Shown: positions 1-64,000 of the stretch, piece after piece | How the letters are laid out: each line of letters starts with the position of its first letter | How positions within the stretch are numbered: the first letter of the stretch is position 1 | Assembly (NCBI GenBank): GCA_964598025.1 | Contig: CAZRAU010000002.1 | Coordinates: 17,854 to 81,853, forward strand | DNA length: 64,000 bases | From: an uncultured bacterium | GTDB lineage: Bacteria; Arandabacterota; Arandabacteria; Arandabacterales; Arandabacteraceae | Direction: 5' to 3' | The notes under the pieces: model-generated | What the model saw: the letters and a program-made list of their open reading frames with translations, nothing else | Told to the model about the DNA's origin: nothing | Database searches by the model: none | Translations under genes and position numbers: made by a program

Positions 1-1275
1 TCACAGGACGCCGCGCTCCGCGCCACGCACGGCGAGCTCAAGCTTCGAGCGGAAGAGCTGCAAAGCGAGTTGGCCGGACGCAGGAAGGCCCAGGAATCTC
101 TTCAGTATCGGCTGGAGCTGGAGAAGATTATCACCTCGATCTCAGCCGCATTTATCAATGTGGATTCGACGAGGATAGACCAAACGATAATCGAGGGGCT
201 CCGCTCGATCGGAGAGTTCATGGACGTCGACCAGTGCAACGTCATCATGTTTTCCGAAGACATGGCGACTATTGACTGCACGCACGAATGGTCGCGGCCG
301 GGTGTTGATCCTATGATGGGACGGGTAAGAGGCTTGCCGGTGGATGGCTTTCCGTGGTGGATGGAAGAAATACGAAAGGGTGACGCTTTGATCATATCGA
401 GCCCGGAAGACCTGCCGCCGTTTGCGCGCGGGACGAAGGAGATGATGGAACATAGCGGACTGCTAGGGATCATAGCCGTACGAATGGTCTATGGCGGCGA
501 GATGCTTGGATATATCACCTTTGCTTCGCGCCGGCCGGGACAGGCCTGGGCAGACGAGGACATAGCACTGCTCAAGATGGTCGCGGAGACCTTCGTAGAC
601 GCCCTCGGACGCAAAAAGGCAGAGGGTCTCAGGGCCTCATTGGCTGAAAAGGAAGTGCTTCTCAAGGAGATCCACCATCGGGTCAAGAACAACCTGCAGA
701 TAATATCGAGCTTGCTCCATCTACAGTCTAGAAACGTGACAGACGCGCGGGCCCTCGAGATGTTGAGGGAAGGCCAGAACCGCGTGCAGTCAATGGCGCT
801 CATCCACGAGAATCTGTATAGATCACAGGACCTCGCGAATGTTGATTTCGGGGAGTACGTAAAGACGCTGGTGGCACATCTCTTCAGTTCGTATGGAGGG
901 GGACAGGGGAAGGTCAATCTGATTGTGGAAGTTGACCGGGTTCCCCTCAGCATAGACACCGCAATACCTTGCGGGCTCATAATCAACGAATTGGTCACAA
1001 ACTCGCTGAAGTATGCGTTCCCGAAGGGTCGAAAAGGGGAGATTCAGGTTTGCCTTCACCTTGTCGGTGACGGGGAGGTTGCACTCACGGTGAGTGACAA
1101 CGGCGTCGGCCTTCCCCCAGGGTTTGATATCGAGAGAACCGAGTCACTGGGGCTTCGTCTGGTGACCACTCTGGCGGATCAGATAGACGGCCGGGTGCAC
1201 ATCGGGTGTGACGTCGGGTCCGAATTCAAAATCAGCTTCCGAACAGGTTTGGAAAAGGTGGGCTCGCACGCATGA
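1..1275 (+). CDS. sensor histidine kinase (coiled coil + GAF-like + HisKA_2-type DHp + HATPase), 5' end truncated by window edge
   Basis: Frame of ORF 70..1275 stays open back to nt 1 ([23 protein letters not shown]...). H-box [21 protein letters not shown]-binding region [10 protein letters not shown] / DNGVGLP. Stop overlaps next start (ATGA at 1272-1275). Confidence 0.8.
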
Positions 1276-3281
1276 ATGAAAACGTCCCGATACTGGTTGT
1301 TGAGGATGAGAGCATCGTGTCCATGGATATACAGGACAGGCTCCGCCGCCTCGGGTATACGGTCGCCGGTGCGGCCTCGACGGGACGTGATGCGATCATC
1401 AAGGCCGAGAAACTCAAGCCCGCCCTTGTGCTTATGGACATCCAACTCAAGGGAGGCATGGACGGCATAGAGGCGGCGGAGGAGATTCGACGAGGCCACG
1501 ACATCCCGGTGATCTTTCTGACAGCCTTCGCAGACACGGCCACGCTGGCGCGTGCGAAGCTTACCGGCCCATTCGGCTATATCACCAAGCCCTTCGAGGA
1601 AAAGGACCTCAGGACGAGCATCGAGATAGCGATCAACAATCACCGGATGGAGCACGCGCTCAAAGCCGAGCGGGACAAGGCTCAGAAGTATCTCGACATA
1701 GCAGGGGTGATGATCGTCGCTCTTGCCGCCGACGGGGAGATAACACTCATCAACCGAAAAGGCTGCGAGGTTCTCGGTTATGACGAAGAGGGGCTGATAG
1801 GCAGGAATTGGTTCGACACGTGCATTCCTCGTGACGCCCGGGCCGGGGCGAAAGGCACATTCGACAAGATCGCCTCCGGGGAGTTCGAGATAGTTGCGCA
1901 CGATGAGAACCCCGTGGTCACCAGCTCGGGCGAAGAGAGAATCATCCTGTGGTACAACAGCGCCATACTTGATGAGACAGGCGCATTCGCGGGTTATCTG
2001 AGTTCGGGTGAGGACATCACCGAGCGAAGGAAGGCAGAGAGAGAAAGGGAAAACCTGCAGGCACAGATAGTCCAGATGCAGAAGATGGACGCGATCGGGA
2101 CGCTTGCCGGCGGAATCGCCCACGACTTCAACAATATCCTTACCACCATACAGGGCAACACCGAGCTTGCGTTGCTCAAGATCGGTCCGAATGACGAACT
2201 ACGGAGGAAACTGGACCAGATTCACATGGCTGCGGATCGGGCCGCCAATCTTACGAGGCAGCTTCTCATCTTCAGCAGGAAGCGTCCGGTAAAGATAGAG
2301 GCGGTCGATATCAATGAAACCGTGGAGAACATGCTGGACATGCTCGGCCGTCTTATCGGGGAGGAGATCAGGATCGAGACTCATCTTGCCGATCACGTTC
2401 CGCTTCTGCGCGCGGATCGAACCAACCTGGAGCAGATCCTGCTGAATCTGGTGGTTAACGCCAGGGACGCAATGCCGAATGGCGGGGCCATCGGAATCAG
2501 CACATCTTATGCCCCGTCCCTCAAGGCACTGGGAGCAACCGGCGATGGGGCCGGACCGGTCAAGGCGGTATGTCTGGCCGTGGAAGACAATGGAGTCGGG
2601 ATCGACAAGGACACGGTCGCGAAGATCTTCGATCCTTTCTTCACAACCAAGGGGATGGGGAAGGGCACCGGTTTGGGCTTGTCGGTCGTCTACGGGATCT
2701 GCGAACAGCATGGGGGCTGGGTCGAGGTAGACAGCGAGCCCGGCAGGGGCTCTACATTCAGCATATATCTGCCCGCCGTCACCGAAGACAAGAGTGGGGC
2801 TGTGGGAGAAGAGGGCTCGAGCCCGAATCTTGTCGGCGACGGGGAGCGAGTTCTCATTGTGGAAGACGAACCTGCTGTCTTGGATATCACTGAGACCGTC
2901 CTCAGAGCCCACGGCTATCAAGTGTTCCCGGCCGCCAGCGCCGAGGAAGGCCTCAGGATCTTCGACAGCGAGAAGGGGAAACTCGACCTGATCTTCAGTG
3001 ACGTTGTGCTACCGGGCATGAGCGGGTTGGATTTTATCGATGCGGTCGTATCACGCGGCTTCGGCGGAGGCATCCTGTTTGGAAGCGGCTATACCGACAA
3101 TAAGTCCCAGTGGCCGGCAATCTGTGAAAGAGGGTACAAGTTCCTGTCGAAGCCATATCCCCTCCAGAGCCTGCTCAGGTCGGTGAAGGAAATCCTCGAG
3201 AGCACCCGGGCGGAGACGCGTGCCGAGGGAATCGGCATGGAAGACAGCCAGTTGGCGTCTGGTCGGCCCATCATCGCCTGA
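1272..3281 (+). CDS. hybrid sensor histidine kinase / response regulator (REC-PAS-HisKA-HATPase-REC)
   Basis: N-terminal receiver (ILVVEDE...LMDIQL...VIFLTAF), PAS, H-box [19 protein letters not shown]-boxes [12 protein letters not shown] / [12 protein letters not shown]-terminal receiver (VLIVEDE...[12 protein letters not shown]...[11 protein letters not shown]). Confidence 0.88.
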
Positions 3282-3491
3282 GTTTGGGCCGGTCGGTTTG
3301 GCGAACTCGCGCACGCTTCATTTCGCGTTATTCCGGGGAAGCTTCATAACGGTCAACCAGAACCCCTCGATTGCCTTGACGACCTTCATGAATTGCTCAA
3401 GACCGATGGGTTTCGTGATGAAGCAATTGGCGTGCAGATTGTAGATCTTGATGATATCCCCCGCCGTCTGGGGCGGCCCTTTCGCAATCGG

Positions 3492-5402
3492 TCATCCTTG
3501 CCGTCCGATTGTGAAGTGGAAGGTCGTGCCTTCCCCGGGCTCCGATTCCACCCAGATCCTCCCGCCATGGCGCTCGACGATCTTCTTGCAGATGGTCAGC
3601 CCTATGCCGGTGCCTGGGTACTCGTCCTTGCGGTGCAACCGCTGAAATATCACGAAGATCCGATCTCTGTACTCCGGGCCGATGCCGATACCGTTGTCCC
3701 GTACCGAAAACGACCATTGATCTCCGTCTTCCTGTGCGGAGATGTGGATTCGGGGCGCCTCCGTACCCCTGAACTTGATCCCGTTCTCGATGAGATTCTG
3801 GAATAACCGCGCGAGCTGTGATTCGTCTGCGAAGACAACGGGCAGATCATCACTGGTTATCACAGCTGAGGCCTGTCTGATAACGTTCTGCAGGCTCGCA
3901 ATCGCCCTGGCGAGCGCTGTGGCCGAATCGACCCTGTCGAATAACTTCGGTCCCGTGCTCAGCGTCGAATAGGAGAGCAAATCGCTAATCATACGTTGCA
4001 TCCTGTTGGCACCATCAACCGCAAAGCCGATGAATTCGAGGGCATCGCCATCGAGTCTGTCCCTGTAACGCCTCTCCAGCAGCTGCGTATAGCTCGAGAT
4101 CATGCGCAATGGTTCCTGCAAGTCATGCGATGCGACATAGGCAAACTGCTCCAGATCGCTGTTCGACCGCTTGAGTTCCTCGTTGTACCGTTTGACCTGC
4201 TCTTCCGCCCATCTCTTTTCGGTTATGTCCTCACCGGAACTCAACGTGCCTATGATCTCGCCGGCATCATCCTTGAGGACGGTATTATGCCACGCGATCA
4301 GACGTTCCTCGCTGGGTTTCACTATAACGGGGTTCTCATGGCGCCCAGCGCCGTCGACTTCGCCCGCAAGGAGCGCGCGGAAGAGGTCCAGGGTCCTTTT
4401 CCGACACCGTGCCGGTATGAAATCGTCAAACCAGTTTCTGCCGACAACGGCGGTTGGTTCGCGACCAAGTATCTCACAGCCCTTCTGGTTTATCATGCTG
4501 ACTTGCCCGGCGGGATCGATGGCTATCAGCATGACCCCGGCTACATCGAGATAGCGCTGGGTGCGATCTCTTTCCTGGCGCAAGGCCTTCTCGGTGAGCT
4601 TGCGGTCGGTTATGTCGCTCACTATCCCATCGAAGCAAAGAACGGTGCCTTGGTCATCCTTGTCCGGAACACCGTGGTCACTGAGCCAACGCACTTCTCC
4701 GGTCTCTTTGTGCACTACTCTGTATTCGAGCCTATACTCGCTCCCGTTGGTGCGGGCATCGGCTAGTCTGCTTAGTGTTGTTTCTGCGTCGTCCGGGTGA
4801 ATCGACTTGGACCGGGTCTGATGAAGATCACAGAGATCTTCCGGATTGTAACCCGTCCAGTCCTTCCATCGCGGCGACATGTAAGTCATGGTGCCGGTTT
4901 CGTCGGGCAGCGATGTATAGACGGCATCCGGGATATTGCGAACCAGGTTTTCGAATCTGTCTCTGGCCTCCCGAATTTCAGCCTCTGCTTGTTTGCGCTC
5001 GGTGATATCCTCAATGGCCAGGAGGATCATGCGGGCGTCATCCGGCGCCCCATAGAGCCTCCTGGCGTTTAAAGACATGATGCGGAGGCCGATCTTTGGG
5101 AAGTTGTGCCTAACCTCAAAACCGTCGAAACTGGTTTCCGCCGGGAGAATGGCCTCCAGGAGGTGTCTGAGTCTGGGGATGTCCCACTGCCCATGGCCCA
5201 GGTCATAGACACGTCTGCCGACCGTCTCCTCTTCGCCAATCTGAAAGACCCGGTAGAAACAAGGATTGGCGCAAATGACTCTCAGCCGGTCATCGAGAAC
5301 AAGCACAGGTTCACGAACAGTTGCAATGATGGTCTCGGCGATTCCTTCGATTAGCAGCATAACTCGCTCCGCCTCATGGCGTTCCAATGGAATCCGGCAC
5401 AA
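3492..5402 (-). CDS. multi-PAS sensor histidine kinase (HisKA + HATPase); first in-frame ATG at 5360 is the likelier start (track start 5402 is TTG)
   Basis: Several PAS-like segments, H-box SHDLQEPLRMISSYTQLL, C-terminal HATPase DNGIGI...GTGIGLTICKKIVERHGGRIWVESEPGEGTTF. Confidence 0.85.
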   Translation of the reverse strand: MCRIPLERHEAERVMLLIEGIAETIIATVREPVLVLDDRLRVICANPCFYRVFQIGEEETVGRRVYDLGHGQWDIPRLRHLLEAILPAETSFDGFEVRHNFPKIGLRIMSLNARRLYGAPDDARMILLAIEDITERKQAEAEIREARDRFENLVRNIPDAVYTSLPDETGTMTYMSPRWKDWTGYNPEDLCDLHQTRSKSIHPDDAETTLSRLADARTNGSEYRLEYRVVHKETGEVRWLSDHGVPDKDDQGTVLCFDGIVSDITDRKLTEKALRQERDRTQRYLDVAGVMLIAIDPAGQVSMINQKGCEILGREPTAVVGRNWFDDFIPARCRKRTLDLFRALLAGEVDGAGRHENPVIVKPSEERLIAWHNTVLKDDAGEIIGTLSSGEDITEKRWAEEQVKRYNEELKRSNSDLEQFAYVASHDLQEPLRMISSYTQLLERRYRDRLDGDALEFIGFAVDGANRMQRMISDLLSYSTLSTGPKLFDRVDSATALARAIASLQNVIRQASAVITSDDLPVVFADESQLARLFQNLIENGIKFRGTEAPRIHISAQEDGDQWSFSVRDNGIGIGPEYRDRIFVIFQRLHRKDEYPGTGIGLTICKKIVERHGGRIWVESEPGEGTTFHFTIGRQG

Positions 5403-5553
5403 TCGACCCAGGGCGACGATGTCCGAGCCAGGACCGGCATAGGCACAAAGAAACGATCCGGCCCCCCTGGGGGCCGGCGTGCAGGTCGCGAGCGGCCCGG
5501 CAGGCGTCCGGACCTGGGCCGCCGGGCCCTGGATGTCGTCAAATGGATCACGC

Positions 5554-5563
5554 GGTGACCTCC
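5554..5563 (-). repeat. GGAGGTCACC motif copy (inverted orientation, 154 nt upstream of minus-strand HK ORF)
   Basis: Plus strand reads GGTGACCTCC. Confidence 0.6.
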
Positions 5564-5720
5564 AATAGGCAGTGTCGGCAGCCCTTCACTACGTCTTTAG
5601 CTTCGATCCGGCGGGTTGTGCGTTCGACCTTGGATACCCGGGCGGCGATTCGGGTCAATGAATTCGGTATTCACTATTTCAAGCTAATGCAAGACGCACA
5701 GAATGTCGATAACCGCCGAT

Positions 5721-5730
5721 GGAGGTCACC
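5721..5730 (+). repeat. GGAGGTCACC motif copy abutting ATG 5731
   Basis: gatGGAGGTCACCATGaag; SD-like GGAGG 5 nt before ATG. Confidence 0.7.
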
Positions 5731-6783
5731 ATGAAGGGCCATTGTGCGCTTGTGCCAGCCGCTTCGTTTGGCGGAGCTAGTGGTTTTTTCAAGCATCCGT
5801 TCGGCATGTTGAATTGCCTCTCTGCCTCACGATGGTGTATCAGAGGAGGGCGCGTGGCAGAAGCGAACCATGGTCCGGAACCGGTCAGCATCCTACTGGT
5901 TGAAGACGATCCCGGCGACGTGCGTCTCATTCGTGAGATGCTCACCGAATTACAGGCGGGCAGTTTCTCACTCACCGTGGCGGACACCATTGAGACGGCG
6001 ATTGCGACTATGGCGTCTGAGCGGCCGGAGGTGATCCTCCTCGATCTTTGCCTGCCCGACAGCCGGGGACTGGACACATTCATGCAAATCCGCGATCGCA
6101 CGGCGGACATACCGATCGTTGTTCTCACAGGCGTCAGCCAGTGGGACACGGGCATCGCGGCCGTCCAGAAGGGGGCTCAGGATTATCTGGTGAAGGGGCA
6201 GGTCGACGGGCAGTTACTGCGGCGGTCGATCCACTATGCGGTTGAGCGCTATCGCCTGATCATAGAGCTCGAACACTCCCGTGAGCGGGAGGAGAGGTTG
6301 CGGGAGCTCCGATCGCTGGACAGACTCGCCGGCCGGCCGCCGGATGACTGCGACGGTAAGCCGTGGGCGGAAGCGGTCCTGCGTAGTGCGCTCCCCCGGA
6401 AGTTTGTTTCACTCACTGAGAATCTCGGCGGATTGCTCGAAACGGCGCTGGAAGAGGACATTCACAAGTCAGAGAGGAAGGTGCCCGGTGAGATCAGGTC
6501 GATGGCCGAGGAGATCGGGCGGCTTGGCGGCGGCCCGCGCGATGTGGTCGACATTTACTATACGGCAATCCGCGAACGCATGGAAGTCAGCGATGCCGGC
6601 AAAGCAAAGGCCTATGTCCGGGAGGGCCGTCTTGTGCTGCTCGAGCTTCTAGGATACCTGGCTTCTTATTATCGGACCCTGTCTCTAGGTATAGTCACAG
6701 ACCCAAGAGGAGTCATCCGTGGGTACAGAGAGGCACCACCGGAGCCTGCGGGTGGGCGGACCGGTCGAATTGAGGGGGGCTGA
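5731..6783 (+). CDS. response-regulator receiver fused to a KaiA-like C-terminal helical domain (KaiA3-like); track ORF starts at 5719
   Basis: Receiver motifs VSILLVEDDPGD...VILLDLCLPDSRG...IVVLTG...KGAQDYLVKG. C-terminal 60 aa (DVVDIYYTAIRERMEVSDAGKAKAYVREGRLVLLELLGYLASYYR) resemble the C-terminus of cyanobacterial KaiA as I recall it (VVEIHMELMDEF...YRLTLIDVIAHLCEMYRRSIP). Position immediately upstream of kaiB-kaiC with 1-nt spacing. Confidence 0.6.
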   Translation: MKGHCALVPAASFGGASGFFKHPFGMLNCLSASRWCIRGGRVAEANHGPEPVSILLVEDDPGDVRLIREMLTELQAGSFSLTVADTIETAIATMASERPEVILLDLCLPDSRGLDTFMQIRDRTADIPIVVLTGVSQWDTGIAAVQKGAQDYLVKGQVDGQLLRRSIHYAVERYRLIIELEHSREREERLRELRSLDRLAGRPPDDCDGKPWAEAVLRSALPRKFVSLTENLGGLLETALEEDIHKSERKVPGEIRSMAEEIGRLGGGPRDVVDIYYTAIRERMEVSDAGKAKAYVREGRLVLLELLGYLASYYRTLSLGIVTDPRGVIRGYREAPPEPAGGRTGRIEGG

Positions 6784-6784
6784 T

Positions 6785-7090
6785 ATGAGAGGTTGCATCA
6801 AGTTGAAACTGTATATCTCCGGGCATACCGTCAGGTCTGACAACGCGATCAGCCATCTTCGCAGCATCTGCGAGGAAATGGTACGGGGCGGCTATGAGAT
6901 AAGGGTCATAGATGTCACGAGACACCCCGACCAGGCGGAGATCGATGGGGTCCTGGCCACGCCGACCCTGATCAAGGATTCGCCTCCGCCGGCTGCAAGG
7001 CTAATCGGGGACCTGTCCGATAGAGAGAGAGTAGTCACGGCGCTGGATCTGCGGTGTGAGCCGGCGGCACATGGCGCGAAGTCACTCTGA
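6785..7090 (+). CDS. kaiB: circadian clock protein KaiB homolog
   Basis: IKLKLYISGHT...EIRVIDVTRHPDQAEIDGVLATPTLIKDSPPPAARLIGDLSDRERVVTALDL matches the KaiB thioredoxin-like family signature (KLxLYV.G, ATPTL, IGDLS). ATG 6785 is one nt after the stop of the upstream gene. Confidence 0.9.
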   Translation: MRGCIKLKLYISGHTVRSDNAISHLRSICEEMVRGGYEIRVIDVTRHPDQAEIDGVLATPTLIKDSPPPAARLIGDLSDRERVVTALDLRCEPAAHGAKSL

Positions 7091-7112
7091 CCGAACAGGG
7101 GGTAACCATAGG

Positions 7113-8648
7113 ATGAGAACCAAGAGACAGGGTGCCGACATCGACAGGGTGCCGACCGGTATGCCCGGCTTCGACCTGATATCCCATGGCGGCCTGCCGG
7201 CCGATAGGAGCACGCTGATCACGGGAACGCCCGGAAGCGGAAAAACCATGTTCGCAGTTCAATTCCTGGCCGAGGGGATACGAAGACACGGGCAGTCCGG
7301 CGTTTTCGTCACCTTCGAGGAATCCACGGATGATCTGCGGAAGAACTTCATCAGCCTCGGGTGGGACATCGAGAAATGGGAGAGCGAGAACAAGTGGCGT
7401 TTTGTTGATGTATCGCCGCACGCGGGGCAACGGTTGATACGAGTCGGCAAGTTCGACCTGAGCGCTCTTCTCACAAGGATCGGGAGTGCCGTGGAGCAGG
7501 TTGGCGCCAAGCGCGTGGCCCTGGATTCACTGGGCGCCATATTCACGCAGGTAACGGATCGTTCCACGCTGCGGAGCGAGATCTTCCGCATAATGTCCGT
7601 GCTGAAAGAAATGGAAGTCACGGCGGTTCTCACCGGCGAGCACGGCAGGGACGATGAGGTCATCACGAGAAGCGACATGGAGGAATTCACCGCCGACAAC
7701 GTGGTGATAACGCGGAATATTCGTGAAGATGAGCGACGGCGGAGAACCATCGAAATCCTCAAGTTCCGGGGCACAACCCACGAGAAAGGTGAACACCCCT
7801 TCACAATAATAAGGCGCCATGGTATTGTCGTGCTGCCTCTTTCGTCAATCGAGCTGAAGCAAAAATCTACGGAAATTCGCATGACCTCCGGCAACGTCAC
7901 ACTGGACGGGATGTGTGACGGGGGGTACTTCAGGGATTTCATCGTCGCCGTAAATGGGCCGACCGGGACGGGGAAGTCCCTCATGGCGACAGAGTTTGTC
8001 AAAGGCGGACTCCATGAGGGGGACAGATGTCTCTTTCTTGGCTTCGAAGAGAGCAAGGATCAGATTTTCAGGAACGCGTCTCGCTGGGGAATCGACTTCG
8101 CGGGCGCTGAATCGGCAGGATTGCTGAAGGTGTCGTGCGAGTATCCCGAGGCAATGGGGCTGGAGGACCATTCGCAAAGGCTGCGGACTCTGGTCAAGGA
8201 ATTCAAACCCAACCGCCTGGCCCTGGACAGCCTCTCGGCCCTGGAGCGGGTAGCCTCAGGCAAGGGATATAGAAAGTTCGTTGTTGGATTGACGGCATTT
8301 CTCAAGCAGAAGGGAATCGCCTCCTTGCTTACGGTCAACACTCCGGCAATAGCGGGGTCCCCGTCGATGCCGGAGGCCGAGATATCGAGTCTGGCGGATG
8401 CGATCATCCTGCTGAGGTATGTGGAGGTCCACGGTGAGATGAGGCGGGGGCTGACCGTCCTCAAGATGCGCGGTACGAGTCACGACAAGGAGATCCGCGA
8501 ATTCGCCATTGACGGGACCGGAATGCATATAGGGCAGCCGTTTCGCAATGTGAGCGGCATCCTGACGGGATACAGTCACAACGTGGTTCCGAGCGAGCTT
8601 GAACGGGTAGGTGAACTATTCGGGGAATCCAGCTCTGCCAGGAACTGA
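7113..8648 (+). CDS. kaiC: circadian clock protein KaiC homolog (double RecA-like ATPase); start 7113 preferred over track 7056, which overlaps kaiB
   Basis: Two Walker A motifs GTPGSGKT and GPTGTGKS. Catalytic EE pairs (VTFEES, LGFEES). C-terminal region AIILLRYVEVHGEMRRGLTVLKMRGTSHDKEIREF typical of KaiC. Candidate phospho-sites ISS aligned to S. elongatus IST. SD agggg before ATG 7113. Confidence 0.92.
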   Translation: MRTKRQGADIDRVPTGMPGFDLISHGGLPADRSTLITGTPGSGKTMFAVQFLAEGIRRHGQSGVFVTFEESTDDLRKNFISLGWDIEKWESENKWRFVDVSPHAGQRLIRVGKFDLSALLTRIGSAVEQVGAKRVALDSLGAIFTQVTDRSTLRSEIFRIMSVLKEMEVTAVLTGEHGRDDEVITRSDMEEFTADNVVITRNIREDERRRRTIEILKFRGTTHEKGEHPFTIIRRHGIVVLPLSSIELKQKSTEIRMTSGNVTLDGMCDGGYFRDFIVAVNGPTGTGKSLMATEFVKGGLHEGDRCLFLGFEESKDQIFRNASRWGIDFAGAESAGLLKVSCEYPEAMGLEDHSQRLRTLVKEFKPNRLALDSLSALERVASGKGYRKFVVGLTAFLKQKGIASLLTVNTPAIAGSPSMPEAEISSLADAIILLRYVEVHGEMRRGLTVLKMRGTSHDKEIREFAIDGTGMHIGQPFRNVSGILTGYSHNVVPSELERVGELFGESSSARN

Positions 8649-8675
8649 AAGCAGGTCGCCCATCCGGTCGGCCAT

Positions 8676-10655
8676 ATGGAAGGCGGACCAAGTTCGCGCC
8701 GGGAGGTGAAGTCACACTCGATGTTTGCCGAAACCACGCGCATTCTGCTGATCGAAGACGACCCCGGTGATTGCAGACTCATCGAGGGAATGCTCCAGGA
8801 TGCGGTCGGCCCGGGCTTCGAATTGCTCACGGCCGGAAGCCTTGCGGCTGCCATTGAACAGGTCGATGCCGGCAAGCCGGACGTCGTGCTGATGGATCTC
8901 CTCCTTCCCGACAGCGGCGCTCCCGACACGTTCACATCCTTCCGCTCCAAGGTGTCCGGTGTCCCCGTAGTCGTGCTGACAGGTCTGGACGATACCGCCG
9001 CAGCGTTGAAGGCGCTTCATGACGGTGCGCAGGACTACCTCATCAAAGGACGGATCGACGGCGGCCTTCTGGCCCGCTCGATTCGCTATGCGATAGAACG
9101 GCATCAAACCCGGAATAAGCTCGAGCATCAGTCGCTGAAACTGATGGACCGCGAGAAACGGCTGGATACCATCATAAGGGCCAGTGCCGAAGGCATCGCA
9201 ATTGTGGATCGAGATGGGATCGTTCTCTTCGTCAACCCCGCCGCGGAAGCGATCCTCGGCAGAGACGCCGCGGATGTCACAGGACGGGCGTTCGGGTTTC
9301 CCCTGGTTTCGGGGCTGCAAACCGAAGTCGATGTGATCAGCGCCGATGATAGAGTTCGCGTGGCGGAGATGAGGGTCACTGAGGTCGACTGGGACGGCTC
9401 GCGGGTGCAGCTCGTGTCGCTCAGGGACATAACCCAGCACAAAGAGATGCTCAAGGAGCTCGAGGAATCCCGGAAGCAGCAGATCCACTTGAAAGACCGG
9501 TTCTTGTCCCACGTGTCCCATGAGCTCCGGTCGCCCCTCGCGGCGGTGGACCAGTTCGTGTCCATCCTGCTTGATGAGATCCCGGGCAAGCTGAGCGAGC
9601 GGCAGCGCGAGTATCTCGGGATAGTATCGCGCAATGTCGAGCAGTTAGGTGCGATGATCAACGATCTGCTCCTGGTAACGCGGAGCATGGAGGACAGGGT
9701 GTCCATCAACCGGCGTCAGGTGGACGTGTGGAAGGTTCTGAAAGAGGCAGTGTCGACCTTCAAGGCGGCGGCGGCGGAGAAGGTCGTGAAACTGGCGGTA
9801 GATGAATCGGAGGATCTTCCCCGCGTGCTTGCGGACCCTGTCCGGATCAAGGAGGTCCTGACCAATCTAATCGATAATGCCCTCAGATTCACGCCGCCCA
9901 ATGGGACCATCACGATCGGTGCATGGGTGGATGCGCAGGACCCGGATTTCGTCCGGGTATGGGTGACGGACTCGGGAAGTGGCATTGAGGAGCAGGAGAT
10001 CGAGAAGATATTCGATCCTCTCCACCAGAGCGGAAGGGGTAATGACTCGGGCCGGCAGGGTCTCGGACTGGGGCTTTCCATCTGCAAGAGTCTGGTGATT
10101 CGGCAGGGTGGGAGAATCTGGGCGGAAAGTAGGCCCGGGCACGGGACGACCATCTCGTTCACGCTACCGGCATTCTCGCTGGCCGGCCTGCTTGTCCCGA
10201 TTCTGACGCGCGACAACCTGAAGCGCGGCGTGCTGGCAGTCGTCAAAATCCTGATGGTCTTCCGGCCCGAAGCAGGGATGGTGGAATATGTAGACCGCGC
10301 AGTTCGCGCGGCACGGGATAACTTGAACCGGTGCATCGTCGAAAACAGAGATGCCGTGCTTCCAACGGTCGGGGCTGATGACAGCCATCGGTCAACGGTC
10401 ACTGTCGCATGCACCGATCGGAGAGGCGCCGAGATCCTGGTGCGGATGGCGAGGGACCGGCTTTCCCGGGTCGACGACCTGGGACCTCCACAGGTGGAAA
10501 CAACGGTAGTGTTCGACCTGGTCGAGATACCACCGGATATAGCTGAAAGTCCGGCCGAACTGGCGGCGGCCGCCCTGGCCGATGCCATCGAGGGCCTGGT
10601 CTTCGACAGTTTCGAAAAGGAGGAATGCCAATGGCAGCAAAGACAATCCTCGTGA
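8676..10655 (+). CDS. REC-PAS-HisKA-HATPase sensor kinase with an uncharacterised ~170-aa C-terminal extension; alternative start ATG 8721
   Basis: RILLIEDDPGD...VVLMDLLLPDSG receiver, PAS, H-box SHVSHELRSPLAAVDQF, HATPase DSGSGIE...GLGLGLSICKSLVIRQGGRIWAESRPGHGTT, then a 170-aa tail without recognisable motifs. Confidence 0.8.
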   Translation: MEGGPSSRREVKSHSMFAETTRILLIEDDPGDCRLIEGMLQDAVGPGFELLTAGSLAAAIEQVDAGKPDVVLMDLLLPDSGAPDTFTSFRSKVSGVPVVVLTGLDDTAAALKALHDGAQDYLIKGRIDGGLLARSIRYAIERHQTRNKLEHQSLKLMDREKRLDTIIRASAEGIAIVDRDGIVLFVNPAAEAILGRDAADVTGRAFGFPLVSGLQTEVDVISADDRVRVAEMRVTEVDWDGSRVQLVSLRDITQHKEMLKELEESRKQQIHLKDRFLSHVSHELRSPLAAVDQFVSILLDEIPGKLSERQREYLGIVSRNVEQLGAMINDLLLVTRSMEDRVSINRRQVDVWKVLKEAVSTFKAAAAEKVVKLAVDESEDLPRVLADPVRIKEVLTNLIDNALRFTPPNGTITIGAWVDAQDPDFVRVWVTDSGSGIEEQEIEKIFDPLHQSGRGNDSGRQGLGLGLSICKSLVIRQGGRIWAESRPGHGTTISFTLPAFSLAGLLVPILTRDNLKRGVLAVVKILMVFRPEAGMVEYVDRAVRAARDNLNRCIVENRDAVLPTVGADDSHRSTVTVACTDRRGAEILVRMARDRLSRVDDLGPPQVETTVVFDLVEIPPDIAESPAELAAAALADAIEGLVFDSFEKEECQWQQRQSS

Positions 10656-11041
10656 TAGACGATGACCGAGATCTCCTGCTCGGGTTGTCGGTCAGGCTGA
10701 AGGCGGAAGGCTACGAGGTCATAACGGCGGCCGATGCGGTCGCCGCTACCGGCGCGGCCCGTAAAGGGGACCCGGACGTCATAATCCTGGACCTTGGTCT
10801 ACCCGGAGGCGACGGCTACCTGGTGATGCAGCGGCTGCGTTCGATGCTGGTGTCACTGGCGCCGATCATCGTGCTCACGGCGCGCGACCCGGCAACCGAT
10901 GAATGCAGGGCAACCCAACTGGGGGCCTTCACTTACCTCCAGAAGCCGGTCAGCAATGATAGGTTGTTGAGAGCTATCAGGCGTGCGCTTAATGAACCGG
11001 TAGAGCCGGAGAAAGACCGCCTGAGTTTGATCCCGGGCTGA
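10625..11041 (+). CDS. single-domain CheY-like response regulator
   Basis: KTILVIDDDRD...VIILDLGLPGGDG...IIVLTARD...YLQKP. Confidence 0.8.
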   Translation: MPMAAKTILVIDDDRDLLLGLSVRLKAEGYEVITAADAVAATGAARKGDPDVIILDLGLPGGDGYLVMQRLRSMLVSLAPIIVLTARDPATDECRATQLGAFTYLQKPVSNDRLLRAIRRALNEPVEPEKDRLSLIPG

Positions 11042-11153
11042 CTATCACCATGACTCGTCCTGACCGGGCAGTAGCTATGGGGCCGGCCGGTGCAACGCCC
11101 ATGGGCGCATCTGTGCCTATGATCAGGGTGACGGAAATGGATACATGATCAGC

Positions 11154-11181
11154 TTGACAATACCTGGGTCTGTGCTATGCT
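11154..11181 (+). promoter_or_regulatory. candidate sigma70-type promoter TTGACA-N16-TATGCT
   Basis: Exact -35 hexamer at 11154-11159 and TATGCT at 11176-11181 in the 425-nt intergenic region, about 290 nt upstream of the CheB-CheR ORF. Confidence 0.3.
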
Positions 11182-11467
11182 GGCATCATTGCGTGTTTGG
11201 CATCAGGATCAGCGGAGTGTCTGTTGTTCGATTGCATGGCATTGTGAAGCATGTCAAGGTTGTGGACAGGTGGGGACAGACAGTTTGCGAGACCGGATGA
11301 CCGCCCTGCTCGATTCCACTTGCATGAGTTGCGACACCGTGGATAGCCAAGCCGGACCGTCTGCGATCGGGGGAGCATACGCGACGGGTGAGTTGGGATC
11401 CCGGCGGACTGGGCAATGTGCGTTCGGGGATTGACGGTGCCGCCCTGAATGCCGAGCCAGGAAGGTC

Positions 11468-14400
11468 GTGATGGTCGCCGAGAAGAGAAAGCGAAAAGCC
11501 AAACCGACTGAGCCGGACAGACCCCGGGGGAAAGCCTGTGGGCACGGGCCCAAAGCGAAATCCTGCTCCCCAGGGACCCCATCCGATGAACCCGTCGCGA
11601 TTGTAGGCATTGGGGCGTCCGCCGGCGGGCTTGAAGCTCTTGAGGGGTTCTTCGACCACCTGCCTCCGAAGAGTGGCATAGCCTATGTGGTAATCCAGCA
11701 CCTGGCGCCGCAGCATAAGAGCGTCATGGATGCGATCTTGTCCAAACACACCGGCATGAGGATCAACAGGATCACCTCCGGTATGAAAGCCGAACCCGAC
11801 AACATATATCTCAACCAGCCGGATAAAGACGTGACGATTGTAAATGGACTTCTGTGTCTGGCCGAGCTGGAAGAACCGCACGGTATCAGGTTGCCGATTG
11901 ACCGTTTTCTGCGTTCCCTTGCCGCGGACCGGGGCGAGAAAGCCGTCTGCGTCATCCTCTCAGGTACCGGGAGTGACGGTACTCAGGGGTTGAAGGCTAT
12001 CAAGGAGACGGGCGGAATGGCAATGGTCCAGGAGAAGGAACAGGCGAGGTACGAGGGCATGCCGGCGAGTGCTCTTGCAACAGGCCTTGTGGATTTCGAG
12101 CTGCCCGTTGAGGATATGGCCGACGAGATCATGAAATTCGCATCACACACCTATGTCAGATGCCAGCAGGCGGTCACCGCCCCGGAAGAAGATATGGAGG
12201 GCTCGTTTGCAAGGATATTCTCGTTTATCCGTTCGGAAACGGGTCATGACTTCTCGGGCTACAAGAGGAAAACCACCCAACGCAGGATAGAGCGTCGGAT
12301 GGCGCTGCATGGAATCGATGCGGTGGACGCCTATGTGACTTTTCTCAGAGAGGATTCCAATGAAGTCAAGGCGCTTTACCGGGATATGCTGATCACGGTC
12401 ACGAGTTTCTTCAGGGAACCGGAGGCTTTCGAGGTTCTTGAGAAAACGGCGGTGCACGAGCTGCTAGATACGAGAGAACCGGACACGGCCCTACGGGTCT
12501 GGGTACCCGGCTGTGGTACGGGAGAGGAAGCCTATTCCATTGCGATTTTGATTGCCGAACACCTGGCGGCAAGGAAACGGCACCTTGAGGTCCAGGTATT
12601 CGCTACCGATCTGGACGATGGCTCGATCGAGTACGCGCGGGCCGGCGTCTATCCCGCCAGCATAGCTGCGGATGTCAAAGCAAAGCGACTGGAGCGATTT
12701 TTCGTGAGTGTTGATGGTTCATGGAGGATCAAGCGGCGGATTCGGGAGATGCTTGTCTTCGCCGTCCAGGACCTTATCAAAGATCCGCCCTTCTCGAATC
12801 TCGATCTAATCAGCTGCAGGAACGTGCTCATATACTTGGACGGCGCCCTCCAAAAGGAGGTACTATCACTCTTCCACTATGTGCTTCGGCCCGGCGGGTA
12901 CCTCTTCCTTGGTTCCGCCGAGACGATCGGCGGATTCGGTGACCGGTTCGAGACGGTTGACTCAAAACACAGGATATACAGACGAAAGGAAGCTATTCAC
13001 GGTGAGGTCAAGCCACACGGCGTACCGCCGTTCTTTGAGCGACGCGGCAGGTATCCCTTAACCGGTGAGCCCAGCAGCCGCAGTGCGAGCGACATCCGGG
13101 GTCTCGCACACCGAGCAATCATCGACAAGTATACTCCCCCGTGTGTGCTGATAAACGGGAGACACGAGATTCTGTACTTCCACGGTGACACGGACAAGTA
13201 CCTGGCTTCACCGGCTGGAGAAGCCAGCCTCGACATCCTGAAGATGATCCGTCCGGAGATTCGCTATAAATTGAGCGGAGCACTCCACAGTGTTTCCAAG
13301 GGCCTTGAAACCGTCGTATGTGATGATCTAACCGTAGTGCACGGATGCGAGTCGGTCAGCCTGGATCTGGTGGTCAAGCCGGTGGAGGATCTCCGCGGGG
13401 CGCCGGGTATGATGCTGGTAGTGTTTGAGGAGAGGCGCAAGCCGAAGCCGGCGCGCCGGAGAGCCGGACGATACAAAGCCGATCACCCGGAGGATTCCAG
13501 TGCGACCGCGCTGCAACAGGAGCTGGCATCGACGAAGGAGCATTTGCAGGCGGCGATCGAGGAGCTGGAAACCAGCAATGAAGAACTCAGATCGGCCAAT
13601 GAAGAGCTCCAATCGACCAATGAGGAGCTCCAGTCGACCAATGAGGAGCTGGAAACCGCCAGGGAAGAACTGCGATCCTCAAATGAAGAGCTGGAGACCG
13701 TGGCCACGGAGCGTGAGCACAAGATACAGACGTTGTCGAAAGCGCATGACGACCTCAACAATCTGCTTGCGAGCACCGACATCGGAACCATCTTCCTGGA
13801 CTTGGAACTTCGCATCAAGTTTTTCACCCCACCGACAACGGCGATCTTCAACGTGATCGAGACTGATATCGGCCGGCCGATTAGCGATATCACTACGGCG
13901 GCGAAATACGCGGGCCTCGACCGGGATGCCAGAGAGGTGCTCACGACCCTTACAAAGAAGGAGACAGAGGTTCAAACCACGGATGGGAGGTGGTTCACAG
14001 TCAAGATGCTGCCGTATCGGACGACGGACAACGTCATCAATGGCGTGGTGATCACCTTTACGGACGTCACGAGGATTAAGCGCGCGCGGGAGCACCTGGC
14101 GATAAGCAGGGTCGCGTTGGCGGCCTTTATGGAGTCGGCAACCGACGGGATGATGCTGTTCGACTCGGAGGGCAATCTCATTGAGATGAATTCCGCTGCG
14201 CTTGAGTTATTTCCACGGGGCATTCGGAAGGAAGATGTGACCGGCGAGAGTATCGCGAAGGTCCTGGGCCTTATCGGCCAAGGGGACCGAGCCGAGGATT
14301 ACTATGCAACGCTGGAGACCGGAATACCCTTCATAGATGGGGAGCGGCAGCGGCATCCGAGAATCGCGGGAAGGTACTTCTCTGCAAGGGTTTTCAGGAC

Positions 14401-14869
14401 GGGAACGGGGATCGGTGTAATACTGGCGGATGAGACCATCCAGGTTGAATTCGACAAGGCGGATAAGGCCCGCCGCTACGCCGAGCGAATCGTCGACAGC
14501 GTGCGGGAACCCATGCTTGTGCTCGACTCAGGCCTGCGAGTGATTTCGGCCAGTGCCGCGTTCTTCAGCGAGTTCGCCGCAAAGCCCCGGGAGACACTGG
14601 GCTTACAGATTCATGAGATCGGAAACGCGCTGTGGGATATACCCGAGCTGAGAGACAGGCTTGAAAAGACCCTGGCCTCAGGCCTGATTCTCAGGGACCT
14701 CGTCGTGGAGCGCGACTTGCCCGGGATCGGGAGAAGAAAGATGCTTCTCAATGGGCGTAGGCTGAAAATAGCCAAGGGTGAACCCGTAATGTTGTTGCTT
14801 ACCATCGAGAATATCTCGGAAGACGCGCCCAGCCGGGCAAACGTCACGGATACCGCGTGTGATCGGTGA
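11468..14869 (+). CDS. CheB methylesterase - CheR methyltransferase fusion protein with coiled coil and PAS domains, no kinase domain
   Basis: CheB-type VAIVGIGASAGGLEALEGFF...VVIQH. CheR-type FFREPEAFEVL...LRVWVPGCGTGEEAYSIAILI. Heptad-repeat linker. PAS-like segments to the C-terminus. Confidence 0.85.
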   Translation: MMVAEKRKRKAKPTEPDRPRGKACGHGPKAKSCSPGTPSDEPVAIVGIGASAGGLEALEGFFDHLPPKSGIAYVVIQHLAPQHKSVMDAILSKHTGMRINRITSGMKAEPDNIYLNQPDKDVTIVNGLLCLAELEEPHGIRLPIDRFLRSLAADRGEKAVCVILSGTGSDGTQGLKAIKETGGMAMVQEKEQARYEGMPASALATGLVDFELPVEDMADEIMKFASHTYVRCQQAVTAPEEDMEGSFARIFSFIRSETGHDFSGYKRKTTQRRIERRMALHGIDAVDAYVTFLREDSNEVKALYRDMLITVTSFFREPEAFEVLEKTAVHELLDTREPDTALRVWVPGCGTGEEAYSIAILIAEHLAARKRHLEVQVFATDLDDGSIEYARAGVYPASIAADVKAKRLERFFVSVDGSWRIKRRIREMLVFAVQDLIKDPPFSNLDLISCRNVLIYLDGALQKEVLSLFHYVLRPGGYLFLGSAETIGGFGDRFETVDSKHRIYRRKEAIHGEVKPHGVPPFFERRGRYPLTGEPSSRSASDIRGLAHRAIIDKYTPPCVLINGRHEILYFHGDTDKYLASPAGEASLDILKMIRPEIRYKLSGALHSVSKGLETVVCDDLTVVHGCESVSLDLVVKPVEDLRGAPGMMLVVFEERRKPKPARRRAGRYKADHPEDSSATALQQELASTKEHLQAAIEELETSNEELRSANEELQSTNEELQSTNEELETAREELRSSNEELETVATEREHKIQTLSKAHDDLNNLLASTDIGTIFLDLELRIKFFTPPTTAIFNVIETDIGRPISDITTAAKYAGLDRDAREVLTTLTKKETEVQTTDGRWFTVKMLPYRTTDNVINGVVITFTDVTRIKRAREHLAISRVALAAFMESATDGMMLFDSEGNLIEMNSAALELFPRGIRKEDVTGESIAKVLGLIGQGDRAEDYYATLETGIPFIDGERQRHPRIAGRYFSARVFRTGTGIGVILADETIQVEFDKADKARRYAERIVDSVREPMLVLDSGLRVISASAAFFSEFAAKPRETLGLQIHEIGNALWDIPELRDRLEKTLASGLILRDLVVERDLPGIGRRKMLLNGRRLKIAKGEPVMLLLTIENISEDAPSRANVTDTACDR
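13559..13699 (+). repeat. in-frame tandem repeat, 6.7 x 21 nt, encoding EEL(Q/E)(S/T)(S/T/A)N heptads inside the CheB-CheR gene
   Basis: gaggagctggaaaccagcaat / gaagaactcagatcggccaat / gaagagctccaatcgaccaat / gaggagctccagtcgaccaat ... Confidence 0.9.
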
Positions 14870-14899
14870 CGGTACGACGGCGTTGGCCGGTGTTCGGAG

Positions 14900-15472
14900 G
14901 TGAGCCGGATGCAAAGAGAAAAGCGCAAGCCGCACAATGCTGACAAGCTCCGCAAGTTGGCCGAGGAGGAGGCCGGTCTGCCGGTAACCCGTCCGGTCGA
15001 TGAGAGGCACGGCGATCTCGAGGAGCTTCTCTATGAGCTGCGGATTCATCAAGCCGAGCTTGAAATTCAGAACGAAGAGCTCCTTAGGGCGCAGGCGGAG
15101 CTTGAAAGCGCACGGGCCAAGTATCTGGACCTGTTTGAATCGGCGCCAATCGGCTATCTGGTGCTGGATTCGTCCGGCATGATCGTCGACGTTAACCTTG
15201 CGGGCAGGGCGATGTTGGGGCTGGACAAGCAGGCCGGGCTTGGGGCGAAGTTCGTCCGGTTAGTGGCCGGTGATGATCGGGACCGGTTCTACCTGCATAG
15301 GATGAAGGTCATGACGACCGGAACGAGGGACACCTGCAGGCTCCGCCTGGTCGGAGAGGATGGTGCGGAGTTCGCGGCCCGGCTGGAGACTGTGCCGATT
15401 CTCGATGAGGATGGTTCCTGCACGCAGCTCCGTGTGGCGCTGCTGGACCTTAGCGGGGACCGGTCGAAGTAG
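14900..15472 (+). CDS. PAS-domain protein with N-terminal coiled coil
   Basis: ELRIHQAELEIQNEELLRAQAELE followed by a PAS core FESAPIGYLVLDSSGMIVDVNLAGRAMLGL. Confidence 0.7.
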   Translation: MSRMQREKRKPHNADKLRKLAEEEAGLPVTRPVDERHGDLEELLYELRIHQAELEIQNEELLRAQAELESARAKYLDLFESAPIGYLVLDSSGMIVDVNLAGRAMLGLDKQAGLGAKFVRLVAGDDRDRFYLHRMKVMTTGTRDTCRLRLVGEDGAEFAARLETVPILDEDGSCTQLRVALLDLSGDRSK

Positions 15473-15606
15473 CATCGCCACACCCGTGGCGACGAAAGCC
15501 TTAGAGCGGCGTCATTCATCGCAACGCCACGGTAGGCAGCCAATTTCTCTTCCCACAGCCGGCATATCCATTCAAGTGTTGAGGTGCTTCGTCCGATGTA
15601 ACTAGT

Positions 15607-15616
15607 GGAGGTCACT
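15607..15616 (+). repeat. GGAGGTCACC motif copy (9/10, GGAGGTCACt) abutting ATG 15617
   Basis: tGGAGGTCACTATGagg. Confidence 0.6.
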
Positions 15617-18600
15617 ATGAGGAATGAGCATAAGCTCATTTGGTATCCCATATCGGCCGGTCTGCTGATAGTTATTTCGCACGCCCTGATCCGACTGGGC
15701 TTCCACTTCGCCGCAGGAGCATTCTTCCGGGCTGTTATTACAGGTCTTGAGGTCGGCGCGGGCCTGCTGTTTATCGGTGTGGCGCTTGCCGTCATCATTC
15801 GCCGGCATCGTGCTGCTCGGGACCTCGTCGAACGCGGGTCCGGGGATGAGTTGGCTTGGCTATCGCAGGTCTTCGACATGACTACGGAGAGCGTATTCAT
15901 CACCAACCTCGACCGGGTGATCATCGACGTCAACCGGGCCGCGCTGGAAGCAAGCGGGCGGAGTGGCAAGTCGGAGCTGGTCGGAAGAGATGTTCTTGAT
16001 ATCCTCGTGCCGGAGGACCGGGAGCCGGCTAAGGGCGCGTTCGAGAAGGTGGTGGAAGACGGCCATTTGACGGAACGCGGCTTCAGGGTCCTGAGGCCGG
16101 ACGGGGAACGCGTTGAGGTCGAAGCGAGCGTGTCCCTGATCAGAGACCCACAGGGCTATGCGGGGGGATTCGTAGGCATTGCGCGGGATCTGCACCTGCT
16201 CAGAGAGCGAGAAAGCCAGTTGTTGGACTCGGAGCGCCGCTTCAGAACCCTGTTTGATAGCGCCACGGACGGGCTGTTGGTGGCAGACACCGATACCAAG
16301 ATGCTGATCATGGCCAACCGGAGAATCTGTGAGATGCTGGGTTACACCCAGGCCGAGCTGCTGGCCCTGGGCGTCGAAGACATACATCCGGCGAAAGACC
16401 TGCCGCGGGTGTTCCAAGTGTTCGGCGATCAGGTCGCAGGTCGGCGTTCTTTCGCGGCGGAACTGCCCCTCAAGCGAAAAGACGGCAGTGTCATTCATGC
16501 CGACGTCAACTCCTCGATGATGACGCTGGACGGCAGTCCGCGCCTGCTCGGTATCTTCAGGGACGCAACCGAACGGATGGCAGCCGATGAGGTGCTCCGC
16601 GGGCGAACTCACGAGCTAGCCGAGAGAGTCAAGGAACTCGACTGTATGAACATGGCCTCGCGCCTCATGTCCGCACAGGAGAAGTCCACGGAAGAGATTC
16701 TCGCCGAATTGGTCCGGCTTGTGCCTGCGGCGTTGCAATACCCGGATAAGGCCTGCGGCATGGTCTCGGTAGACGGGGAGAATTACAGCACGCCCGGCTT
16801 TGTGGAAACCGGCAATGCAATATCGGCCATCATACGTGTGTCAAGGATGGCCAAGGGAAGATTGCTGGTTTGTTACGCCGGCACGTTTGACTCTGGCGAA
16901 GGCGATGGCGGCGCGTTCCTGAAAGAGGAGCAGCAGCTCATTGAAACGCTGGCCCTTGAAATAGGGAAGTTCCTGGAGCGAAGGGCGGTGAAAGCGGCCC
17001 TGGTGGCGAGTGAGGAGAAATACCGGCTGCTCGTCGACAACCAGACCGATCTTGTGGTCAAAGTCGATACGGAGGGCAGGTTCCTGTTCGCAAGCCGATC
17101 CTACTGCGAGATGTTCGGCAAGACCGAGGACGAGCTTTTGGGGCGGAAATTCATGCCTTTGGTACACGAAGATGATAGGGACGCCACAGTCAGGGAGATG
17201 GAACGCCTTTATAAGGCGCCGTTCACCTGCTATGCAGAACAGCGTTCGATGACTAAGGATGGATGGCGGTGGCTGGCATGGGCGTACAAGGCGATAGTCG
17301 GTGAAGACGGCAAGATCGAGGCGGTAGTGGGTGTGGGCCGGGACGTGAGCGGGCGCAAGGCCGCGGAACAGGCACTTTATCGCTCCGAGCACGAACTCAA
17401 AGTCAGAAACGAGATTGCCGACATCTTCCTCACGGTCCCTGATGATAAAATGTATGAGCGGGTTCTAGGGGCGGTTCTCAAGGCTGCCGGGAGCAGACGT
17501 GGTTGCTTCGCTGTCATGGACGAATCCAGGAGGCTGATCTGTGCTCCGGGAGTGATCGATGCCAGGGACATCTTCGTACGCACGCAATGCAGCAACGTCC
17601 TCACCGAGGACCAGTGGCTGGAGGCATGGGGAGACCTGTTCAGAGACGGCAAAGCCGTCGTCCTCGACGGTCCCCTGGATCTGTCCGGATCTCTATTGAA
17701 TGCTCAGAGGGGCATGGCCGCTCCGCTTGTCCATCAAAAGGCACCTGTCGGACTTCTCCTGGTTGCCGACAAGCCCAGCGACTACACCGAAGACGATCGG
17801 ACGTTGCTTGAGACGATCGGCAAGAAAATCGCGCCCATTCTCGCGGCCCGGCTCGAACGGGATACGGAGGAGCGAGGGCGCCTTGCAACGGAAGCGGAAA
17901 GAGAGCAACTACAATCCCAGCTCGTACAATCCCAGAAGATAGAAGCCATAGGCATCCTGGCCGGGGGTGTTGCCCATGACTTTAACAATATTCTCTCCTC
18001 GGTACAGGGGCATTGCGAGCTGGCGATGCTGAAGGCAGGTGAAGGCTCCCGGCTTGAACACGATCTCAAGCAGGTCGGGAATGCTGCGGCCCGCGGCGCT
18101 GCGCTGACACGCAAGCTGCTGCTCTTCAGCCGCAAGCACCCAATGGAAGTATCGCTTCTGGACATCAACGAAGTGGTCACGGACATGCACGAGATGCTCG
18201 ATCGCTTGATCGGCGAGGATATCACTGTTGAAAACCGGCTTGGCGATGACATCTGGACAGTCCGGGGAGACAGGACCGGTATCGAACAGGTGATAATGAA
18301 CCTGGCCGTGAACGCAAGGGACGCCATGCCGGCGGGGGGGGCAATAGAGATATCCACTGAGAACGTGGAGGTGGACTCGACGACGAGCCCGCCTTCACCC
18401 GACGGCAAACGCGGGAAGTACGTCTGCCTGAAGGTGAGCGACAACGGCACGGGAATGGACAGAAAGACCGTCGAGCGGATTTTCGAACCGTTTTACACCA
18501 CCAAGGAGATGGATAGCGGAACCGGGCTTGGGCTCTCGGTAGTCCACGGCATCGTCAAGCACCATGGAGGTTGGATTGACGTCAAGAGCACTCGCGGTCA

Positions 18601-19096
18601 GGGAAGCACCTTCAGAGTGTACCTGGCCGCGACCGGGCGCCCTGCGGAATCCCGCCCGAAGGAAAGCGGTTCGCTCGATGCATACAAAGGGAGCGGGGAA
18701 CGGGTCCTGGTCGTGGAGGACGAGGATCCTGTCCGAGAATTGGTCATCGAAGTCCTTGAAACCAACGGCTACAAAACGACACAGGCAGCCGGCGTCAAGG
18801 AAGCTCTAGCCATCTTCGAAGGCGCGGCCGGCAACTTCGACCTGGTGGTGAGCGATGTTGTCCTGGGAGACGGCACCGGGGTCGACCTGATCGCGGAGGT
18901 GCTGTCGCAGAAACCGGAAGTCAAGTGCCTGCTCAACAGCGGCTACACCGACGAGAAGTCCCAATGGCCGGAAATACGTGACCGGGGATACAATTTCCTG
19001 CACAAGCCGTTTACCGTCATCGCCTTGCTCCGCGCGGTGAAGGCGGCCCTGGCAAGCGAGGAAAAGACCCCTTCCATGACTGCCTCCGTGCCTTAA
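15617..19096 (+). CDS. large membrane hybrid sensor kinase (TM, PAS x3, conserved 115-aa sensory module, GAF, HisKA, HATPase, REC); track start 15605 (GTG)
   Basis: Hydrophobic N-terminus. H-box [21 protein letters not shown]. HATPase NARDAMP...[32 protein letters not shown]. Receiver VLVVEDEDPV...VVSDVVLGDGTG...NSGYTDEKSQWP. Confidence 0.88.
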   Translation: MRNEHKLIWYPISAGLLIVISHALIRLGFHFAAGAFFRAVITGLEVGAGLLFIGVALAVIIRRHRAARDLVERGSGDELAWLSQVFDMTTESVFITNLDRVIIDVNRAALEASGRSGKSELVGRDVLDILVPEDREPAKGAFEKVVEDGHLTERGFRVLRPDGERVEVEASVSLIRDPQGYAGGFVGIARDLHLLRERESQLLDSERRFRTLFDSATDGLLVADTDTKMLIMANRRICEMLGYTQAELLALGVEDIHPAKDLPRVFQVFGDQVAGRRSFAAELPLKRKDGSVIHADVNSSMMTLDGSPRLLGIFRDATERMAADEVLRGRTHELAERVKELDCMNMASRLMSAQEKSTEEILAELVRLVPAALQYPDKACGMVSVDGENYSTPGFVETGNAISAIIRVSRMAKGRLLVCYAGTFDSGEGDGGAFLKEEQQLIETLALEIGKFLERRAVKAALVASEEKYRLLVDNQTDLVVKVDTEGRFLFASRSYCEMFGKTEDELLGRKFMPLVHEDDRDATVREMERLYKAPFTCYAEQRSMTKDGWRWLAWAYKAIVGEDGKIEAVVGVGRDVSGRKAAEQALYRSEHELKVRNEIADIFLTVPDDKMYERVLGAVLKAAGSRRGCFAVMDESRRLICAPGVIDARDIFVRTQCSNVLTEDQWLEAWGDLFRDGKAVVLDGPLDLSGSLLNAQRGMAAPLVHQKAPVGLLLVADKPSDYTEDDRTLLETIGKKIAPILAARLERDTEERGRLATEAEREQLQSQLVQSQKIEAIGILAGGVAHDFNNILSSVQGHCELAMLKAGEGSRLEHDLKQVGNAAARGAALTRKLLLFSRKHPMEVSLLDINEVVTDMHEMLDRLIGEDITVENRLGDDIWTVRGDRTGIEQVIMNLAVNARDAMPAGGAIEISTENVEVDSTTSPPSPDGKRGKYVCLKVSDNGTGMDRKTVERIFEPFYTTKEMDSGTGLGLSVVHGIVKHHGGWIDVKSTRGQGSTFRVYLAATGRPAESRPKESGSLDAYKGSGERVLVVEDEDPVRELVIEVLETNGYKTTQAAGVKEALAIFEGAAGNFDLVVSDVVLGDGTGVDLIAEVLSQKPEVKCLLNSGYTDEKSQWPEIRDRGYNFLHKPFTVIALLRAVKAALASEEKTPSMTASVP

Positions 19097-19209
19097 CCTA
19101 CCGCCGGGAACTGCCTGTCGCAAGTCGCAAAGCACCGGGATAGAATCTTCTTGAGGAATGCGACCTCTTTCAACTAAAGACATCGGGAGGAGTGTCGATA
19201 TATACAGAT

Positions 19210-19219
19210 GGAGGTCACC
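19210..19219 (+). repeat. GGAGGTCACC motif copy followed by AGATGG, inside a 540-nt gene-free island
   Basis: gatGGAGGTCACCagATGg. Confidence 0.7.
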
Positions 19220-19631
19220 AGATGGTTCAGTCGGAAGTCTTAGGACTAAGCAGTATCCCTGGGAAGCTCAGTGGGCAGAGATCGAATTCTCACGTGCCCC
19301 TCGCTCCCGCCGATTCGTCGGGCCGGACAGTCCACCCTCTCCTCGCGGGAGCGGCCTGTTGCCCCCCGGCTATCCTGGCCTGCGAATCACTCTGTCCGTC
19401 GCCCCCGTCTCGTCAGGGAATCCGGCGCCTCTCCTTATGCACACCAGGCTCCCCGGAGACGGTACCCCCGTGGGTGTGGCAGCCGACTGGTGAAGTTGAA
19501 GACTCCCTTCTGGCGAACCTCGCCAAGGGGGTGGGGTCCCGAAGAGCACACATTCGCGGAAGCGGGCGGCGATGTCCGACCGCTCCCTATTGGGACAACG
19601 TTGGACCCCGCCCATCCCCAACCTATATGCG

Positions 19632-20555
19632 ATGGCTACACACATGAAAGTATTGATCATAGACGATAGCCCCGATGCCATGATGATCGCAAAAGCCCGG
19701 TTGGCCGGCGAAGATATCGAGATCCTGTGTGCCGACGGCGGGCGCAGCGGCCTTGCTATTGCCGAACAGGAGAAACCGGACGCGATCCTTCTGGATCTGG
19801 ACATGCCGGACATGTCGGGATTCGATGTCTGCCGGGCGCTCAAGTCCCACCTTGAGCTCAACATGATCCCTATCGTCTTCCTGTCCGGGTCAGGCAGCCC
19901 GGAGGACAAGATAAAAGGTCTCAACCTTGGGGCCGTGGACTATGTGACGAAGCCTTTTGACGCATTCGAACTCAAGGCGCGGGTCAGGGCCGTGCTGAGA
20001 ACCAAGCGTCTGCAGGATCTCCTCGTTGAGCAAGCCCGGATCGACCCGCTGACGGGGTTGCCTAACCGCCGAGCGTTCACCGAAAAGCTCGGGCAGGAGT
20101 GGGCCAGAGTGAACCGGCACCAGGTGGCGATGTCTTTAATCATGGCCGACATCGACACCTTCAAAGCTCTGAACGATACCTACGGCCACCAGGTGGGCGA
20201 CGAAGTCTTGCAGGAAGTTGCAGCCAGGATCCGGCAGTCATGCCGGGTCAATGACATGTCCGCACGGTACGGTGGCGAGGAGTTTGTTATTGTCGCCCCC
20301 GACACAGTCGCGGTGGGGGCTTTCCGGCTCGCCGAGAGGTGCCGCCGTGCTGTGGAAGGCATCCGCCTGAAGGTTGACGGCTCGACGGTGTGTCCCACGG
20401 CAAGCTTCGGTGTCGCCGACGCGGACCAGGCGGATTCACCGGAGGCGTTGATCAGGCTGGCCGATGACGCCCTTTATCGGGCGAAAGCCGCGGGTCGTAA
20501 TCGTGTGGAATGTTCCGGTCCTGTACCCCACGAGGCACATGCCGAAGCCCTATAG
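19632..20555 (+). CDS. response regulator with GGDEF diguanylate cyclase output (REC-GGDEF); track start 19572
   Basis: MKVLIIDDSPD...AILLDLDMPDMSG receiver. RYGGEEFVIV active-site motif and RxxD-like region. Confidence 0.85.
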   Translation: MATHMKVLIIDDSPDAMMIAKARLAGEDIEILCADGGRSGLAIAEQEKPDAILLDLDMPDMSGFDVCRALKSHLELNMIPIVFLSGSGSPEDKIKGLNLGAVDYVTKPFDAFELKARVRAVLRTKRLQDLLVEQARIDPLTGLPNRRAFTEKLGQEWARVNRHQVAMSLIMADIDTFKALNDTYGHQVGDEVLQEVAARIRQSCRVNDMSARYGGEEFVIVAPDTVAVGAFRLAERCRRAVEGIRLKVDGSTVCPTASFGVADADQADSPEALIRLADDALYRAKAAGRNRVECSGPVPHEAHAEAL

Positions 20556-20684
20556 GCAGTCCGCCCTCCCTGCGGGCACACCATAAGCGCATCACCACCG
20601 AGCCGTCGGTCCGGGGATCCGGCCGGACTGCATCACGCGATTTACACTTAAACCCGAATGTCACCGGTGCCGATATGAATACAT

Positions 20685-20694
20685 GGAGGTCACC
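20685..20694 (+). repeat. GGAGGTCACC motif copy abutting ATG 20695
   Basis: catGGAGGTCACCATGtta. Confidence 0.7.
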
Positions 20695-21297
20695 ATGTTA
20701 TTCAGACTGAGAATTGCCGCGTATGCGTGTATTGCGTGCGTGCTCATCGTAACACACTTTCTTGCCGCGGTGCGCCTCCACGGTGTTGGCGGCAATCTGT
20801 CGAGCGTGTTGTACGCAGCCCCGGGTATCGCGGCATTCATTCTGCTGTCCATAGTCATACACCGTGTGACACCCACCGGAGTGTCCACAGCCGGCCGCGT
20901 TGCCCAAAGGATGAAAGGGTTACACTGTCTCTACCAGGTCTCAGCGGTCATGGCGAGGGAGCAGGGATTGGTCGAGACCCTGCAGCAGGTAGTCGATCTG
21001 ATTCCGCCCGCCATGCAGTATCCGGGCAGCGCCCAAGCCAGGATAACATGCGCAGGGATGAACTTCAATACGTCAGGGTTTGTTGAGACGGAGTGGGGGA
21101 TTTCGTCTGAAATAAAGGTGGGTGGGAGACCGGTCGGCTCGCTTCAAGCCTGCTATGCAGCGGAACGCCCGGAGACCGAGCGCGGCCCCTTCCTTGAGTA
21201 TGAAGAACTGCTTATCAAGGCTCTTGCCGCTGAGGCAGGAGCATTCATCGAACAATATCAGGCTGCAGAGTCGCCGAGACTGCGACAGCGGGTGTAA
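20695..21297 (+). CDS. small membrane protein: 2 predicted TM helices + conserved 115-aa sensory module (no output domain); track start 20683
   Basis: Hydrophobic stretches IAAYACIACVLIV and GIAAFILLSIVI. Module LHCLYQVSAVM...AMQYP...TSGFVETEWGIS...FLEYEELLIKALAAEAGAFIEQ shared with the HKs at 15617 and 24628. Confidence 0.7.
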   Translation: MLFRLRIAAYACIACVLIVTHFLAAVRLHGVGGNLSSVLYAAPGIAAFILLSIVIHRVTPTGVSTAGRVAQRMKGLHCLYQVSAVMAREQGLVETLQQVVDLIPPAMQYPGSAQARITCAGMNFNTSGFVETEWGISSEIKVGGRPVGSLQACYAAERPETERGPFLEYEELLIKALAAEAGAFIEQYQAAESPRLRQRV

Positions 21298-21298
21298 C

Positions 21299-23212
21299 AT
21301 GCGAGACGAATACAAGTTCATCATAATCGGTGGAATTGCCGGCGCTGCCATTTACTTCACTCGAAGCGTCGCCAGTCCCCTGCTTTTTCCGGATCAGTCG
21401 GCCTGGGAGTGGATCGGCAACGAACTCCCGATCTATGCGATCGTTACGGTGTTCGCAGTGGCTGCATTGCGCATTCTCAGGGGCCACAGGGCGGTTGTTC
21501 GAACCACGAAACAGCTTCAACATGAGTCCGATATCCGTGACCGGATCAGCAGGACATTCCTGTTGGCCCCGGAAGAGAACGTGTACTCGGACGTGCTGGA
21601 TCACATAATCAAGTTCACCGGCAGCAAGCACGGCGTCTTCGGCTATCTGGATGAGCGCGGGCGCCTGGTATGTCCGTCCCTCACCGACCGCCAATGGGAT
21701 TTGCTGCAATCGCAGGATACAGGCATCGTCTTCAAGCGGCATACCTGGACGGGCCTATGGGGACGTGCGCTTACCGAACGAAGGCTCGTATGGTCGAACA
21801 GTAGCATAACCACACCAGGGGGGCCCGGGGCAGTACACCGGGCGGTAGGCGTTCCGCTAATGCATGAGCGCAAGGTCATCGGACTCCTGATGGTCGGGGA
21901 GAAACCGACGGACTACTCGCTTGCGGACCGGGTGTTCATTCAACATATTGCAGACCATATCGGGCCCATCCTGAACCGGAAACTCGAGGCATTCACGCCG
22001 GACTCGGAGGGTGGGGCCGGCTCGGACAGGCAGCAAGCACAGATCCGGATTCTCCAGCAGCAGCGTCTGGACGCTACATCCGCCGCGACGAGTGCCGTCG
22101 CCACCCAGTTCAGCCGGTGTGTATCCGGCACAGGGACCAAAATAGCCTCAGCGGTCAAGGGAGACGACCGGCGCCTGTTGCTCGGGGACCTCAGGCGGGT
22201 CTATGAGATCGGGCTCAGGTCGGTCAACCTGACACGGCAATTGCTGCTTCTTAATCGAAAGCACTTCATCAGGCCAGTTACCCTGGACATAAGCGTTGTA
22301 ATGCATGAAGTGCTGAAGATGATGGGCAATCTGCTAGGTGAAGATGTCGAGGTCACCGCCGATCTGGAGGCGGACCTCTGGTCTGTTCAAGCAGACCGAG
22401 CCGCGATAGAGCAGGTAATAACGGAACTGGTCATGAATGCCCTCGCTGCGATGCCGGCGGGAGGACATCTCCGGATTGAAACCCAAAACGCCGCCATCGG
22501 GGAAGGGGAATACGAGCTGACCGAAGAAGCCCGTCCCGGCAATTTCGTGTGCATATCGGTGACGGATGACGGGCACGGAATGGACAGGACCAAGCTCAAG
22601 AACGTATTCGAGCCGTTTACCGGTGGGGAAGAGGAAGAGGCGGGACCGGGCGTGGGCCTCTCGGTGGCCCGGAGCATAATCAGACAGCATGAAGGTTGGA
22701 TCAACGCATACAGTGAGCCGGGGCGAGGCTCGACGTTCAAGATGTACTTGCCCGGATTGGCGATTGCGCGCCGGGAGACCCATGAAGGGCCGGCGTCGAA
22801 TGAGGCCGTCAGGGGCCACGGAGAGAGAATCCTCCTGGTCGAAGACGAGGACGAAATCTGCGAATTGGTCGCACTCCTGCTTGCGGAGAACGGATACGCG
22901 GTGACCAGTGCCGCGCATGCCAATGAGGCCATCAGGATCTTCAGAAGCGAGAATGGGACATTCGACTTGTTATTCAGCGACATCGCACTACCCGACGAGG
23001 ACGGTATCTCCCTCGCAAACAGGCTGGTGCGAATCAAGCCCGATCTCCCGGTCTTGCTTACCAGCGGCTACATGGACGCCGAAGGCCAGTGGCGTATCAA
23101 GTGCGACAAGGGATACGGTTTCGTCAGCAAGCCCTTCTCGACCGCAGTCATGCTGAAGGAGGTCTCCCAGGCTCTCACCCAGGGTAGTGCCGTGGACAAG
23201 GTCACAGCGTAG
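21299..23212 (+). CDS. hybrid histidine-kinase-like protein (2TM-GAF-DHp-HATPase-REC) whose H-box histidine appears replaced (AVATQFSR instead of VAHDFNN)
   Basis: ATG 21299 one nt after the TAA of the upstream ORF. GAF similar to the 15617 protein. DHp alignment anchored on LTRQLLLLNRKH. Intact N/G boxes ([46 protein letters not shown]). Receiver with Asp (LLFSDIALPDEDG). Confidence 0.8.
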   Translation: MRDEYKFIIIGGIAGAAIYFTRSVASPLLFPDQSAWEWIGNELPIYAIVTVFAVAALRILRGHRAVVRTTKQLQHESDIRDRISRTFLLAPEENVYSDVLDHIIKFTGSKHGVFGYLDERGRLVCPSLTDRQWDLLQSQDTGIVFKRHTWTGLWGRALTERRLVWSNSSITTPGGPGAVHRAVGVPLMHERKVIGLLMVGEKPTDYSLADRVFIQHIADHIGPILNRKLEAFTPDSEGGAGSDRQQAQIRILQQQRLDATSAATSAVATQFSRCVSGTGTKIASAVKGDDRRLLLGDLRRVYEIGLRSVNLTRQLLLLNRKHFIRPVTLDISVVMHEVLKMMGNLLGEDVEVTADLEADLWSVQADRAAIEQVITELVMNALAAMPAGGHLRIETQNAAIGEGEYELTEEARPGNFVCISVTDDGHGMDRTKLKNVFEPFTGGEEEEAGPGVGLSVARSIIRQHEGWINAYSEPGRGSTFKMYLPGLAIARRETHEGPASNEAVRGHGERILLVEDEDEICELVALLLAENGYAVTSAAHANEAIRIFRSENGTFDLLFSDIALPDEDGISLANRLVRIKPDLPVLLTSGYMDAEGQWRIKCDKGYGFVSKPFSTAVMLKEVSQALTQGSAVDKVTA

Positions 23213-23408
23213 CGTCGAGACTTCTGTCGCGGGCGGGCCGGCTCGCGTCATCCGCGAACCTCGGTCGCGAGGTGACGGAGATGCCGGTGCCGTGGCAGAG
23301 GGTTTGTGAATAATCAGGGCTAGGTGGGACGGCGGAGGCTCCGGGTATCGGAGCGCCCCAGCGATGGAATCTGCGGGGCTGGCCGCGCTCGGCCAATGAC
23401 CGCGGTTT

Positions 23409-23418
23409 GGAGGTCACC
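23409..23418 (+). repeat. GGAGGTCACC motif copy in gene-free convergent intergenic island
   Basis: gtttGGAGGTCACCtaagg. Confidence 0.7.
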
Positions 23419-23474
23419 TAAGGAAGGTGCCGCGGCCAGAGGAGTGCGGCCAGCCCCATTGCCGCTCTCACACT

Positions 23475-23484
23475 GGAGGTCACC
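23475..23484 (+). repeat. GGAGGTCACC motif copy followed by AGATG (same extended form as copy at 19210)
   Basis: actGGAGGTCACCagATGtgg. Confidence 0.7.
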
Positions 23485-23885
23485 AGATGTGGGGTGAGCG
23501 GCATTGCAGATCGTATCGCTTCGGCGGGCGCGCCCGTGCAGCCGGCCATGTGGCCGGAACGGGGCCGTCGTCTGAAAACCGAACACGGGGATTGGAGTCC
23601 TCGTCGTCCCGGCTCCATCAGATCTTTTCGGCATGCCCAAAGCCTCCGCGTTTTCGTCTATCAAAAAAGGCACAATCGATGTCGTCTCACGTTTACGACG
23701 ACTCAATTGCGCCTTCGACTTGCAGGTCTTATAACCTGCCCGGCAAGGCGGCCCGCGCCCAAGTCGCGAGCCTTTTTCACTATCCAACTATCTACTTCGA
23801 CACATGGCCTGGAAACTTTAGCTGTTTTTGTGGCATCTTTTCTTTTTCACTCTTGGGCGCCATGCACGCTCGTCGGACGGCTGTC

Positions 23886-24635
23886 TCAATCGGTCGCGTC
23901 GACCAGGTCCTCAATCTTCTTGCGTAGGTCGCTGAGCTCCTTGGATCTGAACGACCGCTTGGACTTCTCGAGCACGTCGATCGTCTCCTTCATGGTGTCG
24001 ACGAGTTTCCTGGTTCTCGGGCAATCCAACAGACGGCAGATCTCGCCCTTGCCGGCTGAATCGGCAATAGCGGCCATGGCCGTCCTCAGGTCGGCCAAGC
24101 CGCCGGCGATGTGGCTGAGAGTCAACGCCACATACGTATCGGTGGGGACCGCGGGCAGGCCGGCCGGCTTTTCGGAAAGAACGCTCTTTATCTCGTCGAG
24201 GTCGCGGTCCCAGTCCAGGAGGCGCTGTTGAGTCTTACATACGGCCTTGAAAACCCTGGAACGTGAAAGGGCGGATTCGATCGCGGTCAGTAAGGCCGGA
24301 AAATCTATCGGTTTCAACACATAGGCAACGACGGGCAGGCTTACCGAATCTATGGCGGTTCTCATCGAGGGGTAGCCGGTTACCAGGATTACCGGGAGGC
24401 CATCGTCCAGGTCCTTGACTTTCCGAATAAGCTCCAGGTCGGGGTTCCCGGGCATCTTTATATCCGCGATAAGGAGATCGTACTTGTCCAGCCGCAGTGC
24501 CTCTGCCGCGGCCCTCCCATCCGGGACACAACAGCACTCATATCCCTCATCACGGAGAAGGTCACCGGTGGATTTCAGAAACGACATCTCATCGTCGGCA
24601 AGCAGCAGTTTCCCCTTAGAGGTGGTATCAGGCAT
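23886..24635 (-). CDS. response regulator: receiver + uncharacterised ~120-aa helical C-terminal domain
   Basis: KLLLADDEMSF...LLIADIKMPGNPD...VILVTGY...VAYVLKP. Overlaps the end of the upstream HK by 8 nt (operon). Confidence 0.75.
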   Translation of the reverse strand: MPDTTSKGKLLLADDEMSFLKSTGDLLRDEGYECCCVPDGRAAAEALRLDKYDLLIADIKMPGNPDLELIRKVKDLDDGLPVILVTGYPSMRTAIDSVSLPVVAYVLKPIDFPALLTAIESALSRSRVFKAVCKTQQRLLDWDRDLDEIKSVLSEKPAGLPAVPTDTYVALTLSHIAGGLADLRTAMAAIADSAGKGEICRLLDCPRTRKLVDTMKETIDVLEKSKRSFRSKELSDLRKKIEDLVDATD

Positions 24636-27471
24636 TCTGATCCTCCGATCTCCACGGCAATCTTACGATGAAGGTTGTCCCTTTGCCAACAGCAGTCTCG
24701 AAAGCGATGGTCCCTCCCATGGCCTCGATCATGTTCTTCGATACCGATAACCCCAGCCCCAGGCCGCGCAGATCGCCTTCGGACCTCGTGGTGAAAAACG
24801 GTTCGAATATCAGATCCCGGTGTTCGGGCGCGATCCCTGTACCGGCATCCTCAACTTCGATAACCACGCCGGAAGCCTCTCGATTGATGGACACCGTTAT
24901 CGTCCCGGATGTCGGGGACGCCTCAATGGCGTTGCTGAGCAGGTTGAACATCACCTGGCTGAAGTATCCGACCGGCAGCCTGACATTCACGGGCTCCTGC
25001 GGCGCGTTGCAGAGCAGCTTGATCTCCCTTGCCCTCAGACTGCTCTCGAGCAGAGTGAAGACCTCCTTAACCGAGTCGACCACCGAGATCGCGCGGCGCG
25101 GCTGCACCTCGTCGCGGTAAAGCTCGAACATCTTACGGATTATCAAGGCGATCCGGTCGATTTCGTGTCCGACCAGATCGACATACTCGAAACGCGGATG
25201 ATCCTTAGGGACGGCTCCCTTGATCAGAAGAAACGAGTTCTTGATGCCGGCAAGCGGATTGTTTATCTCATGGGCGATTCTGGCCGCCATCCTGCCGGTC
25301 GCGGCGATTCCTTCAGCGGAGGCGCGCTGCCGCTCGAGATCATGTATGCGCTGCGTTCGTTGCTCCACGAGTCTCTCCAATTCCTCGCTGTAGGTTCTAA
25401 TCTGCGCTTCCGCGAGGCGGAGCCCGCCCTCGCTGTTCTTAAGATTGGTGATGTCAACCGCCGAGACAAGCAGGTTTGTAGACATGTCCCGGGATGGGGC
25501 AACGGCAACCGAGCGGAGGCTGACATATCGCTCGCGGCCTTTGGCCGTGCGCGTGCGATACTCCGCATGGAAGCGAGCATTGCCGCCGGCGAGCGCTATG
25601 ATGGTGCCCACAAACGGCTCCAGCGCGGGGCCGCGGATACTCGAGACAACGAACTCTCGGAACTCATCCATTGTGGCACATTCATACAATCTCAGGGCCG
25701 CGTCATTCGCCCGGTCTATGCTCATCACTTGTGCGCATGCCGAGAGGTCATCCGGATGGCTTCGGAGGTGGGCTGCGCAGTCTGTAATGGCCCGTGATCG
25801 GAGATCATCGAGGTAGGCTATCACTTTCGCACAATCGATCTCGACCAGGGCGATGGGTGCTTCCTCGAACAGACGCCTGTAGGCTTCCTCGCTCTTCCTG
25901 AGTGCGCCTTCGGTTCGCTTGAGATCGGTAATATCCAGGATAACCCCCAGGAACCCCGCAAGCGACCCGTCCGGGCCGGCATACGTGGCCTTGTTGAAGA
26001 CCACGTCCCTGACGTCGCCGGCCGCCGTTTTGACCCGCCGCTCGTAGGTTTGGGTGCCTGGGTTCGCGAAGAGCTCGGCGTCCATCTTCGTACACTCGTC
26101 GGCGACCTCCTTGGGCGCTATCTCGTACCCGGTTTTGCCGATTATCTCAGCCTGCGTCAGCCCTATGAAGCGCTCGAAAGCCCGGTTACAGCCCGTGTAG
26201 CGCCCTTCCGGGCCCTTGTAGAACACAGGATTGGGGATTGTGTCCATCAGTATGCGTAGCAGCTCAAGCTGGCGCTTGAGTTCGACCTCGGCCTGTTTGC
26301 GCTGCGTGACGTCGCGGGCGACATTCATGATCTCGACAACCTTCCCATCCCTCAAGATCGGGATCGCGTTTATCTCGAAGCTGCGAACCGTGGCTTCGTC
26401 GAGATGCACTGCAACGTCGAAGCCCCGCACCTCCTCGCCGGCCCGCAGCCGCCCTGCAACCGTGGAGATGGCATCGGGGTCGGTTGCGGTGAAGAGTGAC
26501 AGGACATTGACATTCCTCGCTTCCTCCAGTGTGAGCCCGAGGAGGTCGAGGCTGGCCTTGTTTGCATAAAGGATACGGCCGTCGGCATCGGTGAGGTACG
26601 TGTGATCAGGATTAGCCGACAGGAAGAGATTCAGTCTCCGTTCGTGCTCGGCGATCTCCATCCGCCCCCATCTTCGCTCGATGAAACCGGCGATGTCTCC
26701 TGCCAATATGTCGATGAGCCGCTTCTCCTCCTCAAGGAAGGGGGCTTCGGTGGGCCGGGCCGGATCCTCAAGGTAGTAAACCTCTATGGCCCCGACGAGA
26801 GCATCCTTTACTCTTATGTCCGATGACATCCTGCATGGGCTTTCCTCGAAGCCGGAGGTTCTCACCTCGGTACCGGACAATACGATTCGCACGCATGTGT
26901 CGCCGGGGCGGCTCATGGCCGACGGCAGTAGATTCGCTATCTCCTGGAGCACCCGGGGGACTTCGGCTTCCGGGTCTGCCATCGCTTTCGACGTCGCGTG
27001 AAGGCAACTGAGTTCTCGCACCCGCACATGGAGTTTTCCCCGCTTGTCTTCCAGTTGCGCCATCGCAGTCTTCTGCTCGGTAATGTCACGGAAGATTTCC
27101 ACTCTGTGGCGGGTCCCATCAGGATTCCGGACCAGCGTATCAATGATGTCGTATATCCGCTTGTTCTTCGGGCAGAACCATTCCCTTCGGGACTTCTCTC
27201 CGCGGTAAACCGCCTCACTCGGACAGCCCTCGCAGGTTGTCGGGCCTTGTTCGAAGTACTCATAGCACTTTCTGCCCTCCCAGGGGCCGTATAGGTCTTC
27301 GATCAAGTGGTTGACATAGAGGACGTCACGGGTCTGGTTGGTGATCAACAAGCCGTCTTCGAGGGCATCAAACACCCTGCGGAGATTATCAAGATCGTCC
27401 ATCAACCGCGCGCGGGCCCCTTCCGGCTCCCGTACCGACCGGTTCTTGGTCTTCGCTCGATCTCCCATCAT
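24628..27471 (-). CDS. multi-PAS sensor histidine kinase carrying the conserved 115-aa sensory module; ATG 27471 preferred (track GTG 27516)
   Basis: H-box AHEINNPLAGIKNSFLL. HATPase NLLSNAIEASPTSG...DAGTGIAPEH...GLGLGLSVSKNMIEAMGGTIAFETAVGKGTTF. Module LSCLHATSKAM...SAMSRP...TSGFEESPC...FLEEEKRLIDILAGDIAGFIERR. GGGAGG SD before ATG 27471. Confidence 0.85.
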   Translation of the reverse strand: MMGDRAKTKNRSVREPEGARARLMDDLDNLRRVFDALEDGLLITNQTRDVLYVNHLIEDLYGPWEGRKCYEYFEQGPTTCEGCPSEAVYRGEKSRREWFCPKNKRIYDIIDTLVRNPDGTRHRVEIFRDITEQKTAMAQLEDKRGKLHVRVRELSCLHATSKAMADPEAEVPRVLQEIANLLPSAMSRPGDTCVRIVLSGTEVRTSGFEESPCRMSSDIRVKDALVGAIEVYYLEDPARPTEAPFLEEEKRLIDILAGDIAGFIERRWGRMEIAEHERRLNLFLSANPDHTYLTDADGRILYANKASLDLLGLTLEEARNVNVLSLFTATDPDAISTVAGRLRAGEEVRGFDVAVHLDEATVRSFEINAIPILRDGKVVEIMNVARDVTQRKQAEVELKRQLELLRILMDTIPNPVFYKGPEGRYTGCNRAFERFIGLTQAEIIGKTGYEIAPKEVADECTKMDAELFANPGTQTYERRVKTAAGDVRDVVFNKATYAGPDGSLAGFLGVILDITDLKRTEGALRKSEEAYRRLFEEAPIALVEIDCAKVIAYLDDLRSRAITDCAAHLRSHPDDLSACAQVMSIDRANDAALRLYECATMDEFREFVVSSIRGPALEPFVGTIIALAGGNARFHAEYRTRTAKGRERYVSLRSVAVAPSRDMSTNLLVSAVDITNLKNSEGGLRLAEAQIRTYSEELERLVEQRTQRIHDLERQRASAEGIAATGRMAARIAHEINNPLAGIKNSFLLIKGAVPKDHPRFEYVDLVGHEIDRIALIIRKMFELYRDEVQPRRAISVVDSVKEVFTLLESSLRAREIKLLCNAPQEPVNVRLPVGYFSQVMFNLLSNAIEASPTSGTITVSINREASGVVIEVEDAGTGIAPEHRDLIFEPFFTTRSEGDLRGLGLGLSVSKNMIEAMGGTIAFETAVGKGTTFIVRLPWRSEDQNA

Positions 27472-27531
27472 GGGCCTCCCGGAGTGGGTAATAGCGATGC
27501 ACCGGACACCCGGCACCGCTATGGTATACCA

Positions 27532-27559
27532 AACATAGCACCACCTTGATGTTTGTCAA
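27532..27559 (-). promoter_or_regulatory. candidate sigma70-type promoter TTGACA-N16-TATGTT for the minus-strand HK/RR operon
   Basis: Minus strand reads gcTTGACAaacatcaaggtggtgcTATGTTtgg, about 60 nt upstream of ATG 27471. Confidence 0.3.
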
Positions 27560-27714
27560 GCTTGCCCGGAAGGCGCGTATGCGAGGCCCGGGGAAAGAAG
27601 AGAGCGGCTGGACGGCCGGGCAAGCCTGAGGAGACCGGCCCGGGGGCGGGGGATGCGGGAGCTGTTGCCGGATAGCAACCTCAAGTTGTTCATCCCCAGG
27701 CCGATAATAAGACC

Positions 27715-27724
27715 GGAGGTCACC
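27715..27724 (+). repeat. GGAGGTCACC motif copy about 100 nt upstream of the CHASE-HK ORF
   Basis: gaccGGAGGTCACCggtccaATG (short ORF only). Confidence 0.6.
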
Positions 27725-27821
27725 GGTCCAATGAAATGCATATCCCGGGACCAACGGCTGACGCGTGCCGGCGGCGGCACCGGAAGGTCATGAGGCATTC
27801 CTGGCACCCGCTGCCTGAGAG

Positions 27822-30800
27822 GTGGGCGAGACCTTGGATACGGCAAGAGCACTTCCGAAGCACTCAGGTTTGAGAGCATACGTGACCCCGGCCATCATAG
27901 TATGCCTGGGCATATGGATGTCGGTGTATAGTTTCACGACGGCGAGGGGACGGGCCGCGAAGCAGAAGAAGTCCATCTTCGCCGAATCTGCCAGAAAAGA
28001 CGTGGCCCGGTTGAGTGGGCATTTGGCGACCCATGAGATCGTTCTCAGGTCGCTGAGAGCTTTCTATGAGGGGTCGGAGTACGTAAGCCGCAAGGAGTTC
28101 CAGGACTTCACGAATATAGTGCTTTCCGGCCTCACGGATGTCGATGCCCTGATGTGGTTACCCAGGGTGGCGGCCGGCGAACGTGACGCCGTCGAGCGCG
28201 AAGCGGCTGCTTCCGGTGTTCTTGGTTTCGAGATAATCTCTCTCGGTGAGCAGGGCCTGCCGGTCCGTGCCGATGACCGGGTTGAGTATTTCCCCATTCT
28301 ATACATAAGCCCCATGGCCGGCAATCAGAGCCGCCTGGGCATGGATTGGGGTGAGGTTCCCGAGCTCAGACTCGGATTGGACCGCGCAAGGGACGGCGAC
28401 AGACCGGTCACAGTCCGCTTCCCTCCCGGAGCCTGGGGCGATGAGCCGGCGCCGGTCCTTGCAACCATCCTACCCGTCTATCGAAAGGGAACATGGATCC
28501 AATCGATGGACAATAGGCGCACATACCTGGAAGGTTTCCTGGTCGAGGTGTATGAACCCGACCGGATTCTCGGAATGGGCGCCTTGCCCGGGGATTCTCA
28601 TGCCGCCGGCCTCATGATCGCTATGATCAGAGACGACACGTCAGGCGCGGTGATATATGAGAACGGCGTCGTTCCAAGCGTCATGACGGCACCCGACGGC
28701 GATATGGTCTTTCCCGAGATTGACGGCGCGCTCCATGGTGTCGCTACCCTGGGCGTGGGGCGGGCGGCATGGACGGTGTTCTCGACCCCCGGCGCCGAGC
28801 TGGCATCTCTCAGCAAGGGATGGTCTTCATGGTTGCTCCTCTTCACGGGATTGGCCCTCACCGGAGGGATCGCGACCTACCTCGTCATCGTGCAACGAAG
28901 TTCCGCCGAGATTGCGTGGTATGCGGACGAACTCCAGGTGACCCAGACCGAGCTCGAGCGCAGGCTCTCGGAATACCTCATTGCCGAGAAGACCCTCAAT
29001 GAGAGCGAACGCTATCTCAAGGTGATATTCGACACGGTTTCAACCGGCATGCTGGTGATCGATCCGGAGTCTCACACCATAGTCGATGCCAACATGGCCG
29101 CTGCAGGTCTGGTCGGTGTGCGTAAGGAACACCTGGTGGGCCGGGGCTGTCAGGGCCTTGTCTGCAATACCGAGAGCGGGGGTTGTCCTGTTACGGACAG
29201 GGGCGAGATCCTCGACAATTCCGAATCCACGTTCCTTAATGCTTCCGGAGAAGAGGTGCCCTGCCTCAGGACCGTGGTGCCGATCACGCTCAAGGGCAAG
29301 AAGCATCTCCTGGATTGCATTGTGGACATAAGCAGCCAGAAACGCGCGCAAGCGGCGGCCGAGCGTGAGAGCGCGAAATTGTCGGCCATGATTTCGGGCA
29401 TGGAAGAGGGGGTCGTATTCGCGGATGCGCAGAACGTGATTACGGGGGTGAACGATTTCTTCTGCCGGTTTGTGGGTAAGGACGGCGATGAGATCCTCGG
29501 CAGGCACATTGAGGCCCTTCACTCCGGCCGCATACTGGACCACGTCAAGGGATTGCTCCAGGGTTTCCGCTCGAATGTTCACTCCGAGCCATTTACCTTG
29601 CAGCGACAACTCGGTGGCGCCGAGGTGCTCCTCCGAATACAGCCGATCTACCGCGGGGGTGACTATGACGGTGTGCTTCTCAACGTAATCGACGTGAGCA
29701 AACTCGTCGGCGCGCGGCGGCAGGCGGAGGAAGCGACGAGGGCCAAGAGCGAGTTCCTTGCCAACATGAGCCACGAGATAAGGACGCCCATGACCGCGAT
29801 CATGGGCTATGCCGACCTGCTTACCGGTCCGGGGCTCGATGACAAAGACAGGCTGGACTATCTGGACATCATCCGACGCAACGGCGCCCATCTGTTGGCC
29901 CTCATTAACGACATACTTGACCTCTCCAAGATCGAAGCCGGGAGACTGCTGATCGAAAAGGACAGCAGCGACCTGCTGGCAATGCTGGCGGACGTCGCGA
30001 GCACAATGCGGGTGAGGGCGAGGGAGCGTGATACCGAACTCAGGACCGAATTCCCCACCAGCCTGCCGAAGACCATCATGACGGATCGGTCCAGGCTGCA
30101 TCAGGTACTCGTCAATCTCGTCGGCAACGCAGTGAAATTCACCAAAGGCGGCAGCGTTACCGTAAGGACATCGGTCTTGTCCGAGTGGCATGGGGAAGGG
30201 CCTGCGGTACGCATCGAGGTCATCGACACCGGAATAGGAGTCAGCAAGGAGAGACTGCCCAGGCTTTTTGAACCCTTTGTGCAGGCGGATGCGTCCACCT
30301 CGCGGGAGTATGGTGGAACCGGCTTGGGTCTCACCATCAGCGCTCGCATCATGGGTTTGCTCGGTGGTGAGATTTCCGCCGCGAGCGAACCCGGCAAGGG
30401 CAGCACCTTCGCTGTCACAGTACCCACTGGTGATCTTGAAGGTGTTGAAGTGATAGAAACGCCGAGCGAGTCTCTCATCGAAGCCAGGGCGGACCTCGGC
30501 CCGGCTGTTGTCGATCCGGATGCCCTCAAGGGGTTGCGCATTCTTGTTGCCGAGGACGGCCCGGACAACCAGCGCCTCATCAAGACCGTGTTGTCGAATG
30601 CGGGAGGGCTTGTGACACTGGTCGAGGACGGGAGCGCCGCTGTCGATGCCGTAGCAAACGGTGTCTTTGATGTGGTGCTCATGGATCTTCAGATGCCGAC
30701 TATGGACGGCTACGAGGCCACAAGGACACTCAGGGCCCGAGGCTACAAGATCCCGATCCTAGCCCTGACGGCTCACGCTATGTCGGCGGATCGGGATAAA

Positions 30801-31292
30801 TGCATGGCCGCCGGTTGTGATGATCACCTGACGAAGCCCATCAATCAGCAGAAACTCATAACGAAGGTAGTCCGGTGGGCAAGGAATCACGGCGCACCGG
30901 AAGACGGCCGGCTCGTTACCGGTGTTCAAGACAGGGATGACGGGGAGGTGATATCACACGTGGAGCGAGTGGTTTCCGAGTATGCAGACGATCCGGCCCT
31001 CGCCGGGATACTCGAGGTGTTTGTTACCGGGTTGACCGGGAAAGTCCATGCCATGAAAGATCATCTCGCCAATGGGAATCTTGATGAACTCGAGCGCCTG
31101 GCCCACCAACTCAAGGGGGCCGGCGGCAGCTATGGCTACCCGATTATTACGGAAGCAGCGGCCGGGATCGAGGCCGCTTGCCAGAAGGGCGACAAGGAGG
31201 CGGTTCCGCGGGGGATTGATCTGCTGGAGCGGCTTTGCGGGGCCATCACGGCGGGATTCGAAAAGACGACGAAATCGCCTGCCGGCGTCTAG
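27822..31292 (+). CDS. unorthodox hybrid sensor kinase: TM - periplasmic CHASE-like domain - TM - PAS x2 - HisKA - HATPase - REC - HPt
   Basis: TM AIIVCLGIWMSVYSF and WSSWLLLFTGLALTGGIATYLVIV flanking a ~300-aa CHASE-like domain. H-box ANMSHEIRTPMTAIMGYADLL. HATPase GNAVKFT...DTGIGV...GTGLGLTISARIMGLLGG. Receiver LRILVAEDGPDNQ...VLMDLQMPTMDG...ILALTAHA. HPt HQLKGAGGSYG. Confidence 0.88.
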   Translation: MGETLDTARALPKHSGLRAYVTPAIIVCLGIWMSVYSFTTARGRAAKQKKSIFAESARKDVARLSGHLATHEIVLRSLRAFYEGSEYVSRKEFQDFTNIVLSGLTDVDALMWLPRVAAGERDAVEREAAASGVLGFEIISLGEQGLPVRADDRVEYFPILYISPMAGNQSRLGMDWGEVPELRLGLDRARDGDRPVTVRFPPGAWGDEPAPVLATILPVYRKGTWIQSMDNRRTYLEGFLVEVYEPDRILGMGALPGDSHAAGLMIAMIRDDTSGAVIYENGVVPSVMTAPDGDMVFPEIDGALHGVATLGVGRAAWTVFSTPGAELASLSKGWSSWLLLFTGLALTGGIATYLVIVQRSSAEIAWYADELQVTQTELERRLSEYLIAEKTLNESERYLKVIFDTVSTGMLVIDPESHTIVDANMAAAGLVGVRKEHLVGRGCQGLVCNTESGGCPVTDRGEILDNSESTFLNASGEEVPCLRTVVPITLKGKKHLLDCIVDISSQKRAQAAAERESAKLSAMISGMEEGVVFADAQNVITGVNDFFCRFVGKDGDEILGRHIEALHSGRILDHVKGLLQGFRSNVHSEPFTLQRQLGGAEVLLRIQPIYRGGDYDGVLLNVIDVSKLVGARRQAEEATRAKSEFLANMSHEIRTPMTAIMGYADLLTGPGLDDKDRLDYLDIIRRNGAHLLALINDILDLSKIEAGRLLIEKDSSDLLAMLADVASTMRVRARERDTELRTEFPTSLPKTIMTDRSRLHQVLVNLVGNAVKFTKGGSVTVRTSVLSEWHGEGPAVRIEVIDTGIGVSKERLPRLFEPFVQADASTSREYGGTGLGLTISARIMGLLGGEISAASEPGKGSTFAVTVPTGDLEGVEVIETPSESLIEARADLGPAVVDPDALKGLRILVAEDGPDNQRLIKTVLSNAGGLVTLVEDGSAAVDAVANGVFDVVLMDLQMPTMDGYEATRTLRARGYKIPILALTAHAMSADRDKCMAAGCDDHLTKPINQQKLITKVVRWARNHGAPEDGRLVTGVQDRDDGEVISHVERVVSEYADDPALAGILEVFVTGLTGKVHAMKDHLANGNLDELERLAHQLKGAGGSYGYPIITEAAAGIEAACQKGDKEAVPRGIDLLERLCGAITAGFEKTTKSPAGV

Positions 31293-31375
31293 CCCGGATT
31301 ATTCACAGGCACGACCGGGCGGCATCAAGTGGGGGGTGCGGGTTTCACGGGGTGTAGGCTTCCGCTGGGCGGCGG

Positions 31376-32554
31376 TCATGCCACCCTCGAGTGACGCACC
31401 GGATTCGGTCCGGATCTTCTCAAGAAGGGTTTCATCAGGCTCATACCGAAGAGCAATAGATCGGCATGGTAGTCGAAACTTACCTTCCGCCTGATCAAAC
31501 CCCTCAGGTGCATGTTCCGTCTGATCAGCCGGAAAAGCGAGTCCACATGTTCAGGATTCATGCTCTCCATGAGGCTGCGCACCTTGCACCCGGTCATGAT
31601 TTCCTTTCCGATCATCGCTCGCCAGGCTTTCTCATAAGTACATAGACAACCGGCACTCAGGTCTCCCTTCCTGAAAGCCTGCAGCAGAACGTCGACGGCG
31701 ACATCGGAGCACATCAGGCCATAGAATATGCCCCCACCGGTCGTCGTCTTGATCTGCCCCGCCGCTTCTCCGACCGCGATAACGCGGTCGGCCACGGTCC
31801 GGTCCATCAACCCATGTGCTATGGGCTTGTGCGCGATCACGGGATCGACTTGGTTTCCCCCAGCCGCCACGCGGGCCCGCACGAATCTTGTGAGTTCCCT
31901 GATGTCCTGGTTCCTTGTCAGGGCGCCAACGCGGGCTTGGCCCCCGCCGGCTGGGACCACCCAGGCGAAGGAACCGCGCGTCAGGTCGTTAAGGTATATC
32001 TCAGGCCTCTCGAGGTCCGGCATCTCCACAACGGTTTGGAGCGCGAAGAGGAACGCCGGCGGTCTGCCGAAACCAAGGGCCCTGTGGAGGTCATAGTCGA
32101 CTCCGGTGGCAAGGACCACTACGCGGGCGCGGATCTCCTCCGTCTCCTCCGGCGCCCCGGCCCTGATGCTGCAGAGATCGGGCCCGACGGTTATACCGGT
32201 CACCTTCTGCCCGATGTGCGGGACCACGCCCTTGGCTATCGCCTCTTGGAGAATGCCCCTGTCGAAGAGGCCACGGTCGATGACGTATGAGAAAGGTTCG
32301 GTTGATGTGTAGTCCAGCGTTTCGCCTGACGGAGAGAAGAAAGTAACGGAGTCCATCTTATACAGCACCGAATCCGCCGGCAGATCGTGTTGCTTGAAAG
32401 CCTCCGCCCCCACGATTCCGGTGCAGACGACGTCGCGTCCGATCTCGGTGTCCTTTTCAAAAAGCGCCACATCAAATCCGAGGTCGGCCAGCCGGTACGC
32501 CGTGTATGAACCTACCGGCCCTCCACCGACGACGGCGATGTCATGCGTTCTCAT
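31376..32554 (-). CDS. FAD-dependent oxidoreductase, geranylgeranyl reductase family
   Basis: N-terminal dinucleotide-binding HDIAVVGGGPVGSYTAYRLADLGFDVALFEK. Length and internal motifs typical of the GGR/ChlP family. Last gene of the minus-strand glycan operon. Confidence 0.75.
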   Translation of the reverse strand: MRTHDIAVVGGGPVGSYTAYRLADLGFDVALFEKDTEIGRDVVCTGIVGAEAFKQHDLPADSVLYKMDSVTFFSPSGETLDYTSTEPFSYVIDRGLFDRGILQEAIAKGVVPHIGQKVTGITVGPDLCSIRAGAPEETEEIRARVVVLATGVDYDLHRALGFGRPPAFLFALQTVVEMPDLERPEIYLNDLTRGSFAWVVPAGGGQARVGALTRNQDIRELTRFVRARVAAGGNQVDPVIAHKPIAHGLMDRTVADRVIAVGEAAGQIKTTTGGGIFYGLMCSDVAVDVLLQAFRKGDLSAGCLCTYEKAWRAMIGKEIMTGCKVRSLMESMNPEHVDSLFRLIRRNMHLRGLIRRKVSFDYHADLLLFGMSLMKPFLRRSGPNPVRHSRVA

Positions 32555-32597
32555 GGTACCTCCAAGTGACTCTGAGTTGCACCACGGGTGCTGAGCG

Positions 32598-33296
32598 TCA
32601 GACCTTGCTGCCTCTCTCCTCCCACCTGCCGCGGAAGGTAATCAGAAACGAAAGCAAGATCAGTTTGAGATCCAGCCGGAAAGTCTGGTTGCCGACATAG
32701 AGGAGATCATGCCTGAATTTCTCGGCGCGCGGGACATCACGCGGGGCATACACCTGTGCCAGCCCGGTGAGGCCCGGCCTGACGGCCAGGCGTTCTTCAA
32801 AACCGGGAATCTGCTCATCGGGCAGGTGCCCGGAGGTCTCCTGTACCTGTACCTCGTTGAGGGGAAGTGCTCTCGGCCCGACGAAACTCATGTCGCCCTT
32901 CAGGATATTGAGAAGTTGAGGCATTTCATCGAGTGCGGTGGCCCGTAAGAACTTCCCGATCCGTGTAATCCTCGGGTCGTCCTCTGTGGCCTGAGTCGAC
33001 CCCCAGTCGGCGTCGGCGTTGGGGACCATGGAGCGGAACTTGTGAGCCTCGAACCGCGACTTGTACCGGCCCCACCTTTCCTGGATATAGAGCACAGGGC
33101 CGCCGTCCTCCAGCTTTATTGCGGCGGCAATCACGAGCCAGAGCGGGGCCGACAGTGCAAGGCCGATGGCGGCCAGGACGGCGTCAAACGGTCGTTTGAG
33201 CAAGGGTTCCCTTGGCCGGTTTGTCGCGCTGCTCGGGGCCGAAACCGCACTTGACAGGGGGGCACCGCTTTGGAAACCGACGCCTGCGGTTTTCAT
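32598..33296 (-). CDS. polyprenyl-phosphate sugar-1-phosphate transferase (small PglC/WbaP-C-terminal type, Bac_transf family)
   Basis: N-terminal membrane anchor LAAIGLALSAPLWLVIAAAIKL. Catalytic region YIQERWGRYKSRFEAHKFRSM...DPRITRIGKFLRATALDEMPQLLNILKGDMSFVGPRA. Confidence 0.85.
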   Translation of the reverse strand: MKTAGVGFQSGAPLSSAVSAPSSATNRPREPLLKRPFDAVLAAIGLALSAPLWLVIAAAIKLEDGGPVLYIQERWGRYKSRFEAHKFRSMVPNADADWGSTQATEDDPRITRIGKFLRATALDEMPQLLNILKGDMSFVGPRALPLNEVQVQETSGHLPDEQIPGFEERLAVRPGLTGLAQVYAPRDVPRAEKFRHDLLYVGNQTFRLDLKLILLSFLITFRGRWEERGSKV

Positions 33297-34291
33297 ACGA
33301 CCAACCCGAGGTTCATTCGCTCGGCGCTGTACCGGATAACGTCGGTGAGAATCTGGTTAAGGTCGTGACTCGGCCGGTAGCCGATGTACTGCCTTATCTT
33401 GGTCGTGTCCGGGATCCGGCACCTAATATCCTCGAAGCCTTTCCCGTAAGCTTCCTCATACGGCACGAGAGCCACCTGGGAATCACTGCCGGTGAGTTGC
33501 TTCACCCTGGATGCCAGGTCTCCGATCGTGATAGGCTCGTCGTTGCCTATGTTGAAGATCTCTCCGATCGCCCGGTCCGATACCATCAGTTCAATGGTTG
33601 CATCCACTGCATCACCCACCCAGGTGAAACTTCTCGTCTGGTACCCGTCTCCGTAGACCTGGATGGGTCTGCCGGCCAGAGCCGCCTCCACGAACCTCGG
33701 GATCACCATGCCGTAGGCGCCGGTCTGTCTGGGGCCGACCGTGTTGAAGAAACGGCAGATGATCACCGGCAACCCGTTTTGCCGGTAGTAGGCCATTGCA
33801 AGGTGCTCGTCGAGGGCCTTAGCGGCGGCATAGCACCAGCGTTGCGAGACGCCGAGCGTTATGTCGTCCGTTTCCTTGAAGCCTCGATCCGGCAATGGGG
33901 TATCCTTGCCGTAAACCTCCGAGGTCGAAGCGATGAGGACTTTCCGCCCATACCTCAGCGCGGATTCCAGAACGATCTCGGTCCCCCCGACATTCGTTGT
34001 CAGCGTATAGATGGGGCGCTCGAAGATCAGCCTCACGCCGACCGCCGCCGCGAGATGAAACACCGCATGGCATTTCTCCATCAAACGATTGACCGCCTTC
34101 ACATCAAGAACGGAGCCGAGAACGAAGTGCATATTCGGATTGTCCATGAGATGCTGTATGTTCTCGAGGTTTCCGGTCGAAAGATCGTCGAGCACGTATA
34201 CCTCTGCGCCGAGATCCAGCAGGGCCTCAGTAAGCCACGAGCCGATGAAGCCGGCACCGCCGGTCACTAGGTATCTGTCTGCAGTTTCCAT
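33293..34291 (-). CDS. NAD-dependent sugar-nucleotide epimerase/dehydratase (UDP-glucuronate decarboxylase / 4-epimerase-like)
   Basis: [14 protein letters not shown] Rossmann motif, YAAAK catalytic YxxxK. Confidence 0.8.
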   Translation of the reverse strand: METADRYLVTGGAGFIGSWLTEALLDLGAEVYVLDDLSTGNLENIQHLMDNPNMHFVLGSVLDVKAVNRLMEKCHAVFHLAAAVGVRLIFERPIYTLTTNVGGTEIVLESALRYGRKVLIASTSEVYGKDTPLPDRGFKETDDITLGVSQRWCYAAAKALDEHLAMAYYRQNGLPVIICRFFNTVGPRQTGAYGMVIPRFVEAALAGRPIQVYGDGYQTRSFTWVGDAVDATIELMVSDRAIGEIFNIGNDEPITIGDLASRVKQLTGSDSQVALVPYEEAYGKGFEDIRCRIPDTTKIRQYIGYRPSHDLNQILTDVIRYSAERMNLGLVV

Positions 34292-35547
34292 TGGTCTTCC
34301 CCCTTCTGTTCGCCTGGCGACCGGTCGACGTCGCGCATACCCTCGAAGAGACGTGCGTATCGCCGGACTGCTGTTTGTCTGGAATGTCTAAGATCTGCCG
34401 CCGACCGTGCATTCGTGCCGTATTGTGCCCGGAGGTCCGGTCTCGCCATGAGTCGGCGAATCGCCTGAACCATCTTGTGCGGATCCCCCGGCTCGATCAC
34501 GACACCGCACTTTGCCCGCTTGACTGTCCGGGCCACTTCACACTCGTTCTCGACTGCGGCCAGGACCGGCCTGGCGCTGGCGAGGATGCCGTATAGCTTG
34601 CTCGGCACGATGTAGCCGGCAAGACCGGATTTCAGCGAAACCACCGAGAGATCCGCCGAGGCGAGGGAGTACCTGAGTGCGTCACGGTCCTGATATGGGA
34701 CAAACCTGACATTGCTCAGTGAGAGGTCGGTCGCCCTCTCCTCGAGGGCGGCCTTGCCCACGCCGTCTCCGATGATCACGAATTCCACACCCGCATCCGA
34801 CTTCATGAGGTCGGCCGCTTCAAGGAGGGTATCGAGATCCTGGGAGAGGCCGACGTTTCCCGAATGCATGATCACGAAACGCCCGCATAGATCGTTCCTG
34901 AGCGAGAATCCATTGACCCTGTCCTCGGGTGAGATAGAAGCGGTGTCGGCCCAGTTCTCGATCACGGTGACGCGCCGGGGATCGGCGCCCTTGTCGATCA
35001 GACGCTTTCGCATGGTTCCCCCGATGGCGACGATGCCGGCGGCCTTGCCGAGCAGGAACCTATTCAGCGTGTCCAGCAGCAGAACCAGCGGACGCGCATT
35101 CATGACGCCGAGGACCTGGCCGACCTCGGGGAACACATCCTGACTGATGAAAACGAAACGGGCCCGCCTGATCCGGCTGACCAGGTAACCGACCAATCCG
35201 ATTACCGGCGGGTCCGTCATGGTGGCGACCACGTCGGCGGGGCCTGCGAGGATCAACGCGCCGATAAGCGAGGAGCATAGGAAGGAAAGGTAGTTGGTGA
35301 TCCTTCCGATGGGCGACCTGCGGGGCCAACCCGTGGTAAAGGTCCGGATCACTCTGGCGTTCCCGATTCGCTCCGAGGCGAAAAGGCGGAGCCGGGGAAG
35401 CCTGTTCCGATGGCTAACGTAGCTTGGGAAGCCGGTCACGACGGTAACCTCGTGGCTCGCGCTAAGATCGGCGGCCAGCTCGGTGAGCAGCTGGCCGGTC
35501 GAGGCGGGGTCCGGGTGGAAATACTGGTTTATGAACAGAATGCGCAT
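34267..35547 (-). CDS. GT4-family glycosyltransferase; ATG 35547 preferred (track extension to 35688 is low-complexity)
   Basis: [25 protein letters not shown]-terminus. C-terminal GT4 region with paired E residues. aagga SD. Confidence 0.8.
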
Positions 35548-36482
35548 TGGCGGTTCCTTGTGTACCAGTCGACCGTTTCGACCAGGCCGACGCTGAGGGG
35601 GGTCCTGGCTTCGAACCCGAACTCCCTGAGAGCCCTGGATGTATCGAGCCTGCGCCGTGGCTGGCCGTCGGGACGGGAGGTGTTCCATCTCACGAGGCCG
35701 TCGAAACCGGTCAGAGCGGCGATCAGGTCGACGAGTCCCTTGATCCGGACCTCCCTTCCGGATCCGAGGTTGACCGGCTGGGGTGAATCATAGTGTTCCG
35801 CCGCGAGTACTATGCCCTCAGCCGCATCTTTGACATAGAGAAACTCGCGCGATGCGTTGCCGCTGCCCCAGGCCTCGATCTCGGGGTCACCGTTTTCCTT
35901 GGCCTCGACCATCTTTCTGATGATGGCCGGGATGACGTGCGAAGACTCGAGATCGAAGTTGTCCCGGGGGCCGTACAAGTTGACCGGGAGCAGGTAGATG
36001 GCATTGAAGCCGTATTGCTCGCGGTATGCCTGCGCCTGGACCAGGAGCATCTTCTTGGCCAGGCCGTAGGGCGCATTGGTTTCCTCCGGATAGCCGTCCC
36101 AGAGATGTTCTTCCTTGAAGGGTACCGGAGTGTGCTTGGGATAAGCGCAGATGGTGCCGATGGCGACGAATTTCTCGATTCCCCAGACCCGCCCCAGCTC
36201 CATCATCTGGGTACCCATGATCAGGTTATCGTAGAAGAATCCGCCCGGATTGGCCTGGTTGGCGCCGATCCCGCCCACCTTTGCGGCCAGATGTATTACG
36301 ATATCCGGGCTATGGTCTCGATATGCCGCCTGAGCATCCTCCATGTCGATGAGATCGTAATCCCGGCTGCGGGGTACGAAGATATCCCGGCAGCCCCGGG
36401 CTTCCAGCACCTCGACTACGTGTGAGCCAAGGAAGCCGGCTCCGCCCGTGACAAGGACTCGTTTGCTCGTCCAGAAAGCCAT
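35529..36482 (-). CDS. fcl: GDP-L-fucose synthase (GDP-4-keto-6-deoxymannose 3,5-epimerase/4-reductase)
   Basis: [16 protein letters not shown]...[13 protein letters not shown]...NLYGPRDNF...IPAIIRK signature of Fcl/WcaG. Strong AGGAGG SD before ATG 36482. Confidence 0.88.
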
Positions 36483-37528
36483 TGTTCCTCCTTCCACCAT
36501 CTGTTCGGAAACTTGCGTTCCAGTATGCTGTCGCCTTCGCCGGGTGCCTCGAGTCCGATGCGCCGCATCTCGGCGTCGACCATTACTCTGGCGAGATCGT
36601 CAAACCGGAGCCTCGGCGCGGATCCCAACAGCCGAGAAGCTCTTGCAGGGTCGGCAGTCAGCTCTCCAACGTCGGTGGGCCGCAGGTAGCGTTCGTCGAT
36701 ACGGATGTGGTTCTCCAAGTCAAGGCCGGCATAGTCGAAGGCGACCTCGGCGAATTCCCTGACCGAATGGGCTTCGCCGGTCCCGAGCACGAAATCTCCG
36801 GGGCTATCCAGCTGGAGCATCTTGTGCATGGCCTCAACATACTCCGGGGCGTAACCCCAATCACGCCGGGCGCCCAGATTTCCCAAGTAGAGATAACGCT
36901 GGCGGCCTGCGGCAATGGCGGCGGCCGCCCGCGCGATCTTTCTGGTTACGAATGTTTCCCCTCTGCGCGGACTTTCATGGTTGAAGAGGATTCCGTTACA
37001 GATGAAAAGGTTGTAACCCTCGCGGTAATTGGCGGCCATCCAGTAAGAATAGAGCTTGCTGCAAGCGTAAGGACTTCGGGGCATGAAAGGCGTGCTCTCG
37101 TTCTGAGGCGGCGGCGCGGCCCCGAACATCTCGCTGCTGGAGGCTTGATAGAAGCGTATGTGATTGCCGCTTCTTCTTATGGCCTCGAGTATTCTCGTTG
37201 TGCCGAGGCCGGTGATATTACCGCTGTACTCGGGAATGTCGAAGCTGACCCGGACGTGGCTCTGGGCTCCCAGATGATATACCTCATCGGGTTTTATGTT
37301 GTATATCATGTTCGACACCTGTTCGGAGTCGGACAGGTCGCCGTAATGCAGAAAGAGCCGGGTATCGTCGGCGTGGGGATCCGCATAGATATGGTTGATT
37401 CTGCCCGTATTAAAGGTGCTCGCCCTGCGGATTATGCCGTGCACTTCATACCCCTTCGCAATCAGGAGCTCCGCAAGATACGATCCGTCTTGTCCCGTGA
37501 TTCCGGTAATCAATGCCTTTTTCGCCAT
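36416..37528 (-). CDS. gmd: GDP-mannose 4,6-dehydratase
   Basis: [48 protein letters not shown]..., near-invariant Gmd N-terminus. C-terminal tail is ~45 aa longer than usual and overlaps the fcl start by 67 nt. Confidence 0.9.
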
Positions 37529-37529
37529 A

Positions 37530-39287
37530 TCAATCACCCCTGTGGAGGGCCTGGGAACCCATAACAAGCACATCCATCCTGGTCCGCAGGAAACAGTCGA
37601 TCGCCTCAGCCGGTGTGCAAACGATGGGCTCATTCTCGTTGAAGGATGTATTGAGCACAACGGGCACGCCGGTGATCTTCTGAAATTCCCTGATCAGCTG
37701 CCAGTATGGGCGGTTGGCGTCCTTGCTCACGCTTTGCGGGCGGGCCGTCCCGTCGACGTGCGTTACCGCCGGGATATCGGCGCGCTTGGCGTCTGCGACA
37801 TCGAGGGACATCAGCATGAAGGGGGTGGGACATGCACCCTCGAAATACTCGTGTTGAGCCTCTTCGAGAACGGATGGGGCGAACGGTCTGAAGGGCTCGC
37901 GACGCTTTATTCGGTTATTGAGGACCTCCTTCATCTCCGGCTTGCGGGGGTCGACGACGATACTCCTGTTGCCGAGCGCGCGGGGCCCGAACTCGGACCG
38001 GCCCTGGAACCATCCGACGACTTTGCCCCGGGCCACCTGGCCGGCCGTCCACCTGCAAGTGCCGTCGAGGTCGTCGAACTTCCTGGCCCGACACCCGTTC
38101 CGTCGAATCTCGGGCTCCTTCCCGGCTAGCGCCGCGGCTATGTCGCCGTCATCGAACCCCGGCCCCCAGTAGACGTGGTCCATCGTGAAGGTGCGTGGTT
38201 TGTCCAGAATTTGGTTCCATACCCAGTACGCGGCCCCGAGCGAGGTTCCGCCGTCATGGCTGGCCGGCTGGATGTAGACTTCCTCGAAAGGGGTTTGCGA
38301 CAGGATCTTGCCGTTGACCACGCAGTTGAGGGCCACACCGCCGGCCAGACACAGCTTGTCGACGCCGTAGGCCTCGTGAAGCTTGCCAAGCAGGTTGAAC
38401 ATGGCGATCTCCAGCATCGCCTGGAGGGAGGCGGCGATGTCCTGGTGTCTCCGCTCGATCTCGGCCCCGGGCTCGCGCGGCGGCCCCAGCATCTCGGTCA
38501 TCTTCCCGGAATACGCGTTTGCCATTACCGGCGGTCCGTCATCCCACGTCATCGCAACACCGTCGCGGTGGTGGACGAAGTAGGGCAGATTGAGATTGTA
38601 GCCGAGCCCGTTGCCGTTCACCTTGACCAGCTCCCGGAATTCCGCCAGGTAAGCGGGTTCGCCGTAAGATGCAAGGCCCATGACCTTGTACTCGTCGCCG
38701 TACTTGGGAAATCCGAGAAACTGGGTCACCGCGGTGTATGCAAGGCCGAGCGAGTGCGGGAACTCGACCCAACCGCCCACGTCGATCTTGTTATCATGAC
38801 CGAGCCCCCACATGCAACTGACGAAGTCACCGAACCCATCAACCGAGAGCACGGCTGCCTCATCGAAGTCGGAAACGAAGTAGGCGCTTCCAAGGTGGGC
38901 CCGGTGGTGCTCCACGTTGTGGAGCCGGGCCTTGATGTTGCGGGCGTCGGTGCCCAATGCTTCGGCTACCTGTTCTCTGGTGTCGCCGATGCGCATCGCA
39001 TTGGACAGCCTATCGCCGAGCATGCCGATGCTCGGCATTCTCGAGAACGTATAGAGTATCTTTCTGTGAATGTGGGCGCTGGGGTTCCGGGATATGGCGA
39101 TATGATCGATATCCTCGGCCCTGAGGCCGGCGGCGGCCACGCAGTATCGGACTGCGTCGTAGGGAAACCCGGCGATATGCTTGATCCGCTTGAACCTTTC
39201 CTCCTCGACTGCCGCGACAAGCCGGCCGTCCGAGACGAGCGCGGCCGAGGCGTCTCCGTGATAGGCATTGATGCCCAGTATGTTCAT
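37530..39287 (-). CDS. carbamoyltransferase (NodU/CmcH family)
   Basis: [38 protein letters not shown]-terminal signature; length ~585 aa; ATGA overlap with downstream GT. Confidence 0.85.
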
Positions 39288-40642
39288 CTCGTCCTCCCTT
39301 GACAGTTGCCGATGTAGCAATTCACACCTGAGGCGGCCGGAGCACCGGTAACGTCCGCCGTCACCGGCCCCAAGACCGCGGACTTGTAGAGGTCTTCCAT
39401 CCGGCGAATAGGGCCGTCCCATGAAAGTTCCGAAGCTGCAGCCGGGGCATTTCCCCTGAATGTCGATATCAGACCATCGTCGGTGATGGTCCGGACCAAA
39501 GCCTCGCGCAAAGCGGTTTCATTAAATGGGATGACCAGGCCTACTCTTCCAACGGTATATATGTTCCGGCCGCTGTTTGCCTCCGGGTGATCGCCGGGCC
39601 CCGACACCACAGGCGGACATCCCGTCTGATGGAGGCGACGGGGCGGCGCCGGGTCGGTGGTGCCTAAGACGAAGGGGGCGATCCCGCATCGATCGGTGAC
39701 TATGACCGGCGTTCCGCAGGCTACCGCCTCGGCTACGACGTTTCCAAAGTTCTCATTTGCCGAGGGCAGCACCAGCACATCGGAGTCGTGTAGCGCCTCG
39801 ACCTTCTCCTGCCCATAGAGAGGCCCGGTGAAAGCGACCCGTGCGGTGAGCGCCGAAGTGTCGACCAGGTTCTCGAGCCTGTGCACATGGCCGTCGCAAT
39901 CATCGGGACCTACCACGGCGAGATGGGTTCGTGCCAGGCGCGCATCGCAGAGCGACCGTATGAGTAGACCGATCCCCTTCTTTTTCGAAATCCTGCCCAG
40001 GTAAAGCACAAGGCGGTCGGTATCTCCCAATCCCAACCGCCGGCGGAACGCCCCCGGTCGCGGGGAAACCCGTAACTCGTCAAGGTCAACCCCATTACGC
40101 CGTATGATGACTCGGCCCGGATCGATTCCACGCTCGATGATCTCCCGGCGCTCGGCTGTGGATGTGGCTATGACTCCGGCGGCCAGTTGGGCCATGCCGT
40201 CGCCATAGACCCAGTCATACAGGCGTTTTTGCAGCAGACTTCTGATCATGGGTTTGAACATGCCCATCGGTTCGATGAAATAGGGAACGTGGCGTCGGCG
40301 GGCGTACCAGGATACGAAGGTCGAGATGAAATCCCGGTAGCCGTATACGTGTATTACATCAAACTGAGTGAGTTCTCTGCGGCAAAACCCGAAAACATCG
40401 GGGGTGATCGGGTCCCAGTGGTAATTCAACACACTGTTCAGGTAGACGATTCGGGCGCCATCCATCTCGCAGACCGAGGTTCCGTCGGACATCTTCCGCC
40501 TGGGGTTGAGCAAGTTGGAGGTGTAGACCGTCACCTTGTGACCCCGCCCGATGAGACCCCGGCTGAGAGCGAGCATCTTGCCTATGGGTCCGCCGTACTC
40601 CGCGGCGGGGTGGTAGCAACGAGAGACCTTGAGAATCCTCAT
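39284..40642 (-). CDS. GT4-family glycosyltransferase
   Basis: MRILKVSRCYHPAAEYGGPIGKMLALSRGL N-terminus, C-terminal GT4 fold motifs. Confidence 0.8.
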   Translation of the reverse strand: MRILKVSRCYHPAAEYGGPIGKMLALSRGLIGRGHKVTVYTSNLLNPRRKMSDGTSVCEMDGARIVYLNSVLNYHWDPITPDVFGFCRRELTQFDVIHVYGYRDFISTFVSWYARRRHVPYFIEPMGMFKPMIRSLLQKRLYDWVYGDGMAQLAAGVIATSTAERREIIERGIDPGRVIIRRNGVDLDELRVSPRPGAFRRRLGLGDTDRLVLYLGRISKKKGIGLLIRSLCDARLARTHLAVVGPDDCDGHVHRLENLVDTSALTARVAFTGPLYGQEKVEALHDSDVLVLPSANENFGNVVAEAVACGTPVIVTDRCGIAPFVLGTTDPAPPRRLHQTGCPPVVSGPGDHPEANSGRNIYTVGRVGLVIPFNETALREALVRTITDDGLISTFRGNAPAAASELSWDGPIRRMEDLYKSAVLGPVTADVTGAPAASGVNCYIGNCQGRTR

Positions 40643-41859
40643 TGTTGTCGCACTCGCACGGTGTCTCGTGCCCGCTTTTCGGCGAGCATCGTATCGATTG
40701 TGGCCTTAAGCAAGGCGCCGTTCCTACCCCATGTGCAGGATCGGGCGGTTTGGCGTGCCCGCAGTCCAAGCGCCTTGCACAACGCCGGGTCACGCAGCAA
40801 CTGCACGATCTTGGCCGCCAGGCCCGGGGCGTCGTCGGGATCGTCCAGGATCAACCCGTCATCGCCGTCGGTGATGAGCTCTGAGACGCCGGCCCGGGAG
40901 CTCACGACTACTGGAAGGCCGCAGGCCATGGCCTCGAGCGGGGGAAGCGCGAATGCATCTTCCAGCGATGGCCCGACGTAGGCGTCAGCCAGGGCATAGA
41001 AACGCAGGACGTCGTCATGGGGCGGCAAGAACAGTACGCGCCCGGGGCCGGCGGCGGATACCTGTTTGTGAAATGCGGCCTCAGTGTCGGTGCCGACCAC
41101 CACGATCTTGAGGCGTGGGTCGCCGGCGGCCGTGACCGCTCCTATAAGCGTCCTGAGGCCCTTGGTGATCCAGTCGTTCCCGATCAGAAGCAAGACGAAG
41201 TCGGTGGGCATTATTCCCGTATTGCGACGCTCCACGGCTCGCAGTGCTTCTCTGGACACGGGGTTGAAGTAAGACGCGTCGACCCCGTTATGGATCACGG
41301 TATCATTCGGGTTCGAGCGTCCGATGTGCGTTCTGACCTCGCGGGAGATTCTCCGGGAAACGTAGATCATGGAGATGTTGCGGCTCCGGTAGACCAACCT
41401 CTCCAGACACATAATCAACTTGTAGTAGATCCGTCGGTGGAGCAGCCGGAGGCCGTCCCTGGGGGAGAGGCATCCGGACGCGCCCGGCTCCCGCCGCCGG
41501 CGATAGAGGCTGTGGAACAATATGTGTATGGCGATAAGGTTGGCGTCCAGGCAGTTGACGCAGGGCGAGTACCTCACCGGGTACCTTGCCCCGCGGACGG
41601 CCGCGTCATAGCCCCGCACAATGTGATTAGCCACGAAGAACCAGATATATTTGATGATATGCGGCCCCGGTATGCCCGGTATCCGTCGAACACTGATATT
41701 GCCGCTTGAGAGATCCAGACCGGTGGCCCGCTGCGTGTAAACACAGACGGGATAGTGATGCGCAATACGCTCTACCTGTTCGGCCAGGCACCTTTCACTT
41801 CCATGGCACCTGTCCAGGAAGGGCGTGATCACCGCTATGGTAGGTGTATCAGATTTCAC
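40639..41859 (-). CDS. GT4-family glycosyltransferase
   Basis: C-terminal ...PSLEDAFALPPLEAMACGLPVVVSSRAGVSELITDG... GT4 signature. Confidence 0.8.
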   Translation of the reverse strand: MKSDTPTIAVITPFLDRCHGSERCLAEQVERIAHHYPVCVYTQRATGLDLSSGNISVRRIPGIPGPHIIKYIWFFVANHIVRGYDAAVRGARYPVRYSPCVNCLDANLIAIHILFHSLYRRRREPGASGCLSPRDGLRLLHRRIYYKLIMCLERLVYRSRNISMIYVSRRISREVRTHIGRSNPNDTVIHNGVDASYFNPVSREALRAVERRNTGIMPTDFVLLLIGNDWITKGLRTLIGAVTAAGDPRLKIVVVGTDTEAAFHKQVSAAGPGRVLFLPPHDDVLRFYALADAYVGPSLEDAFALPPLEAMACGLPVVVSSRAGVSELITDGDDGLILDDPDDAPGLAAKIVQLLRDPALCKALGLRARQTARSCTWGRNGALLKATIDTMLAEKRARDTVRVRQQ

Positions 41860-43387
41860 GGCGTTGCGTCTCCGCAGCGAGCTTGGGCAGTCTCATCAGG
41901 ATTCCCACGAGGAACCAGAGAAATGCGGCGGTGATATAGTTCTGATAGACCTGAAACCCGAGGAACGTCCACAGGACCAGAATCGAGAATGCATAATAGG
42001 ATATCATCACGGCCAGCCAGTAGAATCTTGTGCCGGCCAGTGACATGGTGATGCCGACCGATCGGCGGGTGAGGCTCAGCACCCACCACAGCCAGAGGGC
42101 CAAGCCTATGATTCCCCATTCCCAGATGATCGCGCCGTATCCCATCTCGACGCCGCCCATCCAGGGGGCATCGGGCATGTAGAGGTTGTCGGTGCCGTAC
42201 AGGTATTGACGTCCGAGTGAATTCGTGCCGGTACCGTGGCCGATGATCGGCGACTTGGACAGGGCGTACCTGAACTGCCATACCATGGAGTTGATCCTCT
42301 GGGGCACTTCGAAGCCGGCCTCCGCCGGACTCAGGGTTTTGGTGTAGAAGTCATATGTCGCATGAACGCGCTGGGGAAGCAGGAGCCAAAGGCCCAGGAA
42401 TCCCGCAAGCAGCACTACGCCGAGTTTGAGCAGCGGCATGCCACCCGCGATACCGCGGCGTGCCCGGGACTCATAGCGGCGAAATATCAGAACGACGGGG
42501 ATGCCGAGGAGCACGAGATATATGGCGGCCCGTTGCCCGCTTACATAGATGGCCGCGCACAGAAGTGTCAAGGAGAGCCACAACCACGGTGAAGACCGAC
42601 GCCGGCCGCCCCTGTTCCGGGGCCGGCGGGAGTCTGCCGCGAGCGTGCCCAGACACACCAGGATAATCACGTAGAGATACTGGGCCAACCTGCCGGCATC
42701 GACGAAAACGGAATTCGGCCGGGGGACCGCCCCCCCCTCGTCGCCGACCGAACGGACAAGAAAGAGGCGCAGGTACGGCACAAACTCATCGGGATTCAAG
42801 AACCCCAGTCCCACGACCACCTGGATGATCCCAAGCGTTGCGATGATCGTCCCTATCGCGATATTGAGTTTCAGAAAGCGCGACAGGCTGTTGGGACTCT
42901 CGGCAAATCGGTAACCTAGGTAGATCATGGGAACGTAGAAGAAGCTCATGCGGAAACCGACCAGTGGCTCGAGGGGATGACCGATTCCGGGATTGAGCAC
43001 TTCTACCAGCGCCCAGATGAACCAGGCAAGGATCGGTACAAACAGCGGATTCTTGAAATCGTCACCTGGTCTCCACTTGAGCATAACCGGTATGAAGAAG
43101 GCGACGTATGCGAGTGCCACCAACGTGTCCTTTGCGAGGTACAGCATCATATCGTTGCCGATGTACTTGCGCAGCAAGTCCTCCGCCGCAATCCAGATGA
43201 AGAATGCGAATATTCCGACCTGCCACTTCTTCAGTATGACAAGCACCAGACCGAGCACACCCGCGAACGAGGAGGCTATCGTGACAAGCCTGAGGTTGCC
43301 CGATGCGATCCACATGCTGATGAAGTAGCCGACAAGCGCGATGGCGACTATCGCGGCTATGATAGCGAGTCTACTGAGTGGATTCAT
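41849..43387 (-). CDS. polytopic membrane protein of the O-antigen ligase / polymerase (WaaL/Wzy-like) type; ATG 43387 preferred
   Basis: Starts MNPLSRLAIIAAIVAIALVGYF; at least 10 hydrophobic segments and a large loop. ATGA overlap with the upstream GT stop. Track N-terminal extension (to 43978) is Arg/Gly/Pro-rich and overlaps the upstream GT gene. Confidence 0.7.
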   Translation of the reverse strand: MNPLSRLAIIAAIVAIALVGYFISMWIASGNLRLVTIASSFAGVLGLVLVILKKWQVGIFAFFIWIAAEDLLRKYIGNDMMLYLAKDTLVALAYVAFFIPVMLKWRPGDDFKNPLFVPILAWFIWALVEVLNPGIGHPLEPLVGFRMSFFYVPMIYLGYRFAESPNSLSRFLKLNIAIGTIIATLGIIQVVVGLGFLNPDEFVPYLRLFLVRSVGDEGGAVPRPNSVFVDAGRLAQYLYVIILVCLGTLAADSRRPRNRGGRRRSSPWLWLSLTLLCAAIYVSGQRAAIYLVLLGIPVVLIFRRYESRARRGIAGGMPLLKLGVVLLAGFLGLWLLLPQRVHATYDFYTKTLSPAEAGFEVPQRINSMVWQFRYALSKSPIIGHGTGTNSLGRQYLYGTDNLYMPDAPWMGGVEMGYGAIIWEWGIIGLALWLWWVLSLTRRSVGITMSLAGTRFYWLAVMISYYAFSILVLWTFLGFQVYQNYITAAFLWFLVGILMRLPKLAAETQRREI

Positions 43388-44601
43388 GTTGCCATCAGCT
43401 GGGGAATGAGTCCCGGGCGGTCCTGCGACGTCGCCGACAGGTTTGCGATGCGATCGGCATACTGCGAGGTGATCCTGTCGGCGGCGAAGTGCTCCGCACG
43501 GGCAAGCCCGCACCGGCTGAACCAAGCCCGCAGATCGGGTCTTATCAGCAGGCGCGTGATGGCGGAGGCCAGGCGCTCGTGGTCGCCGACCGGGACCAGC
43601 AGGCCGTCGGCCCCGCGCCTCAGAATCTCCTCCGGCCCCGATGGGCAGCATGTCGAAACCACCGGTACGCCGAGGGCCATCGCCTCGACAAGCACCAACC
43701 CGAAGCCCTCGAACTTCGACGGCAGTACGAAAACGCTGGCTCTTGCCATGTACTTGTAGGGATTCGGCCGGTATCCGACGAAGGCCGTGTCCTCTGCGAC
43801 GCCGAGCTCCCATGCCAGGCCCCGGAGACGGTTCTTCTCCGGGCCGTCTCCTATGAGGACCAGTCGTGCCGGGTAGGTCCGCCTGAGTATCGCGAAGGCT
43901 CTTAATAGTGTCGGGAAATCCTTCTGTGATGTCATGCGTCCCGCCGATGCGATGACGGGCCGCACCGACGCGAACCATGGGTGCCCGGCGGGCTCGGCTC
44001 CGAGGTCGCGGACCCTGCGAAGATCAACGGGATCGTAGACGACTGCGATCTTCTCAGGCGGCAGGCCGAAGTTGCCCACGAGGTCGTCTCTGACGCCCTG
44101 GGAAACTGCAATGATCTGATCGGCTGATGGATAAAGCCACCGGATCATCTTACGCTTCACGATTCCGAGGGGTTCCTCGGCGCTCGCGTACATCTGCGTC
44201 GGGTTTATGTGTTCGGTGACCACAATCCGGGTGCCTGTCTTCGCCAGGCGATGCGCCAGGAGCACTACGAGATTGGCGAGTCCGGTAAAGGCAACGGCGA
44301 TATCCGGCCGCTCCCTGCGCAGCACGTCCGCCATCTTGAAGATAAGTCCCGGGAAACTGAACCTGGACTCGCGCTTCAGATCGTGAACGCGCAGCCAGTC
44401 GGGGACTTCTCCCTGATAGGAACCGGTCGTGCTCAGGGCCGCCAGAACCGGCTTGTATGCGCGGCGGTCCATCGTCGCTATGAGCGTCAGCAGAACACGT
44501 TCAGCACCCCCGAAGGCAAGCGTGGGGGTGACGAACAGCACTTTCGATACCTCTTCTCGCGCCTCGGTATGCACTAGCGGCATGTCAAGCCCTCCATGCA
44601 A
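43384..44601 (-). CDS. GT4-family glycosyltransferase (tandem paralog 1 of 3)
   Basis: VLFVTPTLAFGGAERV N-terminus; C-terminal VFVLPSKFEGFGLVLVEAMALGVPVVST. Confidence 0.85.
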   Translation of the reverse strand: MHGGLDMPLVHTEAREEVSKVLFVTPTLAFGGAERVLLTLIATMDRRAYKPVLAALSTTGSYQGEVPDWLRVHDLKRESRFSFPGLIFKMADVLRRERPDIAVAFTGLANLVVLLAHRLAKTGTRIVVTEHINPTQMYASAEEPLGIVKRKMIRWLYPSADQIIAVSQGVRDDLVGNFGLPPEKIAVVYDPVDLRRVRDLGAEPAGHPWFASVRPVIASAGRMTSQKDFPTLLRAFAILRRTYPARLVLIGDGPEKNRLRGLAWELGVAEDTAFVGYRPNPYKYMARASVFVLPSKFEGFGLVLVEAMALGVPVVSTCCPSGPEEILRRGADGLLVPVGDHERLASAITRLLIRPDLRAWFSRCGLARAEHFAADRITSQYADRIANLSATSQDRPGLIPQLMAT

Positions 44602-45755
44602 TGTTCATAGGCCCTGACCATTGTCCGAAGGCGGAAAGTGTCGGCCTTGGCCCGCCCTCTCTCGGCTAACACCGCCCGCAACGCAGGGTCGTCCAGAAGT
44701 CTGATCACACCTGCCGACAATGCACTGCAATCCCCGACCGGCACGAGAACCCCGCATCTGCCCCCTTCCAGCAGCTCTTCGGGGCCGGAAGGACATCTGG
44801 TGCTGACAATCGGGACCCCCAGTGCCATCGCCTCGAGCAGTACGGTGGGCAGGGCCTCACCGACGGATGACAAGACGAAAACCGTCGATCGGGCAAGATA
44901 CTTGTAGGGGTTGGGCTGCCTGCCCATCAATGCAACGTGCTCGTCAAGGCCCAGGCCGGTTATGATCTTTTCCAGCTCGGATCTCAGCTTGCCTTCCCCC
45001 AGGATCACCAGCTTGGCCTGTGAGTGACGGCATACGTCTCCGAAGGCCTTGATCAGCAAATCGAAGTTCTTCTGCTCGGTCAGACGCCCGATGCCGATGA
45101 TGATGGGCTGACGGCCCTCGAACCACGGATGATCCACCTTCTCCCCGGCCATCCGGCGAATGCCGGCCAGGTCGATTCCATTATAGATCGTCCGTATCCG
45201 CTCCGCTCTTGCCCCGTGGTTTGCCGCCAGGTCCCTCGCGACGTCCCGCGCTACCGGGACAATCATGTCGGCGTTCCTGTAGCAATAGCGGTGCAGCCAC
45301 GCGCTCAGAAGGGACATCGCCGGGCGCTTGTGCCTGAGACTTCGAAGCGAGCCGGATACGTGGATATGCTCGTTGATGACGATCGCGAAGCGTCTTCCCG
45401 AAAGCAGTCGAGCCAGGTGCAGCACGGCACCCCAGGTGTGAAGCAAGCTGATTACGACATCCGGTCTTTCCCTTCGGATTGTCTTCACCAGTCCGATGGT
45501 GAGCCTCGGCCACTCGATAAAGAACCGCCTCTTCTGCCGCAGATCGTAGGTTGGGACATCACGGGGTATCTCTCGCAGAAAGTGTGAATCTATGTGCTCG
45601 AAGAAAACCAGAGCGGCCCTGAAGCGGGAACGGTCGAGATGCTGGAGCAGGCTGAGCCAGATCCTCTCCCCGCCGCCATCCGAGAAGCGGGGTGTCACGA
45701 AGAGGACCCTGACGGCTTTAGCGGGCATTATTCGCACGCCCTCTGCTTCGCCCAT
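44574..45755 (-). CDS. GT4-family glycosyltransferase (tandem paralog 2 of 3)
   Basis: VLFVTPRFSDGGGERI; STVFVLSSVGEALPTVLLEAMALGVPIVSTRCPSGPEELL. Confidence 0.85.
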   Translation of the reverse strand: MGEAEGVRIMPAKAVRVLFVTPRFSDGGGERIWLSLLQHLDRSRFRAALVFFEHIDSHFLREIPRDVPTYDLRQKRRFFIEWPRLTIGLVKTIRRERPDVVISLLHTWGAVLHLARLLSGRRFAIVINEHIHVSGSLRSLRHKRPAMSLLSAWLHRYCYRNADMIVPVARDVARDLAANHGARAERIRTIYNGIDLAGIRRMAGEKVDHPWFEGRQPIIIGIGRLTEQKNFDLLIKAFGDVCRHSQAKLVILGEGKLRSELEKIITGLGLDEHVALMGRQPNPYKYLARSTVFVLSSVGEALPTVLLEAMALGVPIVSTRCPSGPEELLEGGRCGVLVPVGDCSALSAGVIRLLDDPALRAVLAERGRAKADTFRLRTMVRAYEHCMEGLTCR

Positions 45756-45792
45756 CGGCGTGCTCTCTTCCTTGTCGGGTGAAGTCTGTGGA

Positions 45793-46959
45793 TTATGCGG
45801 GCTGCGAGTGTTGACAGAAGACCTCCTCGTATTCGGGGACGACCGTCTTGACCGAGAAGTCGCGAGCTCTTTGGCGGCCCAGTGAAGACAGGCGTTCCCT
45901 GAGCCCTGCGTCCCGTATCACCTCGAGTATGGCATGGCTGAGCGCTTGGACGTCCCCCTGGGGAACCAGAAGTCCGCACCGGCCCCGCTGGAGGATCTCG
46001 GTGGAGCCGGTGCAGCGGGTGGCAACCACGGGAGTGCCGACCGCCAGGGCCTCCTCCACCACATAGGGGCAGCCCTCCGACACCGACGGGCACACGAAGA
46101 GAGTCGAACGCGCCACATACTTGAATGGATTACTCCGGTAGCCGAGTATGGCAACCGCATCGCCGATGCCGAGCTCCCCGATCAGCGCCTCGATCTCGGG
46201 GCGTTCAGGCCCATCTGCGACTATCATCAACCTGGCAGGATGCTCGGAATTCACCTGCGCGAACGCTCTTACAAGATGCTTGTTTCCTTTGTGCGCGGCC
46301 AGTCTGCCGACCCCGATTACAACCGGCAGGCCGTCATGGAGCCACGGATGGTCAACCTCCTCCTGTGCCATCTTCTCGACCGCCGCGACGTCAAGCGGGT
46401 TGAGAATAGGGCGGAGATTCCGGCGATCGCTCCCGAAGTTGACGGCGAAGTCGTCCGCGACATCGTTGGAGCAGCATATGACGGAGTCTGCATACTTGAG
46501 GTAGATGTGCTTATAGAGAAAGCGGACGATCGCCGCCCTTGTGGGACGCTTCTCTCGAAGAAAATCCAGCCAGGACGAGATCCCGCCTTGTTCCTCGAGA
46601 ATCAGAGCGGGCTTGAGGCCGCTCAAGGCCCTTGCCAGGAAGGTCGCGATGTGCCACTCGTTGAGCATGCAGACGATAATGTGGGGTCTCTCGCTCCTGA
46701 TCAGCCGCGCCATTCTCCAGATGAGGCCCGGCAGCCTGTAGCGGAACCGTCCCCGCAGGTCGAGATCGATATGTTTGACATGCCGGGGTATCATGTCGCT
46801 GAGATGGCTCCTGCGAACACACCAGCTGAGGAGGGTGACTCGGAAGCGTTCGGTATCGATGTTGTCGAACAGATTGAGCATGAAGCGTTCGCCGCCGCCC
46901 TCTTCGAAGCCTGGTGTCACAAACAGGATTTTCTTCCCTTCGCGCCTCTCACGTTTCAT
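45793..46959 (-). CDS. GT4-family glycosyltransferase (tandem paralog 3 of 3)
   Basis: ILFVTPGFEEGGGERF; STLFVCPSVSEGCPYVVEEALAVGTPVVATRCTGSTEIL. Confidence 0.85.
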   Translation of the reverse strand: MKRERREGKKILFVTPGFEEGGGERFMLNLFDNIDTERFRVTLLSWCVRRSHLSDMIPRHVKHIDLDLRGRFRYRLPGLIWRMARLIRSERPHIIVCMLNEWHIATFLARALSGLKPALILEEQGGISSWLDFLREKRPTRAAIVRFLYKHIYLKYADSVICCSNDVADDFAVNFGSDRRNLRPILNPLDVAAVEKMAQEEVDHPWLHDGLPVVIGVGRLAAHKGNKHLVRAFAQVNSEHPARLMIVADGPERPEIEALIGELGIGDAVAILGYRSNPFKYVARSTLFVCPSVSEGCPYVVEEALAVGTPVVATRCTGSTEILQRGRCGLLVPQGDVQALSHAILEVIRDAGLRERLSSLGRQRARDFSVKTVVPEYEEVFCQHSQPA

Positions 46960-46974
46960 GTTTCGAGCCTCGCT

Positions 46975-48039
46975 TCAACATAGAGGGTCTGCGCCGGACG
47001 GCTTCCGGCGGGCCATGAGCCATAGGCTGTAGGATGCCTGGCCGCTGATCCGGAACGGCAGCCAGAGCGGAAACCAGAGCAGGGTCGAAACGCTGTAGAG
47101 CGCGATCTTGAATGCTCGACTGGCAATGGAATCCTCGTGGAATACGCGGCAGCCGCCATCCTCCAACCGGATACGACGTTCTCGCTGCATGGCGCGTATC
47201 AGAGGGGCTATCAGGGGCTTGAACCGGTACAGCAGGATATCCCCGGATTCATAGAAGCCGTACAAGTCGGAACGCCGGCTATAGAGGGTCACGACCTCAA
47301 AGCCGCCGTGCGTAATAAAGTTCCTGAGGGCCGCTGCGTTCCATCGCGTCATGTGATTAGGGGGGTAGTCGGCTACGGCCATCATGTCCGCGCTGAAGGA
47401 TTTTCTGTCGCGATTCGGGAGACTGATGACAAGCACCCCCTCCGGAGTAAGCAGGTCCTTGACAATGGCGAGGTGTCCCGCCGGATCGTCGAGGTGCTCG
47501 AGCACGTCGAACATTGTTATGACATCGAAACGGTCGTCGCCGCAGGTCCGACTGAATTCCTTCAGGCTCATCGCGTATACATGGTCTATCCCGTACATTT
47601 CCCCGGCCGCGGCGACCGCATCCCGGTCTATGTCGATGCCCGTGACCCGATAGTGGCGTTTCGCGTAATGGAGGAAAAGACCCTCGCCGCAGCCGATGTC
47701 GAGCAGTCTGCCGCCCGAAGCCGGCCTCCGCTTGAGTACGAGCCTCCCGTTCTGAGACACGCTCTCCCAGCCCTTACGCACGAATTTCCTCTCACCGTAT
47801 ATCTGCTCGAGGCAATCGTAGCCGTGGCTGCCGGGATGCTCGTAGAAACCCGATCCGGCGGGGTCCATGGGGTCGGCAAAGACCGCGTCGCATTCAGGGC
47901 ATCGGCGGAGCGTGTAAGGTTCCCACCGCTCAATCCCGGGGCACCTGCACGCGGCGTCACAGACAGGGCAGTGCATTTGCTTGATGCCCTCCGGGTAGAT
48001 CGTCTCTTGATGCTGCTTCGGCTTCAAGGCTGTCGGCAT
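46975..48039 (-). CDS. class I SAM-dependent methyltransferase with N-terminal Cys4 zinc-ribbon; ATG 48039 preferred
   Basis: CPVCDAACRC...CPECDAVF zinc ribbon. LLDIGCGEGLF SAM motif I. DVITMFDVLEHL. Track N-terminal 71 aa are low-complexity. Confidence 0.8.
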   Translation of the reverse strand: MPTALKPKQHQETIYPEGIKQMHCPVCDAACRCPGIERWEPYTLRRCPECDAVFADPMDPAGSGFYEHPGSHGYDCLEQIYGERKFVRKGWESVSQNGRLVLKRRPASGGRLLDIGCGEGLFLHYAKRHYRVTGIDIDRDAVAAAGEMYGIDHVYAMSLKEFSRTCGDDRFDVITMFDVLEHLDDPAGHLAIVKDLLTPEGVLVISLPNRDRKSFSADMMAVADYPPNHMTRWNAAALRNFITHGGFEVVTLYSRRSDLYGFYESGDILLYRFKPLIAPLIRAMQRERRIRLEDGGCRVFHEDSIASRAFKIALYSVSTLLWFPLWLPFRISGQASYSLWLMARRKPSGADPLC

Positions 48040-49079
48040 GATCGGACCGGTTTCGTTCCCCTCCTTTCGGATTCGATTGCAGCGACCCGCCCGCCGTGCG
48101 GCACGCTTCTGCACCGGCGGTTCCAGGCCCTGAGCCTCCTGATGCCGTCGAGTAGGGGCGGCGGGGTGATGGTCCGGGCGGCCAGGTGGAGCAAGGCGGG
48201 TTCCAGCAATGCGCCGGAAGGGTCGGCCGTCACGGCCTTGGCCAGGTAGCATCCGACCGTCCTATTCTCCCTCCGGGTGTGGTAATCGCGGGCAAGCGCT
48301 ACATAGAGATTGCGTATGGCTCGTCGTTTTCTATCCGCGGGTAATCTCGTGTTTCCCCCCAGGATTTCAAGATGCTTCCGGTGTACCCTGATATACACGT
48401 GAGATAGATTGGGGGGTGCGATCAACTCATCCCTGCGCGTGCGATATCTGCAGACCGGAGCCCCGGCAAGCGAGCCTATCGGGTAGGCGAGCGCGATTCT
48501 GAGATAGATATCGAGGTCCTCTCTTGGATCGAGTGCCGGGTCGAACAAGCCGACCGCATCGAACACCCTCCGGGGAACTATCGTTGTGGAGGTATACATT
48601 GAATGGTGCAGGATAAGGCGCTCGTATGTTTCGCCTTCGGCTTGCTGGCGCGCAAGTCCGGACCTGAAGTTGCGAGTGACATCGGCCATAAGAGCGCCTT
48701 CCTCATCGACAACTTCTACCGGACCGTGGAGCAAGCCGAGTGCCGGATTGCGTCCGAGCTCTGCGATCTGACGGGCGAGTTTGTCCGGAAACCATGTGTC
48801 GTCCGAGTCCAGAAATGCGCAGTAGCGGCCCCCCGCAAGCCCTATGCCCCGGTTGCGGGCCGCCGACCGACCGCATCGATCCTGGCGGACATACCGTATG
48901 TCGCTACGGTACGGGGCGAGCGTTTCGGCGGTGTCGTCGGTGGAGCCGTCGTCGATTACGATGACCTCGAAGTCTCGAAAAGTCTGGGCCAGGACGCTCT
49001 CTATCGCCTGGCAGACGAACCGTCCCCTGTTATAGGTTGGGATAATGACGCTGATTTCCGGCATGGCGTCAGTCGCCAT
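48024..49079 (-). CDS. GT2-family glycosyltransferase; ATG 49079 preferred
   Basis: ISVIIPTYNRGRFVCQAIESVLAQTFRDFEVIVIDDGSTDDT...DSDD. Confidence 0.85.
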   Translation of the reverse strand: MATDAMPEISVIIPTYNRGRFVCQAIESVLAQTFRDFEVIVIDDGSTDDTAETLAPYRSDIRYVRQDRCGRSAARNRGIGLAGGRYCAFLDSDDTWFPDKLARQIAELGRNPALGLLHGPVEVVDEEGALMADVTRNFRSGLARQQAEGETYERLILHHSMYTSTTIVPRRVFDAVGLFDPALDPREDLDIYLRIALAYPIGSLAGAPVCRYRTRRDELIAPPNLSHVYIRVHRKHLEILGGNTRLPADRKRRAIRNLYVALARDYHTRRENRTVGCYLAKAVTADPSGALLEPALLHLAARTITPPPLLDGIRRLRAWNRRCRSVPHGGRVAAIESERRGTKPVRSCRQP

Positions 49080-50193
49080 CGCGGTCTGCACGGTAGTGAA
49101 CGCTTCTGTACATGTCGATGTAATCCTGCTTGAGATGGCTCCAGTCGAACCGCTGCTGAGCCTGGCTCCTGAGGGATGCGCCGAGAGCCACAAGACCTTC
49201 CGGATCGGAGGTCAGCGCGGCGATGCGTCCGGCCAGGGCGCCGGGCCGGGTCATATCGATATGGCATGAGTGCAGGCCCGCGAGCCAGCGGAAGTGGACA
49301 TTGTCGTGCATGAGCACAGGAAGTCCCGCGCACATGGCTTCCACGATGCCGAGCCCGAAGCCTTCGGTGAGGGATGTACTGACGGCAATGTCGGCGGTGC
49401 CGTATATCTCTGCGATCTCATCGCGGAGCGGTCGCGTTATCAACATATGGCGGCCGGGGAGCCGTCTTGCGGCGAGCTCCACGAGTGACGGATCTTCCGG
49501 GTGTCCCGCCACAACAAGGAAACAGCCCGGATCCAGCTTCGCCATCTCTTCGATCAGATAGTCGATGCGTTTGTGCCCGCGGTTCAGCGCGGCGACGCAG
49601 AGTATCACGGTGCTGTTCTCCGGGATGCGCCATCTGGCGCGCAGCTCGGTCCGGTCCCGCCCGCTCCGATAGGCCCGCGATTTAACACCTAGAGGGACAA
49701 GGGCCATACGCTCTTTAGCGAAGCCGCGTTCGACGCACTGGTTGTAAGGCACCGGGCTTGCGTGATGGACGAAGTCGGCCCTGGCGCAATATTCGGGGGG
49801 CAGCGCAAGCGCGTTGGTGATCATGGTCTTGAACCTGAACCTCAAGCCGAGTTTCGAGCATGCATGGAAATACAGATTGCCCAGCGTAGGGTCCACATAG
49901 TGAAGAACGTCGTATCTGCCCACCAGCAGGTGAGGCAGGAGCGCGACCCCGAAGGACAGCACCTCGAAGTAGTAGGGATCGCGGTATCGGCCGTTTCGTG
50001 TCAACGGTAAACGACCTACCCAGCCGTCACGGCGCAGATTCGGAACGACAACCTCGCCGTCGGATCTGCTGCCGCCGCCTTTGAAAAGGGTGATGTCGAT
50101 ATCGGTTTTCAGGATCGAATAAAGGTCCTCCGTGAACTTCTCGTACCCACGCCGCACGTTACCTAGACCCGTACACGCAAGTGCTATCCTCAT
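49069..50193 (-). CDS. GT4-family glycosyltransferase; ATG 50193 preferred
   Basis: MRIALACTGLGNVRRGYE; C-terminal STSLTEGFGLGIVEAMCAGLPVLM. Confidence 0.8.
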   Translation of the reverse strand: MRIALACTGLGNVRRGYEKFTEDLYSILKTDIDITLFKGGGSRSDGEVVVPNLRRDGWVGRLPLTRNGRYRDPYYFEVLSFGVALLPHLLVGRYDVLHYVDPTLGNLYFHACSKLGLRFRFKTMITNALALPPEYCARADFVHHASPVPYNQCVERGFAKERMALVPLGVKSRAYRSGRDRTELRARWRIPENSTVILCVAALNRGHKRIDYLIEEMAKLDPGCFLVVAGHPEDPSLVELAARRLPGRHMLITRPLRDEIAEIYGTADIAVSTSLTEGFGLGIVEAMCAGLPVLMHDNVHFRWLAGLHSCHIDMTRPGALAGRIAALTSDPEGLVALGASLRSQAQQRFDWSHLKQDYIDMYRSVHYRADRDGD

Positions 50194-51193
50194 GGATGCC
50201 TTTCCCGGCTGAGCCGAAGTAGGTTCGATACCATTCAATGGTCATGGCGAGACCCTCCGCCAGCCCGGTGAGGGGCCTCCAGCCGAGTAAACGCTCAGCT
50301 TTGGAGGCATCGAGGCTCTGCCTGTCTATCTCTCCCTGAAGACCCGGCGCTGAGCGGGGTCTCGGGACTATCCCCGCTTCCCCTGAAAGCCGGATGACCA
50401 ACTCAACGAGATGCAAAGCAGAGGTCGCCGACCCTGTCCCGAAGTTGAACGCCTGCCCCGCGATGGAAGGGTCGGTCCTGACCTTATCGGCCAGCAACAT
50501 GTAGCCACGGACGGCATCGTCTACAAAGACGTAATCTCGTTCGGGCGTACCGTCACTGCGCATGGCCGGGTCCTTGCCTGCCAGTATGGATCGAATGGTT
50601 CCCGGTATGAGGCGGGAGAAGTTGAAATCTCCGCCGCCGTATATGTTTGCCATTCGGGCGACAACCACGGGTAACCCGTACGTGTGGTGGTAGCAGCGGG
50701 CAAGGACGTCCGCGCAGGCTTTCGATGCGTCATAGGGGTATAAGCCGTCCAGAGTGAAATCCTCGGTGTAGGGGAGGCGTTCATGATCGCCGTACGCCTT
50801 GTCGCTCGAGGCGACCACCACGCCTTCCACAAAGCCGGACTGCCTGCACGCTTCCAGGATGTTCCAGGTCCCGCGGATGTTTGCGTCGAAGGTGGCACGT
50901 GGTGACCGGTGGGCGATACCCACGATCGGCTGTGCCGCCAGGTGGTAGCACATGCGCACCTCATACTCATTCACAACACGCTCTACGACATGGAAGTCCG
51001 TGGTGTCGCCCCACACGATATCGACGCGGTCTTCCATTCCCAGGGCCGACAATGCGGCCAGCCGAGGTTTGTCGCGCAGCATGCAGACCACGGCCGCGCC
51101 TCCGTCGGCGAGGGCTCTCGCCAGCCAGGAACCGACGAAGCCCCCCGCACCGGTTACGAGGATTCTGTTATCTGCACTAAATCCGTACGACAT
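50159..51193 (-). CDS. NAD-dependent epimerase/dehydratase (CDP-glucose 4,6-dehydratase-like); ATG 51193 preferred
   Basis: ILVTGAGGFVGSWLARAL; YDASKACADVL catalytic YxxxK. Confidence 0.8.
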   Translation of the reverse strand: MSYGFSADNRILVTGAGGFVGSWLARALADGGAAVVCMLRDKPRLAALSALGMEDRVDIVWGDTTDFHVVERVVNEYEVRMCYHLAAQPIVGIAHRSPRATFDANIRGTWNILEACRQSGFVEGVVVASSDKAYGDHERLPYTEDFTLDGLYPYDASKACADVLARCYHHTYGLPVVVARMANIYGGGDFNFSRLIPGTIRSILAGKDPAMRSDGTPERDYVFVDDAVRGYMLLADKVRTDPSIAGQAFNFGTGSATSALHLVELVIRLSGEAGIVPRPRSAPGLQGEIDRQSLDASKAERLLGWRPLTGLAEGLAMTIEWYRTYFGSAGKGIHEDSTCVYGSR

Positions 51194-51302
51194 TGTTCGC
51201 TCCGCATCCTCCAGGGGACGTCGCCGGCGTTCCGGGGTGCTTCCCCGGGTGTGTTCCCTTGCAGCCACTCAGGCTTACGGTCCGCACTATTCCAACCCTC
51301 CC

Positions 51303-52499
51303 TTAGCCGGCTCTGTTGCGGTCCAGCAGCCCGGTGTAGAAGGCCGCCAGAGTCTCGCTGTGTATGCGCCAGGAGAGCACATGCTCCGCCGCCGACCGGG
51401 CGGCAAGTGAGCAGCGTCTGCGCAACTCGGCATTGTCGGCCAGCACCAGTATCTTCTCTGCGAAATCACGCGGTGATCCGTCAGCCGGCAGGCCGACGCG
51501 GTATCGTCTTACGAAATCGCCTATGTCGCCGACATCACCGGCGACCACCGGCTTGCCCGCAGCCAGGTAGTCTCCGAATTTGTTGGGGAACCTGTATCTA
51601 TTGGTTTTATTGTCTGTGCATGGTAGGAAAGCGATGTCACCCGCCCCAAGAAAACGCGCAAACTGGGTGAGCGGGACGTTGCCGAAATGTACGATTGAAT
51701 CCTCCGGGAGGCCGAGCCGCCGTCTCTCACGGTCGACCGGCTCTCTCGATAAGCCGCTCACCAGCAGTTTCACATCGGACATCTCGCGGACGAGACCCAA
51801 CGTCGAGAGCATTGTAGTGAGGTCGGCCTCGGGTATCGAAAAGCCGGAGTAGACCAGCGCGAGACCGCCAAAGTCCAACCCCAGACGTCTCCGTGCGCGG
51901 TCCCGGGGAAAAGGCACGATGTTTTCGGTGTCGGCGCCGGCCGGGATGTACTGTATGCGTTCCTCGTCGACCCCAAGACCCGCCGCGCGCTTCTCGAGCG
52001 CCCTGCTGATCGCCGTCACCCCATCGGCGTTGATTCGGGCTGATCTTTCCAGCCGGGCTTCGACACGGTATCTCCATCGGGGAATCCCGGGGTTGCTGCC
52101 GTCCCCGAACCAGCCGCCGTCCGTCCACAGATCGTCCCAGTCGTTTACGAACAGATCCGCTCGGCCGAGAATCTTGGCCAGACGCCATGGCACATAACCG
52201 CTGAGATGATGGGAGAACAGGTGCAGCACATCGTATCGGTTCCCTACCAGGTGCCATATTCTCGCAAGGATGTCTGAGGGCAGTCTGTCGTTTCCGAACC
52301 AGCGCATGCCCCAGAACCGGGGCATTTCCAGAACCCGGATCCCATTGATCTCGCTTGTCAGTATCCTGGTTCGTGACCGCTCGGACACCTTGACCACGAC
52401 TACGTCGTGGCCCTGTCTACCGAGCCATCTGGAGAGCTCCTGACAACGGACATACGTGCCTCCATACGTAAGCGCAGAGCTCAGGAACATTATCTTCAT
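51303..52499 (-). CDS. GT4-family glycosyltransferase; ATG 52499 preferred
   Basis: MKIMFLSSALTYGGTYVRCQELSRWL. C-terminal GT4 signature. Confidence 0.8.
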   Translation of the reverse strand: MKIMFLSSALTYGGTYVRCQELSRWLGRQGHDVVVVKVSERSRTRILTSEINGIRVLEMPRFWGMRWFGNDRLPSDILARIWHLVGNRYDVLHLFSHHLSGYVPWRLAKILGRADLFVNDWDDLWTDGGWFGDGSNPGIPRWRYRVEARLERSARINADGVTAISRALEKRAAGLGVDEERIQYIPAGADTENIVPFPRDRARRRLGLDFGGLALVYSGFSIPEADLTTMLSTLGLVREMSDVKLLVSGLSREPVDRERRRLGLPEDSIVHFGNVPLTQFARFLGAGDIAFLPCTDNKTNRYRFPNKFGDYLAAGKPVVAGDVGDIGDFVRRYRVGLPADGSPRDFAEKILVLADNAELRRRCSLAARSAAEHVLSWRIHSETLAAFYTGLLDRNRAG

Positions 52500-52516
52500 C
52501 GGGTTCTTGGCACGAC

Positions 52517-53809
52517 TCACGTCTTGAGCGCCGGGTCTCTCGTCGGGATTGTCCTGGGTGGGGCGGGGAATTCCCCCAGCGACACCAGGTGTTTTGCGAC
52601 GGCCATCTTGACCAGAGTGGCCGGGATTGACTGCATGCACAGGGGTTCATCATAACGGCACGGGCCGCAGCGATCGATATGATGCTCGCCGTGACACGGG
52701 CCGCAGGGGAGGCTTGCTGAAATCACTCTGTGGCTGGGCCCCCAGGGCCCGAACCTGTGCTGGCAGCTGGAGGCGAATATGGCAACCACAGGTGTCCCAC
52801 AGGCAGCCGCGAGATGCATAAGGCCGGTGTCGCCGCCCACATAGAGACTGCACGCGCGGAGTAGAGCTCCGGCCTGCCGCAGAGTGGTTTTGCCGGTCAT
52901 GTCTATCGCAGTGGGGCCGAGGTCCGACCGCATTCTCCGTCCGAGGCGGCGATCGGCGGGGCCGCCGAAAACCACGATCCGTGCACCGTACTCGGTCTTG
53001 AGCCAGTTGCCGACCTCGACGAAGCGTTGAACCGGCCACTGCTTGAGGTGAGAATTGCCGCCGGATGGTCCGATCCCTATGAGTCGATCATCCGCTCTCA
53101 CTCCATGCTCCTTCAGGGTCGCGCGGGCATAAGCCTCATCTGCCGGCAGGGGCCAGACCTCCAGGCCGTCTTGCTTGACTGCGCCGCCAAGGCAGGTAAT
53201 CAGATCAAGGCTGTGGCGGACCTCGTGCTTAAGACCGTCATCGTTCACCACGTGGGTGTAAAGGGTGTCGTAGCCGGAATTGAGTTGCATCTTGTACTTC
53301 GAGACATGCTCCGAGAAGCCCACCCTCCAGGCAGCTCCACTGAAATAGGCCAGGAACGCGGCGTGGACATGATCCACGTCCCACCGTGGCACGATCGCCA
53401 GATCAAGCCGGCGGGGCCAGAAGCGGCGCCGGGCCAATCGCAGGCAACCTAAGAGGCTCCGGAGAGTCGCGAACCGCCCTGGCGCGCGGACGTCGTGGAC
53501 AAGCACTTCATCGACGTAGGGGCAGGGTTCCATCAGGTTGTGAGTGTCGGGGTTCACCACAAGCGTGATCCAGGCCTCTTGTAGATTCTGCCGGAGCTCT
53601 CTCAGGAAGGGAGTGGTCATCACGAGGTCGCCGATCTCGTCGAGACGGACGACCAGCACACTCTTGACCAGCGGAAGGTCCACCTTCTCCGCCCCGCGGG
53701 GCTTCCCGAACAGCCTGAAAAGCGGCTCTCCGACAGCGTATGTCAGGCGGGGCAAGGCCGTCCGGCGCAGAACACCTATGAGCGCGGATCTCACGCTTCG
53801 AGCAAGCAC
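52517..53809 (-). CDS. GT9-family glycosyltransferase (ADP-heptose:LPS heptosyltransferase-like)
   Basis: VLVVRLDEIGDLVMTTPFLRELRQ...; C-terminal GGDTGLMHLAAACGTPVVAIF. Confidence 0.8.
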   Translation of the reverse strand: MLARSVRSALIGVLRRTALPRLTYAVGEPLFRLFGKPRGAEKVDLPLVKSVLVVRLDEIGDLVMTTPFLRELRQNLQEAWITLVVNPDTHNLMEPCPYVDEVLVHDVRAPGRFATLRSLLGCLRLARRRFWPRRLDLAIVPRWDVDHVHAAFLAYFSGAAWRVGFSEHVSKYKMQLNSGYDTLYTHVVNDDGLKHEVRHSLDLITCLGGAVKQDGLEVWPLPADEAYARATLKEHGVRADDRLIGIGPSGGNSHLKQWPVQRFVEVGNWLKTEYGARIVVFGGPADRRLGRRMRSDLGPTAIDMTGKTTLRQAGALLRACSLYVGGDTGLMHLAAACGTPVVAIFASSCQHRFGPWGPSHRVISASLPCGPCHGEHHIDRCGPCRYDEPLCMQSIPATLVKMAVAKHLVSLGEFPAPPRTIPTRDPALKT

Positions 53810-54966
53810 GGCTCAGGCCTCCATGACTTGTTCCCGTCAAGCACACCACGGATCAGGTTGGCATAGGTGTCCCAGGTCCGGCGGCGAAGCACCGCGAGCC
53901 TCTCAGCCTCGTCGGCGCGGCGTTCCAGCAGGTCTTCGGCGAGTCCCTCCAGCATGCCCGGGGTCGCGTCTTTGACATAGATACCGGGCAACCCGAAGGC
54001 CTCCACCATCAGAAGCCTGGTGTCGGTGCAGACGGCGATCGATGGCACACCGATGCCGGCAAGGGCCACGGAAGCGTGCATTCTGTTGCATATCGCCAGC
54101 TTTGAACCGGATGCGATCTCGGAGTACTGGTTGGTGGTCCTCGGCCACAGCCGGGGCAGGCTCGGATCGAGGCCCTTTGCCAGATCGAACTCCCTGCCGT
54201 CATGGCACAGGAAGCCGAGTTTATGCCTGCGCTTAAGCCGCCGGAGCAGGTTCCTCACGGTGTCGGCCCACGCGTCGGCCTCGATGCCCTGTTCGCAATC
54301 GTAGTGGCCGCCCCCATACATGTAGTTGACGAGCACCATGTCGTCCCGACTACCTGCCGCGGCAGTGCCCGCATGGGGGGGATTGGTTGCCAGCGATGCC
54401 GCGCACGGGATGAAAGTGCTTTCGATTTCCATGGACCGGAGCAGGGCAAAGGCCAGTCTGTCCCGGACGGTGGTCACGCGGCAGTATGCCGTGATCGCCC
54501 TTATGTACGTTGCGTCTTCGGGATCGGTTATGGAAGTCGGTTGGCGCTCCCACGGATAGCAGGACCCCGCCGCCAGGTTTAGTACGGGTATCCGCTTCGA
54601 CAACCTCCCAATTACATGATGCCATATCGGAACGGCCCATTCGCACCCGTGACACCCGGGCCAGAATACGGGGGTACCGCACTGAACGATCATGTCGCAG
54701 GTGTCGAAACGGCTCATATTCAAACCGGCGGCGAGCCGTTCGATTGTGGTGCCTGCCAGCGTCTTGCCTCGAGGTAGAAATCGGGCGAGTCTCGCGGCTT
54801 GTACCGGGTGCCATTCCGGATAGACCGTCAGCGGGTTGTGCTTGTTCACGGGAACAAACTCGATGTTGCGCGGGGAGAAGATGCTCCGCAGGACACGGCA
54901 TATACCGTCCCGGATCAGGGTGTCCCCGATATTGGTGTCGATTGTCGTTACCAGACCTATGCGCAC
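53791..54966 (-). CDS. polysaccharide pyruvyl transferase family protein
   Basis: MRIGLVTTIDTNIGDTLIRDGICRVL N-terminal PS_pyruv_trans signature, ~390 aa. Confidence 0.75.
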   Translation of the reverse strand: MRIGLVTTIDTNIGDTLIRDGICRVLRSIFSPRNIEFVPVNKHNPLTVYPEWHPVQAARLARFLPRGKTLAGTTIERLAAGLNMSRFDTCDMIVQCGTPVFWPGCHGCEWAVPIWHHVIGRLSKRIPVLNLAAGSCYPWERQPTSITDPEDATYIRAITAYCRVTTVRDRLAFALLRSMEIESTFIPCAASLATNPPHAGTAAAGSRDDMVLVNYMYGGGHYDCEQGIEADAWADTVRNLLRRLKRRHKLGFLCHDGREFDLAKGLDPSLPRLWPRTTNQYSEIASGSKLAICNRMHASVALAGIGVPSIAVCTDTRLLMVEAFGLPGIYVKDATPGMLEGLAEDLLERRADEAERLAVLRRRTWDTYANLIRGVLDGNKSWRPEPCLLEA

Positions 54967-55983
54967 TCAAGCCTCCCCATAGCCGACATCGATTACCCGC
55001 GCATCGCGTGCCCATTTCAGTGTTCCGGCAATGCCGTCCTCCAGAGGGATCTGAAAAGGCAGATCCAGGGCCCGGAACGTTTCCTCCATCGAATAAGCCC
55101 GATGAACGCGCCGACCGGACGGGGCCATTAGATACGTGATGAAATCCATGCCGTTCCCGCGTTTGTGATACTCACGCCTGAGCAGGAGAAACAGCTCGTC
55201 CACCTTGTGCCTCGGCCTCTGCATGAGCGGTCTGGCGAGTATCCGGCCGGTGATCTCGAAGATCTTGCCCACAGTCGCATACTCGCCCCCCAGGGTTAGG
55301 GTTGCAGTCGGGACATCCTGCCCACAGGCCGCAATAATGCCCTCGGTGACATCTCGATTGTGGATTGGGTGGATATACCTGTCGGCGTAGACAGGCAGGA
55401 ATTCCAGCAACCTGTTTCTCGTAAGGATCGCCTCGGCGATATCGGTGACGAAGCTTATGTGCCCCGGACCGTAGACATTACCTATTCGCAGGATCACGGT
55501 GGGGAAGTGTCCAGCGGCCGCCCCCAGCAAAATCCTCTCAGCGGCGACCTTGCTTGCCCCATAGGCGCTCAACGGCCGGCACGGGGTGTCATGTGGGGCC
55601 GGGACGGCGGCCGCGGCCACCGGGCCGACGGCCTCGATACTGCTTGCGTATACGAATCTCCCGGCGGCCGCCAGCTTGGCCAGCTCCAGGACATTGCCGG
55701 TTCCGGCAACATTGGTTGTGTATGTCTCCCGTGCGTCATAGTAGTCGAGAGAAGCCGCAAGGTGGATGACGGCATCGAGCGGTCTGCACATGTCCGCGAT
55801 TGATACGATCGTGCCCGGATCCGTCACGTCCGCCTCAAGGACGTCCAGGTTCGCCGAGTCCGGCCGGGACAGCTTGCTCTTGTCGCGGGTCACGAGGATG
55901 ACATGCCACGAATCCCTGAGCAGCCTGCCCACCAGGTGCCGGCCGATGAAACCGGTGCCGCCCGTAACCAGCGCACGCATCAC
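54967..55983 (-). CDS. NAD-dependent epimerase/dehydratase family protein
   Basis: MMRALVTGGTGFIGRHLVGRLL...YGASKVAAE. Confidence 0.8.
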   Translation of the reverse strand: MMRALVTGGTGFIGRHLVGRLLRDSWHVILVTRDKSKLSRPDSANLDVLEADVTDPGTIVSIADMCRPLDAVIHLAASLDYYDARETYTTNVAGTGNVLELAKLAAAGRFVYASSIEAVGPVAAAAVPAPHDTPCRPLSAYGASKVAAERILLGAAAGHFPTVILRIGNVYGPGHISFVTDIAEAILTRNRLLEFLPVYADRYIHPIHNRDVTEGIIAACGQDVPTATLTLGGEYATVGKIFEITGRILARPLMQRPRHKVDELFLLLRREYHKRGNGMDFITYLMAPSGRRVHRAYSMEETFRALDLPFQIPLEDGIAGTLKWARDARVIDVGYGEA

Positions 55984-57530
55984 AGGTCGCCTCCCGCCGA
56001 ACCGGAGGCGACGGTTGCTGTGTCACCCGCGGGACATTCATCGGCCCTATCGATTCGGGGGGAAACACCGCACATCGGGGCTTTCACCCTCCCGTCTCCA
56101 ATCGCCAGATTCTGTACGATGAACCTGTGCTTCCCCCTCGTGGTTCTTGCAATGTCGTCAACGATCCGGATCTCCAGGTCTATGCCGGGCCCCATCTTGC
56201 CGAGCATGGCTTCCCTTATGCGCCGGATGCGGTCGGTCCCACAGGAGGGGCTCTTGATGATGTCCATACGCACCATCCCGGGGGTATCCTGGTGGAATTG
56301 GTAGGTCCGGACGTCGTCGAATGTGTTGGAATGAACATTGAGAGCCGAGTTCGGGATGAGTCTCCCGTCACGGGCGACAAGATATTCCTGGGTTCGGCCC
56401 GAGATCATCTTTACAAGCGGATAGTTGCGGCCGCACTTGGTGCAGCCGGAGGCGCCCACCACCCCCCGATCGCCGGTCCTGTATCTTATGAAGGGGGTGG
56501 CAAGATTGTGGAAACCGGTAAGGACTATCTCGCCTTCGCCACCTTGCTCGGTGACAGGCCTGCCGCTGTCGTCGAGAACCTCCAGTATGCCGGCCTGTGG
56601 GAAGAAGTGGTACTCATCGCTGTGCTCGCAGCCCGAAGCGAACCCGGCGTACTCGGCCATCCCATACCAGGATAGGATCCGGCACCGGAAGACATCGGCG
56701 ATGTAGCGACGCTGCGATTCATGCATGACCTCGGATGAGGTGATGACCGCCCGGACGGTCCCAATCGGCGTACCATAGATACGGCCCAGCTGTGCAAGCA
56801 GTGTGACAGTCGATGGAAAGCCGAGTACGAATTCGGGCCGGAAAGACTTCACGGCCTCTGCGGCGGCCCTGAAACCTCGGCGCCCTAGTGCGGAGATCGA
56901 CAGGAATAGGGTCTTGGACTCGGGCGCATACTGGAAAGGGTCGCCGTCGAAAGAGGCCGTGACATCCAACACGCGGGTGCCGGGCTTGTAGCCTGCGCGG
57001 CCCCACATCATGAGTCTGTAAGCAGTTGCCACCTCGTCGTTGTATGTCCGGACGTGATAGAATCCCGTCGGCTTCCCGGTTGTTCCCCCCGACATGACAT
57101 ACTGCAGGCGCTCCTCGGGGATATCGCCCGCGATGTATTCGGACGGCAGATGCCGGAGCGCATCCTTCGTCAAACAGGGTAATCGGCGGATCGAGTCGAC
57201 CGATTCTATGTCATTGGAGCCGATGCCAAGCAGGGTCAGAGCCGTCCTGTATGCCGGGACATTGACGCTTACATGGCGGATGAGCTCCACGAGCCGGGAA
57301 CGCTGATACTCGAGCATCTGCTCGCGGCTCCACATTTCCGACTCCTTCAGGAATGCATACGTGGTTCGCAGAGTCTCACCCGCCCGCCACCAGTAGGGCA
57401 GCCTCCTGTAGATCTGTCTCAGGGGTTGTTTCAGTCCCGGCGGGAGCAGCCGGCGCGCCGATCGTCCCAGCGCACATTTCAGGTGTGGTGCGATGGGACG
57501 TGCGACCGGACTTGAATTGCCGTTGCTCAT
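55980..57530 (-). CDS. CapK-like / coenzyme F390 synthetase family adenylate-forming enzyme (phenylacetate-CoA ligase superfamily); ATG 57530 preferred
   Basis: AMP-binding P-loop-like SGGTTGKPTGFYH. Family-typical length and order of motifs. ATGA overlaps on both sides. Confidence 0.7.
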   Translation of the reverse strand: MSNGNSSPVARPIAPHLKCALGRSARRLLPPGLKQPLRQIYRRLPYWWRAGETLRTTYAFLKESEMWSREQMLEYQRSRLVELIRHVSVNVPAYRTALTLLGIGSNDIESVDSIRRLPCLTKDALRHLPSEYIAGDIPEERLQYVMSGGTTGKPTGFYHVRTYNDEVATAYRLMMWGRAGYKPGTRVLDVTASFDGDPFQYAPESKTLFLSISALGRRGFRAAAEAVKSFRPEFVLGFPSTVTLLAQLGRIYGTPIGTVRAVITSSEVMHESQRRYIADVFRCRILSWYGMAEYAGFASGCEHSDEYHFFPQAGILEVLDDSGRPVTEQGGEGEIVLTGFHNLATPFIRYRTGDRGVVGASGCTKCGRNYPLVKMISGRTQEYLVARDGRLIPNSALNVHSNTFDDVRTYQFHQDTPGMVRMDIIKSPSCGTDRIRRIREAMLGKMGPGIDLEIRIVDDIARTTRGKHRFIVQNLAIGDGRVKAPMCGVSPRIDRADECPAGDTATVASGSAGGDL

Positions 57531-58357
57531 GGTTTCCGGTTCCGGTCCGACTTGGGGAACCCTACTGCGCAGATCGAGTAGTCGAACTCCCCGAGCAGCC
57601 TCAGACACGCCGCATACGTGATTCTGAGAAGTTTCTTCTTGATCGAACCGCAGCCCCAATTCATGTGCACATGACACATCCAGCAGCGGCCCCGGTACCC
57701 GGAACGGGCGAGCAAGCGCTCAAGGGCCTGACGTGTCCAGCGGGTCAGATGATGGGGTGGGTAGTCGAGGCGGCGGTTGAACTCCGGAACCTTCAAAGAT
57801 CTCTGTGGGGTTGGGACGCTCAGGCACAGAGTGGCTTCGGAAAACCGCCGCCTGATGCTCTTGACAAGGCCCGTGGGGTCGGGGAAGCGTACAAGGCTCT
57901 CCAGCATGACGACCGCCCTGGGCTCGGGCCAGTTTCCGGGATAAGCCTCCACCGATCCGGTGGCCACCGCAAATCCGTGGCTTCGAAGCGCCTCGACGTG
58001 TGCGGGCAGGGGATCCATTCCCATGGGACTCAGGCCGGTGGATTTCAAACCCATGAGAAAGCGCCCTGATTCAAAGCAGATCTCGAGCACCGGCGCGCGG
58101 GGGGGCAGATTGCGCCTGAGCCAGCGCAGGATGGCACGTTCGTTCGCGGTGAGCGACAGCCCCGCCCCGTTGCCCTCTCCGTGTGCCGGCATCGCCGGCG
58201 CTGCCTCGGAGAAATCCTGAAAGACCGGTTGGGTGGTGTCGAGCCTGCTGATGTGTTGGAGTCCGCATTCCGGACAGAGATGAAAAACCTCCGACCCGAG
58301 ATCCTCCACTATAGGCCTGTTGGATGTGGACCCGCAGGCAGGGCAGGAGCTCAGCAT
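57527..58357 (-). CDS. SAM-dependent methyltransferase with N-terminal zinc ribbon; ATG 58357 preferred
   Basis: CPACGS...CPECGL zinc ribbon. VLEICFESGRF. Class I methyltransferase-like core. Confidence 0.7.
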   Translation of the reverse strand: MLSSCPACGSTSNRPIVEDLGSEVFHLCPECGLQHISRLDTTQPVFQDFSEAAPAMPAHGEGNGAGLSLTANERAILRWLRRNLPPRAPVLEICFESGRFLMGLKSTGLSPMGMDPLPAHVEALRSHGFAVATGSVEAYPGNWPEPRAVVMLESLVRFPDPTGLVKSIRRRFSEATLCLSVPTPQRSLKVPEFNRRLDYPPHHLTRWTRQALERLLARSGYRGRCWMCHVHMNWGCGSIKKKLLRITYAACLRLLGEFDYSICAVGFPKSDRNRKP

Positions 58358-59718
58358 CGGGGTGCCTTGATCTGGGCGAACCGGCGGCCGTGCAGCCGCC
58401 GGTTCGCAGCCGGACGTCGGTGGGGTTGGGTATTCAAGTGCCGGACATGCCACGGCAGTCGAGGGCATACGAGTCCGAGCCTGTTATCTGATGTTGTGCC
58501 GTCGAGGTCGCCCGCGATTTCGACGTCGAAGGACACGACGCTATCCATGAAAAGTATCGATTCCACCTTCGGGATGTCGATCCCGAGCGAAATCGAGTAC
58601 CGGCCTCTGTTTAGAAAACCTCCGGGGATCGTGCATCTGCTCACATAGGCTCCGGGCGCGCAGTCTGCCTCGGCCCGGCACGCGCCGTCGCGGTCGGTGG
58701 AGCTGAGCACGATCGTGCCGTCGGAGGCCAGGAGTCGGTACCCGACGCGTAAGCCGGGTACGGGCCCGGCCAGCTCATACTCGATTTCGACAAAGCAATC
58801 ATGTCGCGTATCGATGGCGCCGCGCCCGGAACCCTCGCAGTCCTTGACGCGGACAGCGCGGAGGATGAAGCTGCCGTTTCCCGGGGCCTCGGCTGGGTCG
58901 GTCACGGCGTATTCGGCGCTCATGCCGCCTTTGGACGAGAGATACCTGGTGATCACCTCTCCGGTCTCGCCGGACATCTCGAGGCGGCCGTCGTCGAGCC
59001 ATATAGACCGAGTGCAGAGCTTGGCCACCGCACCCATGTTGTGGCTGACAAATACCACGGTTCGGCCTTCCCTGGCGACGTCGCCCATCTTCCCCAGGCA
59101 CTTCCTCTGGAACACGGCGTCACCGACTGCAAGCACCTCGTCCACAAGCAGGATCTCCGGCTCCAGGTGGGCGGCCACGGCGAATCCGAGCCTCACCCAC
59201 ATGCCGCTGGAGTATCGCTTAACCGGTGTGTCCACGAATCTCTCAATGCCGGCGAAGCCGACGATCCGGTCGAATTTGCTCCGCACGTCGTTGCGGCTCA
59301 TTCCAAGGATGGTGCCGCTGAGATATATGTTCTCCCGCCCGGTCAGCTCCGGATGAAAGCCCGTGCCGACTTCGAGGAGGCTGCCGACACGGCCCCTTAT
59401 GGTAGCCCTGCCTTCGGTCGGCTCCGTGATTCTGGAGAGCACCTTCAGCAACGTGCTCTTGCCGGCACCATTGCTCCCTATGAGTCCCAGGGTCTCGCCC
59501 TCTTCTACGCCGAATGAGACCTCCCGGAGCGCCCAGACGTCCACGGACGGGGGGACCCCGTCCACCCGCGCCGGTTTCCTCAGGAGCCGGAGGGGCGCCC
59601 TCATGGCCGTCGCGACCCTCTCGCGCAACGCCCCGTATTGGTACATTCCGCTTCCGACATACTGGCCGAGCCGGTAACGCTTGCCGATGTTTGCGGCTTC
59701 TATTGCCAATGGTTTCAT
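58351..59718 (-). CDS. wzt: ABC transporter ATP-binding protein of the Wzt/TagH type with C-terminal glycan-binding extension
   Basis: Walker A GSNGAGKST. ABC signature YSSGMWVRLGFAVA. Walker B ILLVDEVLAVGD. About 170 extra C-terminal residues as in O-antigen-binding Wzt proteins. Confidence 0.88.
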   Translation of the reverse strand: MKPLAIEAANIGKRYRLGQYVGSGMYQYGALRERVATAMRAPLRLLRKPARVDGVPPSVDVWALREVSFGVEEGETLGLIGSNGAGKSTLLKVLSRITEPTEGRATIRGRVGSLLEVGTGFHPELTGRENIYLSGTILGMSRNDVRSKFDRIVGFAGIERFVDTPVKRYSSGMWVRLGFAVAAHLEPEILLVDEVLAVGDAVFQRKCLGKMGDVAREGRTVVFVSHNMGAVAKLCTRSIWLDDGRLEMSGETGEVITRYLSSKGGMSAEYAVTDPAEAPGNGSFILRAVRVKDCEGSGRGAIDTRHDCFVEIEYELAGPVPGLRVGYRLLASDGTIVLSSTDRDGACRAEADCAPGAYVSRCTIPGGFLNRGRYSISLGIDIPKVESILFMDSVVSFDVEIAGDLDGTTSDNRLGLVCPRLPWHVRHLNTQPHRRPAANRRLHGRRFAQIKAPRC

Positions 59719-59816
59719 GATCCGTATTCCCGGTTACTGATTGTGGTGCTCAAGACCAGAGTCTCCTCACCGGTTGAGTCTCCGGATCGCCGGTGTCCGA
59801 ATAGATGGAGGAACCG

Positions 59817-60659
59817 TCAGTCTGAATACCCCAGTCGCTCCAGGAGATCACCGGTGATCTCCCTGAAGTAGGCGGTCACCGCCCGGTCGAAGTGGTTATG
59901 CCAATCACCTGCCGTGCCCATCCTGTAGTGGGACGCCGGGTCGGATTGACCGACGCTCCGCCCCCCCGAGTTGACCTCGAAGGTGTGTGCGCGGTACAAT
60001 ACGTCGAACTCGTCTGCGGGCATCCTCACATCCAGAAACTCGAGAATGCCGTGCAGGAATGCCGACTGATCTGCTGCCAGGTCCTCATATCGGAAGAGTT
60101 TCACGCGGGCTCCGGCCGCGTTCATCCATGACAACTGGGCATGGAAGAGCCCCCGGTCCCACAAGGTGTCAATGCCGTACCTGAGCCCCGCATGGAGATC
60201 AAGGCATGCAAGGTCTTTTCGGAACTTCGGGATCAGACCGGTCGGTCGATGAGAATACCTGGCCGAGAAATACCATGAAGTCACTATGTCACGAGGGTCC
60301 CTCAACACGAAGAATGCCTTGTAGGCGTTCGGTTTAGGGAGATTCACAAAGGTCGAGTAGTCTATGTACAGGTTCGTGCCTATGGTCTTCCCGGGGAGGG
60401 GTTCGTCTATCCGGGCATCCTGGACGCGCTCCGGATCCTGAGTGAAAGGCAATGGCCGAAGCCCCGAGTAACAATAGAACAGCGGATCTGAGAATACATC
60501 CTTCAGCATCCGGCTGGCCGTCCGCTGGGTACAACAGTGGTACGCGTTGTCATAGGAAACGTGGTGCACGACCCTGGGGGATCCGTATGTCTCCCTGATG
60601 CGACGTGGTACCAGGTCCGTGACACGCTTTTTCAGGCGCTCGAGGGTCAAAGGTCCCAC
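59817..60659 (-). CDS. sulfotransferase family protein
   Basis: PAPS-binding 3'-PB-like region KAFFVLRDPRDIVTSWYFS plus further sulfotransferase-family spacing. Sits between wzt and wzm. Confidence 0.7.
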   Translation of the reverse strand: MGPLTLERLKKRVTDLVPRRIRETYGSPRVVHHVSYDNAYHCCTQRTASRMLKDVFSDPLFYCYSGLRPLPFTQDPERVQDARIDEPLPGKTIGTNLYIDYSTFVNLPKPNAYKAFFVLRDPRDIVTSWYFSARYSHRPTGLIPKFRKDLACLDLHAGLRYGIDTLWDRGLFHAQLSWMNAAGARVKLFRYEDLAADQSAFLHGILEFLDVRMPADEFDVLYRAHTFEVNSGGRSVGQSDPASHYRMGTAGDWHNHFDRAVTAYFREITGDLLERLGYSD

Positions 60660-60839
60660 AGCGCCCCCCCGAAAACCGGGACTCCAGGCTGCCCAAGAAC
60701 ACCCATCTGCTTCATTATGCTCGACTCCCGGCCCTGCGGCGTACGCTGAAGTACGCCTCGCTCCCTGAGCCTTCGCAAGCCTCGCATCTGGCTGTTCTTG
60801 ACCAGCCTGATACAGCCCGCTTTTTCAACAGCCCCACTC

Positions 60840-61685
60840 CTACACTATGTCGGCGAACCATCGCTCCATCCTCCTGAAGTAAACCAGTCCACACGCGAAC
60901 AAGACGGCGGCGGCCAGAGTAGACACGCCCAGCTCGGTCCATCTGAAGGGAGTGCCCAGGATGGCGGAGCGGTAGCCGCCGACGATGCCGGCCATCGGGT
61001 TTACATGCGCCACCCACTTCCACGGACCGTTGAGAATTCCGACCGGATATATTACCGGAGTCAGAAACATCCAGATCTGTATAAGGAAGGGAAGCACGTA
61101 GCGGAAATCCCTGTATGCCACATTCAGCGCACTGATGAGCATTCCGACGCCGAGCGCGGCAATGACCACGGCCATCACCAGGGGCACCACCATCAGTACG
61201 TTCAGGGTCGGCACGATGCCGTAGAAGATCATCAAGACGATGAGGATCCCGAACGATACCGCGAAATCGACGAGGCAAGCCCCGACTGCGGCTATGGGGA
61301 TGATGATTCTTGAAAAGTAGACCTTTCTTATCAGGTTGGCACTCCCCACCACGCTTTCGCCGCTTCTGGTGACGGCGCCGGCGAAGAACTCCCATGGCAG
61401 GAGCCCCGCATAGACAAACACCGGGTACGGGAAACCCTCCGAGCCGATCTTCGCCAGGCGTCCGAAGACCAGGCTGAAAACCAGCATCTTGGTCGCAGGC
61501 TGAAGCACGGCCCACAAGAAGCCGATGGCGGTCTGTTTGTATCGCACCTTGACATCGCGCCACGTCAGGAAATAGAGCAGCTCGCGGTACTGCCAGATCT
61601 CGCGCAGCCGCAGCGAGAGCCAACCGCGCGACGGCTCGACCACAGTGACCGGAGTTGCCTCGCAGGCCTGGCCCACGTGATTCAT
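60840..61685 (-). CDS. wzm: ABC-2 type polysaccharide export permease
   Basis: LREIWQYRELLYFLTWRDVKVRYKQTAIGFLWAVLQP ABC-2 signature, six hydrophobic segments. ATG 61685 overlaps the asnB-like stop (ATGA). Confidence 0.88.
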   Translation of the reverse strand: MNHVGQACEATPVTVVEPSRGWLSLRLREIWQYRELLYFLTWRDVKVRYKQTAIGFLWAVLQPATKMLVFSLVFGRLAKIGSEGFPYPVFVYAGLLPWEFFAGAVTRSGESVVGSANLIRKVYFSRIIIPIAAVGACLVDFAVSFGILIVLMIFYGIVPTLNVLMVVPLVMAVVIAALGVGMLISALNVAYRDFRYVLPFLIQIWMFLTPVIYPVGILNGPWKWVAHVNPMAGIVGGYRSAILGTPFRWTELGVSTLAAAVLFACGLVYFRRMERWFADIV

Positions 61686-63559
61686 AGAGCGTCCTTCAGC
61701 CAGTGGTTCAGGACGACCAGACTCCAGACCCGTGACCAATGCACTCCGCCTTCTCCAAAACCGCGCAGGAGCGATCGAACATAAGGCTTGTTAAGATGCG
61801 GACTCTCGAGGATGGGCTCAGTGAACTCTCTCAGGCTCTTCCTGAGCCATGTATCGAACGGGAACACGAAGCCCTGCTTTCGCCGGTGGACTACCTCGCG
61901 CGGCAACCCGTTTTCCAGGGCCTTCGCCAGGAGGGGTTTCGGCCCCGCGCCGCCGACCTTATGACGGTCGGGGATGCGCGCAAGCAGTTCCACCAGGACA
62001 TGGTCGACGAAGGGCGACCGAACCTCCAGGGAGTGCGCCATACTGAAGGCGTCCGTGTCCCTCAGGAGCTGATTCGCCATATAGCGGGTGGTCTCCAGGA
62101 ACCCGACCTGGCCCTGTATGGTCTTGTGGGGCAGGCCTTCCGGAGCCGCGGTTCCAATATGTCCTGTCGCCTCGCGAGCAAAGGCCGGGTCCAGCAAACC
62201 TCTGATCTGGTCTACCGTGAATATCTGCCTGTAGGACCTGTAGATGTCCGGGACGGATCCGCCCCCGGAAAGGATGGAAGCCAGCTTGGCGGTTCGCGAC
62301 CGCCCGCGGGTATTGAGAAGTCTGCCGGCCAGGAGTCTGCCCATAGGTAGACACGAAACGGCGCGGTGCAATCTGTGGAGGTAGGGTATCCACCTGAACG
62401 ATGGATATCCCCAGAAGATCTCGTCGCCACCAAGGCCCGACAGCGCCACCTTCAGCCCCGCACGGGCTGCCGCGAGCGCAACGAAGTAGGTGTTGACACC
62501 GTCAACGGTCGGCTGGTCCGCGACATCGAGTATTCGCTCCATGTGATCCCGGAGATCGGCGCCGCTCACGGTGACCTCAACATGGTCTGTGGCGTAGGTG
62601 TCGGCGACTCGCCTGGCGAAGCCGCTCTCGTCATAGGCTGTGCCCGGGAAGCCGACGGATACGGTTCTTATAGGGTGGTGGTCCAACTGCCTCATGACAG
62701 CCACGATGGAACTCGAGTCGATGCCGCCGCTCAGGAAGACACCAATCGGGACATCGCTTATCAGGTGACATTTCACGGTGTCCAATAGACATGAATGAAC
62801 GCGGTCGATAGCCTCGGATTCAGTCATGTCCCAGAGAGAGTTCTCGCGACATGCCTTGCTCAGATCGTAGTAGCGGTGCTCCGCCGGACCACTCTGGTCC
62901 ACAACCAGGTAGTGGCCGGGTTTGAGGGCGGAGATCCCGCGGTAAACGGTGCCGGGAGGCGGCACATGGCCGAAGTGCAGGTAAGAGCCGACCGCCGGGG
63001 GGTCGATTTCCGGTTCGACCATCCCGGACGCAAGGATGGCCCGGATCTCCGATGCGAAGACGAAACCGGCGCTGGAATGAGCATAGTAGAGCGGTTTCTG
63101 GCCGAACCGGTCGCGGGCCAGCAAGAGACGCCGGCGCGGCGGTGCGGTGCCCCGGCAGTCATAGACAGCGAAACTGAACATGCCTCGAAGGCGGGTCAGC
63201 AAACCCTCGATGCCCCACTGCTCGTAACCATGGATAAGCACCTCGGTGTCCGTGTTGCTCTTGAAGACATGGCCGCATGCTTGAAGCTCGGGGCGGAGGT
63301 CGGGAAAGTTGTATATCTCACCGTTGTAGGTTGTCCAGATCCGCCCGGTCTCGTTGGGCATGGGCTGGTGGCCGGCGGCCGATGGATCTATGATTGACAG
63401 CCTCGTATGTCCCAGGCCGACGGGTCCGTGGCCGGATGTGAACACACCGGAATCATCGGGGCCGCGCCGGTCCATGACGGCCGTCATCCGCCCGAGCGCT
63501 GCCGTAATGGCCCCCGCGGCGACTTCGCCGTTCCGGTATATTCCGGCTACTCCACACAT
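61682..63559 (-). CDS. asparagine synthase (glutamine-hydrolysing) family amidotransferase
   Basis: N-terminal MCGVAGIY (Cys2 nucleophile). SGGIDSS PP-loop. ~625 aa. Confidence 0.88.
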   Translation of the reverse strand: MCGVAGIYRNGEVAAGAITAALGRMTAVMDRRGPDDSGVFTSGHGPVGLGHTRLSIIDPSAAGHQPMPNETGRIWTTYNGEIYNFPDLRPELQACGHVFKSNTDTEVLIHGYEQWGIEGLLTRLRGMFSFAVYDCRGTAPPRRRLLLARDRFGQKPLYYAHSSAGFVFASEIRAILASGMVEPEIDPPAVGSYLHFGHVPPPGTVYRGISALKPGHYLVVDQSGPAEHRYYDLSKACRENSLWDMTESEAIDRVHSCLLDTVKCHLISDVPIGVFLSGGIDSSSIVAVMRQLDHHPIRTVSVGFPGTAYDESGFARRVADTYATDHVEVTVSGADLRDHMERILDVADQPTVDGVNTYFVALAAARAGLKVALSGLGGDEIFWGYPSFRWIPYLHRLHRAVSCLPMGRLLAGRLLNTRGRSRTAKLASILSGGGSVPDIYRSYRQIFTVDQIRGLLDPAFAREATGHIGTAAPEGLPHKTIQGQVGFLETTRYMANQLLRDTDAFSMAHSLEVRSPFVDHVLVELLARIPDRHKVGGAGPKPLLAKALENGLPREVVHRRKQGFVFPFDTWLRKSLREFTEPILESPHLNKPYVRSLLRGFGEGGVHWSRVWSLVVLNHWLKDAL

Positions 63560-63664
63560 GTTCGCGTCTGTGGCATTTCCGTGGTGGTATTGTCCGGCAT
63601 GGCCGGCGGGACCGGGATGGCCGCGGGTTTCCGGCCCTGCCGGTGGCGGGTGAGGTCCCGGTTC

Positions 63665-64000
63665 CTAAAACCTGTCAACTTCCTCATCCGAGAGGTGCAC
63701 GGCTACGGAGCGGCCAAGCAGTTCCACCGATATCACCAGTTTCCGCTTGTTCGGCCGGGTCGCCAGTATATGGCCGATCGCGCCTTTGAGTGGGCCGGAG
63801 ACCACGATGACCTCATCGCCCTCCTCGAAATACGGATGCGGCTCGAGCACCCGGTCCGACGACAGCAGGATTATCAGGCTCTGCATCTCGCTTGGTGCGA
63901 CCTGCTCGGGGCCGTTCCCGTTGCCCAGAATTCTTGCGAGTCCGGGGGTTTCAAGCATCCGGGCGAAGCGCTGCGGGAACGGTTCGGTCTGGACGAAGAG
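63665..64000 (-). CDS. NusG-family transcription antiterminator paralog (RfaH/UpxY/LoaP-like); C-terminal KOW domain present, N-terminus beyond the window edge
   Basis: KOW signature FEEGDEVIVVSGPLKGAIGHILATRPNKRKLVISVELLGRSVAVHL. Reading frame stays open to nt 64000. Sits at the 5' end of the 32-kb minus-strand glycan operon. Confidence 0.7.
   Translation of the reverse strand, partial: LFVQTEPFPQRFARMLETPGLARILGNGNGPEQVAPSEMQSLIILLSSDRVLEPHPYFEEGDEVIVVSGPLKGAIGHILATRPNKRKLVISVELLGRSVAVHLSDEEVDRF

What the first reader, a model, noticed from the sequence alone, without database searches (positions are those of the whole stretch)
5554..27724. Recurrent intergenic 10-mer GGAGGTCACC (8 copies) in the signalling island
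- Copies: exact or 9/10 copies at 5554-5563 (inverted), 5721, 15607, 19210, 20685, 23409, 23475 and 27715.
- Location: all in intergenic DNA of the signalling half and none in the 32-kb glycan operon.
- Start-codon fusion: five copies are fused to start codons as (A)TGGAGGTCACC(AG)ATG. The annotated proteins at 5719, 15605 and 20683 therefore all begin MEVTM.
- Gene-free copies: two copies with the same AGATG extension sit in gene-free islands, and one copy is inverted 154 nt upstream of a minus-strand HK. The element is therefore more than a Shine-Dalgarno sequence.
- Upstream context: several copies have ACA upstream (ACAtGGAGGTCA, ACAgatGGAGGTCA). This resembles the CsrA/RsmA binding consensus RUACARGGAUGU overlapping the SD. 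A dedicated DNA-binding regulator site is an alternative.
- Implication: either way it predicts a regulon of paralogous sensor kinases and regulators under common post-transcriptional or transcriptional control.
Basis: seen in the sequence. Interest (0 to 1): 0.7.

Follow-up and report, generated by a model that had tools for sequence, protein, structure and literature searches.

The report
Sigma-28 promoters with invariant transcript start
The repeated 10-mer is the invariant first stretch of the messenger RNAs made from a family of flagellar-type (sigma-28) promoters that drive most of a signalling-gene island, so it does mark a co-regulated gene set, but not through the CsrA mechanism first proposed.

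Summary
GGAGGTCACC occurs 7 times exactly (0.2 expected) plus one 9/10 copy, and all copies are intergenic.

It is not a free-standing site. In six window copies, and a seventh from the same organism's metagenome, it is the third block of a ~46-nt cassette: cTAAAg, N15-16, GyCGATAw, N7-8, (T)GGAGGTCACC. The first two blocks match the sigma-28 (FliA/SigD) promoter consensus, so the 10-mer lies at about +1 to +12 of the transcript.

A syntenic locus in a related organism keeps all four orthologous copies intact, while neighbouring non-coding DNA is diverged.

The block holds a consensus Shine-Dalgarno sequence followed by a start codon. It is the gene's own ribosome-binding site in only two units; elsewhere it heads non-coding leaders of 100-430 nt.

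Its flanking bases covary as a 4-bp stem with an AGGUCA hexaloop.

Two promoter-less copies lie in a conserved, strongly structured sense-strand element.

The CsrA hypothesis is not supported. A shared regulon is supported, through an alternative sigma factor.

What reads the invariant block remains unknown.

The parts
5554..5599 (-). Cassette 1: -35 TAAA (5599-5596), N16, -10 GCCGACAC (5579-5572), 8 nt, GGAGGTCACC (5563-5554). It is followed by a non-coding leader of about 190 nt before the PAS histidine kinase 3492-5360/5402.
5685..5730 (+). Cassette 2, back-to-back with cassette 1: -35 TAAT (5685-5688), N16, -10 GTCGATAA (5705-5712), 8 nt, 10-mer (5721-5730). A leader runs from 5731 to 5853. 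Then comes the REC (KaiA-like homologues)-KaiB-KaiC-RR/HK-RR operon, whose first gene starts at GTG 5854 with its own GGAGG.
15572..15616 (+). Cassette 3: -35 TCAA, N16, -10 TCCGATGT, 7 nt, GGAGGTCACT. The ATG at 15617 is the start of a 1159-aa PAS/GAF hybrid kinase, so here the block is the gene's own ribosome-binding site.
19175..19219 (+). Cassette 4: -35 TAAA, N15, -10 GTCGATAT, 8 nt, 10-mer.
19208..19643 (+). Conserved leader of about 436 nt for RR-GGDEF (19644-20555). It is 75% identical to the relative with no indels. A 141-codon ORF stays open and ends in an ATGA overlap with the GGDEF start, but shows no codon-usage or codon-position signature of a protein.
20649..20694 (+). Cassette 5: perfect TAAA-N16-GCCGATAT, 8 nt, 10-mer. 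The ATG at 20695 starts a 200-aa membrane protein, followed by GAF-HK-REC (21299-23212). In the relative three discrete blocks are conserved (-35, -10 and the TGGAGGTCACCATG block).
27681..27724 (+). Cassette 6: TCAA-N15-GCCGATAA, 7 nt, 10-mer. A 20-codon leader ORF follows, then the CHASE-PAS hybrid kinase from about 27822.
23316..23500 (+). Conserved structured element downstream of the kinase stop codon. It holds the two promoter-less copies. Copy 23409-23418 has GGAGGU in an unpaired internal loop and CACC paired to a downstream GGUG. Copy 23475-23484 forms the CUGG[AGGUCA]CCAG hairpin, extended to about 15 bp.

Best explanation
The 10-mer is the third conserved block of a promoter-plus-leader cassette. 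Blocks 1 and 2, (c)TAAA(g)-N15/16-G(C/T)CGATA(A/T), are the -35 and -10 elements of a promoter read by RNA polymerase carrying a sigma-28-family sigma factor (FliA/SigD/WhiG type). Transcription is therefore predicted to start 0-2 nt before GGAGG, and each mRNA begins (N)(U)GGAGGUCACC. Six of the eight transcription units of the signalling island, and at least one unlinked gene (a TonB-dependent receptor on L043), share this cassette, so they form one sigma-factor regulon.

What is shown: the consensus match, the fixed geometry, the intergenic position and orientation, and conservation of three discrete blocks in a second organism.

What is inferred: the block works at the RNA level as a 5'-terminal module. 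It carries a consensus Shine-Dalgarno sequence followed 5-11 nt later by a start codon, and with two flanking bases on each side it can form a 4-bp stem with an AGGUCA hexaloop. In two units it is the gene's own ribosome-binding site. In the others it heads a 100-430-nt leader and opens a leader ORF whose peptide is not conserved.

The most likely role is ribosome docking and translation from the extreme 5' end. That would protect the mRNA and keep the long leader translated, much like 5'-proximal SD 'roadblock' stabilisers. It would also give the regulon a common post-transcriptional handle.

Sub-confidences: sigma-28-type promoter about 0.85; block acts in RNA about 0.6; ribosome-docking/stabiliser role about 0.35.
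For: Enrichment: 7 exact copies against 0.2 expected.

Promoter geometry: seven copies have -35 3-4/4, spacer 15-16, -10 6-8/8, then 7-8 nt to GGAGG. Copy 20649 is a perfect TAAA-N16-GCCGATAT. All five intergenic matches to the sigma-28 consensus with 2 or fewer mismatches sit at cassette copies; the other 12 matches are intragenic, in line with a null of about 10.

Published consensus: TAAAGTTT-n11-GCCGATAA, and the validated aer promoter has the -10 GCCGACAT (PMC2859248). P. aeruginosa fliC is numbered (-36)TCTAAAG(-30) and (-15)GCCGATAA(-8) (PMC12784957).

No sigma-70-like site coincides with the cassettes.

New copy in the same organism in front of a different kind of gene (L043).

Orthologous locus L051: all four copies keep the 10-mer. 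The -35 and -10 are conserved, the 7-8 nt between the -10 and the block are not, and DNA upstream of -35 is only 47-55% identical.

TCACC is not a generic spacer.

Start codon: ATG lies 5-11 nt after GGAGG in 7 of 9 copies, against about 8% expected per copy (own estimate).

Leaders are non-coding by codon usage and unrelated to each other.

Hairpin: 92.3% of cells paired against 82.0 +/- 3.4; 8 cells changed on both sides (0/500 shuffles reach this); covariation 0.369 against 0.170 (0/500); slid registers mostly 31-46%. Exact permutation p = 0.013 with 9 copies. There are four G.U wobbles and no A.C.

Precedent for 5'-proximal SD stabilisers: (PMC3997798, refs 106, 179, 180).
Against: No transcription start site has been mapped.

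No fliA, flgM or flagellar gene is present in the 64 kb, and the rest of the genome could not be retrieved.

The hairpin is thermodynamically weak. Whole-leader folding shows the block neither more nor less paired than with shuffled tails (0.33 against 0.34).

With P. aeruginosa numbering, the outermost stem base may lie at -1.

The stem extensions in 20685 and 27715 lie upstream of +1, so they exist only at the DNA level.

Two promoter-less copies are conserved in a structured element. The block therefore has a function that does not depend on being at a sigma-28 start site.

Neither SD function nor the 4-bp stem explains the invariance of U-C-A.

The covariation rests on 13 partly related copies and essentially one variable pair.
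Confidence: 0.6

Rival explanations
1. The block is the binding site of an unknown trans-acting RNA-binding regulator (a protein, or the ribosome in a special mode) that controls the whole sigma-28 regulon after transcription. The conserved structured element at 23316-23500, with two exposed copies, acts as a decoy, sponge or 3'-UTR handle for the same factor.
For: All 10 positions are invariant in 12 of 13 copies across two organisms, which is far more than SD function needs. The promoter-less copies are conserved in an element with 48 of 48 pairs kept, one compensatory change, and G.U pairs that fit only the sense strand, with fold z-scores of -5.0 and -6.6. Copy 1 presents GGAGGU in an unpaired internal loop and copy 2 presents AGGUCA in a hexaloop. 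There is precedent for titration of a regulator by motif-bearing RNAs in a sigma-28 regulon (PMC4894983).
Against: No candidate RNA-binding protein is encoded in the island. No Rfam family matches. Transcription of the structured element is unproven. The two copies present the block in different structural contexts.
Confidence: 0.2
2. The block is a double-stranded-DNA operator (inverted repeat NNGG-AGGTCA-CCNN centred near +7) for a dimeric repressor or activator that gates sigma-28 promoters. The promoter-less copies are extra binding sites.
For: The inverted repeat is visible in DNA. In 20685 (ACATGG/CCATGT) and 27715 (GACCGG/CCGGTC) it extends upstream of the predicted +1. The distance to the -10 is fixed. 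Copies exist without promoters.
Against: Covarying flanks are not expected for a protein site. The wobbles are G.T only, with no A.C. All copies share one orientation relative to the downstream gene. The central 6 bp are asymmetric. No helix-turn-helix protein is encoded in the island. GGTNACC is not otherwise unusual.
Confidence: 0.12
3. The copies are CsrA/RsmA binding sites overlapping the Shine-Dalgarno sequence.
For: The block contains GGA and overlaps an SD. Copy 20685 matches 10 of 12 positions of RUACARGGAUGU. CsrA is known to bind sigma-28-dependent flagellin leaders (PMC4894983).
Against: The ACA part is not conserved and lies upstream of the predicted +1. GGA is not in a loop more than chance. 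In the supported hairpin the loop is AGGUCA, not ANGGAN. No second GGA occurs at a consistent 10-60 nt distance (own inspection). The AAGGA hairpin at 23409 is lost in the relative. CsrA does not explain the invariant UCACC.
Confidence: 0.05
4. The copies are recent duplicates of one promoter (promoter propagation or a small mobile repeat) and their identity is historical rather than functional. Alternatively, this is simply the organism's generic strong ribosome-binding site.
For: 19210 and 23475 share the 16-mer TGGAGGTCACCAGATG and an upstream GAGGAGTG. Several kinases in the island are paralogous.
Against: Spacers, gaps and leaders are diverged to background while the block is invariant. 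Orthologous copies are conserved across species, whereas adjacent bases are not. There are no terminal repeats or conserved element ends. Other GGAGG sites use other spacers. The genome-collection scan finds no multi-copy genome.
Confidence: 0.03

Closest known systems
Sigma-28 (FliA / SigD / WhiG) class-III flagellar-type promoters, consensus TAAAGTTT-N11-GCCGATAA
   Same: Same -35 core (c)TAAA(g). Same 15-16 nt distance from TAAA to the -10 octamer. Same -10 GCCGATAA/T, including the variant GCCGACA- found in E. coli aer. The promoters sit upstream of, and point toward, signalling genes, as FliA promoters do for chemoreceptor and motility-linked genes.
   Different: No flagellar or chemotaxis structural gene lies downstream. 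The targets are PAS/GAF/CHASE kinases, a KaiBC operon, a GGDEF regulator and a TonB-dependent receptor. Every copy carries an invariant 10-11-nt block at +1 to +12, which to my knowledge is not part of any described sigma-28 consensus. The sigma factor itself has not been seen.
5'-proximal Shine-Dalgarno stabilisers (STAB-SD of B. thuringiensis cryIIIA; polypurine 5' stabiliser and ribosome 'roadblocks' in B. subtilis)
   Same: An SD-like GGAGG lies close to the 5' end of the transcript and far (100-430 nt) from the main start codon in five units. Main genes where a start could be assigned (5854, 5360, L043) have their own ribosome-binding site; 19644 has no evident SD upstream and 27822 only a weak one.
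   Different: Here a start codon follows the SD and leader ORFs are open. The five bases after the SD are invariant. The block may be partly paired in a hairpin. Stabilisation has not been tested, and the organism's RNase set (RNase J or E) is unknown.
CsrA/RsmA sites in sigma-28-dependent flagellin leaders (C. jejuni flaA, B. subtilis hag) and their decoy RNAs
   Same: A GGA-containing motif overlaps the SD in mRNAs from sigma-28 promoters. There is a separate structured RNA locus with two more copies of the motif, which is formally like a titrating RNA.
   Different: The hexaloop is AGGUCA, not ANGGAN, and GGA straddles the stem-loop junction. There is one motif per 5' end rather than two. 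Invariance extends 3' of GGA, where CsrA has no requirement.
5'-terminal stem-loops that protect mRNA (E. coli ompA type; own knowledge)
   Same: A hairpin predicted to begin at or within 1-2 nt of +1, supported by covarying flanks.
   Different: The stem is only 4 bp (about -1 to -4 kcal/mol). It contains the SD and often the first two bases of the start codon. The loop sequence is invariant, which a purely structural protector does not need.

Membership tests
Sigma-28 (FliA/SigD-type) promoter | -35 element TAAA(G) | tested here: met
   4/4 in 5554(-), 19210, 20685 and L043; 3/4 in 5721 (TAAT), 15607 and 27715 (TCAA). The extended cTAAAg matches TCTAAAG of Pa fliC.
Sigma-28 (FliA/SigD-type) promoter | -10 element GCCGATAA/T with CGA core, 15 (+/-1) nt after TAAA | tested here: met
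   6-8/8 in seven copies, with spacer 15 or 16 in all. Perfect in 20685 and in its orthologue. The 23409/23475 copies fail this test (-35 1/4).
Sigma-28 (FliA/SigD-type) promoter | Intergenic, oriented toward a downstream gene, conserved in orthologous loci | tested here: met
   All seven are intergenic and co-oriented with the next gene. The -35 and -10 blocks are conserved in L051 while flanking DNA is not.
Sigma-28 (FliA/SigD-type) promoter | A sigma-28-family sigma factor encoded in the genome, and transcription dependent on it, with +1 about 7-8 nt after the -10 | not testable with these tools
   Only 64 kb plus short metagenome fragments of the organism are available. No sigma gene is in the window. 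No transcript data are available.
CsrA/RsmA binding site | GGA presented in the loop of a hairpin (ANGGAN hexaloop / A(N)GGA) | tested here: not met
   GGAGG is no more unpaired than with shuffled tails. The supported hairpin has loop AGGUCA, with GG of GGA in the stem.
CsrA/RsmA binding site | Match to RUACARGGAUGU, including the upstream ACA, within the RNA | tested here: not met
   10/12 only in 20685. Upstream bases vary (CGAU, CAGU, UAUU ...) and lie upstream of the predicted +1.
CsrA/RsmA binding site | csrA (and fliW or decoy sRNAs) present in the genome; binding shown | not testable with these tools
   The genome is not available, and no CsrA-like ORF was found among the annotated window genes.
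Shine-Dalgarno ribosome-binding site of the downstream gene | Complementary to the anti-SD CCUCC and 5-9 nt upstream of the gene's real start codon | tested here: inconclusive
   Met for 15617 and 20695 (spacer 5). Not met for 5721, 5554(-), 19210, 27715 and L043, where the main starts lie 100-430 nt downstream; an own RBS was seen at 5854, 5360 and L043, while 19644 has no evident SD and 27822 only a weak one.
5'-proximal SD stabiliser (STAB-SD type) | SD-like sequence near the 5' end, distant from the main start codon, that increases mRNA half-life | tested here: inconclusive
   The position criterion is met by inference from the promoter. The effect on stability cannot be tested here.
Repetitive extragenic element / MITE / mobile promoter | Conserved full-length unit with defined ends or terminal inverted repeats | tested here: not met
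   Only consensus positions and 10-16 nt are shared. Spacers and flanks are at background similarity.
Known RNA family (Rfam) | Covariance-model match | tested here: not met
   There are no hits at gathering thresholds in the whole window, and none at E <= 1 in 19050-24000.

The most novel reading that the evidence does not exclude
The invariant block (U)GGAGGUCACC is the recognition element of a so far undescribed regulon-wide post-transcriptional system attached to a sigma-28 regulon. An unknown factor reads the SD-containing hexaloop hairpin at the 5' end of every regulon mRNA. The conserved, highly structured sense-strand element at 23316-23500, which has two exposed copies and no promoter, titrates or recruits that factor. 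This would be functionally analogous to CsrA/Rsm titration but with a different motif and reader.
Probability: 0.2. Interest if true: 0.75.

Novelty: new variant of a known kind. Interest (0 to 1): 0.5.

Why it matters
The finding turns an anonymous repeat into a testable regulon. In an uncultured bacterium, one alternative sigma factor of the flagellar type appears to drive a whole island of sensor kinases, a KaiB-KaiC operon, a diguanylate cyclase and an outer-membrane receptor.

It also exposes something the sigma-28 literature I could search does not describe. An invariant, species-conserved block of 10-11 nt sits at the transcript start, its flanks covary, and it reappears twice in a conserved structured RNA element.

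If the block is a shared post-transcriptional handle, it would be a compact example of two-layer control of a sigma regulon: promoter plus 5' RNA tag. It would also be a convenient sequence tag for finding the regulon's members in metagenomes.

If it turns out to be only a strong ribosome-binding site kept by descent, the result is an ordinary set of FliA-type promoters.

Tried and rejected
1. Generic SD or compositional bias: rejected. Other GGAGG sites have varied spacers, and enrichment is 35-fold.

2. Conserved N-terminal peptide MEVT or a leaderless start: rejected. In L043 the real gene is out of frame, and in 19210, 5554 and 23409 that frame stops after 4-11 codons. The deposited products start downstream.

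3. Protein-coding 'leader' genes: rejected. Codon-usage scores are negative in all frames, there are no Pfam hits, and substitutions are spread evenly over codon positions.

4. Sigma-70, or an ECF-type reading of the blocks: there are no sigma-70-like hits at the cassettes, and the AAC-to-CGA spacing of about 21 nt is too long for ECF promoters (own knowledge).

5. Consistent long-range RNA structure sequestering or exposing the block: not found.

6. Minus-strand antisense/kissing-loop sRNA from 23409/23475: disfavoured, because G.U pairs and wobble-preserving changes fit only the + strand.

7. Restriction/methylation site GGTNACC: not depleted.

8. Searches in other genomes: GYCGATA-N9-GGAGGTCACC gave 38 single, chance-like hits without the -35 block. 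The non-source metagenome hits L040, L041/L044 and L045 lie inside ORFs or are ambiguous.

9. Footprinting at the REC-KaiBC operon: not possible, because the orthologues are internal to longer operons.

10. Taxonomic placement and retrieval of the 86.8-kb source contig: failed.

11. Candidate trans-factor among the island's REC proteins: no nucleic-acid-binding domain was found.

12. Literature search for the 10-mer: only eukaryotic primers.
Full report
**1. The observation.** GGAGGTCACC occurs seven times exactly in the 64-kb window, at 5554(-), 5721, 19210, 20685, 23409, 23475 and 27715(+). Dinucleotide-preserving shuffles give 0.20 on average, and none of 100 reached 7. The copy at 15607 is 9/10, GGAGGTCACT. 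All eight lie between ORFs whose products have clear Pfam domains: PAS/GAF/CHASE histidine kinases, REC proteins, KaiB/KaiC, a CheB-CheR fusion and an RR-GGDEF protein. The 32-64 kb half is an ordinary O-antigen/EPS-type cluster of GT4 glycosyltransferases, GDP-mannose dehydratase, a Wzt ABC transporter, and carbamoyl- and sulfotransferases. It contains only 1-mismatch variants, all inside genes. Other genes in the window use GGAGG with many different spacers (tacc, aaca, acgag, gcttgac, cctgagcc ...), so the TCACC tail is specific to these copies and is not the organism's generic ribosome-binding context.

**2. What the copies share.** Aligning the flanks showed two further blocks upstream. 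When anchored, seven copies read (c)TAAA(g) - 15 or 16 nt - G(C/T)CGATA(A/T) - 7 or 8 nt - GGAGGTCACC. These are six window copies plus L043, a copy from the same metagenome sample that is not in the window. The -35 scores 3-4/4 and the -10 scores 6-8/8.

This is the consensus of sigma-28 (FliA/SigD) promoters. It is TAAAGTTT-n11-GCCGATAA in E. coli, where the experimentally dissected aer promoter has the -10 GCCGACAT, as copy 5554(-) does (PMC2859248). In P. aeruginosa fliC the elements are numbered (-36)TCTAAAG(-30) and (-15)GCCGATAA(-8) (PMC12784957).

A loose scan (2 or fewer mismatches) finds 17 matches in the window against about 10 in Markov controls. Five of them sit exactly 7-8 nt upstream of a 10-mer copy, and these five are the only intergenic ones. 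The other twelve are inside genes. At a background of about 8e-5 matches per position, five of eight sites having a match in a 3-nt window cannot be chance (own estimate, about 1e-16). No sigma-70-like site coincides with a cassette. Copies 23409 and 23475 lack a -35 (1/4) and are treated separately below.

**3. Where the block lies in the transcript.** With either published numbering, +1 falls 7-8 nt after the -10 octamer. That is 0-2 nt before GGAGG, and in 5721, 19210 and 20685 it is exactly the A of ATGGAGGTCACC. The block is therefore the first 10-12 nt of the mRNA. This is an inference, since no transcript data exist.

**4. It is not generally the gene's ribosome-binding site.** Only at 15607 and 20685 does a gene with coding signal begin right after the block. 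NCBI's own product for 20695-21297 is 200 aa and starts MLFRL, not MEVTM.

For the REC gene after 5721, the identical JGI product is 309 aa, and homologues (270-300 aa) cover only the C-terminal 77% of the long ORF. The real start is therefore GTG 5854, which has its own GGAGG about 130 nt downstream. Similarly, main genes start about 190 nt after 5554(-), 430 nt after 19210, 100 nt after 27715 and 105 nt after the L043 copy; own ribosome-binding sites are visible at 5360 and in L043, but none is evident before 19644 and only a weak one before 27822.

The intervening stretches have no coding signature. Their codon-usage log-likelihood is about -0.3 per codon in every frame with flat GC1/2/3, whereas real genes score +0.13 to +0.34 with GC1/2/3 near 0.7/0.45/0.7. 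The leaders are also unrelated to one another.

A reading as a conserved MEVT peptide or a leaderless start fails. In L043 the real gene is out of frame with GTG-GAG-GTC-ACC, and in three copies that frame stops after 4-11 codons.

One feature does recur: an ATG 5-11 nt after GGAGG in 7 of 9 copies, where about 8% per copy is expected (own estimate p about 1e-5). So translation initiation at the very 5' end looks like part of the design. It yields the main protein in two units and leader ORFs of 20-141 codons, or in-frame extensions, elsewhere.

**5. Phylogenetic footprint.** The only homologue of the 200-aa protein (P0243) lies on contigs L051-L054 from another metagenome series. These show the same gene order, RR-GGDEF / small protein / GAF-HK-REC. 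Protein identities are 81%, 62% and 85%. Third codon positions are 60-73% identical, and DNA upstream of the -35 boxes is 47-55% identical with many gaps, which is effectively neutral.

All four orthologous copies keep GGAGGTCACC. At the 20685 orthologue three discrete blocks are conserved: TAAACCCGAATG, GTGCCGATAT and TGGAGGTCACCATGTTA. The bases between the -10 and the block differ in sequence and length (gaatacat against ttagggt). This is the pattern expected for -35, -10 and a third functional element. It excludes recent copying as the reason for the identity.

**6. A small hairpin.** Each copy can be written N1 N2 GG AGGUCA CC N13 N14. The flanks are complementary in most copies: AU/AU, GU/AU, CU/AG, GU/AC, CC/GG, UU/AA.

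With 13 copies, 92.3% of cells pair, against 82.0 +/- 3.4 in shuffles (1/500). Eight cells are changed on both sides (0/500 shuffles reach this). The covariation score is 0.369 against 0.170 +/- 0.045 (0/500). Most slid registers give 31-46% (one, -3, gives 79% with zero covariation), and the outer pair shows CG, AU, GU, UA and GC. With the nine copies from the source organism, the exact permutation test gave p = 0.029 for the outer pair and 0.013 jointly. There are four G.U wobbles and no A.C, which fits pairing in the sense-strand RNA.

Several caveats apply. The copies are partly related. Essentially one pair carries the signal. Part of the complementarity follows from having ATG on both sides. 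The stem is weak. Whole-leader folding shows the block no more or less paired than with shuffled tails (0.33 against 0.34). The stem explains the terminal CC but not the invariance of U-C-A in the loop.

**7. The promoter-less pair.** Copies 23409 and 23475 lie in a 670-nt gap between convergent genes. The segment 23370-23500 folds far better than shuffles (z = -4.96 on the + strand and -6.62 on the - strand; 0/200 shuffles as stable).

The element (23316 to at least 23490) is 83% identical in the relative, where it starts just after the kinase stop codon. Of its 48 predicted pairs none is broken. One shows a compensatory G-C to A-U change and two show wobble-preserving changes. Its G.U pairs work only on the + strand. 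It is therefore a conserved sense-strand RNA element, either the 3' UTR of the cassette-20685 operon or a separate sRNA. It is neither a decayed duplicate nor an antisense regulator.

Copy 1 presents GGAGGU in a 9-nt unpaired internal loop, with CACC paired to a downstream GGUG. Copy 2 forms CUGG[AGGUCA]CCAG at the tip of a hairpin of about 15 bp. The CsrA-like AAGGA loop beside copy 1 is not conserved; it is AAGUGAA in the relative. No Rfam family matches.

**8. Interpretation.** The best-supported reading is that a sigma-28-family sigma factor drives six of the eight transcription units of the island and at least one unlinked gene. Each transcript begins with an invariant, SD-containing module.

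For the module I favour ribosome docking and translation from the extreme 5' end. This would act as a 5' protector and keep long leaders translated. It is in line with STAB-SD and other 5'-proximal ribosome 'roadblocks' (PMC3997798). This role is inferred, and it does not explain all ten invariant positions.

The conserved promoter-less copies keep a more interesting alternative open: an unknown reader of the block, with the structured element acting as decoy.

CsrA is not supported, for the reasons given in the membership test. A double-stranded-DNA operator is possible but disfavoured.

**9. Limits.** The source genome could not be retrieved. It is not among the species representatives, and only short Logan and JGI fragments are held. 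As a result, the presence of fliA, flagellar genes and csrA, and the genome-wide census of the cassette, remain untested.

Noticed in passing
window 19208-19643 (and L051 495-930): The roughly 436-nt leader of the RR-GGDEF gene is 75% identical between the two organisms with no indels, while DNA upstream of the promoter is unalignable. A 141/139-codon ORF stays open in both and ends at the GGDEF start codon (ATGA overlap in the window, TAG-TC-ATG in the relative). However, substitutions are spread evenly over codon positions (28/40/41) and codon usage is non-coding. It may be a translated-but-not-selected leader or a new cis-regulatory RNA. There is no Rfam match.
   Followed up: partly
window 5854-8648: This operon encodes a REC protein whose distant homologues (P0046, P0057, P0061) carry a KaiA domain (PF07688), then KaiB (6719-7090) and KaiC (7056-8648), followed by an RR-histidine kinase and a single-domain RR. 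It looks like a KaiA-like/KaiB/KaiC cluster outside cyanobacteria, apparently under a sigma-28-type promoter. In relatives (L047, L048) the same genes sit inside a CheR-CheB-PAS-HK operon.
   Followed up: partly
window 20695-21297; 15617-19096 (aa 334-455); 24628-27516(-) (aa 160-281): A domain of about 120 aa with no Pfam or NCBIfam match (motifs LxxxLPxAMQYP ... TSGFxE ... FLxxEexLI) is shared at 36-40% identity by a small membrane protein and two histidine kinases (E = 6e-23 and 4e-21). It is a possible uncharacterised sensor domain.
   Followed up: partly
window 13520-13687: Inside the CheB-CheR-PAS fusion gene there are in-frame 21-nt tandem repeats encoding EEL(E/Q)(S/T)xNEEL heptad-like units, giving a coiled-coil linker (repeat family D1).
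   Followed up: no
window 59843-59862 and 59871-59883: A perfect 20-bp palindrome GGAGATCACC|GGTGATCTCC is followed by GGCGGTCACCGCC. Both lie inside the 3' part of the sulfotransferase ORF (59817-60659, minus strand) and resemble the 10-mer at 9/10 positions. Their function is unknown.
   Followed up: no
window 11154-11181: The CheB-CheR unit (11468-15472) is one of two units in the island without the cassette. It has a good sigma-70-like site instead (TTGACA-16-TATGCT with TG). The other cassette-less unit is the minus-strand HK/RR operon 23886-27516, for which no promoter was recognised.
   Followed up: no
L043 (Ga0307425_1054097) 331-376: This is a further cassette copy from the source organism's metagenome, in front of a TonB-dependent-receptor-like gene. 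The gene has a signal peptide and a weak Plug-domain match, and its own GGGAGG-GTG start lies about 105 nt downstream. It shows that the cassette is not confined to the signalling island.
   Followed up: partly

What the first reader, a model, noticed from the sequence alone, without database searches (positions are those of the whole stretch)
5731..8648. KaiA3-like / KaiB / KaiC module in a non-cyanobacterial signalling island
Three adjacent plus-strand genes carry recognisable Kai signatures.
- kaiA3-like: a true receiver domain fused to a C-terminal helical domain. Its last ~60 residues (DVVDIYYTAIRERMEV...YVREGRLVLLELLGYLASYYR) resemble, from memory, the KaiC-binding C-terminus of cyanobacterial KaiA (VVEIHMELMDEF...DYRLTLIDVIAHLCEMYRRSIP).
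- kaiB: KLKLYISGHT, ATPTLIK, IGDLSDRE.
- kaiC: both Walker A motifs, both EE catalytic pairs, a conserved A-loop/C-terminal region, and candidate phospho-sites S-S at the position of S431/T432.
- Coupling: kaiB starts 1 nt after the upstream stop, which suggests translational coupling.
- Context: KaiB/KaiC pairs outside cyanobacteria are known but little characterised. A KaiA-type partner with a receiver N-terminus has so far been described essentially only as KaiA3 of Synechocystis and a few relatives. The GC content and gene context here (PAS/GAF hybrid kinases, Wzm/Wzt LPS cluster) argue for a non-cyanobacterial host.
- Implication: this locus would be a candidate complete three-component Kai timer or stress switch.
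Basis: partly seen in the sequence, partly recalled or inferred. Interest (0 to 1): 0.88.

Follow-up and report, generated by a model that had tools for sequence, protein, structure and literature searches.

The report
KaiA3–KaiB–KaiC clock module, non-cyanobacterial
Three adjacent genes encode a receiver-domain KaiA3-type activator, KaiB and KaiC, a three-part protein-phosphorylation timer already described in Synechocystis and a few other bacteria, so this is a divergent new example from an uncultured non-cyanobacterium, not a new kind of system.

Summary
The genes are a response regulator with a C-terminal helical domain (309 aa; true start GTG 5854, not 5731), kaiB (6785-7090) and kaiC (7113-8648).

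**Context in relatives.** Among 59 non-cyanobacterial genomic relatives, 56 have kaiB next and 54 have kaiC next.

**KaiC.** It groups with KaiA3-linked (KaiC3 / group III) KaiCs, not with KaiC1 or the long-tailed Rhodobacter type.

**Host.** Probably not a cyanobacterium. The closest named relatives of one neighbouring gene are Candidatus Eisenbacteria.

**Novelty.** kaiA3B3C3 clusters outside cyanobacteria were published in 2024 (Köbler et al.), so this is a new member of a known kind.

**What is unusual.**
- The window KaiC is the most divergent of 64 KaiA3-linked KaiCs.
- It has unique changes next to the phosphosites: T426P, H429E and T432S in S. elongatus numbering.
- A paralogous REC-PAS histidine kinase and a single-domain response regulator follow directly.

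Whether it oscillates is untested.

The parts
5854..6783 (+). kaiA3-like gene, 309 aa. Receiver domain at about 5881-6207 (D18, D19, acceptor D64, T92, K114). Long linker helix 6208-6327. KaiA-like four-helix C-domain at about 6379-6684.
6785..7090 (+). kaiB, 101 aa. The start lies 1 nt after the kaiA3-like stop, with a GAGGGGGG ribosome-binding site inside the upstream gene.
   Evidence: PF07689, E 1e-23. PDB KaiB matches at E about 1e-22. Below both NCBIfam KaiB equivalog cut-offs, 87.8 against 110 bits and 83.5 against 145.3, so divergent. Sequence read.
7113..8648 (+). kaiC, 511 aa, double-domain, of the KaiC3 / group III type. Walker A at residues 38-45 and 282-289, EE at 69-70 and 312-313, candidate phosphosites S425 and S426, C-terminal tail motif SELERVGELF at 494-503.
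   Evidence: PF06745 twice. NCBIfam NF006799, 645.6 bits against 408. Best PDB match is ancestral KaiC-beta 8zn5, E 1e-176. 54-59% identity to KaiA3-linked KaiCs against 47.7% to KaiC1. Residue census.
8676..10655 (+). Hybrid sensor kinase (receiver, PAS, HisKA, HATPase_c), starting 27 nt after kaiC. Its receiver is 46% identical to the KaiA3-like receiver.
   Evidence: Pfam. BLASTP of the two receivers, E 1e-43. A kinase core lies within 2.5 kb downstream of kaiC in 22 of 40 evaluable non-cyanobacterial loci and 0 of 11 cyanobacterial loci. Its second-best NCBIfam match is NF006800, a kinase model whose N-terminus also matches KaiB.
10625..11041 (+). Single-domain response regulator whose start overlaps the kinase gene by 31 nt. 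Probably the last gene of a five-gene operon.
   Evidence: PF00072, E 4e-24. Coordinates. No terminator-like site stands out between 5854 and 11041.

Best explanation
This is a KaiA3-KaiB-KaiC module, the 'second' Kai system first characterised in Synechocystis, carried by an uncultured non-cyanobacterium and probably transcribed as one operon with a REC-PAS histidine kinase and a single-domain response regulator.

**Likely mechanism, by homology.**
- KaiC is a double-ring ATPase that phosphorylates and dephosphorylates itself at S425/S426.
- The KaiA3-like protein dimerises through its C-terminal four-helix domain, binds the KaiC C-terminal tail and promotes autophosphorylation.
- KaiB binds phosphorylated KaiC, sequesters the KaiA3-like protein and so favours dephosphorylation.
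- This gives a slow phosphorylation cycle, either an oscillator or an hourglass.

**Extra inference.** The intact receiver domain (acceptor D64) lets a two-component kinase gate the KaiA-like activity. The adjacent kinase and response regulator connect the KaiC state to input or output signalling.

**Shown here:** homology, predicted fold, gene order and intact catalytic motifs. **Inferred:** all biochemical steps and the role of the receiver.
For: - Gene 1 is collinear with Synechocystis KaiA3 (E 3e-35, 272 aa) and with Crocosphaera KaiA3 (E 2e-50). Its 28% identity lies within the 25-37% range of the published non-cyanobacterial orthologues.
- Profile comparison aligns all four helices with a KaiA family alignment (E 3.2e-4).
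- kaiB follows in 56 of 59 and kaiC in 54 of 59 non-cyanobacterial relatives. This also holds for variants whose N-terminus is PAS instead of a receiver.
- KaiC keeps the Walker lysines, both EE pairs, the serine at the S431 position and the tail motif shared by KaiA3-linked KaiCs.
- Köbler et al. showed that KaiA3 binds KaiC3 and stimulates its phosphorylation, that KaiB3 opposes this, and that the three proteins oscillate in vitro. Mukaiyama et al. found the same for the Cyanothece set.
Against: - The window protein itself misses Pfam KaiA. The sequence link to canonical KaiA is weak (hhalign probability 39%; Foldseek E 0.1).
- The window KaiC departs at 38 of 213 positions that are at least 95% conserved in 63 other KaiA3-linked KaiCs, against 0-8 for the ten of them sampled for comparison. 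The changes include T426P, H429E and T432S (S. elongatus numbering) and T289S in the CII Walker A motif. Its phosphorylation cycle may therefore differ or be lost.
- KaiB falls below the NCBIfam equivalog cut-offs.
- No non-cyanobacterial KaiA3 system has been tested. R. rubrum KaiC was arrhythmic, but it was tried only with S. elongatus KaiA.
Confidence: 0.75

Rival explanations
1. The module has been re-purposed or has partly decayed. KaiC no longer runs an ordered two-site phosphorylation cycle and acts as an ATPase or stress-response switch, as proposed for the KaiBC pairs of Legionella and Pseudomonas. The KaiA3-like protein would then only modulate it.
For: The window KaiC has 38 of 213 deviations at highly conserved positions. 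Unique among 64 are P in place of the T426-equivalent, E in place of the H429-equivalent, S in place of the T432-equivalent, and GKS instead of GKT in CII. From my own knowledge of the S. elongatus structures, T426 and H429 contact phospho-S431. KaiB and the KaiA3 C-domain are also at or near the top for divergence in their families. Stress roles of KaiBC homologues are cited.
Against: All three reading frames are intact. The catalytic lysines, the EE pairs, S425 and the KaiA3-type tail motif are kept. The genes are tightly packed. Divergence in all three partners together fits co-evolution or a fast-evolving lineage as well as it fits decay.
Confidence: 0.15
2. The receiver-helical protein is an output response regulator that receives phosphate from the adjacent kinase downstream of KaiC. 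It would not be a KaiA-like activator acting on KaiC.
Against: It is homologous over its full length to KaiA3, which binds KaiC3 and stimulates it directly. The gene sits at the kaiA position in 54-56 of 59 loci. Variants with PAS or GAF in place of the receiver keep the same context, so the C-domain, not phosphotransfer, is the constant part. No DNA-binding or enzymatic output domain is present.
Confidence: 0.08
3. The KaiA-like resemblance of the C-terminal domain is a chance similarity between helical sequences.
For: No Pfam or PDB sequence hit for the window protein alone. Family profile against PDB KaiA gives only E 3.3.
Confidence: 0.02

Closest known systems
KaiA3-KaiB3-KaiC3 of Synechocystis sp. 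PCC 6803 (Sll0485 / WP_010873803.1; Köbler et al. [quoted passage not shown]
   Same: The architecture is the same: receiver, linker and KaiA-like four-helix domain of about 290-310 aa. The gene order kaiA3-kaiB-kaiC is the same. KaiC belongs to the same clade and has the same C-terminal tail motif. The acceptor Asp aligns with D65 of KaiA3.
   Different: Identity to Sll0485 is only 28%. The host is probably Candidatus Eisenbacteria-like. A REC-PAS kinase and a response regulator follow kaiC directly, which none of the 11 evaluable cyanobacterial loci show. KaiC is unusually divergent around the phosphosites. There is no biochemical evidence.
Canonical KaiABC of Synechococcus elongatus PCC 7942
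   Same: A three-component logic is expected. KaiB and KaiC are clear homologues (E 1e-21 to 1e-23 and 1e-143). The C-domain fold matches the KaiA C-domain.
   Different: KaiA has a pseudo-receiver that lacks phosphotransfer, whereas here the receiver is complete. There is no Pfam KaiA match. KaiC is 47.7% identical to KaiC1 of Thermosynechococcus elongatus. Köbler et al. found that S. elongatus KaiA cannot act on KaiC3.
KaiBC hourglass of Rhodobacter sphaeroides (KaiC2 type; PDB 8dba, 568 aa)
   Same: It is a non-cyanobacterial Kai system.
   Different: That KaiC is 568 aa, against 511 aa here. Its extended C-terminus mediates hexamer-hexamer contacts and removes the need for KaiA (quoted). 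Here the tail is short and of KaiC3 type, the match is much weaker (307 bits against 592), and a KaiA-type gene is present.

Membership tests
KaiA3 (chimeric receiver-KaiA homologue, Sll0485 type) | N-terminal response-regulator receiver with a phospho-acceptor Asp | tested here: met
KaiA3 (chimeric receiver-KaiA homologue, Sll0485 type) | Full-length sequence homology to Sll0485 and its orthologues | tested here: met
   BLASTP E 3e-35, 28% identity over 272 aa, to WP_010873803.1. E 2e-50 to the Crocosphaera watsonii orthologue. Published non-cyanobacterial orthologues are 25-37% identical to Sll0485.
KaiA3 (chimeric receiver-KaiA homologue, Sll0485 type) | C-terminal KaiA-like four-helix bundle | tested here: met
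KaiA3 (chimeric receiver-KaiA homologue, Sll0485 type) | Gene located directly upstream of kaiB3 (and usually kaiC3) | tested here: met
   The same order is seen in relatives.
KaiA3 (chimeric receiver-KaiA homologue, Sll0485 type) | Binds KaiC3 and stimulates its autophosphorylation | not testable with these tools
   This needs purified proteins. It is known for Synechocystis only.
Canonical KaiA (Pfam PF07688) | Match to the KaiA C-terminal domain profile at the curated threshold | tested here: not met
   No hit for the window protein even at E 10. Twelve of 59 family members hit weakly, best E 1.9e-4. hhalign of family against family gives E 3.2e-4, probability 39%.
Canonical KaiA (Pfam PF07688) | N-terminal pseudo-receiver without phosphotransfer residues | tested here: not met
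   The receiver here has all five signature residues.
KaiB (PF07689) | KaiB domain profile match | tested here: met
   83.2 bits against a cut-off of 27. Below both NCBIfam equivalog cut-offs, 87.8 against 110 bits and 83.5 against 145.3.
KaiC (double-domain) | Two KaiC/RecA-like domains, each with a Walker A motif and a catalytic EE pair | tested here: met
   PF06745 in two stretches. NF006799, 645.6 bits against 408. Residues.
KaiC (double-domain) | Ser/Thr pair at the S431/T432 position, plus T426 | tested here: inconclusive
   S425-S426 are present, so T432 becomes S. The T426 equivalent is Pro and the H429 equivalent is Glu, both unique among 64 sequences.
KaiC3 / group III KaiC | Groups with KaiA3-linked KaiCs rather than with KaiC1 | tested here: met
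   54-59% identity against 47.7%. The NJ tree places it inside the clade on a long branch, without bootstrap support. The best PDB match is the ancestral node KaiC-beta that joins groups I-II and III.
KaiC2 type (Rhodobacter hourglass) | C-terminal extension of about 50 aa forming a coiled coil between hexamers | tested here: not met
   511 aa against the 568-aa Rhodobacter chain. The tail ends 8 residues after the KaiC3-type motif. 307 bits to 8dba.

The most novel reading that the evidence does not exclude
A non-cyanobacterial KaiA3-KaiB-KaiC timer with rewired phosphosite chemistry. The two residues that hold phospho-S431 in S. elongatus KaiC are replaced (T426P, H429E), and T432 is Ser. 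It might therefore run a single-site or differently ordered cycle. Its KaiA-like activity would be switched by phosphorylation of a true receiver, perhaps by the paralogous REC-PAS kinase encoded just downstream. That would couple a Kai timer directly to two-component signalling in a non-phototroph.
Probability: 0.2. Interest if true: 0.6.

Novelty: new member of a known kind. Interest (0 to 1): 0.4.

Why it matters
It has not been tested whether three-component Kai systems outside cyanobacteria keep time. Only the Synechocystis and Cyanothece KaiA3B3C3 sets have been shown to oscillate. The one proteobacterial KaiC of this clade that was tried received the wrong KaiA.

This locus offers a compact operon from a probably non-photosynthetic lineage, with an intact receiver on the KaiA-like protein and a linked kinase. 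It could be expressed to ask whether such modules oscillate and whether two-component phosphorylation gates them.

The wider survey also shows that the KaiA3-type domain is common, is spread over many phyla, and is fused to receiver, PAS, GAF or MEDS sensor domains.

Tried and rejected
- **Sequence search of the C-domain alone against PDB.** Only noise.
- **Family profile against PDB.** KaiA appears in the right register, but at E 3.3.
- **Foldseek.** KaiA is first but E is 0.1, not significant on its own.
- **First word-indexed homologue search.** It found only 18 proteins and wrongly suggested a rare family. The exhaustive search and the genome scan corrected this.
- **Exact look-up of the 309-aa protein.** It gave no contig.
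- **Metagenome scan for close KaiC relatives.** Nothing above 59% identity, so I could not test whether the unusual phosphosite residues are conserved in a lineage.
- **Promoter and terminator scan.** At background level.
- **Rfam and tRNA scans of the window.** Empty.
- **Rejected readings.** A KaiC2/Rhodobacter-type system (no tail extension) and RadA/RecA identity (KaiC models score far higher).
Full report
**What is in the sequence.** The + strand carries five tightly spaced genes.

| Coordinates | Product |
|---|---|
| 5854-6783 | receiver-domain protein with an unassigned C-terminal domain |
| 6785-7090 | kaiB (Pfam PF07689, E 1e-23) |
| 7113-8648 | kaiC (PF06745 twice, E 5e-110) |
| 8676-10655 | REC-PAS-HisKA-HATPase hybrid kinase |
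| 10625-11041 | single-domain response regulator |

GTG 5854 follows GGAGGAGGG, gives the N-terminal length seen in homologues, and equals the 309-aa product in public gene calls. Those calls also give 101 aa for KaiB and 511 aa for KaiC.
- The 1-nt gap between the first stop and the kaiB ATG is real.
- No convincing terminator interrupts the five genes.

**Is the first protein a KaiA3?** Taken alone, its C-terminal 135 aa match no Pfam family and no PDB sequence. The link comes from relatives.
- An exhaustive profile search finds 1827 clusters at 50% identity, and the domain is C-terminal in every listed hit.
- A scan of species-representative genomes finds 298 loci. They include Microcystis, Crocosphaera, Cyanothece, Roseiflexus and Chloroflexaceae, which are taxa where KaiA3 was published, plus many other phyla.
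- I took the Synechocystis KaiA3 sequence (WP_010873803.1) from Supplementary Dataset 1 of Köbler et al. It aligns with the window protein end to end: 28% identity over 272 aa, E 3e-35.
- The Crocosphaera orthologue gives E 2e-50.
- Published non-cyanobacterial orthologues are 25-37% identical to Sll0485, so this protein lies in the same range.

**Is the C-domain KaiA-like?**
- AlphaFold2 gives confident models (pLDDT 84 for the full length, 82 for the domain) with four helices after a long linker helix.
- Foldseek also puts KaiA first, but at a non-significant E of 0.1.
- At the sequence level, 12 of 59 family members touch Pfam KaiA (best E 1.9e-4) and 6 touch RsbU_N. The window member touches neither.
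- hhalign of the family against a 30-sequence KaiA alignment gives E 3.2e-4 and probability 39% over 92 columns. It pairs VVEIH with VVEIH and GRLxVLELMGYLxSYYR with YRLTLIDVIAHLCEMYRR.
- The remote relationship to canonical KaiA is therefore supported mainly by fold and register. Membership of the KaiA3 family is firm.

**Context in relatives.** Of 59 non-cyanobacterial loci, 56 have kaiB next and 54 have kaiC next.
- Microcystis has kaiA3-kaiB without an adjacent kaiC, as published.
- Three relatives with a PAS domain in place of the receiver keep the same X-kaiB-kaiC-kinase order.
- A histidine-kinase core follows kaiC within 2.5 kb in 22 of 40 evaluable non-cyanobacterial loci and in 0 of 11 cyanobacterial loci.
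- In the window, the kinase's receiver is 46% identical to the KaiA3-like receiver.
- The kinase core's second-best NCBIfam match is a kinase model whose N-terminus also matches KaiB. From my own knowledge, that is the SasA architecture.

**KaiC and KaiB.**
- KaiC passes the NCBIfam KaiC model NF006799 (645.6 bits against 408) and narrowly misses TIGR02655 (531.5 against 546.25).
- Its best PDB match is 8zn5. This is the reconstructed ancestor KaiC-beta, at the node that joins cyanobacterial groups I-II with group III.
- It is 54-59% identical to KaiA3-linked KaiCs and 47.7% to T. elongatus KaiC1. It sits inside the KaiA3-linked clade in an NJ tree without bootstraps, and it shares that clade's tail motif.
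- It is much further from the 568-aa Rhodobacter KaiC (307 bits) and has no tail extension.
- Walker lysines, both EE pairs and the serine at the S431 position are kept.
- It is an outlier. It departs at 38 of 213 positions that are at least 95% conserved in 63 other KaiA3-linked KaiCs, against 0-8 for the ten of them I sampled for comparison. Unique changes are T420P (= T426 of S. elongatus), H423E (= H429), T426S (= T432) and GKS in the CII Walker A motif.
- KaiB and the KaiA3 C-domain are also at or near the top for divergence in their sets.
- I found no close relative with which to test whether these changes are conserved.

**Host and surroundings.**
- GC content is 57-63%.
- Positions 1-31 kb hold a dense two-component island and 33-64 kb hold a polysaccharide/LPS cluster.
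- A carbamoyltransferase in the window has Candidatus Eisenbacteria MAG proteins as its closest named relatives (76% and 71% identity). The identical protein lies on an unnamed 86.8-kb NCBI contig.
- Together with the position of KaiC outside the cyanobacterial sub-clade and the kinase context, a non-cyanobacterial host is likely. It is not proven.

**Mechanism.** By homology to the Synechocystis system, the gene-1 protein should bind KaiC and promote its autophosphorylation. KaiB should oppose this by recruiting the KaiA3-like protein into a ternary complex. The complete receiver suggests that phosphorylation gates this activity, and the adjacent kinase and regulator are candidate partners. 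These steps are inferred.

Whether the module is a self-sustained oscillator, an hourglass or a switch is open. Only cyanobacterial KaiA3 sets have been shown to cycle, and R. rubrum KaiC was tested only with S. elongatus KaiA.

**Novelty and score.**
- kaiA3B3C3 synteny outside cyanobacteria is published (Köbler et al. 2024). It is also noted for Bradyrhizobium and for R. rubrum Rru_A3293.
- This locus is a new, divergent member of a known kind.
- Its specific points of interest are the altered phosphosite surroundings of KaiC, the intact receiver and the linked two-component genes. I also found the family to be much broader than the published list.
- Interest 0.4.

Noticed in passing
Proteins P0010, P0013, P0018 and P0019-P0130; loci L003 and L005: The KaiA3-type C-domain is a module fused to different sensor N-termini. 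Of 113 top cluster representatives, 66 have a receiver, about 56 have PAS, 8 have GAF and 2 have MEDS. The PAS variants keep the kaiB-kaiC-kinase context. The Chloroherpeton 'KaiA3 orthologue' in the published table also lacks a receiver.
   Followed up: partly
window 7113-8648 (KaiC residues 283, 289, 420, 423, 426, 428): The window KaiC is the most divergent of 64 KaiA3-linked KaiCs, with 38 of 213 deviations at conserved columns. Unique substitutions flank the phosphosites and lie in the CII Walker A motif. No relative above 59% identity was found in the metagenome scan.
   Followed up: partly
L026 (Anaerolineae MAG), 2780-5494 and 5908-8008; L005 7531-7848; L071; L084: One genome carries two tandem kaiA3-kaiB-kaiC sets. 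Several loci have an additional kaiB copy.
   Followed up: no
P0016; L016 (Microcystis) 5560-6426; the R. rubrum entry in Köbler Supplementary Dataset 1: Some family members have receivers without the acceptor Asp (for example ILMHLTG and LILLSLEIS). They are pseudo-receivers like that of canonical KaiA, which hints at how KaiA's N-domain may have arisen.
   Followed up: no
window 11468-14869; L001 1121-2779: A CheB-CheR-PAS fusion protein (1133 aa) lies just downstream of the Kai operon. A CheR/CheB fusion also lies near the kaiA3 locus of an unrelated metagenome contig.
   Followed up: no
window 8676-10655: The catalytic core of the kinase downstream of kaiC has NF006800 as its second-best NCBIfam match (E 8e-51). 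KaiB also matches the N-terminus of that model, which suggests a SasA-like core with REC-PAS replacing the KaiB-like domain.
   Followed up: partly
window 1-31300 and 33000-64000: The first half is a dense signalling island. It holds at least nine histidine kinases or response regulators, a REC-GGDEF protein and a CHASE-PAS-HK-REC-Hpt protein. The second half is a glycosyltransferase, Wzt, heptosyltransferase, carbamoyltransferase and asparagine-synthase cluster. There are no tRNA genes and no Rfam hits.
   Followed up: partly
window 5458-5477 (- strand): A perfect 8-bp all-GC hairpin followed by a T-rich tail lies in the 450-bp divergent intergenic region between the minus-strand PAS kinase and the kaiA3-like gene. 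It is not placed to terminate any called gene.
   Followed up: no

What the first reader, a model, noticed from the sequence alone, without database searches (positions are those of the whole stretch)
8676..11041. Candidate Kai output pair: REC-PAS-HK with novel C-terminal domain plus stand-alone receiver directly downstream of kaiC
- Position: these two genes follow kaiC on the same strand with short or overlapping spacers (30-nt overlap between the HK gene and the CheY-like gene). This mirrors how SasA/CikA-type kinases and RpaA-type regulators read out KaiC state.
- Novel domain: the HK has an N-terminal receiver and about 170 residues after the HATPase domain (LAGLLVPILTRDNLKRG...VFDLVEIPPDIAESP...) with no motif I can assign.
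- Hypothesis: this tail could be a KaiB/KaiC docking or pseudo-receiver module.
Basis: inference. Interest (0 to 1): 0.55.

Follow-up and report, generated by a model that had tools for sequence, protein, structure and literature searches.

The report
Kai-linked kinase with degenerate GGDEF tail
Directly after the clock-type genes kaiB and kaiC sits a real sensor kinase plus its small partner protein; the same pair follows kai genes in other uncultured bacteria, and the kinase's unexplained tail is a worn-out copy of a common signalling domain, not a clock-docking module.

Summary
On the + strand the order is a REC-plus-helical gene, kaiB, kaiC, a REC-PAS-HisKA-HATPase_c kinase with about 160 extra C-terminal residues, then a stand-alone receiver that overlaps the kinase gene by 25-31 nt.

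- **The family.** The tail defines a small unannotated family of about 630 clusters. It always sits directly after the kinase core and is almost always paired with an orthologous single-domain receiver.
- **Link to Kai.** The kinase-plus-receiver module follows one of three things: kaiB-kaiC, kaiC-kaiB with an extended KaiC, or a sensor kinase plus receiver(s). About 12 of about 28 informative distinct loci are Kai-linked. Kai-linked tails are interspersed with non-Kai tails in a tree.

I read the pair as a portable transmitter that takes its input from KaiBC here, probably through the PAS domain. The tail is a general accessory of the kinase core. kaiBC-kinase-receiver operons are already known in Rhodopseudomonas, Rhodobacter and Pseudomonas, so this is a new variant of a known kind.

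The parts
5854..6783 (+). Gene in the 'kaiA position': a receiver domain with an intact Asp plus a roughly 180-aa all-helical C-terminal region (P0266, 309 aa). It probably belongs to the same operon.
   Evidence: Response_reg 2e-20. The receiver is 47% identical to the kinase's own N-terminal receiver. Only 3 homologous clusters were found, and both that could be looked up lie directly upstream of kaiB-kaiC. No similarity to KaiA was detectable. The AF2 model has pLDDT 48.
6785..7090 (+). kaiB
   Evidence: PF07689 KaiB 1.8e-23; NF006798 5.7e-25
7113..8648 (+). kaiC. It has two domains, Walker A and the catalytic EE pair in both halves, Ser-Ser at the S431/T432 positions, and no long C-terminal extension.
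   Evidence: NF006799 645.5 bits against a cutoff of 408; alignment A5
8676..10655 (+). Histidine kinase gene, REC-PAS-HisKA-HATPase_c-tail. The likely true start is the ATG at 8721 (644 aa).
8742..9050 (+). N-terminal receiver domain of the kinase. The acidic pair, Asp, Thr and Lys are all present.
   Evidence: Pfam Response_reg 9.3e-15; alignment with CheY
9159..9434 (+). PAS domain. This is the candidate Kai-sensing domain, and that role is inferred.
   Evidence: PF00989, PF13426 and related models. PAS was confirmed by Pfam or a PAS seed in every Kai-linked lineage tested.
9492..10172 (+). Kinase core: HisKA with the SHELRSPL H-box, and HATPase_c
   Evidence: PF00512 3.2e-15, PF02518 2.3e-28
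10173..10652 (+). C-terminal tail: a degenerate GGDEF-like domain with no GG(D/E)EF motif and no RxxD site
10625..11041 (+). Stand-alone receiver (CheY-like) that overlaps the end of the kinase gene. The likely start is the ATG at 10631, after a GGAGG.
   Evidence: Response_reg 3.7e-24. Orthologues at 42-68% identity lie next to nearly every tail-bearing kinase gene.
11154..11181 (+). Sigma-70-like promoter match inside the 426-nt gap after the receiver gene. It is the probable boundary of the kai transcription unit.
   Evidence: 10 of 12 hexamer matches. This is a consensus match only.

Best explanation
The kinase and the small receiver form a cognate, translationally coupled two-component pair. 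They are co-transcribed with kaiB-kaiC and carry the state of the KaiBC timer onward.

**Shown**
- The kinase core has all catalytic motifs, and all receivers keep their phospho-acceptor residues.
- The 'kinase core + tail + single-domain receiver' unit is conserved as a block.
- Across uncultured bacteria this block sits downstream of one of three interchangeable modules: kaiB-kaiC, kaiC-kaiB with an extended KaiC, or a sensor kinase with one or two receivers.
- The tail is a GGDEF-derived domain that has lost the cyclase motif and the inhibitory site. It is fused immediately after the ATP-binding domain in every member examined.

**Inferred**
- KaiBC occupies the input slot that a sensor kinase fills elsewhere.
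- KaiC or KaiB is read through the PAS domain. This rests on analogy with the Pseudomonas KaiC-kinase PAS interaction and with KidA PAS domains binding KaiB.
- The N-terminal receiver adds a second, phosphorylation-dependent input.
- The phosphoryl group goes to the stand-alone receiver. That receiver has no output domain, so it must act by protein-protein contact or as a phosphate shuttle or sink.
- The tail is a general accessory of the kinase core. It may regulate the kinase, help it dimerise or dock its partner. It is not a Kai-specific adaptor.
For: **Operon.**
- Spacers are 27-72 nt and the kinase and receiver genes overlap by 25-31 nt. No terminator-like site lies between them.
- A promoter-like site appears only after the receiver gene.

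**Conserved synteny with kai.**
- Type A loci share the window's gene order. L001 has KaiC 57% and kinase 44% identical to the window's. L010/L011 show 58% and 44%. L012 shows 55% and 49%.
- Type B loci run kaiC-kaiB-PAS-kinase-tail-receiver. They are L031/33/38/49, L041/46/47/55 and L058/59.

**Interchangeable upstream module.** The following loci have a sensor kinase plus receiver, or tandem receivers, in place of kai:
- L004-6, L014/15, L021, L027, L029, L036, L039, L042, L054, L057
- L002/3/22/23/35

**Cognate receiver.** An orthologue at 42-68% identity lies next to the kinase-tail gene in nearly all loci with enough sequence. It usually overlaps by 4-30 nt.

**Active parts.** The H-box and HATPase_c domain score strongly. 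Asp, Thr and Lys are conserved in the receivers. KaiC keeps Walker A, the EE pair and the Ser-Ser phosphosites.

**Tail.**
- The family profile hits a GGDEF domain at E=0.0045.
- The tail follows HATPase_c directly in 10 of 10 diverse architectures.

**Precedents.**
- A kaiC-B-PAS/HK operon is reported in R. palustris and R. sphaeroides (PMC4794148).
- Pseudomonas KaiC binds the adjacent kinase through its PAS domain, and also binds a single-domain receiver (bioRxiv 10.1101/2022.01.26.477890).
- KidA PAS domains bind KaiB (PMC9478674, abstract).
Against: - No interaction or phosphotransfer was tested. The direction of signalling, output versus input, is inferred only from module swapping.
- The PAS domain of type A kinases resembles non-Kai PAS domains more than it resembles type B PAS domains. 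A phmmer seed from the window found the former but not the latter. There is therefore no shared Kai-specific PAS subfamily.
- A non-Kai locus (L014) has exactly the same REC-PAS-kinase-tail architecture.
- The window is a dense signalling island with at least 10 kinases in 31 kb. Adjacency in this window alone would mean little.
- The window's tail departs from the family at several highly conserved positions: E73 to R, F75 to T, R92 to M, I93 to A.
- Foldseek against the PDB gave only weak, mixed ferredoxin-like hits. The top hit was PelD, a degenerate GGDEF protein, at E=2.4e-4 with TM 0.34.
Confidence: 0.55

Rival explanations
1. The kinase is an input to the clock, not an output. It senses redox or another cue through PAS and phosphorylates the receiver-containing protein in the 'kaiA position' (5854-6783). 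That protein then modulates KaiC in the way KaiA3 does.
For: - The upstream protein has an intact acceptor Asp. Its receiver is 47% identical to the kinase's own N-terminal receiver.
- Its few homologues always sit upstream of kaiB-kaiC followed by a kinase.
- The KaiA3 paper states that a cognate kinase for KaiA3 has not been identified (PMC11372060).
- The R. sphaeroides kinase in the kaiBC operon was proposed to carry a redox signal to KaiBC (PMC5520375).
Against: - The upstream receiver protein is absent from every other tail-kinase locus. The stand-alone downstream receiver is nearly universal.
- No similarity to KaiA could be shown.
- Where kai is absent, a sensor kinase fills that slot, which points to kai acting upstream of the module.
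Confidence: 0.2
2. The pair is an ordinary two-component system that merely lies next to kaiBC in a signalling-gene island, with no functional connection.
For: - The first 31 kb of the window hold at least 10 kinase or receiver genes.
- About half of the family's loci have no kai genes nearby.
Against: - The same gene order is kept with kinases only 43-44% identical overall.
- Linkage to a second, distinct class of KaiC arose as well.
- Spacers are very short or overlapping, for example kaiC and the kinase gene overlap in L010.
Confidence: 0.1
3. The C-terminal tail is the module that docks onto KaiB or KaiC, playing the role that the pseudo-receiver plays in CikA.
For: - The tail sits after the ATP-binding domain, where CikA carries its KaiB-binding pseudo-receiver. 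This point rests on established knowledge of CikA.
- The tail is present in all Kai-linked kinases of both types.
Against: - The fold is GGDEF-like, not a receiver fold.
- The tail is equally present where kai is replaced by a sensor kinase.
- Kai-linked tails do not form a clade.
Confidence: 0.07
4. The degenerate GGDEF tail is a nucleotide sensor, for GTP, c-di-GMP or a related messenger, that gates kinase activity. In this way second-messenger levels would be combined with Kai timing.
For: - Degenerate GGDEF domains that act as nucleotide receptors exist. The best Foldseek hit is one of them, PelD.
- The family keeps a partial G-E-x-F remnant: G 47%, E 71%, F 78%.
- A canonical REC-GGDEF cyclase lies 9 kb downstream at 19572-20555.
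Against: - There is no RxxD site, and the fourth motif residue is not conserved.
- The window's own tail has lost even the remnant; it reads H-R-S-T there.
- The hairpin loop varies in length across the family.
Confidence: 0.1

Closest known systems
kaiC-kaiB-PAS/histidine-kinase operons of Rhodopseudomonas palustris and Rhodobacter sphaeroides (PMC4794148; PMC5520375)
   Same: A PAS-containing histidine kinase is encoded in one predicted operon with kaiB and kaiC outside cyanobacteria. The type B loci found here (kaiC-kaiB-PAS-kinase-tail-receiver, with an extended KaiC) have the same gene order.
   Different: The window has the order kaiB-kaiC, and its KaiC has no C-terminal extension. It also has an extra N-terminal receiver on the kinase, an extra gene in the kaiA position and a dedicated stand-alone receiver. 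I could not test whether the proteobacterial kinases carry the GGDEF-like tail.
Pseudomonas KaiC-like / histidine kinase / single-domain response regulator clusters (bioRxiv 10.1101/2022.01.26.477890)
   Same: KaiC lies next to a kinase and a receiver-only response regulator. In that system KaiC binds the kinase through its PAS domain and also binds the receiver. The proposed role is a KaiC-modulated phosphotransfer network.
   Different: Those clusters lack kaiB in the described minimal network. No C-terminal GGDEF-like domain is reported for those kinases, and the word GGDEF does not occur in that paper.
SasA-RpaA and CikA output pathway of Synechococcus elongatus
   Same: HisKA-type kinases whose activity is set by the state of KaiC or KaiB and is passed to a response regulator.
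   Different: SasA has an N-terminal KaiB-like domain, CikA has GAF plus a C-terminal pseudo-receiver, and RpaA is a DNA-binding OmpR-type regulator. None of these features is present here. The NCBIfam SasA-type model NF006800 scores 173 bits against a cutoff of 342.
GGDEF diguanylate cyclase domain (PF00990) and its degenerate receptor forms such as PelD
   Different: There is no GG(D/E)EF motif, no RxxD site and no Pfam hit. The domain sits directly after a histidine-kinase ATP-binding domain rather than after a sensor or stalk helix.
KaiA3 of Synechocystis (PMC11372060), for the upstream gene only
   Same: A receiver domain with an intact Asp plus a helical C-terminal half, of similar size (309 aa against 299 aa), directly upstream of kaiB-kaiC.
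   Different: No detectable similarity to the KaiA C-terminal domain: no Pfam hit, and hhalign probability 1.2%. The structure model was too poor to compare.

Membership tests
SasA-type clock output kinase | N-terminal KaiB-like (thioredoxin-fold) domain that binds KaiC | tested here: not met
   The N-terminus is a canonical receiver (PF00072). No KaiB-domain hit occurs in the kinase. NF006800 covers only residues 258-501, at 173 bits against a cutoff of 342.
CikA-type clock kinase/phosphatase | C-terminal pseudo-receiver lacking the acceptor Asp, which binds fold-switched KaiB | tested here: not met
   The C-terminal domain is GGDEF-like, not a receiver fold. The only receiver in the protein is N-terminal and keeps Asp, Thr and Lys.
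RpaA-type (OmpR family) clock response regulator | Receiver plus winged-helix DNA-binding domain | tested here: not met
   The 136-138-aa protein is a receiver only. The RpaB model scores 75 bits against a cutoff of 330, over the receiver part only.
GGDEF diguanylate cyclase (PF00990) | GGDEF fold | tested here: met
GGDEF diguanylate cyclase (PF00990) | GG(D/E)EF active-site motif and a score above the Pfam gathering threshold | tested here: not met
   No Pfam hit for the window's tail. One of 43 members hits at E=0.08. The window reads H-R-S-T-V at the motif position, and the family consensus is x-G-E-x-F.
GGDEF diguanylate cyclase (PF00990) | RxxD inhibitory or c-di-GMP-binding site five residues before the motif | tested here: not met
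   The equivalent positions read E-N-R-D in the window and P-D-x-D in the family consensus.
Non-cyanobacterial kaiBC-kinase(-receiver) operon | HisKA kinase with PAS, encoded on the same strand directly after the kai genes, conserved across lineages | tested here: met
   Found in the window and in L001, L010/11 and L012 (type A), and in L031, L041 and L058 (type B).
Non-cyanobacterial kaiBC-kinase(-receiver) operon | Physical interaction of KaiC or KaiB with the kinase | not testable with these tools
   This needs two-hybrid or pull-down assays, or a complex prediction.
KaiA3 (upstream gene 5854-6783) | Receiver domain with acceptor Asp, encoded directly upstream of kaiB-kaiC | tested here: met
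KaiA3 (upstream gene 5854-6783) | KaiA-like four-helix C-terminal motif | tested here: inconclusive
   No Pfam KaiA hit. hhalign against three cyanobacterial KaiA C-terminal domains gives probability 1.2%. The AF2 model is all-helical but has pLDDT 48.

The most novel reading that the evidence does not exclude
The 'kinase core + degenerate-GGDEF tail + CheY-like receiver' unit is a previously undescribed, portable transmitter cassette. It has been wired repeatedly to two different classes of KaiBC timers as well as to conventional sensor kinases. On this reading the tail is the element that makes the cassette portable. It might dock the single-domain receiver, or it might sense a nucleotide messenger, so that Kai timing and second-messenger state are combined at a single kinase.
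Probability: 0.15. Interest if true: 0.7.

Novelty: new variant of a known kind. Interest (0 to 1): 0.45.

Why it matters
How KaiBC timers outside cyanobacteria pass on their state is largely unknown. Only gene neighbourhoods and one Pseudomonas interaction study exist.

This locus and its relatives give a defined, recurring candidate output pair. They also offer a natural comparison: the same cassette is driven by KaiBC in some loci and by a sensor kinase in others.

The work also identifies an unannotated domain family of about 630 clusters, fused to histidine-kinase cores, that descends from GGDEF. The window's kai cluster further carries a rare receiver-plus-helical gene in the kaiA position. 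That gene may be relevant to the question of KaiA-like functions outside cyanobacteria.

Tried and rejected
- **Pseudo-receiver idea for the tail.** Rejected by fold.
- **Active diguanylate cyclase.** Rejected: motif and I-site are absent.
- **Genome scan with the 43-sequence tail alignment.** It failed because no stretch was conserved enough.
- **Genome scan with the single KaiC protein.** As a result I got no organism-level census and could not test the R. palustris or R. sphaeroides kinases.
- **Third homologue search, with a mixed tail alignment.** It returned only two fragments.
- **tblastn of a type B tail against plasmids.** No match.
- **AFDB fold library.** Not available.
- **hhalign of the tail profile against the window's own canonical GGDEF domain.** Low probability (1.4%), although the alignment register was consistent.
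- **KaiA similarity of the upstream protein.** Negative or inconclusive.
- **Source record of the window.** Not retrievable.
- **Cluster look-up for organism names.** Mostly uninformative.
- **Rfam and tRNA scans of the window.** Empty.
Full report
**1.

The + strand carries five genes in a row:
- 5719/5854-6783, a receiver plus an unassigned C-terminal half
- 6785-7090, kaiB
- 7113-8648, kaiC
- 8676/8721-10655, a kinase
- 10625/10631-11041, a stand-alone receiver

Pfam and NCBIfam confirm KaiB (1.8e-23) and KaiC (NF006799, 645 bits against a cutoff of 408). In the kinase they find Response_reg (residues 23-125), PAS (162-253), HisKA (273-336) and HATPase_c (387-499). The last gene is a receiver-only protein.

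Spacing is tight. The kaiC stop lies 27 nt before the first ATG of the kinase gene, or 72 nt before the Met16 start that public gene callers use (P0001, 644 aa). The receiver gene starts inside the end of the kinase gene. Its ATG at 10631 sits 7 nt after a GGAGG, which gives a 25-nt overlap; the ATG at 10625 gives 31 nt. No terminator-like site lies between kaiC, the kinase and the receiver. The only good sigma-70-like match lies in the 426-nt gap after the receiver gene.

**2. What the tail is**

Residues 500-659 match nothing in Pfam even at E<=10, nothing in NCBIfam, and nothing meaningful among PDB sequences. The tail is nevertheless conserved. It aligns in more than 90 of the 120 best homologues of the kinase. 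These fall into two architectures: REC-PAS-kinase-tail of about 640 aa and REC-kinase-tail of about 525 aa.

At the position of GG(D/E)EF the family consensus reads x-G-E-x-F, with G in 47%, E in 71% and F in 78% of 255 near-complete tails. The window's protein reads H-R-S-T-V there. The RxxD site is absent from both. The tail is therefore a GGDEF-derived domain that cannot be a cyclase, and it is not a pseudo-receiver.

**3. The family**

A full scan of 1.84 billion representative proteins finds 630 clusters at E<=1e-3, of which 77 reach E<=1e-30. In ten members with very different N-terminal sensors, the tail begins within a few residues of the end of HATPase_c. The sensors include CBS-GAF-PAS, multi-PAS and REC-HD-MASE1-PAS. 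A few proteins carry a second kinase core after the tail. The tail is thus an accessory of the kinase core rather than of any particular sensor.

**4. Genomic context**

I collected 59 loci by exact-protein look-ups and one metagenome scan. I classified every ORF with seeds taken from the window plus the tail profile.

*The partner receiver.* An orthologue of the stand-alone receiver (42-68% identical) lies next to the kinase-tail gene in essentially every locus that has enough sequence. It is usually downstream with a 4-30 nt overlap. In one clade it lies upstream as a tandem receiver pair.

*The upstream module.* Three kinds occur.
- **Type A, kaiB-kaiC:** the window, L001, L010/L011/L020 and L012. 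Kinases are 44-49% identical to the window's in the local tblastn alignment (43-44%) and KaiC proteins 55-58% identical.
- **Type B, kaiC-kaiB:** KaiC is 581-619 aa, and in L031 and L041 I saw a coiled-coil-like C-terminal extension. It is followed by PAS-kinase-tail without an N-terminal receiver. These are L031/33/38/49, L041/46/47/55 and L058/59.
- **Type C, no kai genes:** a sensor kinase plus a receiver (L004-6, L014/15, L021, L027, L029, L036, L039, L042, L054, L057), or tandem receivers (L002/3/22/23/35).

Counting distinct loci with enough upstream sequence, about 12 of about 28 are Kai-linked. A neighbour-joining tree of the tails mixes Kai-linked and non-Kai members. For example, L010 groups with L014, and the window, L001 and L012 group near L004.

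**5. Reading**

The constant block is kinase core, tail and receiver. The variable part is what lies upstream, and KaiBC occupies the slot that a sensor kinase holds elsewhere.

The argument does not support the tail as the Kai adaptor, because the tail is equally present without kai genes. A PAS domain was confirmed in every Kai-linked lineage I tested and is missing from most type C kinases. In Pseudomonas, KaiC binds its neighbouring kinase through the PAS domain (bioRxiv 10.1101/2022.01.26.477890), and KidA PAS domains bind KaiB (PMC9478674). On that basis PAS is my preferred contact point. The caveat is that type A PAS domains resemble non-Kai ones more than they resemble type B ones.

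All parts look active:
- the H-box and HATPase_c domain score strongly;
- all three receivers keep the acidic pair, Asp, Thr and Lys;
- KaiC keeps Walker A and the EE pair in both halves and has Ser-Ser at the phosphosites.

**6. Relation to what is known**

Operons of the form kaiC-B-PAS/HK are described for R. palustris and R. sphaeroides (PMC4794148). For R. sphaeroides the kinase was suggested as a redox input (PMC5520375). A KaiC gene followed by a kinase is also noted in Ramlibacter (PMC11847603). A KaiC-kinase-receiver minimal network is described in Pseudomonas.

The general idea is therefore not new. Three things are:
- the defined kinase family with a degenerate GGDEF tail;
- its fixed CheY-like partner;
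- its alternation between two KaiBC classes and sensor kinases.

The pair is not SasA, CikA or RpaA; the defining features of each were tested and not met.

**7. The upstream gene**

The product of 5854-6783 has a receiver that is 47% identical to the kinase's own N-terminal receiver. It also has an all-helical C-terminal half. Only three other clusters exist among 5.8 billion proteins. The two I could look up lie directly upstream of kaiB-kaiC followed by a PAS-kinase-receiver hybrid.

In position and architecture this matches KaiA3 (PMC11372060). However, I found no similarity to KaiA, and the structure model is unreliable (pLDDT 48). The gene keeps alive the rival reading that the kinase feeds phosphate into a KaiA-like modulator.

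**8. Limits**

- No interaction, transcription or phosphotransfer was measured.
- The organism is unknown.
- The genome-level census failed, so the enrichment rests on about 28 metagenomic loci that are partly related to one another.
- I could not check whether the proteobacterial model kinases carry the tail.

Noticed in passing
window 5854-6783 (+): A receiver with an intact Asp plus an all-helical C-terminal half of about 180 aa sits in the 'kaiA position' directly upstream of kaiB-kaiC. The family is very rare: three other clusters, and both that could be looked up are also upstream of kaiB-kaiC-kinase. It resembles KaiA3 in position and architecture, but no similarity to KaiA was detectable.
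   Followed up: partly
L012 4086-5951: kaiB and kaiC lie in one reading frame with no stop codon between them, and the gene caller gives a 622-aa KaiB+KaiC product. This is either a natural KaiB-KaiC fusion or an assembly error. The closest relative, L001, has separate genes.
   Followed up: partly
window 1-31300: A dense signalling island. It holds a GAF-HisKA_2 kinase, a REC-PAS-kinase-REC, a triple-PAS kinase on the minus strand divergent from the kai cluster (3492-5402), and a CheB-CheR-PAS fusion (11468-14869). It also holds a PAS protein, a PAS-GAF-kinase-REC, a GAF-kinase-REC, a PAS kinase and a CHASE-PAS-kinase-REC-Hpt.
   Followed up: partly
window 19572-20555 (+): A canonical REC-GGDEF response regulator (GGDEF 1e-49) lies 9 kb downstream of the kai cluster. 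It is a possible c-di-GMP output in the same island and a useful contrast to the degenerate tail.
   Followed up: partly
L031 1420-3261; L041 1449-3305: The KaiC proteins of these kaiC-kaiB-type loci (L031 and L041) are 614-619 aa. They carry a charged, coiled-coil-like C-terminal extension of about 90 aa, reminiscent of the extended C-terminus described for Rhodobacter KaiC.
   Followed up: no
P0022, P0091, P0137, P0207 (family members, not in the window): Some members carry a second HisKA-HATPase core after the tail (kinase-tail-kinase). In these proteins the tail is internal rather than C-terminal.
   Followed up: no
L001 4845-6089; L010 1021-1743; L012 3494-4075: In the other kaiB-kaiC-type loci the gene just upstream of kaiB is a small sensor-like protein: PAS-GAF (414 aa), PAS (240 aa), or an unassigned 193-aa protein. 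A variable 'kaiA-position' gene may be a general feature of these clusters.
   Followed up: no
window 10173-10652: The window's tail departs from its own family at several of the most conserved positions: E73 to R, F75 to T, R92 to M, I93 to A. R92 is conserved in 91% of members. It is a divergent member, and I have no explanation for this.
   Followed up: no
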